A stretch of 64,000 bases of DNA from the NCBI GenBank assembly GCA_008632985.1, contig QPGO01000010.1, positions 186,001 through 250,000 of the forward strand, in the 5' to 3' direction. This document shows, in pieces, positions 1 to 64,000 of this stretch. Source of the DNA: Psammoneis japonica (taxonomy: Eukaryota). The translations under genes and the position numbers were made by a program. Positions within the stretch are counted from its first letter, which is position 1. Each line of letters opens with the position of its first letter. Below the pieces are notes generated by a model. That model was given only the letters and a program-made list of their open reading frames with translations, did no database searches and was not told where the DNA came from.

Positions 1-949
1 GCGAACCAAGAGGTGACGTGGTTCCGAGACCCTGTCAAGCCTTCAGTTTCGTGACGATTTCGCTTTGCTATCTTCGGGACATCGTCATCCAATACTTTTT
101 GGTTCGCCAAACCAACCGAATCTGTTTGAAAGTGTCCCAACTATGAATGTCGGTCGCGAGTGCATGAATACATAGAAAAGTGGCGACTACCGCTTCGACC
201 ATTGGTGTGCTTCTGAGCTGCAGCCATTTCACATGGTAGCCTCGTCCTGTTCCTCCTGTGCTGCTCCCCGTCAACTACCGCCACCACCGGGACCAAAGAA
301 AATGGCAGACGAGCGACTGGCCGCTTGGACATCTGAGATAACTCGTCTTGAGCAACAGTTGACCCAAGCCAAAGAAACTGGGAAGGAAGCAAGTCGAAGG
401 AATTCTCGGTGACGGCATTGGATTTACCGCACAGGAGGCCAAGATCGAGCGTCTTCGAAACAAAGCGAAACAAGAACTCAAAGCAGGTCGCGGTGTGCAC
501 CACACACAAGATACCGTAAGTTTGTCGAACTGAACTTGGTTCTTTTGTATGCTTTCAAAACCTTGCGGAACTCTTGTTGATTGTGTGGCCGTCCTCTTTT
601 CGCGTTGAGTACACAGGACGCTCGTTGAGCAACCAGCTCCCTTTCCCCAGCCCTCAACGGTTGTGCGCAAAGAAGCTACTCCCCTTCATGAAACTCCGCG
701 GTTGCGTGATCCTATTGATAATGCGGCTGTGGCGTGACTTCGGGCTGACAAACCCCTCCGTCGCATATGGCTGTTTTCATCAGTCGCCGCCCCGTCAACT
801 GCCGCGCTCAATTCCAAACTTCGCCTCGGACCGGTTTGCCTCTGCCCCTCACCCTGATCTGGAGTGGTCCGCGGCTACGGCAAAAGTAGTCGTTGAGACA
901 GCACACAGACGATCAACACCTGCTAGTGAGACGGAACATTGTTGATATA

Positions 950-1851
950 TCCCCGACAATCCCAGAGTGGTCGATTGTGACCCCCAAACGAAAAGGATCT
1001 TGATGCATGTGAAGGGTCTGTGAAGAAGGGAAGGCAGGAGTATGAAGACCAATAGCATGGGTCGCGCGACTCTGGGTATGTGTAAAGGGGGGGGCATCTG
1101 TGTAAATGCTGCAGTTTGAAGCTTTGGTAGGGGAGAACGTCAACTTTGAAGCTCCAAAAGGAAAAGAAAACGACTCGCCAGTCTCAGCAGCAATCGACGC
1201 ATGCTCCCAAGAATGTCTAAATCACCGGGATGGACGGCTATTCCGCATTGAATTGGCCGATTCGAACCTGTCGTATTTATAGTTTTAGTAGAGTGAATGA
1301 TGTATGCAAAAGAGCAGCAAAATAACAGAACCTCTCTGGCACAATCGCCAGAGCCAGCTAGTGTACTACCTTATTTTCTTAATCTCTGCTTACACAGAAT
1401 CCCCGACAGTCCCAGAGCGGTTGATTTTGACCCCCGAACGAAAAGGATCTTGATGCATGTGAAAGTTCTGTAGTGAGAAAGGGAAGGCAGGAGTACGAAG
1501 ACCAATAGCAGTGGTCACGCGACTTAAGGTTCTGTGTAAAAGGGGGTGCACTCTCAAAAACAAGCTGCAGTTTGAAGCCTTTGGATGGTAGGAGAGAAAA
1601 TTTTGCAGCTCCAAAAGGAAACGAAAACGAGGGTACTCCTCGCCAGTCGCAGCAGCAGTCGACGCATGGTCCCAAAAATACCTCAAAGCGAAATCACCGG
1701 GATGGAGGGCTATTCCGCATTGAATTCGCCGATTCAAACCTGTCCTATTTGTCGTTTTAGTTGAGTGTATGTATACAAAGTAGCAGCAAAGCAACAGAAC
1801 CTGTCTGACACAACAGCCAGAGCCAGCTCTAGAGTACTACCTTATTTTCTT
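950..1851. repeat. Tandem duplication of a ~450-bp segment (copies ~950-1380 and ~1400-1851)
   Basis: Both copies begin ccccgaca(a/g)tcccagag..gacccc..aacgaaaaggatcttgatgcatgtgaa and end gtactaccttattttctt; diverged, with indels. Confidence 0.9.
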
Positions 1852-1870
1852 TACCTCGATTTATACAGAA

Positions 1871-2636
1871 TCAAGTGTCCTTATCTGGCTTGTGCAATGT
1901 GATACAAAGAACAGTTCCATCATCCACTGGGTCCGATCCTGCAGGCACTAATATCTCACCCATGATTGCAATGTCTTCGTCGTCTGTGGTCATTCCGAAT
2001 GTAAAATCCTATGGTTGTACATTGCAATCAAAGCATGCCATGTGTTAGAGCTTCGGCAATTTGGAAAAGATGTCACGTCAAAGATACGTTTTATCAAGAA
2101 CTTACTGGCGTTTCAATATCGCAGAGAGTATCTTCGTACTTGATGACATCGCCTTCTTGCTTGTACCATTTCACAACGTTTCCTTTTCAAAGGTACAGTC
2201 AAACAAAACGGGAATTAAAAGTCATCTCCATGGCAACACATGTTCTATTCGTGCTTGGACTTTAAACTGTACCTTCACCCTCCCCCATATCTGGCATTCG
2301 AATTTCTATCTTCTCTGTGTATTCTGATGGATCCACTTTTACTTCTTTGTCGTCCTTACTGCTCTCGGCATTCCCGTCTTCGTCATCCTTGTTTCCGAAT
2401 TCAACATTAATAGGCACTTCCTGACCATTCTCTTCTTTGTTTGAATCTGTACTGTCGCCTTCCTTTGCGGAAAACGCGCGAGTAGTAGACGTGAACGCCC
2501 ATACTCGTCCAACATCATGATGCGAGGGTGACGAGAAGAAGGCAAGTGTTTTCCCTGCTTGACTTATGTGTATCTTTCTTGTCCTCGACAAAAGGCTTCC
2601 ACCTTGTTTCAAAGCGTATGTCACTATCCTTGCCAT
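1871..2636 (-). CDS. Mitochondria-targeted protein with a single biotinyl/lipoyl-like domain; exons 2636-2273, 2182-2106, 2008-1871
   Basis: Spliced at GT-AG introns it reads ...KIEIRMPDMGEGEG-NVVKWYKQEGDVIKYEDTLCDIETP-DFTFGMTTDDEDIAIMGEILVPAGSDPVDDGTVLC..., the lipoyl-domain pattern. The N-terminus is Arg/Ser-rich like a presequence. Confidence 0.8.
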
Positions 2637-3144
2637 TGTGTCTCGTTAAACCGCAGACTCTATATCAATGATAGCTACGGTACGTTATCTTCTCTGCCGT
2701 ATCCATCCCATCATTTGCGTGCATGCGAACTTCTCTCGCCTTGTTTTCACCTGACGCCGCGCGCCTCCGCGCATGCTGGCTACCTGTTTGCACAGACGGG
2801 TTCACCTGGCCCAATCGCAGGGTAGAACGGAAACTCTTCAACTTTTATCAGACAAACTATCATAGATTCGGCATTCTTTGGCGGGGGATAGATTCAACTT
2901 CAATGATGACGTCATTGGAAGATTTTCTGCCTCCAACCTCCAACAACATCATCAGTAAGTTGTGTCTTCCGCCAAGATTCCAACTCATCACCCTCTTCTC
3001 CTTCACGTTTACAGTACCTCGTGATTCAGCCACAAAGGATCTTACTTTCGCCGGTCTACAGTTGCACCAAGCTTGTCTCGGATTCGGATTAGCAAGGGAA
3101 AGAAAGAGCAAGAGGAATCTCGAGAGACTCACGAAAAATCAATA

Positions 3145-4347
3145 ATGACGACACCTGGTACATCTCACTTGACAATGTCTCTAGTTTGGATCGCGCTGCT
3201 TGTCGGGACACTCCTACCTGCCAATGCCTTCGTTGCTCCAGGAAGAATATCTCCAGCACGGTCCTTCTCTGTCGGGAAACCCTTATTCTCCATGGTGGAG
3301 GATGATGCTCCTTCTGATTACGATGCTGCCGATTTGGAACCCGAGGAACAATCGGTCGCGGTGGATTTAGACGAAGACGACGAGTCAATTCGTGAAGCCC
3401 TCAAACGAGAGTTGCTGCTCCTATCAAGTGTAACAAATCGCGGAGAATATGCTTCAAAGGATGAGCGTGATATCGTGATTGTGAGTGGAGTTTTCTTGTC
3501 GTGATTCATTGGAGAATGTACTAGTACGCTGTTTGCTGTTTCTCAGTCGTGAATTTTCCTATCGCTCGTGAATACTCTCATTACAGGATCTCATTGCACA
3601 GCTCGAGGTTCGTACTTTATTCGTGTCTTTTTTCTCTTCTGGAGTGTTTCAACAGGCATTTCCATAACGCATGGTGGTTCGCTGCTATTGTTTGTGTAGG
3701 CTTTGAATCCAACAGCCGACCCGGCCAACAATTGTGAGGGTGAATGGGATTTGTGCCTTTGTTCGACTCAGTTCTTTCGGACGAGTCCATTCTTTTTGAC
3801 AATTCGGGCAGCTCTCGGGGAGGAGAATAAGGCTATCGCTGAGAATGGATTCGATATTCACGATCGTGCGACTTCGGCGGGGCGAGTTGGAAGGGTACGC
3901 GAGGTTATTACCAGTGATGGCATCTTGTCGAATCAGGTTGATCTGGAAGTAGGTCTTTTGCCCGGGTTTCCTGTCCAGGTGAAAGGAACGGTTGTGACAA
4001 CAGCGTCCATGAAAGTGACGTCGTCGTCGGAATGGGAATTGAAAATACAAGGAACCAAAGTCAAGGGTTCCAACGTACCTTTATTCAATCAGTTCCTAGA
4101 CGATGCCGCGTTGGAGCTACCCATTGGTGATATCTACGGCACTCTCATGCAGGAAGTACCTATTGTGACTCTCAAGGTGCGTGGTAACTTTCGAAAAGAA
4201 AACTTTGATCTTTGTGAATCGTTCCTCCTGAATTCTGACTCCCTCCGCTCTCTTTGCGTTGCTTCACCGCAGACATTTTATGTTGACGAGGGCATCCGGA
4301 TCACTAGAGACGTAGACAACAACTTCTACGTCTTTTCTCGAGCATAG
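3145..4347 (+). CDS. Plastid lipid-associated protein (PAP/fibrillin); exons 3145-3480, 3587-3607, 3700-4176, 4273-4347
   Basis: Signal peptide followed by ANAFVAP (ASAFAP-like plastid motif); [15 protein letters not shown]...DLIAQLEALNPT...GEWDL...[13 protein letters not shown]...FYVFSRA matches the fibrillin pattern; canonical splice sites. Confidence 0.88.
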
Positions 4348-6448
4348 ACGCATCGCGATTTGGAAAGGCTTTGTGTTTGTTTCCAATGTAACAATTGCAA
4401 CGGATTGTCTCTTCGGAGAGGTATTTAGCAAACGAGCGACTGCCAAGATTTGTGTTGAAAGCTACACTTTCAATCAACGAGTAATTGATTGTTGCCACAT
4501 CTGTCATTTTCCAATACTTCTACTTTCTATTTGAATAGGTAGTTCTATGTAATCATTAAAGTGGGGCTTGTGTGACACACGCCTCGGCTGCCTTTCGTAC
4601 ACTTTACTGGATGCCCAGTCCAGGCAGATGTGTCATGCACAACAACAAGCAGAGATGATCTACTAGCAAGTCAGGTATCTTTCCCACACCTGCACTGACT
4701 AAAGTTGGCGGCAAATCTGGTGAATGACTCGAAAAGTCCATTTTTACTGAACCAGCACCACCTATGACGAGATTTCGGAATGTGGGGAGAATGAAAGAGG
4801 TTGGCCGCCGGAGGTGGCCCAGAAGAATAAACTGAAATGGAGAAAAGGAAAAGAGAGAGAGAGGGAAAAGCAGGAAAGATGAGAAAAAGAGAAGGTGTTG
4901 TCAGGCCATCAACTTGTGGTCCTTGGCTTGGCTTGTCTGCAATGTAGCTTGTCAGTGACTTGAGGTGCTGTGGCTTTGTGCTTGACAGCAGAGCTCCCAC
5001 AGCATGAAACCATGCAGTTGTGTCAGCAAGGGACAGCTTGACAATGACATCTTTCTTTGTGAGAGTGTTTTGCTGCATGCCTGTCATGGCTTCTTGGAAG
5101 GCTTTTGTCCAAGCCTTGCTCCACCAGCTGGGCAGCTGCTGTGTGGATCTGCACCTTTTTCATTCTCCAAAAAATTGGTGCATGTCTTGACAGGCTTGGC
5201 TCCATTGCACTCATGCAATTCTCTTGAGTCTCTGTCTGAGTCAGAAGACATGGTGTCATCCTCTTCAAAAGCTCTTCACAAATCTCCTCAGTGGCAAGTG
5301 CTTCCCCACCCTTGCCAACAGCAGTGTCTCTCTCAACAAATTCAGAGCATCTCTCCCAAAGCATCAGGTGTGGATGCTGTGCCCAACTTGTCACAAAGTC
5401 ATGAGAGATTTCGCAAGATCCACACCATCGCCAGCTGCAGGGGGGGCTCCAGCACAGCTGTGGCTGCAGCTTCAAATGGCAGACAAGAGCCCTCAAGATG
5501 GGAGCTCTGTGGTTGTGTCCAGCTGTGGTTTGGGTGTGGACTTCTTCTTCCAGCCTGCCTCATTGTGAAATTTTCTGCAGTGCCAAGGAAAGGGGGCTTT
5601 GACACCTCATGACTCTTTGTCCCATTCTTGCCAGAGCATGTGCAATGGAGTTTTTCATTTCATCAGGAGAGGACCCCTGCAAAGCTCCTGAGTTCCTGCT
5701 GGGACCTCAAATTTACCTGCAGCATTGTTCATTCCCACTGCACTCCACTTCAAATTTTTGGTGCAAGCACCCAGGGCAATGGTCAGCTGAGCAAGACCTG
5801 ACTGTCTGCAGCACTTCTCAGCTCACATCTCTGGCCTTCTGACATGTCCTTCAAAGCACCCTGAGAGAAGTGCTTGTGGATCTGCTGGCCCAATTTGCCT
5901 CTGAGGATCATCTCTTTTTGATTTCCACATGCATTTCCTCCACATTGTTGACTTGTGCAAGTGTGTCAGTTGCTTGTGCCGATGGAACAGTGAAGAAGGG
6001 TCCAAAGTTGACGCCATTGCATGCCCTGAGCTTCGCTTCTTCTCACGTCTTCTGAATCTTGTCAATCAACGCATGTTTTGTTTAATCTGTTGAGAGCAAC
6101 TTGCACTCAAATGATTGAACAAAACATTGTTCATGTCTTTTTCAAGATTCAATTTGCATGTGAGAGTGTCAATTGACGTCATTTGTTGACTCACACACAG
6201 CCACAAATTGCTCATCAGAAAACTGAACTCTCATCTTGTGGCACAATTTGGCAATCAACAACTTGGTCCATCCACAGTTTCCAATGCATGGGCACATGCA
6301 TGAGACCTTTCCGCATGCACCCATGACAACACATTTGAAAATCATTGTGTTTTAACTGTCGAAAACTGCGCCGTAAGTTTGGGCTGCACATTTCCTGCAA
6401 AAAGGGGCATTTTTTAGCACGCACACACCCAAGAAGTCTGGAGCAAGT

Positions 6449-7465
6449 CTTGCCAAAGTTGACAAACTCACCAAAGTTGACAAACTTGCCAAAGTCAACA
6501 AACTTGCCAAAGTCAACAAACTTGCCAAAGTCAACAAACTTGCCAAAGTCAGCAAACTTGCCAAAGTCAACAAACTCGCCAAAGTTGACAAACTTGCCAA
6601 AAGTCAACAAACTTGCCAAAAGTCAAAAAAGGTCACAAACTTGCCAAAATTGACAAACTTGCCAAAGTCAACAAAGTTGACAAACTCGCCAAAGTCAACA
6701 AACTTGCTGCAAAGTTGACAAAGTTGCCAAAGTCAACAAAAGTTGACAAACTCCCCAAAGTTGACAAGCTTGACAAAGTCGCCAAACTTGACAAAGTCGC
6801 AAAAGTTGAAGAACTTGCCAGAGTTGACAAAGTCACCAAAGTTGACAAAGTTGACAAACTCACCAAAGTTGGAGCAAAGCCAGCAATTTCACCAAGGTCG
6901 CCCAAGTTGACAAAGTCACCAAACTTGCCAAACTTTAAAAAGTTGCCAAAGTCAAGAAAAGTGACAAAGTTGGCAAAGTTGGCAAAGTTGACAAAGTCAC
7001 CAAACTCGCCAAACTTGCAAGAGTTGCCAAAGCCAGCAAAGTTGACAGGTGTGACGAAGCCCCCAAAGCCAGCAAAGCCAACAATGTTGCCAAAGCTGAC
7101 AAAGCTGCCAAAGTCAAGAATGTTGACCAAGTCAGCAAAGTTGACAAAGTTGCCAAACTTGCAAAAGTTGCCAAAGTCAGCAAAGATCACAAAGCTGCCA
7201 AACTTGGCAAGAGTTGACAAAGTCACCAAAGTCAGCAAAGTTGACAAAGTCAACAAAGTCACCAAACTTGCCAAACTTGCAAAAGTCCCTAAAGTCAGCA
7301 AAGTTGACAAAGTTGCCAAACTTGCAAAAGTTGACAAAGCCACCAAACTTGACAAGCATTGACAAGAAAGTCTCCAAACTTGACAAGAGTTGACAAAATC
7401 ACCAAAGTCAGCAAGGTTGCCAAAGTCACCACAAACTGAGCAAAATCAACAAACTTGACAAAGTC
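6449..7465. repeat. ~1-kb degenerate tandem array of 9-bp units (ttgccaaag/ttgacaaag/tcaacaaac/tcaccaaag), locally 18-bp period
   Basis: Directly visible, e.g. (aagtcaacaaacttgcca)n at ~6490-6560; gives KVDK/LTLAS low-complexity translations in several frames. Confidence 0.95.
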
Positions 7466-7967
7466 ATGTCTGCAAAATGTTTTCTCTCTCAAGCATGTGA
7501 AAAGCACTTTGTGTTGTGTTGCAACAGTGCACCCCCAAGAAACTTTTTCTGCACCTGATTTTTGTGATGCGGGGCATCGTGAGGTGTTTTATGTGGGTTG
7601 TTTGCACTTGTGGATTGGAGCATCAGCATCAAATGTTCTGTCATTTTGCATCAACAGCAACGGTGTTCTTCAATGGTTTGTGATGTTGCTTGACTTGCAG
7701 CTGGGCTTTGCACCCAAATGCCCCAAATGTTTGGCTTGATTTCAGCATTTTTGTTGTTGTTTGTTGTGTTGTGAGCACAATTGTTTGGTGCTGACACACA
7801 GTGTTGCCACCAACAAATGATGTCATTTGCACTCATCTCAACATTGCTGCTAATTCTGGCTGCCACGTGATTTCAGCGCTGCCTTGTTTTTCTCTTTTTT
7901 GTGTTGCCTTGTGTTGCCCACATTGTCCTGCCTTGTTTGTGCTGTCCTGTGCCCTTCCATTTGCATG

Positions 7968-8446
7968 TCAGCTCAGAACTTTGTGCCTCATGATCTTTCC
8001 TCTTGTTGCAGCATGCTGTTTTGAGCACGTGATTTTTTCAAATCTTCAATTTGTGTCACTCGCCGGACCTGTTTTCAGTCTCTCACCTGCCTGTGTCTTT
8101 GCAGCAGCAGGTGTTTTCACCATCAGGGACAAATTTGTTTGAGCGTTTTGGCTTTTTTGAGTCATGTGCTCTTTTCTCAATAAAAAAAGAGTTTGTCAAG
8201 TGATGGTCATTCACTGTTGCACTGTCCCACATCCTTCCATGTTTGCACCACAGCTGAGAACTTTGTGTCTCACCATCTTCCCTCTTGTTGCAGCGCACTG
8301 TTTTTTTTTTCACTGTTTTTCAAATCTTCAACTTGTGTCACTCACCAGACTTTTTTTGTGCCTCACCTGCCCATGTCTTTGCAGTGGCAGGTGTTTTCAC
8401 CTTCAGGGACAAATTTGCACAAAAATTGTGTGCTCTTTTCTCAACT
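7968..8446. repeat. Direct repeat, ~200-bp copies at ~7968-8180 and ~8250-8446
   Basis: Shared cagct.agaactttgtg...cctcttgttgcagc...ttttcaaatcttcaa.ttgtgtcactc...caggtgttttcacc.tcagggacaaatttg. Confidence 0.85.
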
Positions 8447-11400
8447 GAAAAGGGAGTTGCTTGCAGTTGTGCTGTTGATGTGCTTTCATCATCCCAGGTG
8501 GGTCAGGGGCCCACGATGTGTTCCGGCCCCAGCAGGTGATGCACAAAACAACAGCCCCTTTTGATCATGATTTAAATGAGCTTTGTGCATTGAGGCTGTT
8601 CACAAAAATGCTTGTGCATTCTGGCTTTTGTGTTTGACATGAGTGCAAACATTCAAACATTTTTTCAATGGCACCCAAGTCTTCATGGAGCACATGTCAT
8701 AAAATGTTTCTGTGGAAACAATGCTGACTGTGTGCCAGCATTCATGTTGCAGAAGTTTTTGTGTGAGCAGACTGCTGCTGTGAAATGTGCTCCAAATTTT
8801 TTCATGTTAACCTTCAAACAGTGATGGCACATTGATCCTCAAAAATTTTGGCAAAAATCATCCATTCTGTTGCAACTCATTCACCACAATGAAAAACATT
8901 GGCCACACAAAAATGACAATGTTGCAACACTGACATGAATCTTGTTGGTGTTGCCAAACATGAAAATTTGGTCAAACCTGTGCTTTTTGTGGTGAAAGCT
9001 TGTTCGCAAGTCAGAGGCTGCATGAAAATTGCACAAATGTCTTTTTTCTGCATGCTTTGGATCACGTGTGGCTGGAACATTGCACCAAGGTTGGACAATG
9101 TGTCCATCTGTCTTCTGCTGCTGTGCAAACTGCCACCCAAATGATGTCACACCCAGCGATGCTGACAATTTGTTCTTTTGAAGGTGGGATTTGCCAAAAA
9201 CAACAAAGATGCTCTTGATTTTTTTGTTGCCATCTGGGATTTGTCCCAAGGTTGCATTTCCACCCACTTGCAGCAAATCACACAACAATGAGGTGTTTGT
9301 TGTGCACCCTGTGCACAAACCTTTCAGCGCAACAAGCAACTTTTCAATGCATGCCAAAGCTTGGCTCAATCAAGAAGAACAGACACTTTTGTCATGAGCT
9401 TCTCATCCTGCTCCTTGCCATCATCAGCAAGAATGGACTTTTTTGTTGCAAGCTTTGCCCTGCTGCAGCTGCTGCTGCTGCAAGCTCCCAGCAAAAAAAG
9501 AGTGGCCACACCTGCTTTTTTTAAACTCTGCTCCGTGCAAGCCCCCAGGGAGGAGCAAGGGCTTTTTGTTGCAAGCGGTTGCCAGCATCAGCCAGCAACC
9601 TCCAGCTGCGACCCAGGCCATGCATGTGTCAGCAAACAGCCTTGTTCTGAGCTCCACCAGCTTTTGGTGTAGAGGCAGTGGTGGCACAGTGCATGGAGCC
9701 TGTGTGCGGGGTTGCTTCTTGTGGCACTGGGCTGGTGTCAAGAGGAGGCAGGAGGCACAGGCTGCTGACCATCTTGCTTGTCATGCGGTGTCATCCACAG
9801 TTGTGAGCTGCAAGAGCTTTGGTGATGCTGTTCCCACAATGGCTTGTTGTCTGCTTGTGTGCACCCCCTTTCCAATGTGGCAGCAGGCAGAGAACAAAAA
9901 AGAAAAGTGTTTTGCAGCATGTGGGGGTTGGCAGCACCAAGAGCACAGCCAAACTGTTTTGTCCACTCCTTGCCAGTTTTGAAAAGAACAAGAGAATCCT
10001 CCTGAAATCTGCAAGGACTGTCTTTGTTGCTGCACCTTGCTGCAACTTCACAAGGTGCTGCAAGATGTGACTGGACAAGCTGCTCTCTGCTGCATGAGAG
10101 ATCACCCCTGCAAAGTGGTTGGTCGCATTTTCACCATTGTGCTCTGTGCACTCCTGATCAGCTGGATGAAAATTTCAAAAGAACTCACACATCTGAACTT
10201 GCTCTCATTTTTCATTTTTTTGCATTTGTGCATCAATGTGCTTCGTTCACTTCATTGCCTCTTTGCCTTTCCATTGGCAGCTGGCACACACCACACCTCC
10301 CCCAGTCCCCCTGGAAAGAGTGCCACATCTTGTCACAAAGGTCAGCGTGAGTCATTTTTTCACAAATCTGGTTGTGTGCCAGAGACCAAAGAAGTTTTGT
10401 CAGCATGGCAAAGCCAGATGCACAGTGCATGGGTTCCTGGCAAATGAGAAACACGTCCAGAGTCCAGAGGCAATGGTTTTGTGTGCAGCTGAAAGGCCTC
10501 TTGAAAATTGTGACAGCAAAGCATTCTGGCACCAGGAGGAACCAGGAGCAATCAAATTGGCAGCAGAGCTGCTCTTGGCATGACAGAAAAACAGGCTTGC
10601 AGTTGATTGTTCAGGCAAAAAAGAGGAGAGTTGGTGGCACATTGCCCAAGAACTCTTGTTTCTCTTGTCACATGCTTTTGTGGTGCAAGACTTTCCTCTC
10701 ATTGGCTCTGCACACAATGCTTTCTTTGGCCACTGGCAAGGCCACAAATGTCATGTGTTCTTTTGACAGCTCAGATGTTCAAATTGTTGAGACCAACAGC
10801 CAAACAGATGGTTCACAAAGCCTGGCATGCTGAGTGTGAAACCACATGCTGCAATCTGCACCACCATGATGTTGTGGTCTCTGTTGCCTTCTGTTTTCCA
10901 TCTGTGGTTGTTCTTGCCAGACCCAGCAGTGAGGCAGAGTGAATGCTTCAACAGAACAAGCAAGCTGCAGAGCAAGATTTGGAAGTTGTCATTGTGATCT
11001 GCACTGGCTCAGGAAAACAATGTTGTCTCCAAGGGAGAGCTTTCAGTGGTGTGGTGGCTTCTCATGAGCTTGCTCAAAATTCACATGTCGTTGTGGGCTG
11101 GAACAATGTGTGCTGCACCCGCCATGATCTGGCACTCTCGCAGGCGGGCTTTTTTCAGGCAAACAAGGGCTCACTCAGTCATTGCTCTGCCACAGAGAAT
11201 GTGACATTTACTTTGAAAGTGTGGTGCCACCCTGATTGTCAAGAAAATCTGTGTCCCAGATCATTGTTCAGGGCAGGTGCAGATTTGCACAGTTTCTGCA
11301 GAAGTGGGTGCGCAGATTGTCAAAAAGCACAGATTTTCATCAATCATGCCAAACCCAGCATTGGGTTTTGTCAGATTTGAAGAACCCCTCCCCAGGTGGG

Positions 11401-11869
11401 CTGGAGCATTCTGCGTGCATCCTCCTGTGCACATTTGCACTGGGGCACAGATTCCAGAGATTTCCGTTCAGATTCAGAGCAGGTGGTGCAGATTTTTTCA
11501 AGCCCCCCCAAAACAGGTGCAGATTCTCATTTTCGCACTGATTTTCTGTGACAATCAGGGTGCAAGCCTCTTGGCTCAGGCACTCACGGAAGAACAGGGC
11601 CTCTGTCATGTCAGCTGCCAGCTGCACAGAGCTGCTAGAGAGTAGAGCGACAGAGGGCAAGGTCACAAATCTTCGAGAAGATTGCGATCATTCTTCCGCG
11701 CGCCATCGAGCTCTCGCTCCGGTCAAAACGTGCGCGCCATTTTCCACCGTCGGGTCATTCGCTTGATTTCGTTTCGCTTCGACGCATTCCTCATGCTTGC
11801 TGTCATATCACCGGTGCAGCGCTGACATTGTTGCTCTTGCTTTGCCCGCTCTTGTCTCTGCTTCAAAGT

Positions 11870-13330
11870 ATGAATAGCCGAATGCCCTCTACTGCTCCTG
11901 CCAACGGGTGGTCTTCGCTCCAGCCGTCATTGAATCATCATCCGCACCAACTCTACACCCGCGGCGCCAGACGGCCACAGGCACTAGTATCGCAGCAGGC
12001 ACCGCAGGAGATGACGACGGAGGAAGAATCGCTGTTCGTCCATTCGTTCATGGATTGGATAAGCAGCAAAGATCCAGCGGCTGCTTATGCGATAAGAATC
12101 TGCAGTGACCGTCGAAGCATGGAAAACTTTCTCAACCACGCCGTGTCCGGCGATGAAGAACGCGAGAATTCAGTGATTCATTTCAAAAACGGTGCTGCCA
12201 CGGCTCGGGCGTGTCTTGATGAATACAAGTGGTACTTCCAGAGGCTCAAGGATTTTGTCGAAGCCCAACAATCGGTGCTCGATCGGGCGATGCCGGAAGC
12301 AGTCGATAATGTTCGCATGACGTTGGATGAGCTGCTTGCGTTGCAGCAACACACCAAGCCTAAAGTGCTCTCCCAACAATACTTGAAGCGCAAGCTAATC
12401 AAAGATGACATTCAGCTTCACACCGTTACTTCGAATCGCTTGGCGGAGTCCATGCATCTCGGTACGTTTCAAGACATTCAAGAGCTAGATAAGTCAGAAA
12501 AGCTCGAAGTGATTTGCTTTCTATCTGCGAATAGTGTCTGTCGCGTTGACGCTGTCAAGGAAAGCATAAACTTTGCCCGAAGCATCGATGCGGTCGATGA
12601 CGAGTTCCCAATGGATCGAATATTGGGAGAAACTGGTGATAACGAAGACACTCTCGACGTGTTTATTGCCATCTACCTAGGCAAACTGCCCGATTGGGCA
12701 CGATGCTTTCGCTTTATTCGGAGGAGCGACACGGATTCATGCCAAGGTTGCTGGCTTGAAAACACCATTGCCATTGTTCATGACATCAAGGCATTTCCGA
12801 ATACCAACATGCAGCGTCTAGCTGCAGCGTCTATCGGATTTGAACCTTTCAGCACGGTGACTTCAGACCAAGCCGAAGCTTGGTTCAATCAAGAAGGACT
12901 GGCGCCTTCGTTGCAAGCCTCTGCTCCTCGCCATCACCAGCAAGGACGGACTTCTTCATTACAGGCCGCTGTTGCAAGCCTTCGGTATGGGGATTCGATT
13001 ACTTCGTTGCAAGTCGCCGCCGCCGCTGCAAACCCGCAGCAACCGGGACTTACTGGCGGTCAGGGAGCTCAACCTCAGCCCACGGTTCAGTATGGCATGC
13101 AGCCTGAGCCAGACACGATGAGCTCTCATCAAGTACCTGAGCAGGTGCTTTCGGATAATGCGGTTACTTCTGGTGATGAGAGGAGCCAGCCAGCTCTGGC
13201 TGCGACCCGTACTGTTCGCTTTGGCGGAACAACTGTGCAACTCCCGGTGATTTCTGGTGGAATGCCTGCTGCTTCAAACAGAGAAAGCAACAATCAAGAC
13301 AACGATTCCTCGTCGCAAATTTCTAGCTAG
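11870..13330 (+). CDS. Hypothetical protein (~486 aa, apparently intronless)
   Basis: Long uninterrupted ORF in normal-composition DNA (Tyr, CpG and TpA present); globular-looking middle and Q/P/S-rich tail; no family recognised. Confidence 0.7.
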   Translation: MNSRMPSTAPANGWSSLQPSLNHHPHQLYTRGARRPQALVSQQAPQEMTTEEESLFVHSFMDWISSKDPAAAYAIRICSDRRSMENFLNHAVSGDEERENSVIHFKNGAATARACLDEYKWYFQRLKDFVEAQQSVLDRAMPEAVDNVRMTLDELLALQQHTKPKVLSQQYLKRKLIKDDIQLHTVTSNRLAESMHLGTFQDIQELDKSEKLEVICFLSANSVCRVDAVKESINFARSIDAVDDEFPMDRILGETGDNEDTLDVFIAIYLGKLPDWARCFRFIRRSDTDSCQGCWLENTIAIVHDIKAFPNTNMQRLAAASIGFEPFSTVTSDQAEAWFNQEGLAPSLQASAPRHHQQGRTSSLQAAVASLRYGDSITSLQVAAAAANPQQPGLTGGQGAQPQPTVQYGMQPEPDTMSSHQVPEQVLSDNAVTSGDERSQPALAATRTVRFGGTTVQLPVISGGMPAASNRESNNQDNDSSSQISS

Positions 13331-16300
13331 CCTACTTTTGCGTCAATCGCGTGTCGTACCAGTTTCCATGGTTGACGACAAGAACTTTTGGACATTGCAT
13401 ATTCCCTTCACTACTCGCATCATACAACTATGGTGCCATAACCATACTAGCATAATCTTTGTAGAATATTTTCCTCTACGAGTAAACCAAAGGAGTCTGT
13501 ACTTGTGCATTCTATTCGATCGACTTTGGCGTCGAAACAGAAGATGTATGCTTCAGCTATGTAGTACTTTCTATCTGCTGTTTACTGTCCGAGTTTTCGA
13601 AAGGGTGTTCACTTCCCCTCAATCTAGCCGGGTATATCACACAGTATCCAACTAGCTAGAGTAGATAACCAACGATACAATCGGTCAGAACAATTGCCGA
13701 TCATGCGAAAGCATCGTCGCATAATCGCTGAGCCACATTCTCGTGAGGCAAACGTGAGGAGATTACAACGACACCAACGTACTTAGTGTTTCCATATCAT
13801 TACTTGCCAGAACGTACCGTAGGGCCCTAGGCTTCAAGAGAATGAACATGGGGACTCAAGATCAAACGAATCATTTTCAAGCTTTCCTCCCTAGATAGGA
13901 AACCGCCAAAATTACAGCTCATATCACGGTAAACGTTCGAGTATCAAAAATGGAGATCAACACACTCCAGGCTACCAAACTAAAGCTACATCTTCAGCAA
14001 TGGGTGTACGTGCACCAGCTTCCCCTGATCCCTTGACACTAGAAGTATATCGTAATTACACGACTCGCACAGTCTCAATCATAAAAGGTTTGACCCAGGA
14101 CAAAACACAGAAAAAATCGCGACCAAGGAACATATCACCATATCATAGAGGCCTCTGGTGGCTAATCTGGCTTCAAAAGACGCGTCGAGCGTTTTACCGA
14201 CACACAGCAAGGTCTTCCCTCAACCAACATGACTTTGCATGACGCATCGTCATTGCGCATCGTACGCCATAGAGTCGAATCCAACCGTCTCAGTGTATTC
14301 CCTTCGTAATCTCGCTCGCAAAGTTTCTGGGTCTGATGAACTGATGAAATGGCTCTGATCTGATGAAGTGCTAAAATCAGGTCGACAACAGTGGCAATAA
14401 AAGGTCGTATCATTGAAACCACCGTACTGTACCTAGAAATGTGGGGAGGGAGCAGGAGCGGGGCATTTTTTTTACCTGGTGTGGGCAGCAGGTTTTGATT
14501 AACTCGACTCGAGCGAAGCGAGAGGAGTCGTCATGTCACAAAAGTAACCCGGATGTTAAAGTGGGGGAGAACTGACAACTGCACAAGCAACCATTGTCAA
14601 AGGCAGCTGCACTCAAGGACAAGGAACAACATGCAAAGCAAAATGCAACATGCAGACAAGGAGCTTGTGCAGAAACAAAGTGTCCAGCCACACCAGCACC
14701 AGTGGAGGAGGCCACAAGAGGAGGCAGAGCAACACAAGGAAGCAAAAAGAGAAAAGCCACCAGAGGGGACAAGAGCCTGCACAGAGGACAGCGGCATGTG
14801 CTGTGCCTTGAAGAACCAAGTGGAAGGGGTGAACAGAATGCCAAAAAGGGGAAATTGTGAGACTCTGTTTTGGGAGCTGAAAGCAAGCAGTTGTGAGATG
14901 CTTTGCAGCACAACCCAGCAAAAGCTCGTTGCCGCCCCGGCAGGCCAGCCAAGAATCTCTGTGTGTCATCCATGGCCAAGCAGCAGCACCCTGAAAAGTG
15001 TTTCAACACCACTTTGGGGTGTGAACCAGTTGTCATTGAGAGCTGTGCCTTGCAAAAAACTGCTCCAGTGCTTGTCAGCAAATCTCCGAGCATGTGCGAA
15101 AGCACCGGAGCTTGCTGAAGATGTCTCTCTGCTTCTGTGCGCTGCTTCTGTCAAATGAGAGCACAAGCATGTGCTCCACAACCTCTTTGCAGAGCTGGGC
15201 AATTGTCTTTGCAGCTTTGGTGTTTGGTGCAGAGCTCCAAGCACAGTGCTTTTCTGTGGCACCAACAATGTCACGGGCAAGAGCAGCAATGTCCGCAGCA
15301 AAAAGCAGCTCTGCTTGTTGTGTGTTGGAGCAGCAAGCAGCCAGAGCAACAACAACAAAAAGAAAAAGATGAAAAGAGCAGAAGTTCACAGGCATGCAGC
15401 ATCTGAGGTGCCCAGAAATGATCTCCAGCATGTGCCAGCACAAGACAAGCAGCGGCAAAAGCAGGGTGAGACAACAAAGGCTTGCTTTGATGAGGATGGC
15501 ATGGGGGGCACAAAGTCAAGAAGCTGCACAGAGAGAAGCAAGCCAACTTGATGCAGTCTTGGCACCAGGTGGTGGCTCAAGAGTGCACATCATTGTGCAC
15601 AGCCACTGCTTGTGAGGCACCAGCCAAGAGCAGCAGCAGTGCTGGCCAGCTCCCAGGAGCTGCCAGAGCTCAGCCGGCCTCTTGCATTGTCAACTCAGAA
15701 CACTTGCAAAAGAAGAAACAACAACAGAGAGACAGGAAGCAAGCAACAGCTGACAACAGCAATTCTTTCTGCTTGGAATGCCATCACATTTTCTGTGTTC
15801 ACTGTCCCAGTTGCTTGCGTTAGACTGGCGACATTTGTGACACAAGATCCGTCTTCTCCGTGCACACTGATGCGGCGGTGTAAAGCTGTGCTTAACTGAC
15901 TTGATTAAAATGACAAAGGGCAATGTGTGATGACTCAAAAAAGCACCCCGTCAAGCAAGCAAAAATTTGCCTTTATCCCCACTCGGGCAAAATGTCGAAC
16001 CACTCAGTGGTTCGCAACTTGTGCAACGTGAAACTGGCGACTGACACGACAAAGTAGCACCCACACACACATGACCTTTTGACAGAGTCAAGGAAACATT
16101 GTTGCCAGTGCATCATGTTGTCAGCAACCACTTGTGTGTGAAGCACGCAATCACTCAGAGGATGACCTTCCACATCAGCATTGTCGTCATGTGCGGCATC
16201 CCACACTGTTTGACGACCTGCCAAGGAGCGGCACATTCTTGGCATTCGTCTGAAGACCAGAAAGTGTCAATCACTCTTCAATGACATCCAACGCTTCTGC

Positions 16301-16699
16301 CGCAAATGTTCATTGATTTACACTTGCATGTTCATTTTCTCAATCACGGCCCACAATTCTCAATCTCGGCCCAGCAATTCTCAATTGTGGCCCACTCTCA
16401 ATGCACTCTTCTTAATTGTTGGGCAACAACTCAAGTTCTCGCGTTTGCTTTTCCATTTTCCTCACAAATGAATTTCTGTGATGCTGCAAATGACATTGCT
16501 GCTGTCAATGCCTGCGTGCATCAAACCAAAAAGACTCACACTCGCACACTGCCCCAGCACCACTTCCACAGGACCACGATGTTTGCGCGTTCATTTTCTC
16601 ATTGCGGCCCACCAATTCTCAATTGCGGCCCACTTTCTGCTCTCAGAGCTCCTGTTCCTGTGAGCTCCGGACCACTTGGAAGTTGGGTGGCAGCCAGCA

Positions 16700-17830
16700 C
16701 AGCAATGACAGCAGACGCACTGCCTGATGACAGAAAAATGGAACTGGAAAAAAGCGGCTTTGTTTGGGATGTTTTTGAAAATCTGTGGGAGAAACAGTGT
16801 GAAAATCTGTTGCTGCACATTGCAGTTCATGGAGACAGCAAGCATTGCAACTTGTTGTGCTTCAGTTCATTTCTTCTCTTGTCACAATGATCTGAGTGTC
16901 TTTTCATTTTTCTGCGCTTTGATGGGTTCCAGTCCTGGGTGGGACTTTTTGTGACATTGGGCCCACAGAATTCTACGTGCGAGCTCCGCAGTAAAATTGT
17001 CAAGCAACAGACATGTGAATGATCACCAACAGAAAAAGAGGCAATTTTGCGAATGCATCTCCTCCTCCACACTTGAAGCACATTCTTTGCAGCATGCCCA
17101 GGTGCGTTCTTCAGACATTAAAGAGTGCACCCAGCGCATTTTTGTTGTCACAAATGCAGACAATGGAAAGCCTTTGGCTTCGCAAAACAGGCAGTGTGGA
17201 ACAATTTTTTGTCATGGAACACGTAGAAATGTGCGCGCGAAACATGCGACGGATGACAAAAAACAATTGTGTCACAATTCAGCAGTGCGAGGTCCCACCC
17301 AGAGCTGGAACATGTCCTTTGCTGGCAGCATCAGTTCCCAGTGTGGATGAGATGGGTCTTGGGCCATGGGTGTTACGACAGAGGCAGGAGAAGGACACTG
17401 TGCCTTCTGAGAGACATCAAAAGCTGGACGATGTTGGATTTGTTTGGGACATTTACGACCACCTTTGGAATGAAAAATTCCAACAGCTGTGTCAGCACCA
17501 TGAGACTCATGGAGACAGCAAGTGTCGCCATTTGTTGTGCTTTGGCCACTCTGATTTAGTTGTCTGATGTTCCACTCTGTGCACTTTGTTTTTCTGGCAT
17601 TGCAGCATTGGTTCCCACCAGGACGGTTCTTGGGTCATGGGCAAACACACAGAGGCAAAACAAGGATGGCATGTCATTGGAATGACGTGTCAAAAGCTGG
17701 AAGACATCGGGTTTGTTTGGGATGTTCTCGACTGCTCTTGGAACAAGAACTGCCAATGGCTGTGCCAGTGCTGCCAGGCTCATGGATGCAGCAAGTGTGC
17801 CATTTGTGCTTGGGCTCCAAATGTGTCGAT
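16700..17830 (+). pseudogene. Decayed gene with three helicase-associated (HA) domain repeats
   Basis: LEKSGFVWDVFENLWEKQCENLLLHIAVHGDS, QKLDDVGFVWDIYDHLWNEKFQQLCQHHETHGDS and QKLEDIGFVWDVLDCSWNKNCQWLCQCCQAHG match the HA consensus (L..lGFvW...W...y..L..y...hG); LGxWV..QR also present; broken by stops and frameshifts. Confidence 0.85.
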
Positions 17831-18079
17831 GCATGTTGTTCTCTAAAAAAGAACCAATCATTTGCTGCAAAGACCAAAGTGAAAACATGAGCAAAGGCAC
17901 AAACAACATTTGACTGTGTGCTGTGCATGCCATTGAGAAGCATGAAACATGAAGAGTGCCTTTCCGCCAAGGCGTCCCACAACACCGGTGTGTGGCATTG
18001 TGCTCGCAGGCATCACCACAATGCTTCACTTCCAAAGAAGGTTTTTTCGGAAAAACATTTTCTGACTCAGTCTTCATGC

Positions 18080-19170
18080 TTCTAAGAACCCAACCTCGTG
18101 TCTTCTCTTGTTTTGAACGCGTCTTGGAACTCATCAAGACAATTGAGAACCAATGTCCTGCCGGCTGTGTCACCATTGTTGTTGAGCAGTGCTGCAATGA
18201 CCTCAGCCGTGCACAACAGGTTTTTGCCATGGTTGCCACCGCCAAATCGATGTCACCAACCAGAACAATCCTTTCGCAAGCAACACTGGGATGGCGATTG
18301 GGACGCAATCGTGTGGCGGGGAAGTTTTTGAAGACAGTGCAACTTTCGAAACATCCCCCAAGCTTCTTGCCAAGCACCATCCAAAATGACAAAGAGGGGG
18401 GCACCAGCCTCAACAGCAGTCTTGTTGCTGTTGTGAAGGGTCGTGTTGCCAGCACCGGTCCAAACCAATGTGGGATTCATTCCTTGTCGTTCAATTTGTT
18501 TCAAATTGTTTTCAATTGTCTTTGCATCATTTTGTCCAGACCACATCCACTTGTCAACAGCAACACACTCTGACAGCAATGACTCCTGGCGTTCGTTGCA
18601 ATGCCCCTCTGCCGCTGCAAAGAACAACCGCGCTGTCGAAGTTGGTCATTTCACTTTGTTGGAATGCTGCAGCAGAGCCACTTGCATGGCAACAGTCGGC
18701 TGTTTTATTGTGTCTTTGATGAAAAGCCGCGTGTCCTGATGCTTGCATTTCATGCGTTTTGCCACAAGCTCGTGCAACCTCCACATCCATTCAGGAACAC
18801 AGTCTTTGTCATTCATGATGGAAAAGCCAGCTTTTTCGTAGAGAGGGCGCAGCCTGTTCTTGGCAAAACAAAAGCAAGAGCACACACCGCTTTGCCGCAT
18901 TTTGTGGTCATGCAAAGCTTCTTGCATCAAGAGCACTGCTGCACCTTGACGTCGGTGATTCCTTGATGCACAGAGGGACCGCAGAAACACAAAATGAGAT
19001 TTGGCTGGAGAGAGTCGGACCACTGCCACGATCAAAAAATTGTTGTCCACAAGACTGTGTGCTTCATCGCTCGCCTTTGGAGCTGGAGAGGTCACCCTCT
19101 TTTGATTCACAAAGTGCTGTTGACAAAACAAATCCAATGACTTGCGTTCATTCTCATCCACCACACTCTT
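18080..19170 (-). pseudogene. Decayed GNAT acetyltransferase + DTW-domain (tRNA aminocarboxypropyltransferase-like) fusion gene
   Basis: GNAT part: FLRSLCASRNHRRQG...CFA...LYEKAGF. DTW part: VALLQHSNKVK*PTSTARL...FVILDGAWQEA.GMFRK...LQKLPR...SQCCLRK...LCTAEV. In-frame stop and frameshift. Confidence 0.8.
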
Positions 19171-20600
19171 GAAACGACACCAACAGGTGCTGCCAACCTG
19201 AAATGCCGCCAAGGAGACTTGAAAAAATGGGCCAACAACAACAGCAGCAACTTTACATTGTTGCTTGAAGCACCACATTCCAATGCTTCCATGGCTCCAA
19301 TGACGAGCCTTCATTGCCAACCGGGGATTCTGGCTGTTGTGGGTGACCGGGATGGGCATGACAAAAAGAGAGCAGAAGCAGATGAGAGTTACAATTGACA
19401 ACGGGGAAGATGACCTGTCATTTTCAATGTTGCATCACTCAGACTCTGATCACGGCATCCCTTGCTCTTCTTTCTCTGATGGCAAGAGGATGAAAACAGC
19501 ATGCACAACACATCATCCAACATCAGGTCAGCCATGCTCGCCAAGAGAACCCACTCATTTGTCGTCTTGAGGACGCCTTCAATGAAAATAAACAGGAGCA
19601 TTGTTGTCAGGGGCAATGCCTGCGATTGCACCTGGATCGTGTCATTGACAACGACAAAGTTCACATCACACAATGGCGTCTCACATTCCTGTCTGCTTTG
19701 TGGTGTGCATTTTGAGCGCACAGCAAGAATGAGTTGACCGGCGATTGCGTCCAGTCCCTTTTGCTTGGCAGAATCATTTGGGGACATGGTGGCAAATCTG
19801 ACTTGAACAACCGCACATTGGCAAGAGACCCGGAAGACACAGCAGAGTCAGAAAGCGACCCCAACAATGGTCCAGCCAAGGGAGCAGATGCAGAGTGGGC
19901 ATCAGCAGTGTGCAAAGATGAAGCGCACTTCAGGGCTGCCTCACGCAGCTTGCCACAGTGACAACCTTGAGCAAGGAGCAACGAGATGGCATCAAGAAAG
20001 TTGCAAAGGCTGCATCAATGGAAAACAGTGCTGTGGGCAAGATCAGATCCGGGCGAATGGCCTCACCACCATGATGGAACATTCATTGTCCATGAGACTG
20101 CATGCTTTGTTGCTTGCCTTTGGAGCTGCAGAGGCCACCCTCTTTTGACCCATGAAGTGCTGTCAACAAAACAAGTTGAACAACTTGTGTTCTTTCTCAC
20201 CCACCACACACTTGAAGCACACCGGATGTGGGTCATTGTGCCAAAGTGAAATGCAGAGGACACTTGAAAAAATGGGCCAACAACAGCTGCAACTTTACAT
20301 TGTTGATTGCAGCGCCACATTTTGATGCTTCCATGGCTCCAATGAGCCTTCATCACCAGCAACCAGGGACAACAATTCTGGCTGTTGTGGGCATGACAGG
20401 GGCAGATGTGATGAAAAGAGAGCAGCGCAGAAGAGAGAGTTTTGCTGCAGAGCAGAAAGACAACCATCATTTTTGAGGTGCAATGATGTTGCATCACTCA
20501 GCCTCTGATCGTGGCATGCCTTGCTCTCTGCTCTGATTGCAAAAGGATGAAAACAGCATTGCACACCCAACATGAGTTGCATGGCATTGCCCAAGAGTGC
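19090..20600. repeat. Duplication of the 5' end and upstream region of the GNAT-DTW gene (~19090-19550 and ~20133-20600)
   Basis: Shared caccctcttttga...aagtgctgt..acaaaacaa...acttgaaaaaatgggccaacaaca...caactttacattgttg...atgcttccatggctccaatga...gttgcatcactcag.ctctgatc. Confidence 0.88.
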
Positions 20601-22769
20601 GGCTCAGCTGTGCACAATTTGCCCTGATTGTCATCAAAAATCTGCTTTGATTTCAGAATCTGTGAGAAGCTCATTTGGGGGCTGAATGAAATCTGCAAGT
20701 CATTGACCACCAAGTGGTTGGTGATTGCAGACTTTTTCATGTCGTCGGGCAGTCGGGGGGTTGGGCAGTTGGGGGGGCGGGCAGTCCATCTGAATTTGAA
20801 AGTGTGTGTCCCTGGGATTTTGGAACGGCATGGGTTGTTCAGCGCAAATGAATCATTCGATTGTCAGAATGATCATTGAGGACATTGGAGGTCATGAGGA
20901 CATCCTAAAAAATTGACAAATTCCTGCAACGGGCACGTGGAACGGTTTTTTGGGAGAGCTCGAAAGTGCTGTAAAATTGGGATTGCCGGCGTGGCATGTT
21001 GAAAACTGCACTCAGCCTAAATGAAGACAATCAATCATGAACTGCACATGAAACAGTCACATTGGGGAAAACATGTCAAACAACAAGTGTGTTTGTGCAA
21101 TGCGCTGTTGTGGCAATAAATTGGAAAAAAAAGAGTGTCTGTGCACCTTGCTGCAGCCCCAAAAATGGCGTGAGACATCAAACACAATGGTCACCCGCAT
21201 CACCGGTGCGGTGGCCACACCACTCTGCTGCCACAATGCCGGCCATGGGCACTTGTGCAGCAGGGCCCTGCGTGTGCATGAGCACAGGCAACACAGCATG
21301 CAATGGCACACACCCACACCCACAAAGAAAGACAAGTGGTCAATGCTCCCCGCAGGCCTGGCTCTGATTGACTGCTGCTGACAGCTGACTTGGCCACAAA
21401 TGCGGTTTCTGTTTGACAGATGACCTCAAGCTTCTTTTCACAGAGCACCCCAACAGACCAACCAACGTTAACCTGAGTTGAAGGCACAGATGAATTTGGG
21501 GTGACAAGAAGCCTCTGTTTGTGTCAAGGGCTCATTCATGGTGAACAAATTGATTTTGACAATCAATTGAATCAGCAAAGCAGGAAACCAGACTCAAAGA
21601 AATTTGGTGTTCTTCTTGTTGCAGTGCATGGGCTCTTGACAAGACTTGTTTTAAGCTTGACAGCATGACCGCATCAACTGCGGGCATTGGAGCATCAGCT
21701 GTCAACCAAATGAGCAAAGCAAGAAACCATCTGTGCACACAGCCAAGTTGATCTGGTGGATTGTTGCTGTGTGCTGGCTGGAGCACTCTGACAATTTCAG
21801 CTGTCCAGTTGTCATCAGCTCTGGCGCAAATGATGTGGTTTTGGTTTCTGATGATGTTTGTTGTCTGCCCTGGCAATGTTCAACATTTGGCACATGCTCT
21901 GATGCTCTTGTGCTCTTGTTCCATGCTGTCATGCTGTTGCCTTTGCTTCCTCTGTTCTTTGAGCCACCACCCATTGTTTGTTGCAGTCTGACCCACATCT
22001 TGGTGTTTGTGTTCCAATCTTTCACATTTCAAAGAGAGTCAGTTTTTGTGACAGCTTTTCATTGCAAGACATGAAAGCAAAATCCTTGGAAGAAAACAGC
22101 AGAGAAGTTGTCAGTTTGGCTTTTTTTTCAAGCATGGCACAATGCTGCTGTTTCTGCTTGCCTGTGTGCAGTGGTGCAGCACTTTGTTTCTCATCCTTGG
22201 CCATTTTTGCCAACTTGTCCAAGTTTCAAGGGGGGGGGGGGGGATGAAAGAAAAGCATCAGTTTGTTGTTGTTTGCTCTGCATTGCCTGCGCCTGCTGCA
22301 CCACACTTCAGACCTCTTGCATTTCCCATGGCATTTCTTTGCTGGCATGTGCAGAGTCCTGGGTGTTGTTGGTGCCTTCCTGTGCAGTGTCATCATTGTG
22401 CACTGCTTGGCTGCATCCTGTGTTTTTGTGTTGTTTTGTGTGGTGGTGGATGTGCCATTTTGCCACAGAACAAAGCTGGCCAGCCTGGTGATCACTGCAC
22501 TGCCTGTGTCATTTTGCAAGTTGTGGCTCTTTTTGACAAGAGCCATGTTTGTTGATTTTGATTGCCAAAGCATTTTGTTCATGAACTCTCATTTGATTGG
22601 CAGCTGGGTGTTGAGCATTGTTTCAATCACACGCGCAGCACATTTCCAAAGAAGCTCCATGTCTCAGTTTTTGTGATCTCAACCAGCTCTTGTTCAGAAT
22701 GAAATTTTCAGATTTGTGCTGGTCTGTGCAGTTTGTTGGTGTCATTGTGCATGTGTGGATTCACAAATG

Positions 22770-25700
22770 CACAATGGCACCAACCAACTCAACAGCTGCA
22801 AGCCAAGGACACTGGCAGCATCTGGCAGGCTGCACAGCCATCACTTTGAGAGCTGTTGTTGGGAGTTGCAAGGTTGATCTTGTGATGGTGTGCTCCCATG
22901 TTGCCTTGTCCCCAACAGCAGCAGACTTGACTTTTTCCCAGCTCCAGCCAGAGTGAGAAGATCTCATGACAGTGCCTGCCAACCCAACAACTGCCAGCTG
23001 GGCACCAGGGGAGGGGGGGCTCCAAGAACTGCGGTTGGGTGTTGCAAGGTTGGTCTTGTGATGTTGTGGCCCTGTGTCACCTTGTCCTCATTAGAAGCAA
23101 CTCTTGCAGAGATCTCATTGTGGTGCTGACCAACCCAACAAGTGCTGGCAGAGGACTCTGGTGGCCTTTGCTGGACCCCAGGCAACACTTTGAGAACTGT
23201 GGTTGGCAGACATTGCATGGTTGATGTTGCAGTGATGTGGCCCATGTCTTGTCCTCAACAGCAGCTGACTTGAACTTCCAAACTCCAGAGTGAAAAGACC
23301 CCATGGCAGCACTGGCTTGGCTGCAAGCTGAGGGCACCAACAGTGTCCAGTGCACCCCAGATGTTTCTTTGAGCACTGTGGCTGAGCACTTCAAGGTCAA
23401 TCTTGTGGCTCTGTGGCCCCATGTCACATTGTCCCCAGCCAAAAACAGCAGCAGGCTTGACTTTCCCAGCTTCAGTGCCAGACTCCAGAGAGCAGGGATC
23501 CCACAACAGTGCCAGCCAGCCCAACAACTGCACTCGGAGGATGCTGGCGGTGTCTGGTGGACATCAGGGGACAATTTAAGAACCATGGGGCCAAGTGCTG
23601 CAAGGTTCATCTTGTGGCATTGTGGCTGCATGCGTGTCATGTCCAAAACAGCAGCAGACTTGGGCTTCCACCAAAGCAACTCCAGAGTAAAGTGGCGCCA
23701 ACCAAGTGGGCAACAGCGTGCTGAGGAGACATTGACAGTGTCTGGTGGACCCCAAGCAATGCTTTGAGAACTGTGGTTGAGCACTGCAAGGTTGATCCAG
23801 TGATGTTGTGGCACCATGTCACCTTGTCCCCACAACAGCAGCAGCAGACTTTACTTTCCCAGCTCCAGTGTGAAGGGATCCCATGACAGTGCCAGCCAAC
23901 CCAACAACTGCCAGCAGAGCACGCTGGTGGTCTCTGCTGAGCCCCAGGGGCAGCACTCTAAGAACAATGGTTGGGCATTGCAAGGTGGATCTTGTGGCAC
24001 TGAGGTTCCATGTCACCTTTCCCCAACAGAAGCAGACTCACTTGAAGCCCAGCTTCCAAACTCCAGGGTGCAGAGATCCCACTGTGGTGCCAACCAACCC
24101 AACAACTGCTGGCAGAGCATGCTGGCAGTCTTTGGTGAACCCCAGGTGACATTTTCAGAACTGTGGCTGGCAGACATTGCAAGGTTGATGTTGTGGTGTT
24201 GTGGTCCATGTCACCTTGTCCCCAAAACAGCAGACTTGACTTTCCCAGCTCCAGAGTGAAGGGATCCCATGACAGTGCCAGCCAGCCCAACAACCAACAA
24301 CTGCTGCCAGCAAAGCATGCTGGTGGTCTCCGCTGGGACCCAGGAGGGGGGGGGGGGGGGGCACTCCAAGAACTGTGGTTGGGCATTGCAAGGTTGATCT
24401 TGCAGTGTTGTGGCCCCATGTCATCTTGTCCCCAACAGAAGCAGACTTGGACTTCCAAACTGGTGCCAACCAGCCCAACAACTGCCAGCAGAGGACACTG
24501 AATCCAGGGCAAGACTTCAAAACTGTTGTTGGGCATTGCAAAGTTGATCTTGTGGCATTGTGGCCCCAGAATGTCACGCTGCATCCAACAGCAGCAGACA
24601 CAAACTTCCAAACAAGTGACAGGACCCCATGGCAGTGCCATCCAACCTGACAACAGCAAGCTGAGCAGTGTCTGGTAGACCCCAAGCAACACTTTGAGAA
24701 CTGTGGCTGATGATTGCAAGGTTTGTCTTGAAGTGTTGTGGCCCCATGTCACCTTGTTCCTGTCAGCAGCAGACTTGAATTTCCAAACTCCAGAGTGAAG
24801 GGACTCCAACATGATGGCACCAACTGACCTGACAGCCACAGACTGAGGGCACTGACAGTGTCTGATGGACCCCAGGCAACACTTCAAAAACTGTGGTTGA
24901 GCATTGAATGGCCAATTCTGTGGTGTTGTGACCCCCTGTCACCTCATCCTCAACAGCATGGCAGACTTGCCTTTCCCAGCTTTGGAGAACAGCAATCCCA
25001 TGACAGCGCCAACCAACCCAACAACTGCCCAGCAGAGCACACTGGCAGTCTCTGGTGGGCCCCAGGGGATGCTCCAAGAACAGTGATTGGGCATTGAAAG
25101 GTTGATCTTGTTGCCTTGTGGCCCCACCATGTCACCTTGTCCCTGACAGGAGAAGACTTGAGCTTCCAAGATCTAGAGTGAAAGGATTGTTCAATGGTGC
25201 CAAATGACCCATCAACTGCTGGCCAAGGGCACTGGCAGTGTCTGGTGGAGCCAGGGCAAGACCACAAAACCTGTTGTTCTTGGGCATTGAAAGGTTGATC
25301 TTGTGGCATTGTGGCCCCACAATGTCATGTTGTGTCCAACAGCAGCAGGTTTGAACTTCCAAACTCCAGAGTGAAAAGGACACCATGACAATGTCAGCCA
25401 ACCTGCCAGCAGCAAGCTGGGGACACTGGAGATGCCTGGTGGACCCCAGGCAACACTTTGAGAACTGTGGCCAAGCATTGCAAGGTTGATCTTTTGGTGT
25501 TGGGGCCCCATGTCACCTTGTTCCTGCCAGCAGCAGACTTGAACTTCCAAGCTCCAGATTGAAAGAACTCCATGATGGCACCAACTGAGCATTGGGGGTC
25601 TTTGGTGGACCCCAGGTGAGCCTTTAAGACCTGTTGTTGGGCACTGAAAGGTTCACCTTGAAGTGTTGTGGCCCCATGTCCTGTCACACCCAACAGCAGC

Positions 25701-25910
25701 AGACTTGGACTTCTGCCAAGCTCCAGTGTGAAACGACCCCCATGACAGTGCCAACCAACCTGTCGTCAGCAAGCTGAGGACACTGGCAGTGTCTGGTGGA
25801 CCCCAGATGACATGTCGAGAGCTGCAACTGAGCATTGCAAGTGCTGTTGTGGCCCCATGCTGTCACCTTGTCCACAACAGGAGCAGACTTGAACTTCCAA
25901 ACTTCTGAGT
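22770..25910. repeat. Satellite array, ~17 diverged copies of a ~185-bp unit
   Basis: The marker gcagacttg (or a variant) recurs 17 times between ~22921 and ~25883. Core: gggcattgcaaggttgatcttgtggcattgtggccccatgtcaccttgtccccaacagcagcagacttgaacttccaaactccagagtga...ggtggaccccaggcaacactttgagaactgtg. Confidence 0.93.
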
Positions 25911-26269
25911 TGCTTGTTCAAAGGTTTGGTTGCTGAGTGGCAGTGGGCGAGGAGAGCAAAGCTTCAAAGAGCAATCCAATGGGATTGCCAGAAATGCAGA
26001 GTTGTTTTGCAGTGGCAAAATGGCTTGAGGAGGAGAGCAGAGAAATTTGCACCAGCAGCATTTTTGAAACAAGTTTCTCTTCATTCAAGCCATCCTCCAT
26101 TTCATCCTGGTCTAAAGTTCAAGCAAGAGTGGATCTTGTGGGAGGGTTGGTTGGGTTGCAAGTCAGAAATGCAAGCTGAGCTTTGTTGACTGGTGAGTGC
26201 CACACAATTTTTGAAGCTTCCTTCCATGGTTGATGATGCAGTTGTTGCAGGCATCAATCATCCATGCTG

Positions 26270-27310
26270 ACCACATGCTGCTGACACTTGGAAAAGCATG
26301 GCATTCAAACAACCCTCTGCAATCTTCTACAAGGGGCAAAACTGGTGCCCTCACAGAGCAACAAGGAAGAGCTGCACAGACAGTGGACATGATTTTGTGT
26401 TTGCTGGCTGAGGTCCACTGCTGCAGCTGAAACAGAGTGCAGTGTGCAAGCACCATGGACCGAGATGTGAGCTCAAATTGCAGCCATGTTGGCTCCAGTG
26501 ACCTGGCACACCAAAAAGTGTTTGTGGCATGTTTGTTGTCAATTGACAGCTTCAAAGTGGTGTTGAAGAATGAAGTGCAGATTTAGATTGACCCATGATG
26601 CAATCTGGGTTGATGTTGGAGTTTGTCAAATTGTGGTGTGACAATGAGGCTGAGTTGGTTGATGAGCATTTCTTGTGGCAATGGGAAGCACAAATGAGAA
26701 CATGGATCAAATGACAGCTTGGCAATTGTGGGAATTGCTGCTTGACATTGTGGGTTGGGCTCTGGAGTGCAAATTGACATTCTTTGAAAGAAGGAAATGA
26801 CTCAAGTCTCAATGTCAAACAAGTTTTCTGTTGCCAAAGCCTTGTTTGCAACCACCACTCTCATGCAGTCTGGGTCCTGGAGTCAGGTGCATGGAAAACA
26901 CTCATCCTTTTTTCTCCAAAACAAGCAAGCTGGTGTGCTGACACTTGGACAAGCACAGCATCCAAACAACCCTCTGCAATTCTCTGCTGGGGGCAAAAGT
27001 GGTGCCCTCACAGAGGAACAAGGAAGAGCTGCACACACAGTTGTCAATTGACAGCTTCAAAGTGGCATTGAATGAAGTGAAGAATTAGACTGACCCGTGC
27101 TGAAATCTGGGTTGAAGTTGGAATTTTTGTCAAATTGTGATGTGATGATGAGGTTGAGTTGGTTGATGAGCATTTGCAGCAACACAGGAAGCATGATCAA
27201 CAACATGGATTGAATGACACATGACCATTGTGGGACCTGCTGACATTGTGAATTGGGCTCTGGAGTGCAAATTGGCACTCTTTGGCAGAAGGAAATGACT
27301 CAAGTTTGCA
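26270..27310. repeat. Tandem duplication (~26270-26820 and ~26930-27310, second copy with an internal deletion)
   Basis: Shared caaacaaccctctgcaat...ggggcaaaa.tggtgccctcacagag.aacaaggaagagctgcaca and gttgtcaattgacagcttcaaagtgg...gagttggttgatgagcattt...gggctctggagtgcaaattg. Confidence 0.88.
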
Positions 27311-30300
27311 GCTGGTGCATTGTTTCTTGTCACAAGGGAGCTGGGAGGTGGTTGTTCAATGAGAAGTTCATTTTGAAAGGAGAGCAGCTTCATTGTTCTC
27401 AGTCATGCAATGAGCACACAGCAGATTTCAACAAGGCAGGGTGTGCAATTGTCACATGCAAACAATCTGGATTGGTGGTGACTGCTTTGTGTGGTGCTCA
27501 ATGCAACAAAGAGCCAAGTGCAGCTGCAACACAAAAAAATGGGCAGTTGCGCTGAAGCTCTTCCACGCAAATGAGCTGGCTCTGAGCAAGATGCTGGGTC
27601 ACAAAACAAAACATTGCAAATCCATGACCATTGAAAAAACAATTTCAGCCTTGAATGACAACTTTGCCAATGACAGATTTGTGGCTGAAAATGAGTCAGT
27701 GTCAGAACATCATTCAGAGCCAGTTGCAGCAACAACCTTGCTTGATTTTTGAAAATTGTGACACCTCTGGAGAGTGCAATCACAGGTGCAAATGTTTTGA
27801 TTCATGTCAATGGTCTTCTTGTTGAGAGCAAGCAGACAGATGGTTTCCAGGTGCGCCACTGATTTCACACTGCAAACACTGGCAACTCCACCAGAACTGA
27901 CAAAAACTGGTCTGGCACAAACCAAGAACAATTGAGTTTTGTGCGCCATTGTGAAGGAGTTTGGTTTTGAAAACTGCTGAAAATGGATGGCTTCCTTCTC
28001 TTGCTGCTGTCAGGGGGCATGAGAAAAGCAAGAGTGTTGCAAGAAGCAAGGCAGAGGCACAAGGAAAAAGCCACCTTTTGAAGAGACGTCTTCAATTAAA
28101 ACATGAGTTTGCTGTTCAACACTGTCTTCTTTTGTGAGTGGCTGCATTTTTGTGCTAAATGCAAATGTCATTGCTCAAGCATGTGGTGCATGACTGTCTC
28201 ACTCATTGAAAACCATGTCATGCCTTGCATGTTTGTTGGATCAAACACTTTCAAAAGATCAAGAGGTGATGTGGGGGGCACATGTGGGCAGAGCTGCTGT
28301 CCAAAGAAATTCTGCCTCAACGACAGTGCATTTGAAGGCTTTGCCAGTTGTTGGAACACCTTGATCATGGGAGCCACAAAGGACCCAGGTGCATTGAAAA
28401 AAAGACACTTTGGCTCCTGACATGGTTCAATGGGTGACTCACAATGAGAAAAGCCTTGCTGTCACCAATCTCTCACTTTTGTTTTTCATCTCACTCTTTG
28501 GAGTGAATCATTTGGTTTGGTGTGTGATTTGTCATTCGGTGTCAGCAGGTGCCTGCCATCACACAAGTTCACAGTTTGTGCCAATGCCCTCAGCAACCCA
28601 CCACAGCTGTTGCAGTTTTCCAAGAAAGTGGCAAGTGTGAGGATGAGCAGCACAGGAAGCCCAACAGGATCCCCTTTTGTGATGTTGACTTGCTGGCTCA
28701 ACAAATCAACCTTCATGCACACAAAAAGATGTGAAGTTGTTTGCCCAGCAATCTGCCAGCAAGTTTGATGACTGAGAAAACTTCAAGTGTGCTGATTGAC
28801 AGACATTTTCAACAGTGCACAAATTTCACACAAGATTCTTAGACAGCAGCTGACCAGATGCCCCCCCCCAATGTTGTTTGTTGGCTGGTTGATGGGTCAG
28901 TTTTTCTGTTTTTACACAAGCATTTGGCGCTTGTTGCCCTCATCTAAAACCATGGGCGCATGTGACACAGCTCTCCCCAGCCCTCTCTGGTGCACCACTT
29001 CACATTGGCCTTCTCTGCAAGCAAGATGTTCTCCGCCAAATTCACCTTTGATGGACTGGTCATGCTGGGGTTGGCTTGTGGTTTGATTTGCTTTTCACGT
29101 CACTTTCTCCATGTCTGGCCCAATTGATGAAGAACCCAGCAGCCAGTGGCTGGACATTCTGCAAGAAGAAAGCATGGAAGCAGAGCCAAGGCTGGAAGCG
29201 GTGGCAAGAATGGCAACCATGTGCCTGCAAATTGTGCTGAAACTTGTGCTGCATTCTTTGTGTCTGTCAGATTTTTGTCATTTGCATTTGCCCATTTGCT
29301 CAAAAGCAAGAGAGCACCACATGAGCTGTGGTGCACTGCTTCACAGCCAAAAACCATTTCAAAAGAACAATCTCATCATTTTGATGTCTTCTGGCATTGT
29401 CCTTGCTTTTGTCTGTTGCAGGAAGCAAGAAGGTGAGGTTGCTTGAAAAACATTGTTTTTGTCAATGCCATTTCTTGGAGGTGCCCCAACAAAATTTCTT
29501 TGTCCATCACATGCAGCAACCACAACAGAGCTGGGTGGGACATGTCATGCTCTGGTGTTTGTAAAATCAGACCATGTGATTTGAGTTGCTGACTTCACAC
29601 CTTGTGGGCGCTGGTCAAGAGTGCAGAGAACATCTTGCCACTCTGCCGAGCCACTTGCTGTGGCTCAAATTGATGCTGGGCAACAATCTGAGGAGGTTCA
29701 AAACCATGTGTGGTGCTGTTTCTTGCCATCACTCTGAAGTGGTCTCTGCATGTTTGAGCCACTCATGTGAGCAAACAACCAACAACCCACTGACCCAGCC
29801 TTTTGCCTGCCCAAGTGCCCTGAAATGATGGGAGAGATGGAATGATGTGACCACCAGCGGGGCTCTTGTGCAACATGTCAACAACAAAGAGTGCAAAATC
29901 TTGTTGTGTTGAAAAAAAAACAGCACTCCTGTTGTGCTTCATGACATGAACCCCTCCCACCACACTTGGAAGGTCAGTTTGTGCTTGTTTGCGCCACACA
30001 CTTGTTGCCAAATTCTCCAATGGAGCAGCCACCAGCTGCCATTCATTGCAGCCACCCACCAGGCATGCATCCTTGGCTCAGCAGGCAAGCATGCAAGTGC
30101 ATGAGAGAGGTCTCTGAGTGATCTGCTTTCTTTCTCTCCCTCTTTTCCTTTTGGAGTGGCAAGAGCCAGACTGCCCCCGCCGGAGCTGAAAAAACTCTGG
30201 ACACTTGCAAAGTGGTTTTCCACCATCTGATCCACAGCCTGTGGCATGGCAGCATGGCTCTGCCCTCCTCTCCACACTTCAAGCCAGGCATGCCTGGGAG

Positions 30301-31284
30301 TCACGCTGTGGTCACATTTTGTGTGCTTTCCTGTGTGGTTTGCTTTTGTTTGGCTGTGTCTCTTGTTGTGCTCAACCCTGGCGCAAGTGTTCATGCCGAA
30401 TTGGAGAGTCATCATGCCAGCAGCCTTTCTGGTGTAGGCTTGGAGCCATGGGTGCAGCCATGGGGGCAGCAGGGGAGGCTCAGCTGGTCTTTGCTTTGAA
30501 CGAAATCCCCCCTCCACACATGCCATTCGAGAGCTCTTTTTCCAATGTGCAGCACTGCCACACCGGCAGATAACCTCTTGATGTGCGAATGTGCTGCTGC
30601 CTGCCAGCCACGCCCTTTTCAGTCTTGTTGAGCGTCATCGATGGAAGCCCTACATTTCGTTTTCTTATTCTTGAAGAGTGGAATCTTCTGCTATGCGCGA
30701 CCCCCAGGAAAAGGTGGTGATGCGGGAGGGAAGTTTAGAGTTGAAGATCAGAAATGCAACTGACACGCTTCCACACACATCACGCCACGTTGCACCAGCA
30801 CGGGGCGCAGCAGCAGCCGCACCTCGCCCGCATCTCACTTCATTTCCCTGCATGTGCTTCGCGTAGAGAGTGGTACAGTCTCTACGAGGAAATACTCAAC
30901 AGAACTTCACCCCGGCGCTGTGTTCAGAGCGCTGTTGACTGTTGACTGTTGACTGCTTTTCCTCGCATGCCAAGAAGAATCACCATCGAAGCCATCAAAG
31001 CACACCATCCGTGAAGCTGTGCCGTCCGATTACCGCTGCATTCTGCGATACGTCTTTTCGTGATCATTTCATATCGCAAACTTATTTGCTCAGTGCTCAG
31101 AGCCTTAGATCAGAACAAGGCGTCATATTGTTTTCTGAGTTCGGAGCATCAGTGTTGCGACGCCTCCTCCTTGCCAATCTTTTGTCGATATTAGCAGCAG
31201 AGCTCATTAGAGCAGCGCCCATAGAGCAGACTTACAACATATCATAGAGGTGAAAACTCATCCGAACGTACCCCCGGCTTAATA

Positions 31285-32760
31285 ATGAACATTCAAGCCG
31301 GAGTATCTGCGTCATCGAGCACAGCTGTGGTGGAGAGTGAACGGTCCATTCTCAAACGACGCCCGTGCTCCCTTCCCCTTAAGAAGCGAAAGTTAAGAAA
31401 TGTGAGCCCGACTGTCTGCGAGGTTGAGTCAGTAAGGGTTCTGCATGAGAGCGAAGAGTTGTCTTCCACTTGTACAGAAGCGATTCCTAAGAAGGTCGCA
31501 ACTGGTTCAGCAAGTAATCCGCTTTTCGCTTTGATTGCAGCTGCTTCGGCATCGCAGAAAAGAGTGAGAACGCCTTCCCCGGAACCAACAGTTGTATCGC
31601 TACCCGATCAGGTCTCTGTCGATAGAGGCGAACGGTCGGCTTCAGACGTCGTCAATCGAAAGGGATTTCCTGGATTCACGCCAAGTGACGCCAAGATTGT
31701 TTCGCCCCTTCAGCAGCAACAGGTTGTTTCACCCATGCCGAAGCTGCAACCATCGCCAGACGTTCCCATGACACTGAAAGATGGTTCAAGAAAAGTCTCT
31801 GCACCCACTCGTCAGCGTGTATACCATCCACCGCTCTTGGAACCATTGCCAAACGGCTGTCACGGACGTACATCTCGAAACAACTCGTTCTGTCGAAGGA
31901 AACCATGGTTTGTTGGCAGCAAGTACTGCAAACTCCACCATCAGCAGCATATCGCATCAGAATCTCATGAAGCTACCGAAAGCGTTGACGACCAGAGCGC
32001 TTCGACTGCGACCGTTGACAGACCGCGGCCACCCCTGCATCAAGACAAGCGATTCACTGGGCTCACCGGTGAATCTCGATGCCAAGCTACCACGACACGG
32101 GGGAGGGAGTGCGCCTTTGTGTCGACGAACGGGACAAATTATTGTCACCTCCACGCATACTATGACTCCAGTCCTTCACGCCGTAGGTGTGGGTCAAAGC
32201 CGACAAGGCACAAGACTCTTTCCTCCACGACATCAACTACATCAGAGGGACCATCCTCCATTCCTTCCTCTAGTCTGCAGAAGACGATCAAGCCTAAGAC
32301 GACACCTGCCCGACCGCAACTACTAGTAGATTCGCCTTATGAATTGTTAAGCTCGATTTCGTCAGACAAATGGTTAAACAAGGCCGTGTTGATATTTGCA
32401 GGACCTCTCGCCAAGCGCACTGGCCGTGTCGTTCGCTGGGGGAATGGTTGGGTGACGGTTCAAATGAATGCGGAGTCGGGTAAGACTGGCGTTTTGCACA
32501 ATAGACGAGCTGTAGAGCTCATACTGTTGCCACAAGACGACCAAAGCTGCGCACAAGACGGGGAAACTGGTGCACAAGCAGAAAAACAAAAAGCCGGCGA
32601 ACCAAGAGGAAATCTCCCTCAACCATTGCCTTCAATCTCTTCTCCCGAGAAAGGCGAGTCGTCACCTAATGTCGTGTCGGAAACACCATCTTGCAACCAC
32701 GGCGAAAATGACCTGAGTAGTTTGTCTTCCAGCGATCAAGAAAGCGTCCTCCCACGCTGA
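31285..32760 (+). CDS. Probable nuclear protein with two C-x8-C-x10-C-x2-H motifs and a KOW-like segment
   Basis: 491-aa ORF; NLS-like PLKKRKLR; CHGRTSRNNSFCRRKPWFVGSKYCKLH and CQATTTRGRECAFVSTNGTNYCHLH; VLIFAGPLAKRTGRVVRWGNGWVTV. Confidence 0.75.
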   Translation: MNIQAGVSASSSTAVVESERSILKRRPCSLPLKKRKLRNVSPTVCEVESVRVLHESEELSSTCTEAIPKKVATGSASNPLFALIAAASASQKRVRTPSPEPTVVSLPDQVSVDRGERSASDVVNRKGFPGFTPSDAKIVSPLQQQQVVSPMPKLQPSPDVPMTLKDGSRKVSAPTRQRVYHPPLLEPLPNGCHGRTSRNNSFCRRKPWFVGSKYCKLHHQQHIASESHEATESVDDQSASTATVDRPRPPLHQDKRFTGLTGESRCQATTTRGRECAFVSTNGTNYCHLHAYYDSSPSRRRCGSKPTRHKTLSSTTSTTSEGPSSIPSSSLQKTIKPKTTPARPQLLVDSPYELLSSISSDKWLNKAVLIFAGPLAKRTGRVVRWGNGWVTVQMNAESGKTGVLHNRRAVELILLPQDDQSCAQDGETGAQAEKQKAGEPRGNLPQPLPSISSPEKGESSPNVVSETPSCNHGENDLSSLSSSDQESVLPR

Positions 32761-33101
32761 AACATAATAGCATAGTGTACGTTACCGGAGAACAACTGTG
32801 TGTACAGGTGCAGAAATTGTAGGCCGTCCGAAAAGCAAGAAGTAAGGATTTTGCTTGGCGAACCAAACCCCAGATCCCTCTAGGAGTGCGATGGTCGGCT
32901 CAAAACACGGCGGTCCAGAAGGTTTCGACTGATGCAGCTCTTTCCACTTCTCCTATCCACATTCCTATTTCATCTGATACATAAGAGGATTCAGGTCGCG
33001 AGGACGACACTGGTCTTTAAAGCTCAGTATAAGGGATCACGCAGATCCAAATCGAAAGAGTAGTCTACGGTACTTTTCATCTAGCGCTGCCTTCATAAGG
33101 C

Positions 33102-36100
33102 TTAAAAGAAGAACGGGTCGTCGTCTGGATCCTCTTCCGTGTCGTCAATCTTTTCCAGATACCCACGGAGACTGTTGCTGACGGCCTTGTCTTCCTTACT
33201 CCTCTTCATCTCTCCTAAACTCGCCGCCCTAGTAACTCCGGCACTGATTGTTTGAGTTGGGTCCAAGGACATAAGTTGTTGCTGAAACGACAGGTCGAGA
33301 GGTCGGTTTCCTTCGCTCAGACGCTTCATGGTTTGAAAGGCGTCGCTCCCACCGTGATAAGATTGCAAGTCAGCAGATGAGTGAAACTTTCCGACCCGCG
33401 CAGACAGCCTCCCAAGGCTCTCCAGCAATTCCAATACTTCATCCACGTCATGAAGATAACTGGCAGCTGCACTCGGTTTCTGCCCGACCGTGCATGTTAC
33501 CACCTCCAAATCTGGCGCCACGAATTCATCACAGGAAGAAACATCGACTAGTGCCATGGTAGCGGGAGGCTCCGGCAATGGCTCTTCGCCTTTGGAGACT
33601 CTCCTGGCTTCAATGGCTCGTCGTCCAATCTGACGCACAATGGAAAGCATAGGCTCATCGCAGTGGTCATCGCCGAGCACAAGAGCAAAGTCGACTTTAT
33701 TTGCCAGAGAGATGGAAGGAAAGTGCTGCATAACACGCATGGCCAGCACCCCTTTGTTCACGCCCTTCGGGCGAACCTCCACGTATCCACCCTCCTTCAT
33801 TCCGCCGTGCAATATATCAACCGCAAAGCTCCTCAGCACGTTTGAAAGGTGATCCTCGAGCTCTCTGGCCTGTAGGTAGCCGAATTCTGGATCCGCATCT
33901 CGGTACTGCCAGAGAACTTTCATTTCTGTTTCCTCAATGTAGCTACCATGGGTTCTTGAAGTGTAGACTTCCATAATCGTTATAGCGATGGAACGCCATG
34001 AAGTATCTTGCTGCGGGACAATAGTTTCCCATCTTCGTTTTGAGCCAGCCTTACTGGTAGGCCATGATATAAAAAAACCATGCTCAGCAGCTAATCCAAG
34101 ATTCGGGATGTGATTTAATGTCTTGGTTAGAGAGTGTCGTTCCTTACCACTCACAACAAAGACTGTGTTCTTTTTATCAGAACACAGCTCCTTTACAGCA
34201 GCTAGCATTTCTTCTGTTGGCACGGACGTTTCACGGGCTTTCTTCACGAACTGAAACCGGAACATGTTGTCAAGCTAAAGCACAAACAGTTCAGAAGATG
34301 AGTCTCATCCGCGTAACGGAAAGGAAAAACGTGACGTGCAAGCGCTTTGACTTACATTGTCGTTGCTTGAAATGGTTCCACCGTAGTCAAGGAAGATCAG
34401 GCGAGCTCGGGCGTTTCTGTACAATTTGGCAACTGCATTGGTATCGAGGGACTGGAAGCCAGCGTCCATCCCAAGGAGTCGGTAGCCCAGGCCAAGTCCA
34501 GCCGCAGCATATTTTGTATTCTCGTTCTTCGAAACTCCCTTCAGATCCAGCATGACTGCCAACGCCCATCGTTGTGTCGTAACACGAGTAACAAACTCAG
34601 AAGCAGTACTGATTCGGCGCATCCGCTCCTCTTCCGACATTGTCAGAGCTAAATAGAAGGCGTTAGCGATCTCGGATACCTGCGACGGCAGAAACCTCTC
34701 GTAAGAAAAAGTCACAAGAAAAGGAGTACCGAAACAAATCATGATGAAAATTTGCCATACCTTCCACGGGTTGACATGAAGTGCGCCTCGCATCACACGA
34801 GTGCAGCTAGAAAACTCAGAAAGGATACAGAGCCCGCGTTTTCTGCCATCCGCCTTTCCCAGTTCTGTCAATGCATCCTGGTGCGCCAACGTGAACTCCT
34901 AAACCGAAGGAAACAAAGCCAGGTCACTGTTAGAGACGGCTTTCACAAGAAGCAGCACAAGAAAGGACAGCGCATTACATACCAACGGCGTTAGATTCAA
35001 CCCATCGCGAATTGGTGTCACCAGAGCCACATCTGCAGCCCGAAGTAACGACAAGCGTTGTTCGAGCTTCATTTCTCCTTCGCCACATTCCTGAAACTGA
35101 ACTGTTCCCGGCCAAGTTTGATTGATCTTATCGGCCATTTGGATAATTTCTTGTTTCGTTCTGGAGTAGTCGTCGGGGCGTTCGTATGCAGATATTCCGA
35201 CTTGCACAACAACAATCTTATCAGCAAACTCCGGACAACGCTGCAGGAATCGCTGCAGCCCAAGCAGCTTGAGTGGGATGCCCTTTAATGACTCGATCCT
35301 ATCGATGGCGCAAAACAAAATCTTTCCTCTAAATTGATTCCGAATGGCTAGTGCCTATGAGTGGATAAAGGGCGATCCGAAATTGAGTGAGTACTACCAC
35401 GGAGGAGCGTCAAACATAAAAACCTCCTGTATCCATACCTTTTCAAGCGTGCCGCCGTGTGTAAGTATTTGGTTCAATACAGGTGGCTCCACACCCGCAT
35501 GAATGCTTGTTACGGTCACGTGTCGTCCGTTTGAATCAATTGCAAGGTTGTAGCCCCCCGACGCATCAGGAATCATTCCGTAGTTCAACCCCAACAATCG
35601 ACGGCAACATGTCAAAAAGTGCCTTGCGTACTCAAACACATGGAATCCCACCTGATCAGCGTTCAGCATGCCGCGGAGTAAGTCCTCTCGACACCAGACA
35701 GTTCGGAATATCTCGGAACTAGGAAAGGGTGTGTGTAGAAATAATCCCACTTTTGCCATGGGAATACGTCTGGTTAGATAGGACGGCAGAACCATGAGAT
35801 GAAATCCGTGGACCCAAACAAGGTCGCCTCTCGTAAAACATTGCACCACGACATTTGCAAACTCTCGGTTCACAGAATTGTATGCTCCCCATAGATCTGC
35901 TTCTCGACCACCGTCACCGTGAATGGGGCCCTGTCCCACATCGTCAGTACTAACATGAGAAAATTGATTCGAGTCAGAGTCGAAAGCCCGAGCTGATTCC
36001 TGGAAGCCATCTCCCTCTTGCCGTCTGGAAGAGTAAACGGACGTGACGTGGTGCAATATCGGCCACAGCACACCCTTGCAGAATCCATTGTACCTAATCT

Positions 36101-37442
36101 CATTGAACATCGCACACAAAATTAGTTGCACAAACAACAAACGTCAACACAAACTACGGAACACGTCTCACTTACATGTCTCCAAAGAGAGTTGGATCTA
36201 CCCATACGGGTACACAATTGAACGGACGAAGGCACGCTTCGACAGCATCTCTTTCAGTCACGGGTACTCCCATTTCAGGGCTGCCATCCGGTCCCTGGTT
36301 GCCGTGCCATCCACGCCATTTCACAACCCCTACTCTTGTCACACGAAGGTGAGTCTGCATGGACAAAAGGGCCTCGTAGTCCCATTCAGCACTCCACCTT
36401 CCATCATCTGAACGATGCAGATGAACTGGCAGGAAGACGCTCACCACAACAAGTCCGTCTGTGGAATCTAAATGAACAGCATGTTTGGAATTGGGCGAAC
36501 CAGCGAGTGACCTCGGATGGTAGGGTGGTGGAACAGGAGCAAAGCCAACCTGCTTTTTCCTACGACTAGCAGCATTGTTACTTGCAGCCAGAGCCGTCCC
36601 CGAACCCATACTATGCATGCTTCCGTGACTCAGCACAGTGGTGCGTCGCGCAGGCGGTGACGAAGCTGGAGTAATGATGTGATCAATTGCCGGTGGGCCA
36701 GCAATAAAACCCAGCAGATCATCCACCGTATATGTCTCATTTGACTTTAACGACTTCAAAGGTAACTGATGGAACTGCGCTTCGTCAAAACTTTTGTGGT
36801 GTGTCACGTCCATTTCTATATCATCCTCCGGCGGAGCATCAGAAGGTTCTTCCCACCGATAAAACACTCCAGAGCGGAACACCGCGTACCGGTACTGACA
36901 CACCTGCTCACCCCCACCATCGGGAGACGGAAGCGTTATTGCAACTGGAACTACTGATGAGTACCACGGGTGACTTGAACCCGTTGTATACAGCGGAACC
37001 GGCTGTGGCATGAAAACAGAAAAAAAAGTTGAGCTCACATTTTCCCAGGAAATCACATCGAGCACGAAGCGATTTCAACTTCTGCTCTCTCAATAAAAAA
37101 TCCTTAAGGTGTCAGTGTGTTGTGTTGACATTAAGAGCAATAGTGGAGCGCATCACATGACGAGTTTCGCCAGAATCGACGCCATGGTATTGCTTCGTCG
37201 GGAGCTTTCTTCGCGAGTGCGTATGAGCGCTTCTCAACAGAAATCTACGTAGGAAGCAGTATCACAAGAATCGTTTTCGGAGCTCGAGCAGCACGTACCC
37301 GTGACATGGTGGGATCGTCTGAACGAACCAAAAATACCGCTTCGCCATGACCCAATTTTTCGCATCGGACACGGAATCGAACGTGTGCAACAAGTGCTCC
37401 CGAAGGCATACTCGACGTTGCCATTCTGTTTGGGTCCGCCAT
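33102..37442 (-). CDS. TPS: Trehalose-6-phosphate synthase/phosphatase (CBM20-like + GT20 + HAD/TPP); 7 exons: 37442-37299, 37002-36176, 36093-35439, 35354-34983, 34898-34761, 34679-34356, 34274-33102
   Basis: GT20 motifs YNGFCKGVLWP, GLFLHTPFPSSEIFR, KGIPLKL, RDGLNL, ILSEF, HVNPW. TPP motifs FLDYGGT, VVSGK, GLAAEHG, VEVRPKGVNKG, GDDHCDE. GT-AG introns restore the frame. Confidence 0.93.
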
Positions 37443-37909
37443 GGCTGAAATGATGATGATCCGTGCGTGTTTTTGCAGCGTCGGGTGTCAGCTTCGGTGT
37501 GTTCTCCTTGATGGAGGCAGCTTACGTGGCGTTGTACTGGGATTCTACAGCCTCTATCTCACCGGTGAGACGTACGCACGCCTGGCTGTCTTCAGATCTC
37601 TTCTTCCGACCGTCCGTCGTCGTACGAAGCGAAGGTCGTTGATCGGGGGATCAATGTAGTCGCATTACATCTCCACTGTACTCTACTTTGTCAACTCCGT
37701 CTTTGAACACTGCTTCATTATTTACTGTATGCTCGAATGTTTGATTAATTGGCGTGGCGGGCGTGGGCATGACCTTCATTTGAATTCGCACAGATTTTGT
37801 TCGTTAAGTGCGTGGAACAGTGTAAATCTTTTACATAAAAAGTCACATGCAGTCATTCAACATTCTTGCATATTGCAGATAGATAGGCAGGGCGGGAGAG
37901 CACTGCATG

Positions 37910-37987
37910 TCGATAATTATCGGATAATTATCGGATAATTATCGATAATTATCGATAATTATCGATAATTATCGGATGATTATCGGA
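37910..37987. repeat. Array of ~7 palindromic GATAATTATC units upstream of TPS
   Basis: tcgataattatcggataattatcggataattatcgataattatcgataattatcgataattatcggatgattatcgga; the unit is its own reverse complement. Confidence 0.95.
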
Positions 37988-39441
37988 ATATTTTCACATT
38001 CGTGGCCGAATAAAAGGAAAACGAAGAAAAGAGGGGATTGCGCACAAAGCCTGGGGTTAGCAAATTCACGACGCTTTTGGGCCACGTCCGCGCGGCCATC
38101 GCTGTGATTTTCGACAAAACGCTCATAACCCATAAAATCAATGTTTCTTCATCCAAAACGCAGACACGCGACGCAACTCAAGTCGACCATGAGATCGGTT
38201 GCGGCGGCGGCAATATTTAACACCAAGTGTAAGAAACACCTGGATAGTATGTTAAAACCTCATTATGATCATAAGGTAAGGGTACTAAAGCAAGAAATCT
38301 TCATTTGATGCCTTTAATCGTCATCTGAACTTTTCACTCAATTTCTTTGTGTCTTCTGCATCCGACACGACAGCAAATGTTTTGAAGGTGTACAGTGGAA
38401 TGTATTATGCAGGTACCCATGACTTGGACGATATATTCGATAAAGGTGACATAGAAAGTCACAAGCTCTTTCTTTGGCAGTGTTTTCCGTGTCAAAAACA
38501 AAAGCAAGCGCGGCAATCCTTGCTGTCACGATCATTTTCGACAATCAAATCGGCTCAATGTCTACATTAAACCATCCAAAAGTTTCAACCTACGCCTCAT
38601 ACTCCTCCCTCTATGCCTAAATGAGACGATCCTGGGTGGTTGTCAGAAGTCAAGAATCCATGCGAGTTCCTGAGGAGCCGTAAGCAGTTGGACCTCTGAT
38701 CCTGTGAATGTACCAGCTCCAACCAAATCGATGCGGAGCACAGCTTAAATTGTTCATATTGTCTGCAAAGATGCTTTTTTATGCGGTCAATGCTTCTTAA
38801 GATCGGGATCAAACTGTAGAAAATACTACCAGTGACTGGTAATTGACGATAGCTGGCCGGAACCCTTTTTACGGACACCCATTTTCATCATTTTGAGTGC
38901 ACGGAACGATGCGTAGTTTGTTAATAATGTAGATTTAAGGCTTAGAGTAGAGGTAGCTAGAGTATTCCTTGATCTGACAAAGAAAGCGAACGCGGTATCA
39001 TAGAGTCTACTGGCGAGGTTGAGCAACACCATGTACTTCTAGTTCCTTCTCCCTTCACTAATAGAAGTAGCTACCTGTTCTTAGCCTAGTGCTCCTTCTA
39101 TCGCACGCTTCGCAAACATTACAAATATGAGTACTACGTATGATTCCATGAGATGATTACTAGCGTTTGGTAAGAGTGAGCAACACCGTAATGTTTTGCT
39201 CCCCTTTCAGTTACCTTATAGCTCCGTGCTCCTTTTATCGTAATGTATGCTTGCCCCCTTCTCTTCCATTTTTCGAAAAAGAAACAGCGCTTTCAGTCAT
39301 ACTGCAGAGTGCTGCTCCCTCTTTTTTCCTCTCTAGAGTGACGAGTGCTGCTCCCCTTTCTATCTCTAGAGTGACGTGGTCTGCGTTTCAACAGCCTCCC
39401 TCGTCCTCTACAATAACGTCCTGAGCTCGCTTTCTTCAACT

Positions 39442-40273
39442 TCACGGAGGCAGCCACTGTTGGACTCGATCCATCAAAAAGTGGATCACCACTGGTATCA
39501 AAAGATTGTCAACATTGGCTGGACTCGTCGCTTCCACAAGTGCAGCTATACCCGAGTAACTCAAAACGATTCGTAGTGGAAAAATGGTCAATCCCATGAC
39601 GTACGGATACCAATAACAGCCCCAGACAGTCCCCAAGAAGCAAAACATGGACCCCTCCAACGTTTTCATTCGTCCCAGTGGCATTCTGAAAAAGTGTCGT
39701 CCGTATCGCTGGCCAATCAAGGCGGCCACTCCATCTCCAATGCCCAAGGCAGCCATAACGACGCAAGCTTCGTCCCGCATAAATCGATACCATCCGACCC
39801 AAATCATGACTAGTGTAAATTGAAGCGGACCATACAAGAGTTCCGATGGAGACGACGATCGAGACATGATAATGACATCCTGATCGTCGGGATTTCGTAA
39901 TATTGCGCCCTATGAGAAGCAGAGTATGGATGGGACGAAATAGATTGAAAGAACTGAACGCAGAGAAAAGAAACTAACTATTTTTTTCAATTCTCACCTT
40001 GTACACAAGTCTGACAGCCATGACGGCTGGCACCAATACATTAAGTCTCCATGACCAATGTGTCGTATCAAAGAGCGGCCAAAACAAAATACAAATAGCC
40101 GACGCCATGTGAACCATTTTCTGAGACGACTCGGGTGTCCACTGTACGAGCTGCCGTCTTCGAAGCGTTTCCAAAACCAAGCGAACGTACAAGACTGATA
40201 GCAGTACACTACAAACATTGTTCCATAACGGCGACAGACTCGAAGCACCGAGCCATTCTCGAAGCAGTGGCAT
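39442..40273 (-). CDS. Phytol/farnesol (polyprenol) kinase-like membrane protein; exons 40273-39998, 39909-39442
   Basis: SQKMVHM...FWPLF, MSRS...ELLYGPLQF, LGIGDGVAALIGQRYG, KTLEGS, VDNLLIP: the phytol/dolichol kinase pattern. Confidence 0.85.
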
Positions 40274-41172
40274 ACTGGCGATCTTCACTCAGCTTGTTGT
40301 ATGAGGGGTTTCCGCTCTGTATGTAAAGTTCTCTTTGTTCTGACGGGTTGTTGCTCTTATTGTAATTCTGGGTGTGATATACGTGCTTCCAGGCGTAAAT
40401 TATGTTGTCGAGTGTCAAGCTAAAGTCACTGTCGATTCCAATTCAGCCAGTAGGTACTTCTACACCGAGAGAGAGACAGCCTCAGAGGAGAAGCAGAACG
40501 CAAATTACAAAATTCGTACAAACAAAATCTCAACCAATAAACAACGCTCTCTTTTTTCTCTCGTAAACAATTCTTTAGTTGTATGTCCTCTCTTTACACA
40601 AGTAACTGCTGTCACTAACAAGGTAATGAGTTGAGCAAACACAGCAACTGCCCGCCAGACCCGACACAGAGATGCGAGTTGGAATGCTTTGTGTTGAAGC
40701 AAGAGATTTTTGGCGCGCTGGCGCTCTTTTTGTGGCGGGAACAGACAAGGAGACAGCCAGGCCAAAACCATTGAATGACTCGTCAATATGAACACCTTCG
40801 TCACTAAATATATGTATTCAAGAAAATACTATGTGCTGACGTAGGCATGAGAACCCAAAAATAAACGGAATTTAAATCTGCATGACATCAGAACATCATA
40901 AATTAATTATGCATTAATGAATAAAAATATTTTGCCGTTTGCAAAGTGCCTCGTTTCCGCCACAGACAAGAGGTTCACATACACGTAGGGCCCTAGAACT
41001 CGTACTAAAATCACGAGAATTCAACGTGCACACACAACTCATTTGAGAGTGGACGACCAAGAGCGACTGTGAAGACAGCGAGTGGGTGTTGACACTGAGA
41101 ATTACCGTGTCTACCATATTTCTTATTTTGCTGGAGAGTCTCTATATCGAAACTACGGCGAAACAAAACACC

Positions 41173-43395
41173 ATGGCCACGTCGTGTACCGCGACACCGG
41201 CTGAACCGAGCAGCGGCGGTGGAGCAACGCCTCCGGCGCTTTTCTCACCGACTGCCGAACCCGCCGCTGCCAACAAGAAAATTGTTGAAGCGTCGTATGC
41301 GTCGAGTAGCCCGTCGTTTGAACCATTCATTGAAGACGACGACAAAGAAGAAGAGTCTGGAGAAGAGGAAGAGGAACAGGAACCTGTCGACGTGAGCGAA
41401 GCAGACACTGAGAACGATGCTCTCGGCTTTTGGCAATTGCTCCTGACGTTGTACTTGCCGATTGCACTTCTATGGATGAGACGCTCCATGTTTGGAGTCG
41501 CCAACTTGGTCCGATCGCTCTTGATGGGACACTTGTTGAGATTGATATTGAACTTTTTCAGCGACCCATCGACAGAAAATAAGCGGCTACACTGGTGGGA
41601 TTCCTTACGAGAGGCTTCATGGCTACAACCGTTTCTGGACTCAAAAAAGGCGGACCCTCACGCTTGGCCGCCTCCAGCCTTGACTACACTAGCAATACTG
41701 ACGGTTTTCGCATTTGTCGTGCATCCAGATGGTCTGACGTGGATCATGTTGGGGAAACTCAGGTAAGCTCGTTTCTGCAACTCCAAATCGTGATGAGACG
41801 CGTTTCAAACACGAATCGATATCATCTTCGAGACCCTTCTCCCCCCGTTCGTGTTGTTGATTCGTGGTCTTCTCTCATTCGTGTTCTTCTTAACCTTGTT
41901 ATGTAGGGATTGCATATTCTCTTTCTTTACGCATTTGGGAAAAGCTCTGGGGACCATGATGGATACCTACGGGATACTGATAACTCTCATTGCGTCTGCT
42001 ACGTTATCAGCCTTGGTGTTTGTAGGCGTCATTGTCTATCGGACATTGTCACCACGACGTCGTCCAGAGACGGTTCAACAACCACGGAAAAAGAAACGCA
42101 AGGGAAACCAGAAATCAAGACAACGGATAAGGAGTCACGCCTCACCCAAGACATCGGCCAAGCAAAAACGAAAGAACAAAAGTGCTCCGCCGAGGCCGTC
42201 GTCACCGGTTCCACCTCCCTCTACCGAAAAGTTGGATGATCCACCTGTTCCGCTTGTAGACGATGCTACAGTCAGTTCGGATAAGCCTGCAAGGGGCCGT
42301 ATCGTGTCGACATCAACCCTTGATACCTTTCTCGTGGATGACCAGTCTTGTGATGAATCAACTTCTGCTCCTACCGTAGCCTCTGCCCCACCGGCGCCGT
42401 CTGTCAAGACAGTAAAACCGCAACAGCAGAGCTCGAGTGGAAGAAATGCGAAACCAAAACGGAAACAGCGAAGGAAAAGGAACTACAACAACAATGACCG
42501 CCGTGGTGGGAAATCGGCGGAACTTCCCGTATCTCCACACCTCTGGAACGAAGCACTCGCGCCAATCGTAATACTGGCGCTGCTCGTAAAAGTGATGCTG
42601 TGTTGCCGGACTATCGTGGATACACGTCTTCCTCGTTTTTCTCTGGAGGCGACGACAATTCTCAATCCTTCTTTTCTCAAGGCGTAGTCAGCCAGCCTCG
42701 TGCGACTAGGCATTTGCAGCAGCAACAGGACACACTTCGATACAACGTTCCACCCTATGGTGCAGGCGATGGACGATCTTCCCCGGCAAATTGGAATTGG
42801 CTGCCTTTTTGGCTCGTGCAAACGTGATCGGAACGGCGTGTGCTAGGCTTTTGGATGACTTGCCCAATGTGGATGCTTTGGAGTGGGTGTCGCCCAATGA
42901 CTTTGAAACAAAGTACCTGATTCCAGCTTCCAAAGTGCGAGAGATTCAATTCTTGTTGGAACAGAGGCGTCAGAACCGAGCTTGGAAGCCAAACACTACA
43001 ACTTTGAGTCCACCTCCGCTTCGTCCTCCTCCTGGATTGGGTGGCGTGGTGCATACCAAACCAACCATGACTAGCAACAATCGCACGGTGGGTGGCTTGA
43101 TGGACCGTACTGCTCCCGTCACCGTCACGGCCGACGTGGGTAGCATCAGCAATGCGCCCGTGCTTCCCGTTGCAGCGTCGACCGAGTCATCCTATCCTCC
43201 CTTTTACCAGGCTTCGTTTGGGCAGACGAGGAGTCCTCCTCGCGCGTCCTTTGAACCGCAGCAGTTGCCATCGGCAGAGAGCCCTATCTCGATTCGTATA
43301 GCGGTATGTCTATGGAGGAAGAGGAAGACAGCTTGATTGACCAAGAGTTGCAGGAGTTAGGTGGGCAAATGGTAACTTCGGTTTTGGATTTCTAA
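41173..43395 (+). CDS. Hypothetical membrane protein (intron 41763-41906) with three apparent frameshifts (~42535, ~42785, ~43270)
   Basis: Hydrophobic segments and WPPP...HPDG.TW; basic/Pro-rich middle; possible SAM-like stretch (LAAFLARANVIG...); C-terminal ELQELGGQMVTSVLDF* reached only by frame changes. Confidence 0.6.
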
Positions 43396-44643
43396 GCGAG
43401 TAGTGAGGGTGCCGGTGCATTTTGCAATGATCGTTTTTGGGACATGAATTGCAGCTCACAAGGGAAGTTGGCCTAGCTAGAGTATTTGATATCACTTTGC
43501 GCGGATGATAAGTTTTTTACTAAATTTCTAGTTCTGGAGTTTACGTTCCCTGGCTTTCAACAGTTTCCCCTCTCTCGCACTCGAGCTAGTAGACTAGATA
43601 CAGCAGGGAAGAGCTTTTAAGTCAGTTGGTATCGTACTGAGAAGCACACTCATCACTCTTGGTGGCGATCACTCGAAGAGCTGGTGGTTATGATATTTGA
43701 TTTGCGATGCCAATTAAGTACTTTCAGCGCCAGAGCAGTCTAGCTACCTGGTACATACATAGTACTGTATGGTCGGGAGAAGAGAAAACTAGAGTTAAAA
43801 GTGGTAATGTGTCTCTATATTGCGTACGTGTGCTAGCTAGCTAGAGGCTCGTTAAGTTGTCAACTAGTAGCTACTAGCTACTCTAGAGAGCTACTGTAGC
43901 TAAGGCATGTTACTCTACTAGCCCGACCCAATGCATTCGAAAAAATTGAAGGTTTTTTGGCTTTTGCCGCCAAAACTCTTCAACGGAAGCGTTCCCTAAG
44001 TGTGAATTGGCCCTAATTAACGGCACTATCACATCGCCTTGCCAAATTTTTAATTCAGAAAGACAAATAATGAAGCTTATCATTTGTGTCATTTAATACT
44101 GTATTTCGATAGCGCTTTTCCGATCGGTGGGCAGCATGCGGGAATGATTTGCGGTTGCCTATTTCACCTTCGTAACTACAGTATCCAATAAATTTAAACG
44201 AAATTTTCAAAGACAAATTCATCATAGTAAACCATCGAATTTATGTCGACATTAAGTAGAATGTTTCCGTTGAAATTTATAGTGCCCTTATAGACTGATA
44301 ATTTATAATTATTTTAAATAATTTTATTTAAAGGTCATCAATGTATAAGGTATTGTAGATAGTTGGATTGTTCTGACTCCGATTTCGCGCGCCGTTGTGG
44401 AAATGAATTTATTCAGACGTTTATGCGAGTTTTGAAAAAATGAAAGTTAGACGGTGAACTCTCCCACTTATTTCATGGATGTTCGCAACAAGCTTGTTGT
44501 GTTACATGTCCCACAATTGGTGAAGAAGCAACCGTGTTTGCCATCTCGTCCGAGAATCCATACTGTAACAGAATCGACGACTGAAGAAGGGTATCAGATT
44601 CGTAAACTCCGCTGTATATCATCTCAGAGAAAGACGCGAAGCT

Positions 44644-46428
44644 ATGGTTGCCGGACCCTCTGCATCTCACCAAGTACCCAGATCTCCTCCGTTCTGTGGA
44701 GTACCCGTCCCTCACGATGAAAGAAGGTCGCCGTCATCGAACCATAGGGGCAGTGGCGGAAGCGATAGTGGCAACGGAATGATTCCGTCCTTTATGGGGC
44801 TGGTGTCACCCTTCATGTCGTGCTGGCAGCCTGATATGAATTCCTGTGTCGCCCCGTCCATGGCGCGAGGAGGGCCTCCACAACAAGTGCCTGATTACCC
44901 CTCGCCTGCGAGTTCGCCCTTGCTAGATAGGCGAAAGCACCAGTCTACATCGTCGCTACCACAGCAAACGAACAACATCAGGACTCCGCACCCAAACGAT
45001 GTCTTGTGTGGTAGAGGCGGATCTTCGAATAGGCATGTGGGAAACACCAACTTCAGGAGTATTGTGGCTGCGAACAAGGAGATGTATGTTACACTTACGA
45101 AGAAACAGAAGATGTTGGTAGCCAGAGACATTGTACAAACCATTCATAATCAAGAGCCCCCGGGTCGTTTTCTTCAGAAGGACGCTGAATCCGGTCTGTG
45201 GTTTGACATTGGGTTACCACGAAGTCTCGAGAAGACCTCCCAAGCCTTACGAGAGAAGAACAGTGGGGACAAGGTTGTATCCTCTACTAAAGAGCACGAT
45301 GACTCAGGAACTGATGTCTCTGGTACCGCCACCCCGGTTCTTGTGTCTCCTCCCGGTTCCGTTGTGTCTGAGCCAACCTCGCCAGCAAGTCCAACCACTC
45401 CGGTCCGTACTGTGAGGAAGAGCAGCAAGAATATTAAGGCGCCACCTATCAAGATTCCTTCGCATCTTGAGGCGCAGTTCAATCGGAAGCTTTCCCGAAG
45501 TAATCAGCCGTCTCCATACGTGGACTACCGTTCACCGCCTCCGCAACATCTGCAACCCTACCCCACGTCCCCCATGTCTGACAACGTGCATCGTGTGGGA
45601 TCGGCTTCGCCACGAATGCCCCCGCCGTACTCACCCACGGCTTCGCATGGTCATCCTCACGGAACTTATCCTCCGCCACCGGTCCCTCATGGTGCTCCTC
45701 CTCCTCCTCCGCCGCCGCCCCCATCCCACCACTATGCGACATCACCACAACATGCGCCATCCCGGTACCCACCTCACTCTGGTGGGCACCATCCGGCTTC
45801 GCCACCAGGTCAGCATCATTACCATCCCCTCTCGCACGGTGGTCCTCCAAGGAGGGGAGTTCTGCCTCGGCAGAAACCGCATCATCCGTCGTATCCACAC
45901 GATGTTGCGGCTCATTTGGCGTACCCGAGCTTATCGGCTGGGTCCCCGCCGCGTAGGCCATCAGCCGCATCTTCGGCGGCGCCGTCTCGGTCTGGATACG
46001 CTTCTTCGCCCCCTCGTCGTTCACCCCATGGGACAAGGCGTGTAAGTCCACCAGATTTCAATCCTCCTCGCATCGTTGGTGAGTCGGAGAAGCCGAACCA
46101 GCCGAGGGGCAACCTTTCCCCCGGCCGCCAGCAGGTCCACAAGAAGCAAAGGACCAAATCCAGGTCGCCCAAGCGGGGTGTGAGAGCTGGTGACTCTCAC
46201 CATGCAATTACAGCATCTCTCTCTTATGACATGCAGAACCGCCTTTCTCTGACCGAGGGCGAAAGAAAAGAGAGCGATAGTGGTGCCATGACACCTCCAT
46301 CGATGGTGCTGCAAAGCCGTTCCAGAAGACAGGTTACCGAGACGGAGCAGGACGGACTATCCGGCCTAGCTGCTCTGGCCGGGGCGGCGCTCATGCAGCT
46401 TGACAAAGATGGGCAAGAGAAGCAGTAG
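44644..46428 (+). CDS. DUF6824-domain protein with long Pro/His/Ser-rich disordered regions
   Basis: PHPNDVLCGRGGSSNRHVGNTNFRSIV...KKQKMLVARDIVQTI...PPGRFLQ...W...EKTSQALRE is the diatom-expanded DUF6824 signature. Confidence 0.9.
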   Translation: MVAGPSASHQVPRSPPFCGVPVPHDERRSPSSNHRGSGGSDSGNGMIPSFMGLVSPFMSCWQPDMNSCVAPSMARGGPPQQVPDYPSPASSPLLDRRKHQSTSSLPQQTNNIRTPHPNDVLCGRGGSSNRHVGNTNFRSIVAANKEMYVTLTKKQKMLVARDIVQTIHNQEPPGRFLQKDAESGLWFDIGLPRSLEKTSQALREKNSGDKVVSSTKEHDDSGTDVSGTATPVLVSPPGSVVSEPTSPASPTTPVRTVRKSSKNIKAPPIKIPSHLEAQFNRKLSRSNQPSPYVDYRSPPPQHLQPYPTSPMSDNVHRVGSASPRMPPPYSPTASHGHPHGTYPPPPVPHGAPPPPPPPPPSHHYATSPQHAPSRYPPHSGGHHPASPPGQHHYHPLSHGGPPRRGVLPRQKPHHPSYPHDVAAHLAYPSLSAGSPPRRPSAASSAAPSRSGYASSPPRRSPHGTRRVSPPDFNPPRIVGESEKPNQPRGNLSPGRQQVHKKQRTKSRSPKRGVRAGDSHHAITASLSYDMQNRLSLTEGERKESDSGAMTPPSMVLQSRSRRQVTETEQDGLSGLAALAGAALMQLDKDGQEKQ

Positions 46429-46950
46429 GGAGTAGGGAATGGGATATTCGAGAGTTTGGGAATAGAATTATCAGCGTGCGTGATGCTGTATCGCTGTTTG
46501 GGAATTCGTAATGCATCAACTACTGTGCTTTGCCGGTTGTATAATTTTAAACGTTAATCAGCGTGTTAACCAAAAGCTACTGCTCGAAAACAAGCTCTCT
46601 CTACCACTACTACTTGTAGTCAAGATTGAAGATACCGCTTGTGGTTGGGCAAGTAGTGAGCAGTTGTGCAGACTCGGAAGTAATCTTTTTTCTACCGGTA
46701 CTCTACCAGGAACTACCAGCAGTAGGACTAGGGAATGGGATATCCAAGAGTTTGGGAATAGAGTTATCAGCGTGCGTTAAGCTGTAACATTGTTTGGGAA
46801 TTCGTAATGCATCGACTACTTGCGTCTTGCTGGTTGCATCATTTGAAACTTTTATCAGCAAAAGCTACTACCGTACTCGAAAACAAGCTCTCTCTACTAC
46901 CACCGGTAGTCAACAATGAAGATACCCCACGTAGCTGGCCAGGTAGTTAT
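46423..46950. repeat. Duplication of the stop/3' flank of the DUF6824 gene (~46423-46660 and ~46720-46950)
   Basis: cagtagg..tagggaatgggatat...gagtttgggaataga.ttatcagcgtgcgt...tgtttgggaattcgtaatgcatc.actact...ctcgaaaacaagctctctct occurs twice. Confidence 0.9.
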
Positions 46951-47219
46951 CAGAGTAATGAAAATTAACGAGGGTATATGGAAAGAATCGTGCAAGATTT
47001 CTTGTGCAGACATATTAACTAGACCTGTTAAGCTACAACTCGGACACAATCTCTCTCTCTCTCTCTACTAGGAACATAGATATTGAAGAATCTTGCGTGA
47101 GTTTTAGGGAACGTACATGAATGTGGGCTTGCTATTGTACGTGGTTAACATAATTATGAACTGAAGGAATGAAAGATGCATGCAAATTGTTGTGCAGACG
47201 TTTTGAAAAAGCTCTCGTT

Positions 47220-48104
47220 CTAGTCCTGAGAGTGTGGCTTTGCGAGACCATCACGCACCCAGACAAAGGCGGCAACCGATGAGAGGAGATGCCAGACGGA
47301 ATGAAGCCAAGGATAGACTGGTCCCGAAACTGCGAGTGACGCAAACCCAAGCGCACTTAGAATCTGAGTGGCGCGGGACGGAGGTCCACACTTGACCCAA
47401 AAGTAAAAGACGGCAGACATGGCTACTCCGTGATCGACGTAGCACAAACTTTCTGCAATTACATGTGGTCCCAGCGCCTGCACCGAGTGGAAAATTGTGC
47501 TTATTGCTCCGGCCACGAGAATCCAGCTTCCCAGCTTTCTCAGAGTTCGTTTTGCTTTTGGGGAAATGCGCGGAAAGATACTCCAGAAATAGAACCCCGT
47601 CACAAAATAAGAAAGATTGGAGAGAAGGAATACGCGCACCATGAGCTTCTTTGTGAATGGAGTGAGACCTAGGTGAAGGTCCTCCCATTTTATACATTGC
47701 CAGAAGTCTGGCATCGACGCCGTTGTACCGAGTACCAATGCACAATATACCGGCACAAGCGTAAGAAGCATGGGTAAACACCACCAACCCTGCGTCAGAG
47801 CGGCTCGAGCTCCTCCTAGTGACGCGACAAACAATTCCCGAAGGTTGATGCGATCTCTCGGCTTCTCCGGCAGCGACTCCGCTTGAAGAGAGTGAAAGCG
47901 TTCATACTTGCATCGATTGCTAGAGCTCGCGGAAAGAAAATTCTTGGGCTGAATCTTTGCATAATTCACCTTTGAAATATATTGTGTCTTGGGAATAACC
48001 AACGGTGAAGCACCCTGGAAAGCAAAACATACCGAAGACAAAGAAATCAAGAAACAACAAGCGACACAGCGTTTTCGCCGGCTGTCGACGATACTTTTCC
48101 ACAT
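47220..48104 (-). CDS. CREST-superfamily (ceramidase/PAQR/TMEM8-like) multi-pass membrane protein, possibly plastid-targeted
   Basis: Conserved SxxxH (ISTIFHS), D (YVDH) and HxxWH (HSVWH) motifs in hydrophobic helices; signal-peptide-like start followed by CFAFQ. Confidence 0.7.
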   Translation of the reverse strand: MWKSIVDSRRKRCVACCFLISLSSVCFAFQGASPLVIPKTQYISKVNYAKIQPKNFLSASSSNRCKYERFHSLQAESLPEKPRDRINLRELFVASLGGARAALTQGWWCLPMLLTLVPVYCALVLGTTASMPDFWQCIKWEDLHLGLTPFTKKLMVRVFLLSNLSYFVTGFYFWSIFPRISPKAKRTLRKLGSWILVAGAISTIFHSVQALGPHVIAESLCYVDHGVAMSAVFYFWVKCGPPSRATQILSALGFASLAVSGPVYPWLHSVWHLLSSVAAFVWVRDGLAKPHSQD

Positions 48105-48578
48105 TTTGACACCACCCTTCTTCTTTGCAATTCAATTTGTACTGAGCAAGTCGAAGCTACCTCACAGCTCTTGTCATGAACAACGCAGAAAGGATTCCTT
48201 TTGCCTTCGGGTGAGAGGTGTGAGGTGAAACTGAACACAACGGTCATGCAGAATCTCCGATGTAGCGCACGTGCGATGTCCGTGATTGAAGAAAGGCTAT
48301 TGATGACGTGGGCAGCAACGTCACCATGGGTGTTCGGGCGAAACGAACCCCAGCAAGCACTCACTTTTTCTCCCTCCAACAAATCTCTTCGCGAATCGCC
48401 GCTGACTCAGTGGTATGCCAATCGATTGATGAATCCCCAGCATAATTTGAGCTTAATCCTTGCCGCTGCTACTTGTTCCGACAAGGTAGGGAAATATTCT
48501 CTTGTCGAGCTGAACGCCGACTAGAAACGCATACCGTAAGAATTAATCGACGCGATCTTATCTGTGTTCCATGTTGGA

Positions 48579-49463
48579 ATGATGTTGGCAAATTTTCTCC
48601 TAATGGCGATGGTCGCTACGACTGTAAACAGATCAACCTCCCTAATTATTTCCGCTCCACCACTTGGGACAGATGTGACAAGATGGAAACAAGAAACACA
48701 AAAAGCGACGATCAAAACCACAAACACTGAAGCGCTGACAGTTAGAATTCGGTCAACCCAAGAATCAGATCTAGAAGAGATCTCGGACCTTTTAGCGTGT
48801 GCAAACCTTCAAATCTTAACGAAACAACAATTGAATTGGAAGATGTCTATGGAGTTGCTACGTACCAAAGCTACATTACAATCGCTTCTCTTTCATCGGT
48901 ACCAAGCAATAGTGGAAGCGAAGAAGAAATCACACGCGCTTTTGGACTGCAGCATTGGAGAATGGGCTAGTAGCTTGTGGGATCATGCTTCGTTCCGCAA
49001 CAAGCTTAGCAAAGCTGCCAACTTGTCCAATGAACCTCACTTGTGGAAGGAGCACAACTTTGCCCTCGCTCCAACTGATCCAAGCATGTTACAGCACAAA
49101 ATGATGACGGCGCAAAACGTTCGCACAGGCGAGATTGTCGGCTTTTGCGAAATAGCCATGTTGTCACTTCCTTCGGAAAAAGACAACGTTGACGGCTTCG
49201 ATGACAGTGGTGAGGCGTGTGCTCCTACTATAATGAATCTTGTCATTTCGCCTGAATACCGTCGGAGAGGCATTGCAAGTGGCTTGCTTGAGTCCGCTGC
49301 GAGGGTTACAAGATATGCAATGTCACGACCTACCAGCAATCTAGGTCTCTACGTAGATGAAGCAAATGCCGGAGCCGTTCAGCTATATTCCAAGCATGGG
49401 TTCAAGAAGGTGGCATTAGCAAACAAACAGTGGTACATGTCAAGGGCTTTGTGTGCGTCCTGA
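48579..49463 (+). CDS. GNAT-family acetyltransferase with an N-terminal targeting peptide
   Basis: IVGFCEI...PTIMNLVISPEYRRRGIASGLL...LGLYVDEANAGAVQLYSKHGF: GNAT motifs A and B. Confidence 0.88.
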   Translation: MMLANFLLMAMVATTVNRSTSLIISAPPLGTDVTRWKQETQKATIKTTNTEALTVRIRSTQESDLEEISDLLACANLQILTKQQLNWKMSMELLRTKATLQSLLFHRYQAIVEAKKKSHALLDCSIGEWASSLWDHASFRNKLSKAANLSNEPHLWKEHNFALAPTDPSMLQHKMMTAQNVRTGEIVGFCEIAMLSLPSEKDNVDGFDDSGEACAPTIMNLVISPEYRRRGIASGLLESAARVTRYAMSRPTSNLGLYVDEANAGAVQLYSKHGFKKVALANKQWYMSRALCAS

Positions 49464-49762
49464 TTTCTACACTGAACACATCTCATTTCCAGTTCGACCA
49501 AGGTTCGATTTTCATAATCGCAAGAGCTTATTATGCTACCCCCGCTCCAGCCGCAGTGAAATTTTCAATATTGAAGGTGCAACCGACACCATTCGACTTT
49601 ATTGTTTCAGGGTTAAGGAGTAGTCACAACGTTTTCCATCATCTGCAGCTCCATAGGAACGAAACGAAAGTCGACCACTTCACGCCCGATCAATCGCGTT
49701 GCAAAATTGAAACCTGATTTCCTACAGTGTGTAGAGAATCACCAGATTCAATGTGATATGTG

Positions 49763-50207
49763 TACCCAAGTATGGTGGCGAATACAGCATTTTCGGAGAG
49801 CTTGGCCTCCGTGTTGGACAGTTCTTTTCGATTTTCGATAGAAATCCTACGTGGCTCCGGGAACGTCGATAAGAGAGGCAAAGTCGAACAATGCGTACTA
49901 TATCGTCTCCTTAACAATCCCGGTATAAAGATAGAAAAAACAAGCGCTCTTGGACGAGCTTAGTGACATTTGTTGCCTGATACACCCAAGATGGCGGCGA
50001 ATGCAGCATTTTCGGAGAGCTTGGCCTCCGTGTTGGACATTTCTTTTCGATTTCCGATAGAAATCCTGGATCCTACGTGGCTCCAGGAAGGACGATAAGA
50101 GAGGCAAAGTCGAACAGCGTGTACTCTACCGACCCCTTAACAATCTCGGTGTAGAGATAGGAAACACAAGAGCTCTTGGACAAGCTCAGGGATATTTGTT
50201 GCCTGAG
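49763..50207. repeat. Tandem duplication of ~220 bp
   Basis: acccaag.atgg.ggcgaat.cagcattttcggagagcttggcctccgtgttggaca...gctcttggac.agct...atttgttgcctga at ~49763-49980 and ~49983-50207. Confidence 0.92.
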
Positions 50208-51615
50208 TTTAAACTGAATTACTTAAAACAGCGTCTCTAGAACCACAATGTGTCATCGACAATGTCTTTCAAGTGCTTTACTACTAGCGCGCTGTCAATA
50301 AATGTATTTGTCCCCCAACATGAACGGTAGCAGTGGGTAATCTAATGTAAAGTAGATGTATCTTACTACTGTTCTCTGGACCATTCAATGCTGCTGTTGC
50401 GTCTGATACCCAATTTCGTTCTGTCAGTTAGTAAGTGGAGTTGACAGTCGTGTCGGTGTCATTGGTGAGACGCACATTAATTAACACAGGCATGGTGCAC
50501 CATCCTTTCCTGGTAGGAGCTTGTAGGTACGTTGTTGTTATAATCACAGCAATGCATTGCAAGCAAACGTGCCACAACAGAGCATGAACGCCTTCCAACT
50601 ATATTGAAGCTCGCTCTGGATGCTGCATTACCGCCTGAAACTGCAGTTGTTTTATTCTTAGACATGGGACGGTGGCAGGATCCTAGGTAGCAATGTTCAA
50701 TAGTCATAGTACGCTGCGTTGGCGTTCGACAGAGTGTTGGGGAGGCCCAGTTGTGCTCCAAGGGATGAGGTTTCACGTCACGGTGGAACTAAACCAACGA
50801 CATGGACAGCCACAAACCCACATAAATGACAATCTCGACAAGAGATGGAATATGTCATGTAAAAGACCAGACGTGGAAGTTGAGCCAATGGATCCAGCAC
50901 AGATGTTGGCATTGTTTGATGAATTGTTGGCATGTCCGCTGCAGCACACACGGACTCCTACCTTGAGTGCAGCTGTGAGACGTGAATATATCTCCAAGGC
51001 GTCTACAACTCAAAATAGGATCAATAGATTGAAACCGACATTTTCTCCAATAGCATACCGATTGCAATCACACACAACGAAAAAGGACTCGTTTGAGCAA
51101 ACCTGTTCCACGCTTCACAGCACCTCATTGTTCCCCGCTGGTGCGACCTCGCACTCACGAAGAAAATGTTTTGTGTCGAAGAAAGAGACGTTATCGCACG
51201 TCAACAAAATTCTTCACTTCGCACTCGTACTCGTAACTGACTTAGGACTTAGCAGCAACATGATACTTCTGTTTTCCGGCGTCCCAGCAAACAGCTCCAG
51301 ACGGCGCAGATGCTTAACTCGATTGCTAACCCCGGCACTCCGTTGGGTTGTTCTACTTTCAGCAGGGCAATGATGTATTGCCTCTAGAATATATTTCTGT
51401 TTGCCTTGAGCATGGATGCCCCCGTCGTCAATTGCTCAACTTCGCGCTCCGTGCCACGAAACCAACGTCGCAGTTCCGTGTGGCATGCATCGACATGGTT
51501 TTAAAGATCATGTTCTACCGGTAGGTTGACCTCTATTAGGTTGTACTACTTGCTCCGAAGATATGGTAACGAGATCCAAACGCTTTTATGGCGAATTCCC
51601 TTGCCTTGTCCCTAG

Positions 51616-52055
51616 CCGGGTAAAAATTAATTTGGTGTTTCGCGTGACATTTCTGTCTGAAGCACTGCCTGCCTGCCACGAATTTTGGACATACGTAGAA
51701 TTAGTACCAGGTTCTACGTGGCAGACTTAAACTACACGTAGCGCCTGGTACTGAAATTTGGCTACGTGTACCCTCTCGTAGGACACAGTATGTAGGTACG
51801 ACAGCAAGACAGCGGTCATTCATCTTTTGCGCGTGCATGCGCGCGTGCCGTCATTCCGTTGGTGTCACCATTTTCTATCAAGACATTTATGTACGTGACA
51901 TTTAGTACACATTCTACGTGTGGCTCCTTAAAGTCTTTGTGTGTGTTTACTTGTGTACGTAGAAACTAGTACATTTTCTACGTATGCCTTTTTTGCGACG
52001 GCCGTCCAAGCCCTGCCAGACTGTCACGCGAAACACCAAATTAATTTTTACCCGG
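51616..52055. mobile_element. Non-autonomous DNA transposon (MITE), 440 bp, perfect 34-bp TIRs, 3-bp TSD TAG
   Basis: Left end TAG|ccgggtaaaaattaatttggtgtttcgcgtgaca (51616-51649); right end tgtcacgcgaaacaccaaattaatttttacccgg|TAG (52022-52055). Confidence 0.92.
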
Positions 52056-52504
52056 TAGTCCAGCAGCACAAAAAATCGCAGAACTTGACGCAGAGAGATT
52101 TTGAAATTTCACACGTCAGATGAGTTTTATTAATATATTTATATTTTTCATTGGCATGAAAACGCGACCACTGACACACGATTCTCGCCAAAGCAACGTG
52201 TGCCTCTGGTATCAAAACACGTGGGCGAATCTTGGCAGAATTTTTCATTGTTGTCTCTCTCAACGGACGATGTACCAAATGCACGTAGGTTTCTACGCCT
52301 GACAGAACAATTGAAGCAAGCTGCAAAGCATCAGCCGCCGCGTTGTCACACACATCACACTCTTGTCAATTCTTTCGCAACAAACGTGTGCGTGTTGGAT
52401 TCTCTCTGCTTTTGTTTCTCATACGTTTGATTAAATACGATTCGGTCGAGATTAATCGGTTCCGTACCTTTCATCCTCGTGTTAATCTCTAACTTTTGCT
52501 CACA

Positions 52505-53552
52505 ATGTTGACACAGCAGTCATTGCTTGGTTCTTACGGTGTCATGAGGGTGTCACGGCATTATGTTGCGACTTTTCTGAGAAGCTCCAGACAACCTTGC
52601 CGCTTTCATGCTACTTCCACCATGGCTTTGGTATCCCAGCAGCCGACTATGTGTAGCTCCACTCTGGATCTAGCAGAAAAGAAGGATTTTTCGACTGCTT
52701 TGGCTTCAGAGGACCATCATTACGATGAGCACTGGGAAGCCTTACTTTCTGCCGCATCTCAGCAAGCCACGCAGAGAATGGCTCCCAAGGCTCAAGGGAA
52801 AGAGCTTGATTTGATTGAAGCTGCCGCCTCCGTAGAACTCTACGACAAAATGCTCTTGTTGATTCGACACGGTGAAGTCAAGACGCCAAAAGACAAGAAC
52901 GACGAAAACCTTGATCCTCTCTTGTCTGGGAGAGGAGTAGGACAGGTGCTCAATATGACGAGACGCACGAGTACCTTTTGCAATAACGAAACAGGCCTGA
53001 CACCAGAGCTTGTTGTTACTTCTCCCCTCAAACGTGCTGTCCAAACGGCCATGTTGGCTTTTCCTCAGTACACTCCCGAAACATCACTCAAGAACATTCC
53101 TTGGATTTGTCATGGGGGACTCGAGGAGCAACCGCGCGAGTCACAAGATGTGCCGTCATCGCGTACGGATTTGGAGATGATGTTTCCGGGAATTGACTTT
53201 AGTCTCTATGATCAATACGCAAACCAAGAAAAGATCGACTCGGGCATGGTTGAGTCTAAGTTGGACTTGTTGGATAGAACGGATGCTTTTTTGGAATGGA
53301 TCAAGGGACGAGACGAACGTGTAATTGTTGGTAAGAAAACCTTATCTGATGGTGTATGCTTTGGAGCTCAATGGATATTTGCTTGTGTGCTCACTATGCT
53401 GCAATATCTTGCTCGTTTCGGTAGTCTCGAGTCACTCCACGTGGTTGCAATCCTTTTGTGGATGCAGTCTTGAATATGAGCCTGAAGCTGCAGGCCATGA
53501 GTTGTTCAAAACTGGCGAAATGCGTGCTGTTGGTATCAAGTTCACTAGTTGA
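52505..53552 (+). CDS. Histidine phosphatase (phosphoglycerate mutase-like) protein; intron 53331-53424; start codon uncertain
   Basis: LLIRHGE, DPLLSGRGVGQ, VVTSPLKRAVQT, spliced IVVSSH..WLQ. Confidence 0.85.
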
Positions 53553-54007
53553 AAGCACAACAGGTGCTTGCAGTCTCTTTCATAATGTTAAAGTTAGTCT
53601 TTATCCTCAACCTCGGTAGCTTTCTTTCGCTCTCCAGACAGTACCCAATCGCATTGGGTAGCTTCTGCAAGCCATTAGGCAACCCTGAGCAGACAGAAGT
53701 ACCTAGACGGCAGCACCAAGTTGTTTTCGGGTGCTAATTGCTTTATCTGCCCGATCATCAAGCGTCTGCCGATGCCAAGGCGAGGGGTTTCGGTTAACAA
53801 ACCTTGGACCTCGACACAATCATGTACCCCCACAACTCCACCAGTGCCACCGGTTCGTAGTTTCGTCCATTATTCGGAAGACAACCATTCGCACCGGCCC
53901 ACTTCATAGACAGAACACGCCAATGACCATTCGAGTGCATTTTGGCGCTACTAGAAGACCGAGAAAAGAAGCATCGTGGCGCAGTCTTTCGTAGCAACGG
54001 GATTCAT

Positions 54008-56301
54008 TCAATCATTCGTCTCCTCGTCCGCTTGACTGACGTGGGCCGGTATTGGCACTTGCTTGTCCGAGTACGGCAACAACGCATTCCTGACCTGATT
54101 CACAATCCTGAGATAGTTTGGATCAGTTAGACTGAAGCCAACGAAGAGTAGATGTTTCGTCATGAGACTGGCCTGGACCAATCCACCAAGAGCTTGGTAC
54201 CGAGATGACTCGTACTGAGCGTAGTCGGTGCTTGTAAGGACAATTTCTTCTGGAGCGGATACACAACCGTGCATCTTGAGGAGCCAGTACTGAGCTTTTC
54301 TCCTCGGCCTGTACGGAATGACGGATAAATTCCTTTTTGTGCTGTAGAAGTCATCGCGTTCCCCTCGCAAATTCCACATTTTACAGGCTCTCTCAATCAG
54401 TGTATCATAATTCTGAGTTACCATTGAATGGCATGGTAAAGACATAAGTAGCGTCAGAAGAAGTCCCGGGCGTTGTCCATCTGCTCGCAAGTGATCACAA
54501 GCTCTTTGCTTTAGCGACAATTTGTTGCCGCTTCTGTCCGGTCTTGCAGAACAAATCTCTTCTAACCGATCAGCCATGATCAAAGGATTCCAATCTGTGT
54601 CTTCTCCCAGTTTTCTTTCGGCGGGATCTCCAGTTTCTGTAAAGAAGTCCTCAATATAATGTAGCAAGCCGAACCAACTGGGGAGACCTGATCCAATGCT
54701 TACACCTGCACCAAGAAACAAAGCTAACTGTCGCTGAGAAGCTAAAGAGCGAGATGCTCGGCATCGTCTCTCATATCCAGTCCTAGCTGTTCAAAGCAAG
54801 GAAAATGAATGTCCGGCGGTGAATACGTTAAACCGTCACCGACGTTGTGAGACTCAAATACCTGGTACCGTATCGTCTGTGCATGTGCATAGGTTGCCTC
54901 GTCGGCACACACGAGAACAACATCAACCTTCTTGGACGGCTCCCGTTCCACCACTGCATGTTGAGACAAGAGTTGCAAGAGCCGCTCCACAATATGCCCC
55001 GTCAAATCGCCCGCACGACCAAAGCCTGTCCCCAAAACAGGCAATGCCAAAAGATATCGCTCTCGAAAAACATGTGGTCGGGGCTGGTTTCGCTCCAGTT
55101 CCGTTACTGCAACCTTTAGAAACTGCCGCACTGTTTCAAGTAAGGCTTCAATATGCAGTTCTTCTGGAGGTAGTAGCAAGTGTTGACTATCGCTAGTTTT
55201 TTCCATGCCTGTATATTCACATATTTTTCCCGTGGAAACTTCGCCGGCCACTACAAAAGGAACTGGGGAGCAAATTGCTGATGCTTGCAATTTTTCCCAG
55301 GGCCAGTCTCTGAGAGTCACAACCCGATTACAGTCTGGATGACGTTTTAGTTTGAATTGACGCCGCCGTTCTGGAAAGGTTTGCGAAAGAATTGGATTGT
55401 TCCGAATCGTCTCCTTTCGCCACTGCGCAACAATGGATCCATTCAGTGATGAACTCTTTACAGAAATTTGACAAGGCATCAAAAATGCATCGCATTGGAT
55501 CTCACAAACAGAAGAAAGGCACACAAACACATGACCAGGGCTGGGATCAATTTTGATTGCTTCACGCGGGACCTTTGTGGGGATGGCTGTAGAAGAGGTT
55601 GTCGAAGTATCATTACCCATATCTTGGCGCCTGTACAAGTATTTCTTACCACTTTTGGTGCATGTACACAAGAGATTGGCTTGATACCCCATTTTGGAGC
55701 GCAAGACACCTTCGAGATATTGGTGTGCTCGAGTAGAAGCTGCAGCCGGAGTCTGATTTTGAAGAAATTCTAGGATGGAATCCTTAAAATCACGCTCTCC
55801 CTCACCGAGGAAGGAATCGAAACGATCATCGAGTACGTGACGGCAGCCAGCATCCAACCAGGCGCAATGCATACCCACTAGATCCATAAAGATTTCTTGC
55901 CATCGAGCAGCTTCTGTCTTGTCTGGCGGTGGAGTGAATGTTGGTGTTTTCGAATCTCGTTGATCAGCAGGAGAAGGATGCATGCAAATAAAGTTGACTG
56001 ACAGGTCAGAGTCTGTCTCATAGCTGCATTGACTTTCGTTATTTGCTTGCCATTGGTCGATCGAGAGAGCGGTTGCCATTCCTCGTTTATGCAAGAGTGG
56101 ACGACCATTTGCACTTGGGCTTCCTTCAGATGCCCCGCGATCACTGTGAAATCCTTCTCGTTCGTCTTTGCAACTCATTTCTCTCTCTTCTTGCACCACC
56201 AGCACAGGCAACCATGAACACAGTTGGGGGAAGATGGGGGGCTCTGATAAAGCAGGATGACGATAAGGTTCAGGGTGGTGGAGGTTTGTTCCTTCGATCA
56301 A
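54008..56301 (-). CDS. SIR2-like (SIR2_2-type) protein with an upstream macro-like domain; 1-bp frameshift at ~54742; start and end uncertain
   Basis: (LASQRQLAL)FLGAGVSIGSGLPSWFGLL, VTQNYDTLIE, WLLKMHGCV...IVLTSTDY, HLLFVGFSLTDPN. Upstream GHVFVC...CDAFLMP and LLALPVLGTGFG resemble a macro fold. Confidence 0.8.
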
Positions 56302-56416
56302 AAATTAAAAAGTCGAAAAAATGCGAAAGCAACAAGCGATGCACCGGCGGGGAGACGTTTCTTTTGGATATCGATTTGGTTTGTACCGGCTACGTAGAAA
56401 TGTACGCAAATCTACT

Positions 56417-56585
56417 TGGAATCCGGAATCGTAACACGCAAAAAAGGATTTGTAACACGCAAAAAAGGAATCGTAACAAACACGCAAAAAACGGCCTTGT
56501 TGGACGCAGTTGAAAAAAGCGGTGTGTTACGATTCCTTTTTGGGTGTTACATTTCCTTTTTTGCGTGTTACGATTCCGGATTCCA
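56417..56585. mobile_element. Small foldback (palindromic) element, ~62-bp arms built from ~20-bp subrepeats
   Basis: tggaatccggaatcgtaacacgcaaaaaagg..gtaacacgcaaaaaaggaatcgtaaca is mirrored by tgttacgattcctttttgggtgttac...ttgcgtgttacgattccggattcca; no clear TSD. Confidence 0.7.
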
Positions 56586-56842
56586 TACGCACACATCAAG
56601 GACGAGCACAACGGATGATGCAGGATGGCGCGCGCGATGCACACGTAATGATGACGTGGCATTTTTTCAAAAGTCGGCCTGCGGGGGGAAGTGCGTGTTG
56701 CCGAATTTGGAAATTCGGGGATAGATGATTATGAGCAGGATGCAAGCACGACATGCTCATCACTAAGCATTGCAGCGGCCACTTCTACCATACCATAGAG
56801 CTAAAGCATTGGTTCGTAAGCAAAGACCTTGCACGGAAAAAG

Positions 56843-59006
56843 ATGCTTCAAAGGGTCGGCAATAAAATTCCCCGCCGTGTTTTTCAGCATGGAAGAAGCT
56901 CACTTTTTAATGCAGGAGGAGCGATAACAAACCGATTCTTCGTGTCGCCCATGACGGGATGCTCACCGATATCAGGCGGTGCGCCGTCGTGCTTTTTTGC
57001 CAGTCTTGCCGAACATGCGAGGGCAGTTAGTGCAGGAACTGAAGTCAAACCCATGGCAAAAGTTCATAAGCAACTATGGGAGATCTACTTGGCTACGGGG
57101 CGAGGAGCCAATGCCTTGTTTGAAGCTATCGACATGGATGAGAAAGGCAGTGTCGACCCGAACGACCTTAAGGCCTTTATGGAAGAAGTCTTAGAGCCTG
57201 AAGAACCCAAGGAAATCATGCCTTATGCCTGGAACCGTCTCGAACAACGTGCTGCAAACAACCAACAGTATGATCAGCGTGCCTTTAAAAAGTGGTTGGT
57301 GGCGGCCACAAAGATGTCAGCCGACATGAAAAACAGTCGTTTCCTTGAGTATTTTAGTCATCACCCATCTACGGGAGTCATCAGTGATGCAGAGGAAGAA
57401 GATCCGAATTATACGTGGAACGAAGAAACCATGAGCCAGTCCCTGAGAAGAATGCAGTGAGTGAAAATCTAGAAATGGCGATCTCTTTCAGTAAACATGC
57501 CTGTTCAAGTGTCGGTGCTAACATACTGTTATCCTCATTCTACTTTGCACAAAAGGTACGCGGTGAGGGGCGAAGTTGTCATGCGAGCGGATCAACTTGC
57601 GGCACAGGGAAAAAACATTCTCTACACCAACATTGGAAACCCGCATCAAGTTGGACAATCACCAATTACGTATTATCGACAAGTCTTGGCATTATGTGAT
57701 CTACCTGCGGAGTGTGGAGTCGATCATCCAGATGTCTATCGTCTGTTTCCAAAGGATGTAGTGGAGCGAGCACGTGAGTATCGTGAAATTATTGGGCCGG
57801 CCGGAACGGGTGCCTACACGCACAGCCAAGGTTTGTTGGGACTCCGAAAGCATGTTGCGGAATACATTCAAAATAGAGATGGCTACCCGGCTTTCCCAGG
57901 AAATATCTTTTTGACCAACGGAGCATCGGCGGGTATTGCCATGGTGTTGCAAGGATTACTGGCCAACAATAATGACGCTGTCTTGATTCCTATCCCCCAA
58001 TATCCGATATACTCGGCGTTGATTGCCAAACTAGGCGGACGTCAGCTAGGCTATGAACTCGATGAATCGCTCAATTGGGCTGTATCGAGAGAGGAACTTG
58101 ACAAGCAGCTTGAAAAAGCCAAAAAGGAAGGCTTGGAGGTCAAGGCGATGGCCATGATCAACCCGGGTAACCCTTCAGGAAATGTTATGACTCACTGCGA
58201 CATTCAGGTTGTCCTCGAATTCTGCGCCGAAAATGGCATTGTGTTGCTGGCGGATGAAGTATACCAAGCCAATGTGTACGCCGATAGCGCTCAGTTTGTC
58301 AGTGCAAAGAAAGTTGCGTTGGATTGTGGGTTGAAAAATCTTCAACTGGTTAGTTTCCATTCCACAAGCAAAGGATTGATTGGCGAGTGCGGTAGACGCG
58401 GCGGATACATGGAATTGCACCAGTGAGTCTTATTACTATATTAGTTATGCATTGTTCCCTCGACTCTTGTCATCTCAACCTTGTGTCCATTCTTTTCTTA
58501 TTGCTTCTTCCAGCATTGACCCGTACGTACAATCACAGCTGTACAAGCTTGCAAGCTCGGAACTCTGCTCCGGCGTAGTTGGTCAGATCATGACATCGCT
58601 AATGATACGCCCACCAAAGGAAGGAGACGAGTCATACGCACTCTTTGAAAAAGAAACGCATGATATATACAATGGTCTGAAGGAGCGTTCCCAGAAGCTA
58701 GTTGAAGGACTGAATGAGATTCCAGGCATCACATGTGAAAAGGCCGAAGGTGCCATGTATGCTTTTCCAAAAGTTGATATTCCAGAGAAAGCTATTGAAA
58801 AAGCAAAGGAGCTAGGAACAACACCAGACAATCTGTATGCGCTCAGTTTGCTGGAGTCGACAGGAATCTGCGTCGTCCCGGCCTCTGGATTTGGTCAGGC
58901 AAAGGGGAGAGTTGGCTTCAGAACGACATTTCTGCATCCCGACACTCTAAAGGCGATCGCTTTGTTCCGAGAGCACCATGAAAAGTTCGTTAAGGAGTAT
59001 TCTTAG
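56843..59006 (+). CDS. Alanine (glutamate:glyoxylate-type) aminotransferase with N-terminal EF-hand; exons 56843-57456, 57556-58422, 58514-59006
   Basis: YAVRGEV, NIGNPH..GQ.PITYYRQVL, GAYTHSQG, FLTNGAS, INPGNPSG, LLADEVYQ, SFHSTSKGLIGECGRRGGY (PLP lysine), VVPASGFGQ...FRTTFL. Confidence 0.93.
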
Positions 59007-60407
59007 AGTTTATAAGGGCCATCCTTATTACCAAGCCCATCATCTCTAGCTGTCTACTTCGCTGTACTGGGTAGTCGTCAGGCCATTTGCTAAAAAATCT
59101 TTCCAAATCGAGAAGCGCTGCCACTTCGGATTGGATTTTGGTCACCCAGTAACCACTTGCAAGCGATGAACGGCAGAATGAGTAATTGATTGCAGTCTTG
59201 TTTTGTGCAAACAAAGCTTTTCTATGCAATTGTTGTCGGAACGAGATCGATATAGACAAAGAATTTTACTAGCAGCCACCAGCAAACTTCGAATCTACAG
59301 TCAAAAAAGTAGCAAGCATTGAATCATAATGCATATGGTAGTCCATTTACCAATCAAACATTTCCGTGATACTTCACTTTCCTTCACACGTCTCGTGTAC
59401 GAATCATTTCCGCTAGACGCTTCGCACACCACCAATGGCTTCTTCTTTGTTACATCGGAAGACACAACCGATTCTTGTTCCAACAAAAAGCTCTTCCTCT
59501 TTCCTCTGACTCCCGCGTCAATTTTCTCCTACACTTTTTCGGCTGGAATGCTTTCCGAAGAAACATTTGCTACAGGTAGAGTTTGCACCATATCCCTTCA
59601 GAGAACCGGCATTTAGGTGGAATTGTGCGGAAATTTTCATCAGGGAATCAGGGTTGAGTCATCCATCAGCTAAATTCGTCAGCTGCAGAACACTTGCTGA
59701 TGGATCGCACGCTTCAAATGTTTGCTCTTTATCAGACGCAACGACAACGGTGAGAATCAACAAGAACAAACTATAATCCAAACTTGAAACTTGAGGCGCC
59801 TGATGTTGACAAACCGGCGATGAGTACTACTACGGTTCGTCATTATTTCAGGAGCCGCCATTGTCGACTGCTAGCCCTATGTAGAAAGAGAGCGTGGAGG
59901 GTGGTGAAAAAGGTTCGGCCGCAGTCGCTGTGTTGCTCTGTGCGTTCCCCATGGTAGACCTTCTCCTGATACGTGCTTTCGATTGAAACTTGTGTAGATT
60001 TCAGTACTGCTCTACACGAAAGAGCTCGTGGTGGTGTGTCCCCAAATGTCCCCCGATGTCCCCACCTCCTGACAAAAACACGTGTTATTTACACGGGGAA
60101 AAAAGTGCAAATGCAACGATTGCAGCGATTGCAACGTTCCGGGTTACTAAAACATTAAATTCGAGCTCGTGCTTTACGTGTGACGCCGTACCAAACGTAC
60201 AACGTACTGTACTGTACGTACAGCCAGGCATGAGGAAAAAAATATCCGTTGGATTTTTCTGAAGTTTTGCCGGGTTTGCCGTTTGCCGACTCGGCTCGCC
60301 CTCACTCAAAACTCATTCTTGCCGACCAATCATCACATCACCGAGTTTTGATTGTGCTTGTTGTATTTGTATCATATACAATACACTCACCTGCATTCAT
60401 TCATTGT

Positions 60408-62225
60408 ATGCCTTTGACTTCGACTGAGCGTTCGCAACGCAGCAGACAACGCAGAAAACAGAGAGAAAAGGAGCGGCTCAAAAAGCAGAGAAGTCGAGCG
60501 AAGAAACGTCAAAATCAGCAGACAATGGCCTCTCCAGCCGCTTCGCCCGATGGCATCTACTCCCCTAATCCTCCGGTGGAAACTCCAGCGACGATGAGGA
60601 GAAACCCAGTTGTTCTGCTGTCTCCCATTGCCGAGGGGACCGCCCCCACTCCCGGGCCCATGACTCCTTTTCAACTGCAAATGTTAGAGCGAAGCCGTCA
60701 ACGCCAGCACGAGAATGCGATGGCTCATGCACGCACGCAAGACGCCATTTCGGAAAGGGCATACTCTGTGGCTGAGAGAGAGAGTGAAGATGAGCGCAAT
60801 TTTCAGCGTCAACTATGTGGTGGAGTCCTCCCCGAAGAATTCGAGGCAGCGTAAGTGCGAAACTCCTGTTTTGTTTTCAGAATACTCTTAAGGACCTTGA
60901 GTGCATTTGCTGCATCGTGATCTCAACATCTTTCTTCGTTGTGTATTGTGGTTTTCAGGGCTCTACCATCGTCGAGCACGCCTTCAAAGAAGCTAGCCTT
61001 TCCGGCAAACCAGGAGGACAGTGGCGCCAAGATCCCTGCGGTTTCTACTCCATCAAGTAGCACACCGTCACAAAGCAAGAAGCGCAAGACAGCGCCACCA
61101 TCTTGTGATGGTTCAAAGCGCGCTCGCGTCTCATCTACCCCGAAATCCCGGAGTGGCCAGTCTACGCCGCGATCCTCCTCCAAGAGCAACGTGGCGCTCC
61201 GAGCCGGGGGCAGCTCCAGGAAGAAAGCCCCCAAGTCGCTAACGTCGGTACCCACACCAGCCGAACTTGCGATTCAGCCCACCTTTGCCATGGCCGTTCG
61301 TTCGGATATTGATCGTAGCAACATCCTTTCCATAGGAAAGCCTGGCACGGGCGAATGGGTGTTCAAATTGAAAGAATACGTCGAGACGATTCACCGAGAC
61401 TACCCGGGCCGTGATGTCTACGTCGTTGGCTACCGAGACGAAGAGCGTCCCAACTTGTTGGATGAACAACAGCGCACGAGCGTACCGTTCTTTGCGGTTC
61501 ATACGTTGGAGAAAGGCTCCAAGGCGCCGAAGACCCTCGTGAGCAAGGACCTTGAGAAGAAGACGGAAGAATTCCAGAGTATTTCCTCAACGCCTTTCAA
61601 GTGGGTTTTGTTGCACACGTTTCCAACCGGCGAGACTGTGAACATGCTGGAGTTTGTGGGCAGATCCACCAAACGTTCGTCCATGAGCCAGTCCAGTATC
61701 ACATGCGGAGGCCACGTTTACTTTTCAGCACCATTCAATTGCAAGACAAACCCCGGAGACTCCTTTGAAATCACGATTGACGGCGAGGAATACTACTTCA
61801 GCGAGGATGTCTGGGATCTGGTAAAGCCGGGATTGAAAGAAGCTATCAAGAAATCATCGTTTGTCAACTTGCGTGATTGTTACTGTCACGCCAAGAAGGA
61901 AGAATTACTGTCGATAGCATTGCCATGCGCACTGGAAGCTTTCTTCGAGTACCACGATGACTTGGATCGCAGCCGCTACGAGGAGACCGTGAAGAACGGT
62001 ATATCCGAAATGTTTTGGAACTTCAGGAAAACGGTTGTCAGCCACGAAACGTCGTACGAGCAGTCAGATGCCAAGAAAGAAGACGCCATTCACTTCAAGA
62101 TTTACCCGCAGAACAATGAGCTTCGGGAGTACTTGCGTCACGGTAGCAACTCGTATCTTACTGCGTACGCCGGCAATGCCACGGTCGTCTACCCTAGCTT
62201 GGAAGAGACGCCGACCGAGGCTTAG
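60408..62225 (+). CDS. Hypothetical protein with a basic N-terminus; intron 60851-60958
   Basis: Two long ORFs join in frame across a GTAAGT...TTTTCAG intron; MPLTSTERSQRSRQRRKQREKER... start; no family recognised. Confidence 0.65.
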
Positions 62226-62937
62226 GATCGGCTTAGGATCGTTTCATTGTCCTTCCCCAACAAGATCTCTTGATTAAACGTCTCGAGAAATTTGCTTTTG
62301 TCACGGACAACCTACCAAATGTGCCGGAGACGACGGGGGGACCACTATGTTACTGTAGCATATCCATAAAATACCGTAGACTACTTTTCATCGTCTAGTT
62401 TGCAATGTTGCACAAGAACAGCATATTTTTCAAAAACGGACACACCTATAAAAGAAGCCTGACGGGGAAGGAGAATTGCAGTTGCTCTTCTACAAAAGTA
62501 GTACCTAGGAAACTCACCGAGATGTTCGGTTGAGCAAGAAACGTCACCGTCGACGACATTTTAAGCAATAGCCGCGTTGTCGAAAGTAGAGTTCATGATA
62601 GCGGCTTTCTGCTTCATGGTGCTAGGAGAAGTATCGATGGTAGCATCAACATCAGCGGCTTTTCTTTTTCAATTGACTTGGTATGGGACTATTTGACAAT
62701 TGTACACAGCACCATCCAAATCTATAGGATGATCTTGAGTCTTTCCGAGCTCAGGTACATCGTTTATGGTATTAGATTTGGTCTTGACGGTACCGGCACC
62801 AGAGCAGGAACCCCGACCGAAGCATTGGGATGTGTGGACCGCTACCGTCCATCGCAGTAGCTTTCGGCGTGATAGCGCCAGTAGAAACCTTTGTTCCAGT
62901 TTGTACACTACCGGCATCTGTCTATTATTCTCGTTAC

Positions 62938-63123
62938 AACCTACTACCTGAAGCCCTAGGACCTGTACTGTGCCTGTGGAGCTACGTTTGGTCGCTTTGT
63001 CGACCGCGTCTTTGGTCCATCTTGTACACAATCGGTCGATTACTCTCGTCTCGATCCACTACCTGAACACCTACAACTGTAACTGTGCCTGTGGAGCTCC
63101 GTTAGGTCGCTTTGTCGACCGCC
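62938..63123. repeat. Short ~65-bp direct repeat
   Basis: actacctgaa...actgtgcctgtggagct.cgtt.ggtcgctttgtcgaccgc at ~62945-63008 and ~63058-63123. Confidence 0.8.
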
Positions 63124-64000
63124 TCAATTATCTCTGCTCCGCTCGAGTCCACATTTGGGCCCAAAATGGTAGCGTCCTGGTTGCCACGGCGGCTTGTTGT
63201 TGTCTACGGGAGCGGTGATTGCCACTAAGGCCCGCGAAAAGGCCAGAATCTTCGGCACCAAATCACAAGGATAGTCATTTTGCGACAACCAAGGACTATA
63301 AACGGCATAGGTACTGTTCACACCGGTAGCAGGCTCTGAGTCTGAGTCGAGAAGAGGAGCCTACTACTCAAAGATGTGTTAGACGCCGATTGCGGAAGAT
63401 TTATAGCCAACGTCAAGCGACTTTGCAATGGGAGCAGCAAGAGAAGCCTCCATCCGTAGTGGAGGCGACATCCTGGACGTGGGATGTCCACAAAACTCCC
63501 ACAATAGATCACAACAATCTCAAGAGACGGCAGAAGGTCAATCACACACAAAAGTAGAAGTAGCAACACCTAAGACCAACGACATGCATGCTGCAACGTT
63601 GCAATGAAGAATAATTCTCGACAACCCCGCGCAAAAATGACACACTTCCAACAAAGTATGGCCACGTAGCTTAATCTTCGTATCTTGTAATTTCCAGTGA
63701 TATCTATCCGGTGCACTTCGGTCATTGCTTGTCCCAGGCAGCCCTTGTGTTCCATTTTTCGACGGAGGCCTGAATTAACTTCGGGTTGATGTAGAGTTCG
63801 TGAGAGCGGTTGTATTCAGCAAAAGCGAGCATCGTGCTTGGAAATGTTAGGGAAATCTGAAGCTTGCTTCTTAGCGTGTATTAACGTGGAATGACAGAAA
63901 CTTCATCATGGATACGCTCCAAAAGACGATTGAACTTAACAGCTTCGCTCTTCGCGTTTCTTTCTTGTAGATCGTGTCGGAAGCTGTGTGGGCAAAGGAT

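Follow-up and report, generated by a model that had tools for sequence, protein, structure and literature searches.

Two blocks of Psammoneis japonica DNA nearly free of CpG and TpA point to a possible domain-restricted hypermutation

Results

We analyzed a window of 64,000 nt from Psammoneis japonica (assembly GCA_008632985.1, contig QPGO01000010.1, positions 186,001-250,000 of the forward strand), a single locus of a single assembly, to which the findings apply. Two blocks of unusual composition, delimited using sliding windows and lists of CG and TA sites, lie on either side of a short island, and the following features were recognized (window coordinates):

4946..11635, no strand: converted block 1, 6,690 nt, near-free of CG and TA, with TG and CA doubled
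6450..7464, no strand: tandem array with a period of 9/27/36 nt, within block 1
9316..9454, plus strand: fragment homologous to the island gene at 12841-12967 (purine/pyrimidine-space score 77, null maximum 50)
11636..14557, no strand: unconverted island, 2.9 kb of ordinary composition separating blocks 1 and 2
11639-13327, plus strand: 563-aa open frame in the unconverted DNA of the island
14558..30640, no strand: converted block 2, 16,083 nt, near-free of TA and poor in CG
16285..17887, plus strand: converted member of the HA (helicase-associated) domain family, with a Pfam HA match in the ORF at 17019-17564
18001..19434, minus strand: GNAT acetyltransferase-DTW fusion pseudogene, with Pfam GNAT and DTW in one frame
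20035..20559, minus strand: partial tandem paralogue of 18992-19502, the upstream part of the GNAT-DTW gene (purine/pyrimidine identity 86%)
22770..25910, minus strand: array of ~190-nt (~64-aa) repeats in open frames of that strand

The blocks comprise cellular-type gene copies, a member of a multi-copy family and tandem arrays, with genes on both strands. Pfam domains in their 188 ORFs (83 + 105) are limited to HA, DTW, GNAT and a weak DUF7101, and none of these ORFs contains a transposon or viral domain; the targets are not recognizable transposons, a preliminary description of this DNA having proposed repeated or heterochromatic DNA. The HA gene harbors three internal HA-like repeats (16737-16845, 17417-17525 and 17690-17798), and its family is multi-copy, the summed depth of contigs at least 80% alike reaching 22,757-50,410 versus 66 for single-copy DNA. 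A metagenome scan with the HA ORF returned 48 pattern matches, none of which was confirmed. The ~64-aa repeat protein had no Pfam match, and its best score in a protein atlas (0.86) was below the reliable range. Homology between the blocks and normal DNA within the window is confined to the ~140-nt fragment at 9316..9454. Since tblastn with 47 ORFs of the normal regions found no match in the blocks, we rejected an origin of block 1 as a complete paralogue of the island gene that was later converted.

Both blocks are nearly free of CG and TA and rich in TG and CA, as initially described. Block 1 contains 54 CG (observed/expected ratio, o/e, 0.15) and 16 TA (0.03), with CA and TG at 1.85 and 1.80, and block 2 contains 219 CG (0.23) and 49 TA (0.05), with CA and TG at 1.82 and 1.81. 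In contrast, the flanks and island (40,950 nt) have normal contents, with o/e of 0.98 for CG, 0.62 for TA, 1.15 for CA and 1.13 for TG, and the island alone has TpA/ApT and CpG/GpC ratios of 0.61 and 0.87. At flank rates, 281 TA and 378 CG would be expected in block 1 (Poisson log10 P of -96 for each) and 676 TA and 910 CG in block 2 (-217 and -166, respectively); the depletion in both blocks is confirmed to lie far outside chance. The blocks hold 40 stretches of at least 150 nt lacking both dinucleotides, which sum to 11,157 nt and of which the longest spans 634 nt (10455-11088), whereas no such stretch occurs elsewhere in the window, where the longest gap is 85 nt. The site lists also confirm that 5041-5340 is devoid of CG and TA, as had been noted.

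TA has been removed more thoroughly than CG. Conversion approaches saturation for TA, which is reduced by ~95% along the whole length of block 2 and remains at an o/e of at most 0.2 throughout the blocks, and is variable for CG, whose o/e spans 0.0-0.65 and whose loss in block 2 is ~50% at 15.5-21 kb and >90% in the remainder. Coupling between the two losses is no more than partial (Spearman 0.39, p 0.008), so that two processes fit as well as one. Conversion halts abruptly at the domain edges: three of the four edges in the site lists are sharp within tens of bases, and block 2 fades out over ~100 nt at its right end (30560-30650).

The composition of the blocks indicates that transitions alone are responsible for these changes, since the blocks retain their purine/pyrimidine skeleton and their GC content, and the missing CG and TA are recovered as CA and TG. 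The YpR fraction is 0.237 and 0.244 in the blocks versus 0.241 in the flanks, purine/pyrimidine k-mer spectra of blocks and flanks correlate at 0.97-0.99, and GC content is unchanged (0.46-0.49 versus 0.48). In silico replacement of CG and TA by TG/CA in the flanks reproduced the 2- to 5-mer spectra of the blocks (r 0.92-0.97), better than conversion of CG only (r 0.82-0.85) or no conversion (r 0.65-0.76). TpA is therefore scarcer than CpG decay alone predicts, in agreement with the core proposal of the preliminary description, which invoked region-restricted TpA to TpG/CpA transitions beyond CpG decay and opposite in direction to repeat-induced point mutation (RIP). Residual shifts outside this two-dinucleotide model are lower ApT and GpA/TpC and higher GpC. 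The changes fall equally on either strand and independently between sites: TG and CA number 2578 and 2589 in the blocks, and runs tests of their order gave z of +0.6, -0.4 and -1.6, compared with -2.4 and -1.2 in normal DNA.

These data bear on error-prone patch repair, a mechanism raised at the outset, in which T:G mismatches left by deamination of 5-methylcytosine (5mC) would attract both mismatch repair and a Y-family polymerase (eta) prone to errors at WA, much as happens in antibody hypermutation during its A:T phase. Polymerase eta prefers A to G changes at TA and AA motifs, and this model has the merit of tying both arms to one trigger in methylated DNA. The conserved YpR fraction implies essentially no transversions at TA, and transversions are not elevated among block paralogues, whose transition/transversion ratio excluding YpR-internal changes (~1.1) is near that of normal repeats (~0.8). 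AA is not depleted (o/e 1.22-1.43 in the blocks versus 1.13 in the flanks), which bears out the earlier reading of TpA rather than general WA specificity, and a TA loss exceeding the CG loss is the reverse of what a by-product should show. We thus consider patch repair quite improbable.

Comparison of related copies indicates that conversion occurred in place and postdates the internal duplications. Among seven paralogue pairs within the blocks, 51 of the 315 YpR-YpR sites that could be aligned have CA facing TG, versus one of 190 in four pairs of normal repeats; an eighth pair, which overlaps itself with a trivial alignment, was left out. A discordance of ~20% would be expected if the ~41% of YpR steps that were formerly CG or TA had been resolved independently. 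The partial paralogue at 20035..20559 displays 18 TG-versus-CA discordances with 18992-19502 and was converted independently of the GNAT-DTW gene copy.

The direction of change was assessed against contigs of the same sample at least 80% alike. Among the best-supported 40 of 1,337 differences, the other copy carries CG (12) or TA (10) opposite a TG or CA of the window in 22 cases, the remainder comprising three changes in the opposite direction, nine other transitions and six transversions. For TA, these 40 differences include 10 sites with TA in the related copy and one in the reverse direction, the excess that targeted TpA transitions would produce. About 15 of the 40 are non-YpR differences, and the contig concerned differs at 131 of 1,037 positions. 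The CG and TA deficit therefore reflects mutation of once-normal DNA.

The coding capacity of the blocks has been destroyed, with Tyr codons lost and Arg codons turned into stops. An exhaustive HMMER search with the GNAT-DTW pseudogene identified P0002 (399 aa, E 9.7e-83) as the best match, aligned in a single stretch across a stop, whereas word-seeded searching of proteins, queried with the GNAT ORF, yielded 200 candidates and none at E <=0.001. P0002 contains PF13673/PF13508/PF00583 and PF03942, and the frame at 18001..19434 belongs to the same fusion family, in which a GNAT domain precedes a DTW domain within a single chain. Its nearest relatives are diatom GNAT-DTW proteins; P0002 as a query retrieved 34 family members, none of which exceeds 51% likeness to the pseudogene. 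A PDB search with the DTW ORF gave one weak match (9kyt_A, E 0.0012). A same-genome paralogue of the pseudogene, ~87% alike, is also visible in the contigs.

Two TGA stops occupy positions that are Arg in the homologues, and further stops lie downstream. Counted per opportunity against P0002, reversions to CG or TA number 38 of 350, compared with 23 of 548 for the remaining transitions and 37 of 2304 for transversions. Changed Tyr residues became Cys or His in 34 of 51 cases, versus 44 of 134 for normal family members, and Arg became Cys, Trp, His, Gln or stop in 49 of 117 cases versus 120 of 477 (counts pooled over seven homologues and non-independent). Tyr makes up 0.3% of the pseudogene product and 2.1-3.9% of its homologues.

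We considered whether the composition might be intrinsic, through selection or a foreign origin such as an integrated virus avoiding CpG and UpA. A precedent exists in the joint suppression of CpG and UpA known from RNA viruses and mRNAs (PMC3829696). The depletion at this locus is near-total, strand-symmetric and spread across genes of both strands, arrays and stop-bearing pseudogenes; the ORFs are devoid of viral and transposon domains, the pseudogene has its closest relatives among diatom proteins, contigs of the same sample carry CG and TA, and the discordance of paralogues reveals conversion after duplication. This explanation is close to refuted, and we find it hardly credible.

To evaluate the reality of these bases, we relied on sequencing runs that all come from one sample and one study. 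Contigs of run X1, at a single-copy depth of ~66, match 4802-6055 with no difference and 7304-14453 with one difference and no gaps, the latter at a uniform depth of 66.6 through converted and normal DNA. They span the left edge of block 1, most of the block, its right edge and the island up to 14453, and end before position 14558, leaving the start of block 2 unbridged. Run X1 is from the same sample and may be the source of the assembly itself, so that it excludes consensus error but does not represent an independent individual. Contigs of run X2 cover parts of the window only, and none from run X3 was placed.

An artefact of sequencing, base calling or assembly, such as the misreading of modified bases in a heavily modified domain, would agree with the single sample and with the fact that modified-base miscalls are usually transitions. 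Miscalls at palindromic sites predict a mixture of TG and CA from the two strands rather than the single clean version observed, and the same run also holds related copies with CG or TA at matching sites. Together with the agreement of the X1 contigs at even depth, these observations make an artefact very improbable, and the bases can be taken as real.

Block 1 is single-copy at 7836-8502 and 9170-11170 (at >=80% likeness) and yet fully converted. Repetition, which had been put forward as a determinant of targeting, is therefore no clean predictor of conversion.

Discussion

The best explanation of these data, to which we give slightly more credence than doubt, is that endogenous, once-normal DNA was altered by a domain-restricted hypermutation acting on DNA and converting CpG and TpA to TpG/CpA. 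The preliminary reading is thereby partly supported: its targeted TpA transitions stand, and its polymerase eta candidate is disfavoured. The targets would be the two self-complementary pyrimidine-purine dinucleotides and the products the non-palindromic TpG/CpA. The sharp edges and the saturation, and only these, lead us to suggest that the process is targeted and enzymatic, directed at a chromatin domain that is silenced or duplicated.

Slow passive decay would dispense with a dedicated system. In a non-functional domain that had long been methylated or heterochromatic, CpG would be lost through 5mC deamination and TpA through another bias, of replication or repair, that depends on sequence context and is visible only without selection and transcription-coupled repair. 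The partial coupling of the two losses (CG being half kept at 15.5-21 kb), the lack of strand coordination, the content of pseudogenes and arrays under no evident selection and a TpA o/e already as low as 0.62 in the flanks agree with this scenario. Against it, the edges are sharp, and the ~95% TA loss is uniform despite a non-YpR divergence from the related copy of a few per cent, so that the TA rate would have to be many-fold above background. We know of no spontaneous process converting TpA to TpG/CpA, and our literature survey, which covered few subscription journals, found neither such a process nor any account, for diatoms or other organisms, of CG and TA being converted together. We regard passive decay as unlikely, although it deserves serious consideration.

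If hypermutation of the domain is accepted, the simplest chemistry would be deamination of exposed exocyclic amino groups at CpG and TpA steps, with C or 5mC becoming U/T in the CpG arm and A becoming hypoxanthine in the TpA arm. Alternatively, the TA arm could proceed through thymine oxidation (5hmU/5fU), as oxidized thymine can mispair with G and yield T to C. We tentatively propose that diatoms, or at least P. japonica, may own an undescribed genome-defence mutator, an enzyme or enzyme pair recognizing CpG and TpA within designated chromatin, a suggestion we hold with more doubt than conviction. Its A:T to G:C arm would act on the chromosome through DNA adenine deamination or a thymine modification templating G; to our knowledge, no DNA adenine deaminase acts on eukaryotic chromosomal DNA.

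Targeted hypermutation as a genome defence has so far been established in fungi alone (RIP and its relatives), always as C to T. A mutator of the proposed kind would be a mirror image of RIP, inactivating duplicated genes with unaltered GC content and depriving its target of all TAA and TAG stops, TATA-like motifs and CpG-containing motifs. TpA to TpG/CpA would constitute a mutational signature that is new and for which no enzymology is known in chromosomal DNA, and its source a natural context-specific A:T to G:C DNA-editing activity. It could also provide a function for diatom DNMT4 or for the stramenopile nucleic-acid deaminases that passages of PMC3239186 present as predicted and uncharacterized. 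TAA and TAG occur at 1.6 and 0.6 per kb in the blocks versus 8.9 and 9.7 in the flanks; with TGA as the only stop left, long false ORFs fill such blocks. Diatom annotation would be affected by these ORFs and by pseudogenes hidden from word-based homology searches. The organism is culturable, and the question is open to direct test.

Comparison with known systems

The CG arm resembles 5mC CpG decay in vertebrates and plants, with reciprocal gain of TG/CA and a presumed confinement to silenced DNA. T-CG is the context with the lowest relative survival in the blocks (0.71), reminiscent of the TCG-targeted RIP-like mutation of basidiomycetes (PMC3318451). CpG decay leaves other dinucleotides essentially unaffected and cannot remove TpA, whereas TA in the blocks (o/e 0.03-0.05) falls below CG (0.15-0.23).

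The activity of AID/APOBEC and ADAR/ADAT enzymes likewise yields pure transitions, shows a 5'-T context for the edited A and inactivates selfish elements through clusters of hyper-editing. AID/APOBEC contexts are WRC and TC rather than CpG or TpA, and the hits at TA and AA with many transversions expected of AID and polymerase eta are not seen in the blocks. ADAR/ADAT A-to-I enzymes prefer a 5' U and act on RNA. Unlike a retro-copied edited transcript, which would derive from a single transcribed strand, the blocks consist of two-stranded genomic DNA that holds several genes, on both strands, as well as tandem arrays and shows symmetric outcomes, and their 188 ORFs contain no reverse transcriptase or integrase domain, which makes such an origin unlikely.

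TET/JBP enzymes (5hmU/base J in dinoflagellates and kinetoplastids) offer a thymine-directed mark on repeats, and passages of PMC11572971 describe silencing of transposons by 5hmU in dinoflagellates. A base-resolution 5hmU map of Breviolum found no motif, according to PMC11071213, and a mutational footprint like that of the blocks has not been reported for TET/JBP.

RIP in Neurospora and other ascomycetes (RID/DIM-2) differs in chemistry and host. It converts CpA to TpA through C:G to T:A changes only and lowers GC content, whereas in the blocks TpA is destroyed, CpA and TpG are doubled, GC content is constant and an A:T to G:C arm is apparent (10 TA-type and 12 CG-type sites); the organism is diatom-like rather than fungal. 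RIP-affected DNA is recognized by TpA/ApT of at least ~0.89 and (CpA+TpG)/(ApC+GpT) of at most ~1.03. These indices are 0.052 and 0.061, and 1.92 and 1.93, in the two blocks, and 0.70 and 1.18 in the flanks. Unlike in RIP, strand-coordinated tracts are absent (runs z -1.6 to +0.6), although many rounds to saturation might have wiped them out. RIP acts on duplicated DNA only; some parts of the blocks are multi-copy or paralogous, and the single-copy converted DNA of block 1 could have lost a partner copy. RIP depends on an enzyme of the RID/DNMT4 class and takes place before meiosis. Passages of PMC9998398 group diatom DNMT4, of unknown function, with fungal RID, a possible enzymatic link. The resemblance lies in the mode of action, as both are block-wise, near-saturating, transition-only and sharp-edged in non-essential DNA and create stop codons that permanently kill genes. 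The process recorded at this locus would thus be RIP-like in function, ensuring permanent inactivation, and inverted in chemistry.

Two blocks depleted of CG and TA

Two stretches of the window have CpG observed/expected ratios of 0.02–0.6 and TpA ratios of 0.00–0.12, with TpG and CpA each rising to 1.6–2.4, whereas the remainder shows CpG at ~1.0 and TpA at ~0.6 (1-kb sliding window). Site lists place the left edge of block 1 at the final dense TA/CG sites (4809–4945), with the following CG only at 5412. The intervening island of normal composition is bounded by dense sites that start at 11636 and stop at 14557, and the right edge of block 2 is gradual, dense sites returning at ~30560–30650. 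A purine-rich (GA) tract at 4840–4895 sits right on the left edge of block 1, where it could be a boundary element or a coincidence.

CG and TA counts in the blocks, with expectations from flank rates
Block 1, 4946–11635, 6,690 nt: CG 54, expected 378; TA 16, expected 281
Block 2, 14558–30640, 16,083 nt: CG 219, expected 910; TA 49, expected 676

The Poisson log10 P values of these shortfalls, −96 to −217, bear out the CG/TA-poor blocks of the preliminary description. The longest CG/TA-free interval outside the blocks is 85 nt; inside, 40 such intervals of at least 150 nt sum to 11,157 nt, the longest being 634 nt. CG sites are still present in a G-rich 16-nt tandem repeat in block 2 (20746–20786).

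CG and TA have been converted into TG/CA by transitions alone. Pyrimidine–purine (YpR) steps make up the same fraction of the blocks (0.237 and 0.244) as of the flanks (0.241), while CG + TA falls from 0.099 to 0.011–0.017 of all dinucleotides and CA + TG rises from 0.143 to 0.227. GC is the same in both, and their purine/pyrimidine k-mer spectra correlate at 0.97–0.99. When every flank CG and TA is turned at random into TG or CA, the resulting 2- to 5-mer spectra agree with those of the blocks at r of 0.97–0.92, against 0.85–0.82 for CG-only conversion and 0.76–0.65 for unconverted flanks, in line with the earlier claim that TpA removal exceeds what CpG decay yields. Relative to this model, both blocks (4946–11635 and 14558–30640) hold less ApT and GpA/TpC and more GpC, which may reflect a second-order mutation bias. 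Elsewhere, at 43500–46500, GC switches abruptly from 0.39 (43.5–44.5 kb) to 0.57–0.59 (45–46.5 kb).

With TA gone, TGA is nearly the sole remaining stop in 4946–30640 (TAA 1.6 and TAG 0.6 per kb, versus 8.9 and 9.7 in the flanks), and long spurious ORFs therefore arise in all six frames, which gene callers could mistake for genes.

Read support for the block sequence

The observed depletion is genuine, is backed by reads and arose by mutation. A search turned up three public runs, all from one sample and study. Contigs built from one of them, X1 (single-copy word depth ~66), match the window with no difference over 4802–6055 and with one difference and no gap over 7304–14453, the latter contig keeping one depth as it leaves converted DNA and enters the normal island (up to 14453). 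This agreement excludes errors of consensus building or polishing; the sample may be the assembly's own source and is therefore not an independent individual. Miscalls caused by base modification are unlikely, since the two strands of a palindromic site would then yield clashing calls.

Conversion in place

Comparing the window with itself in purine/pyrimidine space, where transitions have no effect, revealed several paralogous pairs inside the blocks. In seven of these (an eighth, which overlapped itself, was left out), 51 of 315 aligned YpR–YpR positions pair CA with TG between the two copies, compared with 1 of 190 in four pairs of repeats from normal DNA. Such a site is a double difference, for which CG or TA would be the simplest ancestor. 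The observed 16% compares with ~20% expected if each copy had independently resolved the ~41% of YpR steps that are CG or TA in normal DNA. Leaving CA/TG sites aside, the transition/transversion ratios are close (~1.1 in block pairs, ~0.8 in normal repeats), and the excess is thus specific to CG and TA.

Related copies in the reads indicate the direction of change. The 5,035 X1 contigs recruited at 80% or more likeness differ from the window by transitions at 222–253 places per class and by transversions at 38–60. Among the best-supported 40 of 1,337 differences, 22 set TG/CA in the window against CG (12) or TA (10) in the related copy; the opposite direction accounts for 3, other transitions for 9 and transversions for 6. 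The proposed TA to TG/CA polarity is thereby shown, on this limited sample. Contigs from a second run of the sample, X2, that are ~87% alike over 18083–19119 continue into sequence with CG and TA and look like an unconverted paralogue. Conversion happened in place, on once-normal DNA.

A converted GNAT-DTW pseudogene

Block 2 contains a GNAT-DTW fusion pseudogene in two same-frame ORFs, which carry GNAT and DTW domains and are separated by TGA.

18649–19434, minus strand: one ORF of the pair
18256–18645, minus strand: the other ORF

An exhaustive HMMER search (E cut-off 0.001) returned 104 hits, the best being P0002 (E 9.7e-83) and P0003 (3.2e-64), each aligned unbroken across the stop; named relatives come from two diatoms, Cyclotella cf. 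meneghiniana and Fragilaria crotonensis. The pseudogene product has 0.3% Tyr (2.1–3.9% in homologues), 5.1% Cys (~2%) and 5.9% Arg (7.4–10.6%), and two in-frame TGA stops sit where P0002 and P0003 both carry Arg. A single nucleotide step accounts for 98 of the 169 residues that differ from P0002.

Single-step differences from P0002, by class
Reversion to CG (25) or TA (13): 38 explained, 350 opportunities, rate 0.109
Other transitions: 23 explained, 548 opportunities, rate 0.042
Transversions: 37 explained, 2304 opportunities, rate 0.016

In pooled, non-independent comparisons with seven normal family members, changed Tyr became Cys/His in 34 of 51 cases towards the window versus 44 of 134 among those members themselves, and Arg became Cys/Trp/His/Gln (or stop) in 49 of 117 versus 120 of 477, respectively.

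Content of the blocks and island

Domain matches in the 188 block ORFs scanned (83 of at least 110 aa, 105 of 72–109 aa) are confined to HA, DTW, GNAT and a weak DUF7101, with no reverse transcriptase, integrase, transposase or viral domain. Besides the GNAT-DTW pseudogene, part of which recurs as a tandem copy, the blocks include one representative of an HA-domain family that is very abundant (depth summing to as much as 50,410 versus 66), and repeat arrays with a ~190-nt (64-aa) unit and a unit of period 9/27/36 nt. Several kilobases within them, at 7836–8502 and 9170–11170, are single-copy at 80% or more likeness. The island is single-copy and unconverted, its sole tie to the blocks being a 140-nt fragment.

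Direct or tandem duplications at 949–1872, 46428–46947, 49760–50206 and 62924–63122 lie in DNA of normal composition and are unconverted, and short local duplication alone is therefore no trigger. The window also carries a palindromic tandem array of ~10–11-nt GATAATTATC(G) units (37905–37995; a spacer-free, perfect-type inverted repeat) and an inverted repeat with 49-nt, 94% complementary arms 71 nt apart (56417–56585).

Mechanistic clues

The two outcomes are balanced between the strands (TG 2578, CA 2589), and TG/CA order is uncorrelated along the blocks (runs test z −1.6 to +0.6), similar to normal DNA. TA loss is ~95% throughout, whereas CG loss is ~35–50% at 15.5–21 kb and >90% elsewhere in the blocks (Spearman 0.39 between the two, p 0.008); TA loss thus does not arise as a by-product of CG loss. 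Judged from this one locus, we lean towards an active, targeted system; its main rival, in which a dead and silent domain decays slowly and passively, appears less likely. That the TA arm represents a categorically new enzymatic activity has a considerable probability, short of even odds.

TA survivors favour TTA/TAA (2.6-fold), ATA/TAT being rare (0.25-fold), and CG survivors favour GCG/CGC (1.56-fold), with TCG lowest (0.71). AA is not depleted, as anticipated by the suggestion of TpA rather than general WA specificity. Polymerase-eta-type patch synthesis, initially put forward as a candidate, is disfavoured because transversions and an ApA effect are both absent. Pure transitions at CG and TA fit deamination, which would turn C or 5mC into U/T and A into hypoxanthine, or alternatively a thymine modification that would pair with G. 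The YpR steps that are self-complementary are just these two, with TG/CA as a non-palindromic sink; by inference, what is recognised may be a step of two-fold symmetry.

Comparison with known systems

No report of joint CG + TA conversion was found in the literature searched, the coverage of which is incomplete and does not prove absence. Diatom DNMT4 clusters with fungal RID and occurs in 31 of 60 diatoms examined, its function being unknown (PMC9998398); stramenopile deaminases are predicted but uncharacterised (PMC3239186); and dinoflagellate 5hmU, made by TET/JBP, marks repeats and silences transposons (PMC11572971), with no motif found in Breviolum (PMC11071213). RNA-editing routes are at odds with the two-stranded, multi-gene genomic DNA of the blocks, and CpG decay accounts for the CG arm only. 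The blocks resemble RIP in being block-wise, saturating and gene-killing, but their indices (TpA/ApT 0.05–0.06; (CpA+TpG)/(ApC+GpT) 1.92) are the inverse of RIP's and GC is unchanged; they are therefore RIP-like in outcome and not in defining chemistry.

What the first reader, a model, noticed from the sequence alone, without database searches (positions are those of the whole stretch)
5700..30580. Surviving TpA sites are mostly in TTA/TAA contexts, implying sequence specificity
Seen: of about 15 residual TAs I found in block 1 beyond 5.7 kb, all but one (tgTAga, ~9670) have a 5' T or 3' A (tttacc, tttaat, tttaac, cgtaag, tttagc, tttaaa, tttatg, gctaat, aataaa...). Block 2 shows the same strong bias with few exceptions. 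Chance would give roughly half. Inference: the preferred target is approximately V-TA-B, a strand-symmetric preference expected from an enzyme or DNA-shape effect. These are manual counts.
Basis: seen in the sequence. Interest (0 to 1): 0.7.

Follow-up and report, generated by a model that had tools for sequence, protein, structure and literature searches.

The report
Leftover TpA sites follow a flank rule
Two stretches of a diatom-like genome have had nearly every TA and CG step turned into CA or TG, and the few TA steps that remain sit almost only next to a run of T or A, which points to a targeted, context-sensitive DNA mutation process that has not been described.

Summary
Two blocks (4946-11635 and 14558-30650) are almost free of TpA (o/e 0.03/0.05) and poor in CpG (0.15/0.23), with CpA/TpG at 1.8. 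Of 65 residual TpA, 56 have a 5' T or 3' A (block 1: 15 of 16; block 2: 41 of 49), against 628 of 1727 outside (Fisher p=5e-16). Equal depletion of all NTAN contexts is rejected (p=2e-18). Survival runs TTAA 0.31, CTAA/TTAG 0.26, GTAA/TTAC 0.14, ATAA/TTAT 0.06, CTAC/GTAG 0.04, and zero for ATAT, GTAC, ATAC/GTAT and ATAG/CTAT.

The blocks are real DNA, present in an independent contig set at single-copy depth. They are repeat-rich and hold gene relics. Pyrimidine-purine steps per base are unchanged (0.24). Relic ORFs have 0.13% Tyr against 2.5%, with excess Cys/His. So TA and CG were converted to CA/TG by transitions.

My reading is a DNA-level, region- or repeat-directed transition process. 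TTA/TAA, especially TTTA/TAAA, resists it, and some leftovers are recent back-mutations. The enzyme is unknown. The flank pattern does not fit RIP or ADAR-type editing. Six literature searches found no described equivalent.

The parts
4946..11635 (.). Block 1: TpA-free, CpG-poor, CpA/TpG-rich DNA
   Evidence: TA 16 (o/e 0.03), CG 54 (0.15), CA 1.85, TG 1.80. Edges come from the TA/CG position lists. No Pfam domain in six read-through frames.
6450..7464 (.). 9-bp tandem array (about 98 units) whose units differ as TTGAC / TCAAC / TCGCC
   Evidence: TRF and sequence. The same site holds TG, CA or surviving CG, so an ancestral CpG was resolved either way.
11636..14557 (.). Spacer of normal composition between the blocks, with a 500-aa ORF (11828-13330, +)
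   Evidence: TA o/e 0.63, CG 1.05. ORF; no Pfam family. One 7225-bp contig of run X1 joins it to block 1.
14558..30650 (.). Block 2: TpA-free DNA; CpG very poor at both ends, moderately poor in the middle
   Evidence: TA 49 (0.05), CG 219 (0.23), CA 1.82, TG 1.81. Per-kb profile.
15800..21700 (.). Sub-block 2a: gene relics, with TpA o/e 0.06-0.14 but CpG o/e 0.4-0.7
   Evidence: Relic ORFs: Tyr 2 of 1498 residues against 111 of 4443 outside; Cys 5.3 vs 1.9%, His 4.7 vs 3.3%, Met 3.7 vs 2.3%, Trp 2.7 vs 1.3%.
16672..17798 (+). Three relic HA (helicase-associated, PF03457) domain repeats (16672-16842, 17310-17528, 17625-17798)
   Evidence: Pfam. HMM built from 1117 domains of 150 homologues. In the family column with Y 0.61/F 0.37 the relics read H, H, C; in the column with F 0.64/Y 0.16 they read C, F, C.
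16921..17219 (.). High-copy element inside block 2a, less depleted than its surroundings
   Evidence: Summed contig depth 45,147 and 20,802 in the 16506-17839 bins against about 66 for single copy, with loose ends at 16921, 17007, 17013 and 17219. For 16900-17300: TA o/e 0.14, CG 0.70.
18253..19434 (-). Relic GNAT acetyltransferase plus DTW domain reading frame, broken by an in-frame TGA
   Evidence: Pfam PF13508/PF00583 and PF03942. It has a single Tyr, the conserved LYEKAGF residue, encoded CTC TAC GAA at 18838-18840.
19043..20565 (.). Old internal duplication (19043-19507 vs 20086-20565, 75% identical)
   Evidence: 48 transitions, 27 transversions and 12 adjacent CA/TG double differences. 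A TTAC site is shared by both copies (19254, 20296).
22767..25910 (.). Tandem array of about 17 units of roughly 190 bp
   Evidence: The unit junction reads TTTG|A, TCCA|A, TTCA|A, GTCG|A and, in 3 units, T(T/C)TA|A (23577, 23959, 25625).
26279..27305 (.). Internal duplication (26279-26384/26936-27041 and 26535-26807/27040-27305)
   Evidence: 8 CA/TG double differences. A TTAG site is shared by both copies (26584, 27086).

Best explanation
The two blocks are repeat-rich, largely non-coding nuclear DNA of a diatom-like eukaryote. In them both self-complementary pyrimidine-purine steps have been driven almost to extinction by transitions: CpG to TpG/CpA, and TpA to TpG/CpA. CpA/TpG is left as practically the only Y-R step.

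Shown:
- The conversion is by transitions.
- It removed Tyr codons from gene relics.
- It stops within about 100 bp at the block edges.
- It is strongly flank-dependent.

Inferred:
- It is a DNA-level process aimed at a region or at repeats, a genome-defence-like hypermutation with two arms.
- The CpG arm is ordinary 5-methylcytosine deamination. It is still uneven among copies and is fastest in T/A-flanked CpG.
- The TpA arm is a separate A:T-to-G:C activity of unknown enzymology. Candidates are deamination of the A, or a mutagenic modification of the T, in TpA.
- The TpA arm works best on A-TA/TA-T and R-TA-Y. It works 5 to 20 times worse when the TpA ends a T-run or starts an A-run (TTA/TAA, most of all TTTA/TAAA).

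The residual TpA are therefore a mixture. Some are protected TTA/TAA sites. A smaller set are recent CpA-to-TpA or TpG-to-TpA back-mutations, and these supply most of the V-TA-B exceptions.
For: 1. Real DNA. In run X1, contigs at depth 61-67 reproduce the blocks. One 7225-bp contig (7304-14453, 1 mismatch) runs from block 1 into normal DNA.
2. Transitions only. Y-R steps per base are 0.237 and 0.244 in the blocks against 0.230-0.247 outside. The CA+TG gain equals the TA+CG loss (one search counts; 500-bp profile).
3. TpA really was converted. Relic ORFs have Tyr 2/1498 against 111/4443, with Cys, His, Met and Trp in excess. The conserved HA-domain Tyr reads H, H, C in 3 of 3 relic repeats.
4. 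Repeat link. 3415 contigs of the same run lie on 20 kb at 90-99% identity. They differ by 203 transitions and 29 transversions.
5. Flank rule. T-runs of 3 or more before the A account for 44 of 130 half-sites, against 213 of 3454 outside and 8.6% of the blocks' own Y-R steps.
6. Protection rather than creation. TpA shared by both copies of old duplicates (75-85% identical) are all TTA-type. Three of the 8 TpA in the 190-bp array sit in one T_ _A column. Non-CpG C-to-T in that array is only about 1.45 times higher after T (31/247 against 91/1037).
7. The effect is specific to TpA. CpG survival has the opposite flank order: lowest after T (0.146) and TT (0.12), highest after G (0.31).
8. No strand skew: TG and CA are about equal in nearly every 500-bp window.
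Against: - No enzyme, base modification or methylation data are available. No whole genome is held, so I could not test whether the process is directed at repeats, at chromatin or by homology.
- Parts of the blocks are single-copy at 90% identity or better (depth about 66 at 7835-8501, 9836-11169 and 19174-20507). A repeated flank at 13838-14504 (depth 428) is not TpA-depleted.
- Among the 40 copy differences that were printed (of 239), 14 are window CA/TG against CG in another copy. Only 1 is CA against TA. TpA loss may therefore predate the amplification of the repeats, or be a property of the families.
- The excess of CA/TG double differences (30 of 63) can be explained by CpG ancestors alone.
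- All 65 leftovers have a pyrimidine 5' of TA on at least one strand, and the 4 transition-type back-mutations that I could polarise are all C-to-T after a pyrimidine. A biased supply of new TpA therefore contributes.
- The multiplicative half-site model still misfits (deviance 21, df 6, p=0.002).
Confidence: 0.55

Rival explanations
1. Supply bias only. TpA removal is context-blind and essentially complete. The leftovers are all new arrivals made by C-to-T at pyrimidine-C-A (TCA to TTA, CCA to CTA, and the complements), as expected from dipyrimidine photoproducts or a TC-preferring deaminase. On this view the flank pattern reports the creating process, not the removing one.
For: - 65 of 65 leftovers have T or C before TA on at least one strand, and R-TA-Y is 0 of 65.
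- 6 of the 16 TpA with paralogues are derived. The 4 transition-type cases are all C-to-T after C or T.
- By my hand calculation counts, a dipyrimidine-limited arrival model predicts the CTAA/TTAG, ATAA/TTAT and CTAC/GTAG counts well.
Against: - The same model predicts about 8 CTAG and 6 CTAT/ATAG. Observed: 1 and 0. It also under-predicts GTAA/TTAC (6.5 expected, 16 observed).
- C-to-T after T is only about 1.45 times higher than after other bases in the 190-bp array.
- TTTA is enriched fourfold over its TT-YR precursors (34% against 8.6%).
- TTA-type sites are shared by both copies of old duplicates.
Confidence: 0.2
2. Selection rather than mutation. The blocks belong to elements whose RNA or DNA is attacked at UpA/TpA and CpG, as in the CpG/UpA suppression of cytoplasmic RNAs and RNA viruses, or in restriction avoidance. 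Lineages without these steps were the ones that multiplied. TTTA/TAAA would be tolerated or functional, for example as A/T-rich signals.
For: - The same dinucleotide pair (CpG and UpA) is the one known to be suppressed in RNA viruses and mRNAs (PMC3829696; I saw only the search listing and abstract).
- Other copies in the genome lack TpA just as the window copy does: 1 TA difference against 14 CG differences among the 40 printed.
- The high-copy element at 16.9-17.2 kb is TpA-poor but nearly CpG-normal.
Against: - The depletion is 97%, strand-symmetric and without TG/CA skew.
- It covers single-copy pseudogene relics of ordinary host-type genes (HA, GNAT, DTW), where it destroyed Tyr codons.
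- No Pfam domain of any kind, transposon-type included, was found in six read-through frames of block 1 or of 21.7-30.6 kb.
- Only 2 of the 65 leftovers are in an AATAAA-like word.
Confidence: 0.12
3. Foreign origin or artefact. The blocks are insertions from another genome with this composition (a virus or a symbiont), or they result from misread modified bases or mis-assembly.
For: The edges are sharp, within about 100 bp. The blocks found no close protein homologues in two searches.
Against: - A k-mer contig set built independently from the same sample reproduces the blocks at single-copy depth and bridges a block edge. Misread symmetric modifications would give two strand-specific versions at half depth, not one mixed TG/CA sequence.
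- The relics are of the HA-domain type. Elsewhere in the window the DUF6824 protein's nearest Atlas clusters are mostly Bacillariophyta.
- The same sample holds thousands of related contigs.
Confidence: 0.05

Closest known systems
Repeat-induced point mutation (RIP) of Neurospora and other ascomycetes
   Same: It works like RIP in outline. Near-saturating transitions are tied to a dinucleotide context, confined to sharply bounded repeat-containing segments, and turn genes into relics. Copies differ mainly by transitions.
   Different: The direction is opposite. RIP turns CpA into TpA and lowers GC. Here TpA is destroyed, CpA/TpG accumulate and GC stays at 0.41-0.55. The RIP indices are inverted: TpA/ApT is 0.05-0.06 and (CpA+TpG)/(ApC+GpT) is 1.9 (from one search counts). 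A:T-to-G:C changes are required, and no cytosine-directed enzyme can make them.
CpG hypermutation of transposable elements in basidiomycetes (TpCpG target; PMC3318451, seen as search listing and abstract only) and methylation-driven CpG decay in general
   Same: The CpG arm matches. CG is converted to TG/CA, survival is lowest after T (0.146) and highest in GCGC/CCGC/CCGG, and the state varies between copies (14 CA/TG-against-CG differences among the 40 printed).
   Different: It says nothing about TpA, which here is depleted more completely than CpG and independently of it. In sub-block 2a, TA o/e is 0.06-0.14 while CG o/e is 0.4-0.7.
A-to-I hyper-editing by ADAR or ADAT/TadA-type adenosine deaminases (neighbour preferences recalled, not from a call)
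   Same: A read as G, with a preference for a 5' U/T, would turn TA into TG, and into CA on the other strand.
   Different: - A outside TpA is not depleted (AA o/e 1.2-1.4).
- There are no strand-specific clusters.
- TAT, the context least favoured by ADAR, is fully lost, while TAA and TAG partly survive.
- TAC, the TadA context, survives when preceded by T.
Very-short-patch repair bias in E. coli, held to convert CTAG into CCAG/CTGG (recalled, not from a call)
   Same: It is the only known route I can name by which TpA is turned into CpA/TpG: T:G mismatches are always repaired towards C:G.
   Different: It is bacterial, bound to one pentanucleotide context, and produces a mild genome-wide bias. 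It does not give 97% loss in bounded blocks.
CA/TG-rich, TpA-poor island of a marine T4-like phage
   Same: Local TpA loss with CpA/TpG gain over several kb.
   Different: That is a phage coding region kept up by an ongoing bias. It shows no CpG loss, gene relics or repeats. I did not check it here.

Membership tests
Fungal RIP | C:G-to-T:A transitions only, at CpA, raising TpA (TpA/ApT index above about 0.89; (CpA+TpG)/(ApC+GpT) below about 1.03; thresholds recalled) | tested here: not met
   TpA/ApT is 16/305 = 0.05 and 49/808 = 0.06. (CpA+TpG)/(ApC+GpT) is 1514/789 = 1.92 and 3652/1892 = 1.93 (one search counts).
Fungal RIP | Acts on duplicated sequence and stops at the ends of the duplication | tested here: inconclusive
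   The edges are sharp and many stretches are repeated in the same sample (3415 contigs). However, 7835-8501, 9836-11169 and 19174-20507 are at single-copy depth, and a repeated flank (13838-14504) is not depleted.
Fungal RIP | RID/DIM-2-type cytosine methyltransferase homologue; premeiotic timing | not testable with these tools
   No genome is held for this window.
Methylation-driven CpG decay | CpG deficit matched by TpG/CpA excess, with differences between copies at CpG sites | tested here: met
   CG o/e 0.15/0.23 with CA/TG at 1.8. Among 36 classified differences there are 14 CA/TG-against-CG and 4 CG-against-CA/TG. The tandem array shows TCG/TTG/TCA variants.
Methylation-driven CpG decay | 5-methylcytosine present on the region | not testable with these tools
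   No bisulfite or raw-signal data are available.
ADAR-type hyper-editing recorded in DNA | A-to-G at many A in strand-specific clusters; 3' G favoured and 3' U disfavoured (recalled) | tested here: not met
   AA o/e is 1.2-1.4. TG/CA skew is near 0 in most 500-bp windows. ATAT, GTAT and CTAT are 0 of 328 outside-equivalents, while NTAA and NTAG partly survive.
Selection against CpG and UpA in expressed RNA / RNA viruses | Moderate suppression of both dinucleotides in functional, transcribed sequence | tested here: not met
   The depletion is 20- to 30-fold for TpA. It lies in relic ORFs with in-frame stops and lost Tyr and in DNA with no Pfam domain. Expression could not be assessed.
Transposable element (any class) | Transposase, reverse transcriptase or integrase domains, terminal repeats | tested here: not met
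   No such Pfam domain in ORFs of 70-90 aa or more or in read-through frames of block 1 and 21.7-30.6 kb. No shared terminal repeats at the four block edges. Hypermutation could hide them.

The most novel reading that the evidence does not exclude
Diatoms, or at least this lineage, may possess a repeat- or heterochromatin-directed DNA editing system that is the mirror image of fungal RIP. It would erase TpA by A:T-to-G:C transitions, alongside CpG decay, through an enzyme or a modified base that acts on the TpA step. Candidates are an oxidised thymine such as 5hmU/5fU or a deaminated adenine. The flank rule measured here (R-TA-Y and A-TA far more sensitive than T-TA/TA-A, with T-runs protective) would be that enzyme's footprint.
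Probability: 0.3. Interest if true: 0.9.

Novelty: new variant of a known kind. Interest (0 to 1): 0.72.

Why it matters
Every repeat-directed point-mutation system described so far works through cytosine and makes DNA more AT-rich. A process that removes TpA by A:T-to-G:C changes, in sharply bounded blocks and with a measurable flank preference, would be a new mutational arm of genome defence, or a new base-modification chemistry, in a major group of marine algae. The flank hierarchy gives a concrete footprint against which candidate enzymes can be tested. TpA/CpG-free blocks would also give a simple sequence signature for mapping silent chromatin in diatom genomes. If the leftovers instead turn out to be mostly back-mutations, the blocks would still provide a clean read-out of the organism's spontaneous C-to-T spectrum.

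Tried and rejected
- E. coli genome search with the spacer: no match. The window is eukaryotic.
- No whole genome is held.
- Earlier notes of this scan: none for this genome.
- Homologues of the GNAT relic and of a block-1 ORF: none.
- Self-comparison of the blocks with the rest of the window: no unmutated paralogue. blastn is; tblastx gave only short chance-level pieces. The GNAT at 48564-49463 is unrelated.
- Exact-word scans of metagenome contigs with a 21-mer from the high-copy element and a 27-mer from the 9-bp array: 0 matches each.
- Rfam and tRNA scans of the window: nothing.
- RNA evidence: no RNA holder was listed for the stretch, so expression is unknown.
- Attributing the CA/TG double differences to TpA ancestors failed. 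The CpG-only prediction was 7 against 30 observed, but it rests on 3 CG/CG sites, and the main duplicate pair fits a CpG-only model with about 31 ancestral CpG. This is inconclusive.
- GC-biased gene conversion is rejected. AA/TT are raised (o/e 1.2-1.4), AATT is unchanged (ratio 0.98) and GC content is unchanged.
- A plain AT-richness or DNA-melting effect is rejected. ATAT and TATA are fully lost while TTAA survives best, and CpG shows the opposite flank order.
- 5hmU is only a lead. In dinoflagellates it marks repeats, and an old report gave a TA/TC preference (passages of PMC11572971). Base-resolution mapping in Breviolum found no motif (passages of PMC11071213).
- 6mA in eukaryotes is at ApT, not TpA (passages of PMC12695648).
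- Literature searches for a TpA-removing hypermutation in diatoms or elsewhere found only fungal RIP and CpG work. A search for DUF6824 found no paper.
Full report
**What the window is.** Outside two blocks the 64-kb window has ordinary composition (GC 0.44-0.57, CpG o/e about 1, TpA o/e 0.55-0.63). It carries eukaryote-type genes:
- a trehalose-phosphate synthase/phosphatase split into several frames (33102-36143, minus strand);
- an aminotransferase, a GNAT and a SIR2-like domain;
- a DUF6824 protein.

The nearest Atlas clusters of the DUF6824 protein are eukaryotic, most commonly Bacillariophyta. HA-domain repeats are also present. I therefore treat the window as nuclear DNA of a diatom or close relative. 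No whole genome is held for it.

**The blocks.** From 4946 to 11635 and from 14558 to 30650 TpA almost vanishes: 16 and 49 sites, o/e 0.03 and 0.05. CpG falls to o/e 0.15 and 0.23, and CpA and TpG rise to about 1.8. No TpA-free gap longer than 200 bp occurs anywhere else in the window. The edges are sharp to within about 100 bp, and a 2.9-kb spacer of normal composition with a 500-aa ORF lies between the blocks.

Pyrimidine-purine steps per base are the same inside (0.237, 0.244) and outside (0.230-0.247; one search counts). What TA and CG lost, CA and TG gained, which is the signature of transitions acting on sequence of normal make-up. TG and CA are balanced in almost every 500-bp window, so there is no strand-specific process. 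GC content is unchanged.

**Is it real?** The one public sample that holds the stretch gives k-mer contigs at depth 61-67 that reproduce the blocks. One contig of 7225 bp runs from block 1 through the edge into the normal spacer with a single mismatch. This is probably the sample the assembly came from, so it is not an independent isolate. It does rule out an assembler artefact. It also argues against misread modified bases, which would give two strand-specific versions at half depth.

The same run lays 3415 contigs on the 20 kb at 90-99% identity. Summed depths reach 45,000 around 16.5-17.8 kb. The differences are 203 transitions against 29 transversions. The blocks are thus largely made of repeat families, although some stretches (7835-8501, 9836-11169, 19174-20507) are at single-copy depth.

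**What is inside.**
- Block 1 and the part 21.7-30.6 kb have no Pfam domain in any of six frames read through their stops. They do hold tandem arrays: a 9-bp array at 6450-7464 and about 17 units of roughly 190 bp at 22767-25910.
- The part 15.8-21.7 kb holds gene relics: three HA-domain repeats and a GNAT-DTW frame broken by TGA.
- These relic ORFs contain 2 Tyr in 1498 residues, against 111 in 4443 in ORFs outside. Cys, His, Met and Trp are raised. That is what TAY to TGY/CAY, ATA to ATG and CGG to TGG would give.
- I aligned the relics to 1117 HA domains from 150 homologues. In the family's Tyr/Phe column (Y 0.61) the three relic repeats read His, His, Cys.

So TpA was converted, not merely absent from the start. 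In this part CpG is only moderately depleted (o/e 0.4-0.7) while TpA is at 0.06-0.14. The two losses are separable.

**The finding itself.** All 65 residual TpA are listed.
- In block 1, 15 of 16 have a 5' T or a 3' A. In block 2, 41 of 49 do. Outside, 628 of 1727 do (Fisher p=5e-16).
- I estimated ancestral TpA per context from the blocks' own x-YR-y counts and the outside TA share, about 970 sites in all. On that basis survival is TTAA 0.31, CTAA/TTAG 0.26, GTAA/TTAC 0.14, ATAA/TTAT 0.06, CTAC/GTAG 0.04, CTAG 0.02. It is 0 for ATAC/GTAT, ATAG/CTAT, ATAT and GTAC. Equal depletion is rejected (p=2e-18).
- Per half-site the order is T 0.18, C 0.06, G 0.04, A 0.02. With two T upstream it reaches 0.35.
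- TTTA or longer accounts for 44 of 130 half-sites, against 6% outside and 8.6% of the blocks' own Y-R steps.
- A multiplicative half-site model captures most of this but misfits (p=0.002). One T/A flank protects almost as well as two.
- CpG shows the opposite flank order, lowest survival after T and TT. ATAT and TATA are wiped out. The effect is therefore neither general AT-richness nor a general block to mutation in T-runs.

**Survivors or newcomers?** Sixteen of the 65 TpA can be compared with paralogous copies inside the window.
- Six are derived. 7290 CTAA stands where at least 8 units have CCAA. 25174 CTAG stands where 7 of 7 have CCAG. 24676 GTAG comes from GTGG and 23688 GTAA from GTGA. 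23852 is a transversion, and 23092 is also derived.
- These include 2 of the 9 V-TA-B exceptions. Two more exceptions lie in the less depleted high-copy element (16974, 17224). One is the conserved Tyr codon of the GNAT motif (18839).
- The TpA shared by both copies of old duplicates are TTAC (19254/20296) and TTAG (26584/27086). Three of the 8 TpA of the 190-bp array fall in one T_ _A junction column.
- All 65 leftovers have a pyrimidine before TA on at least one strand, and the 4 transition-type newcomers arose after a pyrimidine. A biased supply (YCA to YTA) therefore contributes.
- That bias is modest, however. In the array, non-CpG C-to-T is only about 1.45 times higher after T. A dipyrimidine-only supply model over-predicts CTAG and CTAT/ATAG and under-predicts GTAA/TTAC (hand calculation).

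My conclusion is a mixture in which context-dependent removal is the larger part.

**Timing.**
- Between copies, CpG is still being lost. Among the 40 printed differences (of 239), classified into 36 events, 14 are CA/TG in the window against CG in another copy. Four are the reverse and 4 are TG/CA double changes. Only 1 involves TA.
- Within the window, 30 of 63 adjacent double differences between repeat copies are CA against TG. That shows independent resolution of an ancestral self-complementary step. I could not show that any of these ancestors was TA rather than CG.
- TpA loss may therefore be faster and already complete in all copies, or it may predate their amplification.

**Mechanism.** Shown: transition-only conversion of both self-complementary Y-R steps, confined to two sharply bounded, repeat-bearing segments, strand-symmetric, with opposite flank rules for TpA and CpG.

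Inferred: the CpG arm is deamination of 5-methylcytosine, and the TpA arm is a second, unknown A:T-to-G:C activity.

Compared with signatures I recall rather than tested:
- ADAR would leave TAT and remove TAG, which is the reverse of what is seen, and would also deplete A outside TpA, which it does not.
- TadA-type enzymes favour TAC.
- RIP makes TpA instead of destroying it.
- T-to-C signatures with a 5' A preference exist in animals, so the flank order need not be a recognition site.
- A T:G-mismatch repair bias, as proposed for CTAG loss in E. coli, and an oxidised thymine at TpA are the only routes I can name. Neither is supported by data here. 5hmU marks repeats in dinoflagellates, with an old TA/TC report that newer mapping did not confirm.

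**Novelty.** Six full-text searches returned fungal RIP, CpG decay and viral dinucleotide work. None returned a TpA-removing hypermutation in diatoms or elsewhere. These searches cover open-access papers and preprints only. I file the finding as a new variant of repeat-directed point mutation. It fails the defining tests of RIP, so I claim only that it works like RIP, not that it is RIP.

Noticed in passing
window 16506-17839, core about 16921-17219: A very high-copy element. Summed contig depth is 45,147 and 20,802 against about 66 for single copy, with loose ends at 16921, 17007, 17013 and 17219. It is TpA-poor (o/e 0.14) but nearly CpG-normal (0.70), so it may be a younger insertion into the block.
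   Followed up: partly
window 6450-7464: A 9-bp tandem array of about 98 units. The units alternate GTTGAC / GTCAAC / GTCGCC, so TG, CA and surviving CG occupy one site. This is a compact display of CpG resolved both ways.
   Followed up: partly
window 13838-14504 and 4500-5166: The DNA just outside the left edges of both blocks is also repeated in the sample (depth 428 and 360 against 66). At 13838-14504 it has normal TpA and CpG density. Being repeated is therefore not sufficient for depletion.
   Followed up: no
blocks, all CpG: Residual CpG are enriched in GCGC, CCGC/GCGG and CCGG (density ratio 0.34-0.53). They are rarest in TCGA and CCGA/TCGG (0.10). This flank order is opposite to that of TpA.
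   Followed up: partly
window 33102-36143 (-): A trehalose-phosphate synthase (Glyco_transf_20) plus trehalose-phosphatase gene, read in four frames. Presumably one gene with short introns.
   Followed up: no
window 54011-56301 (-): A SIR2_2-domain ORF (54011-54790) lies directly downstream of a 519-aa ORF with no Pfam family.
   Followed up: no
window about 24300-24345: One unit of the 190-bp array carries a run of about 16 G that the other units lack.
   Followed up: no
window 11828-13330 (+): A 500-aa ORF of normal composition sits between the two blocks. It has no Pfam family. A 94-bp stretch of it (12869-12956) is 73% identical to 9350-9443 inside block 1.
   Followed up: no

Follow-up and report, generated by a model that had tools for sequence, protein, structure and literature searches.

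The window analysed here, a 64 kb stretch of DNA, carries on its forward strand (16649-17796) three HA-domain (PF03457) repeats, one repeat in each of three exon-like units. Unit 1 (16649-16837, 189 nt, phase 1), unit 2 (17329-17517, 189 nt), which is the best preserved, and unit 3 (17606-17790, 185 nt), which is broken, are separated on the same strand by two intron-like spacers. Spacer 1 (16838-17328, 491 nt) starts with GCAAGC and spacer 2 (17518-17605, 88 nt) with GCAAGT; both end in CAG, and a third donor-like GCAAGT (17791-17796, forward strand) lies 3′ of unit 3. Each unit is preceded by a pyrimidine run and AG and followed by GCAAG[CT], the intron starts are homologous, and phase 1 is found at entry to and exit from all three units. 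The acceptor AG of unit 1 (16647-16648) was picked so that the phase is kept, and we infer its position on that basis. The original prediction of an HA locus at 16700-17830 holds except at its left edge, as the first HA exon begins at about 16649 and not at 16700.

The open reading frame containing unit 2 matches the Pfam HA model with 36.0 bits (E = 8.9e-9), above the PF03457 gathering cut-off of 28.4 bits; unit 1 scores 14.2 bits, under that cut-off, and unit 3 has no Pfam match. A family HMM built in this analysis scores the units at 79.6, 37.1 and 25.1 + 8.6 bits. To define the family we searched unit 2 against 1.84 billion representative proteins (E ≤ 0.001), which yielded 7041 matches, and extracted 1292 HA repeats from the best 150 of these 7041 (28-50% identity) for column frequencies; all family percentages below are for this best-150 set. 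The HA proteins among these best 150 matches carry 3-22 repeats each, and the nearest intact repeats in them reach at most 39-55% identity. A word-index protein search with unit 2 (E ≤ 0.001) returned no match. Among Atlas clusters, the nearest is an HA cluster of mainly eukaryotic proteins in which Bacillariophyta are the commonest phylum; we take this as a lead to a diatom origin of the window, which is probable.

The locus resembles PF03457 HA proteins in its repeat of about 62 residues with L10, W13, QR17-18, L32, GF36-37, W39, W46, L53 and HG60-61. When tested for the near-invariant residues L10, W13, Q17, R18, L32, G36, F37, W39, W46, L53 and G61, unit 2 keeps 11/11, unit 1 keeps 9/11, and unit 3 keeps 11/11 but over two frames. 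It differs from those proteins in having three units only, in being broken, and in carrying Cys or His on an aromatic column.

Read in the frame that units 1 and 2 set, unit 3 runs through ...LGSWANTQRQNKDGMSLE into a TGA stop (17683-17685). This codon falls on family column 28, where 59% of repeats have Arg (best 150 of 7041 matches). After this stop comes a 2-nt insertion at about 17686-17690 (CGTGT, for CAT in unit 2), and the two extra nucleotides place the remainder of unit 3 in another frame. Unit 1 reads S and T at Q17 and R18, columns that are 83% Q and 96% R in the repeats of the best 150 matches. A double frameshift in unit 1, by which the other frame (SQHSND) would resemble the family TQRQNKD, was tried and had no HMM support. 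The stop and frameshift of unit 3, the loss of Q17 and R18 from unit 1 and the restriction to three units bear out the pseudogene claim of the original prediction. Disabling lesions occur here together with retained introns of 491 and 88 nt, and because the introns are kept the relic is classed as an unprocessed fragment.

Could the locus instead be a live, fast-evolving HA gene with functional Cys and His (e.g., a new metal site) and GC-AG introns in DNA of odd composition? Units 1 and 2 are open, in phase and 189 nt each, unit 2 passes Pfam, and GC-AG introns are a minor class in many eukaryotes, but such a gene would have to tolerate the TGA and frame shift of unit 3 and do without Q17 and R18 in unit 1. 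It would also have no start: we could recognise neither a first exon nor another domain at the locus, and found no further HA exon beyond the three units in six frames of the whole 64 kb (family HMM). His and Cys are nearly absent from family column 56 in the best 150 matches, which speaks against a functional role for them. With hardly any TAA or TAG left in the surrounding block, the openness of units 1 and 2 is uninformative either way and lends a live gene little weight. We regard a live gene as very unlikely, and 16649-17796 as very probably a dead, unprocessed HA-repeat gene fragment in a repeat-rich block, its codons appearing to record the loss of TpA and CpG by transition.

Spacer 1 contains a MITE-like insert (16926-17311) with 20-nt inverted ends (16926-16945 and 17292-17311) that are 90% complementary. 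The insert holds 4 of the 7 TpA and 14 of the 26 CpG of the HA region and lies in a bin (16812-17475) with a depth of 72183 in X1, a public sequencing run described below; as it keeps relatively more TpA and CpG than its surroundings, it may be a later insertion. Upstream of unit 1, a repeated GGCCCAC..AATTCTCAAT motif occurs at 16324-16399 and 16583-16637, and a related sequence, GCCCACAGAATTCT, is found at 16961 in spacer 1.

The relic is embedded in a block of about 16 kb (~14500-30600) purged of TpA and CpG, with a TpA o/e of ~0.05 (0.00-0.10 per kb over 15001-30000), which is mostly multi-copy in X1. Another purged block spans ~5000-11500 (TpA o/e 0.00-0.06 over 5001-11000). CpG o/e per kb is 0.02-0.62 in both blocks, and the rest of the window has a TpA o/e of 0.41-1.0 and a CpG o/e of ~1. 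In the HA region (16700-17830) there are 7 TpA (o/e 0.089) and 26 CpG (o/e 0.42). Per kb, the blocks contain 2.9 TA, 11.8 CG, 113.5 TG and 113.6 CA, compared with 42.2 TA, 56.7 CG, 67.4 TG and 74.6 CA in normal DNA, G+C being 0.481 in each. The loss of TA and CG (84 per kb) is thus balanced by the gain of TG and CA (85 per kb), strand-symmetrically and with G+C the same. The two losses are separable, as TpA o/e is 0.04-0.09 and CpG o/e 0.22-0.62 at 15-21 kb, with both ≤0.13 at 22-30 kb.

Surviving TpA steps in the blocks are mostly in a TTA/TAA context (55/63, versus 609/1672 outside), and both TpA left in the HA exons are of this kind (TTA context, TTACGAC each). No RTAY context is left in the blocks, and across 5000-11300 and 14700-30300 the words ATAT, GTAC, ATAC, GTAT, ATAG and CTAT all have a count of zero; CpG survives best in GCGC, GCGG and CCGG. 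Splice donor words follow the same pattern: the blocks contain a single GTAAG, compared with 43 in normal DNA, GCAAG is enriched 2.6-fold in the blocks (6.7 versus 2.6 per kb in normal DNA), and introns in the normal part of the window start with GTAAG or GTAGT. The block has 96 TAA and TAG words versus 1074 TGA, and with TAA and TAG nearly gone the long ORFs there mean nothing. Among 134 block ORFs, Pfam matches were limited to HA, DTW, GNAT and a weak DUF7101, with no transposase or reverse transcriptase.

Several other features of the blocks were observed. On the reverse strand at 18256-19434, a GNAT ORF (Pfam E = 5.5e-7) and a DTW ORF (E = 1.8e-10) share one frame with a TGA (18646-18648) between them; this locus in the purged block is probably another decayed gene. 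A word-index search with the GNAT-like ORF (E ≤ 0.001) found no homologue. A direct duplication pairs 19043-19507 with 20086-20565 at 75% nucleotide and 86% purine/pyrimidine identity. The block at ~5000-11500 contains, at 6450-7464, an array of 9-nt period (TTGACAAAG, ~98 copies), with periods of 27 and 36 nt as well and long KVDKLAK-like ORFs on both strands.

The HA codons allow the direction of mutation to be read against the family. According to the original prediction, Cys and His stand in the relic where HA repeats usually carry Tyr, as products of transitions at TpA, and Trp stands for Arg. The strings it drew on are all present: WEKQCENLLLHIAVHG in unit 1, LCQHHETHG and DIYD in unit 2, and WNKNCQWLCQCCQAHG in unit 3; the codons also agree with those it had deduced. 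Column 56, before the HG motif, is Y in 58%, F in 39%, H in 1.2% and C in 0.3% of family repeats (n = 1126; best 150 of 7041 matches). Y or F, present in 97.4% of these 1126 repeats, is absent from all three units, whose codons are CAC (16816-16818), CAC (17496-17498) and TGC (17769) on the forward strand. We read H/H/C at this column as decay and not as non-membership of the HA family; the CAC shared by units 1 and 2 may go back to a single inherited change. The original prediction had asked whether intact paralogues already carry Cys or His at such sites. They do not at the family level, the only level looked at, because the 100 repeats nearest each unit have H at column 56 in 0 and C in 1 (best 150 of 7041 matches).

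Column 50 (F 61%, Y 17%, C 1.1% in the best 150 matches) is TGT in unit 1 (16798-16800), TTC in unit 2 and TGC in unit 3 (17751). Since F is commoner than Y in this column, Cys here is ambiguous and need not derive from Tyr. One Tyr survives, in DIYD, as the prediction noted; it is encoded by TAC (17453-17455) within ATTTACGAC.

Column 52, which is R in 12% of the best-150 repeats, is CAG in unit 2 (17484-17486) and TGG in unit 3 (17757). CGG would be the ancestor here, since, TAG being a stop, no other sense codon could yield both CAG and TGG through a single change at a self-complementary dinucleotide; this is in agreement with the change from CGG to TGG that had been proposed for QWL. The codons of column 57 (K 49%, R 13%, H 10%; best 150 of 7041), CAT in unit 2 and TGC in unit 3 (17772), fit an ancestral CGY, and column 14 (V 71% in the same set) is GCA in unit 3 (17641), consistent with GTA to GCA. 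These ancestral codons are reconstructed from the family profile and not from a parent gene.

Residue counts over the 164 aligned positions depart from family expectation. There are 7 Cys where 0.75 are expected, a number reached in 0 of 20000 simulations, and 8 His where 3.6 are expected (P = 0.02). Tyr is found once (4.3 expected, P = 0.04) and Arg 5 times (13.9 expected, P = 0.0008), and 4 of the 5 Arg codons left in the HA units are AGR. In a reversion test, which undid TG and CA and scored the fit to the family, the pre-set gain of >1 bit was obtained for 23/142 reversions and for 23/187 control transitions (P = 0.20; Mann-Whitney P = 0.57); the two were separated only at a post hoc 2-bit threshold (18/142 and 6/187).

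Between the HA units, discordance of CA in one unit with TG in another at homologous sites is found in 25/89 cases (28%), whereas other double transitions give 17/225 (7.6%). The raw count of CA/TG pairs (25) does not exceed that of a shifted control of matched composition (19.7, sd 4.0, max 31), so that the discordance fraction alone stands out. A tandem array in the same block (22767-25910, ~17-18 copies of a ~190-nt unit, ~66% nucleotide and ~80% purine/pyrimidine identity) gives a similar picture: 15/37 pyrimidine-purine columns have both CA and TG among copies, and discordance is 647/3806 (17.0%) versus 514/9290 (5.5%) for other double transitions, with no excess in the raw count (647 versus 554, sd 134, in the shifted control). 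A small test found no strand coordination of CA/TG choices (96/192 versus 103, sd 5), which favours site-by-site events over processive single-strand tracts.

A purged copy can also be compared with a source-like stretch inside the window. An intact ORF of 563 codons, with no Pfam match, contains 12822-12967, and a purged copy of this stretch lies 3.5 kb upstream (9297-9454, forward strand). At each of the 8 CpG of the intact copy, the purged copy has TG (5) or CA (3), and at 1 of the 2 TpA it has TG. The pair differs by 40 transitions versus 9 transversions. Only 10 of the 40 transitions are at CpG or TpA of the intact copy, which means that the process also acts elsewhere or that the two copies diverged long ago.

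We compared the window with 4359 word-based contigs of X1, the one public run containing the stretch. Word depth in X1 is 200-72000 over most of the block with the HA relic versus 59-78 in normal DNA; by bins, it is 75-72183 across 14156-28763 and 59-78 outside. The right end of the block (28764-30755) has a depth of 61-65, that of single-copy DNA, yet is purged (TpA o/e 0.01-0.19). Either the purge spreads beyond repeats, or copies of this part have diverged beyond the 85% limit.

Differences between the X1 contigs and the window comprise 171 A>G, 165 T>C, 151 C>T and 165 G>A, with 21-40 transversions per type. Among the 40 differences listed (there are 832 further ones), 30 are interchanges of CG or TA with TG or CA. 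In these 40, the window has TG or CA where the read has CG in 15 and CA where the read has TA in 2; CA is set against TG in 6 (3 sites); the window has CG where the read has TG or CA in 4, and TA where the read has TG or CA in 3. At 16843, in spacer 1, sister contigs have a T that makes TA. Some sister copies thus preserve CG or TA at sites that read TG or CA in the window, which implies that the copies decayed independently from CG and TA. Together with the family columns, the CA/TG discordance, the GCAAG donors and the mass balance, these sister copies support the direction that the original prediction had given, from TpA and CpG to TpG and CpA.

X1 may be the window's own sample, for which reason it is no independent proof of the sequence. 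This leaves some room for a sequencing or assembly artefact, in which modified bases were miscalled and TA and CG read as TG and CA. The word-based contigs of X1 do, however, repeat the purged sequence (in one case 1503 nt over 28490-29990 with 3 letters differing), and 571 of its contigs are ≥99% alike. Miscalls on two strands would be expected to leave mixtures with CG and TA, unlike the clean purge and equal TG and CA counts of the block, and frameshifts, a TGA and diverged paralogous copies are not expected from miscalls at all. We consider an artefact most improbable.

Nor is it at all likely that the block was never normal DNA, being of foreign (e.g., viral) origin or under selection against TA and CG words, with its codons a result of avoidance. 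Many viruses and mRNAs avoid CpG and UpA, according to the available portion of PMC3829696, and the borders of the block are sharp. Avoidance is at odds, however, with damaging non-synonymous changes at conserved columns, one of them a stop, and with the CG and TA kept by sister copies in X1. A purged copy adjoins an intact parent-like ORF, the loss of TA and CG equals the gain of TG and CA at the G+C of normal DNA, and introns, the MITE-like insert and arrays are purged along with coding sequence. Decay of once-normal DNA remains our preferred reading.

RIP changes C:G to T:A only, mostly CpA to TpA; it is premeiotic and needs a RID-type methyltransferase. By contrast, A>G (171) and T>C (165) are as common in X1 as C>T (151) and G>A (165). 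The block resembles RIP products in consisting mostly of repeated DNA, in its transitions in a dinucleotide context, its sharp borders and its stop-bearing gene relic. In the accessible parts of PMC2621366 and PMC3017866, RIP of ascomycete fungi is described as repeat-linked, with transitions at fixed dinucleotides, sharp borders, stops, the killing of genes and relics that reveal their parents. The same portion of PMC2621366 has fungal RIP creating TpA and lowering G+C, whereas in the block TpA falls from 42.2 to 2.9 per kb through A:T to G:C changes, CpA and TpG become more frequent and G+C stays the same. Diatoms possess DNMT4 enzymes related to the RIP factor RID, of unknown function in the part of PMC9998398 available.

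Deamination of 5-methylcytosine at CpG is established chemistry, and CpG decay by this route leaves TpA untouched. The block shares with such decay, known from vertebrates, plants and diatom transposons, the change of CpG to TpG and CpA on both strands within silenced or repeated DNA, as seen in 8/8 CpG of the pair and in the 11.8 versus 56.7 CG per kb of blocks and normal DNA. It differs in that TpA loss in the HA region is more complete than CpG loss (o/e 0.09 versus 0.42). A-to-I deaminases (ADAR, ADAT/TadA) prefer a 5′ U/T, cause a net A to G change and act on RNA. The block is like their products in showing A to G beside a 5′ T, and unlike them in that the change is heritable, in DNA, on both strands and limited to blocks.

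In our preferred reading, block-limited, strand-symmetric transitions have probably turned nearly all TpA and most CpG into TpG and CpA. In the relic this would have converted Tyr TAY to His CAY or Cys TGY, Arg CGN to Trp TGG, Gln CAG, Cys, His or the stop TGA, and Val GTA to Ala GCA, and splice donors from GTAAG to GCAAG. The CpG part could be explained by 5-methylcytosine deamination in silenced repeats; repeats of diatoms are methylated, in the available text of PMC9998398. The TpA part would call for a further process, distinct from deamination at CpG, that attacks A or T within TpA of double-stranded DNA site by site; as its agent, a base modification or a deaminase is our best guess.

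In the literature outside subscription journals we came across no account of TpA and CpG being purged together from repeats, and block-limited joint loss of the two steps is apparently undescribed. It is possible, if somewhat less than probable, that a mutagenic process not yet described, limited to repeats or heterochromatin, hits both self-complementary pyrimidine-purine steps, TpA (with A:T to G:C changes) and CpG. Its agent might be a modification of A or T in TpA, or a deaminase serving as genome defence, with TTA and TAA contexts spared. If so, the repeats, by then nearly free of TA, would lose TAA and TAG stops, GTAAG donors and TATA-like and AATAAA-like signals at one stroke.

The relic itself is an ordinary pseudogene, and its worth is as a witness to an unusual loss of TpA and CpG. 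Because a recognisable gene family supplies the ancestral residues, it dates and directs the change of composition, making the odd composition of the block a dated, directional event. For annotation it carries a warning: long open frames and GC-AG introns in purged blocks result from the purge itself and do not indicate genes. Should a real, enzymatic process lie behind the destruction of TpA, fungal RIP would be joined by another type of repeat-directed hypermutation, one with the opposite effect on TpA. It would then operate in major marine primary producers that have RID-like DNMT4 enzymes, whose function is given as unknown in the accessible part of PMC9998398.
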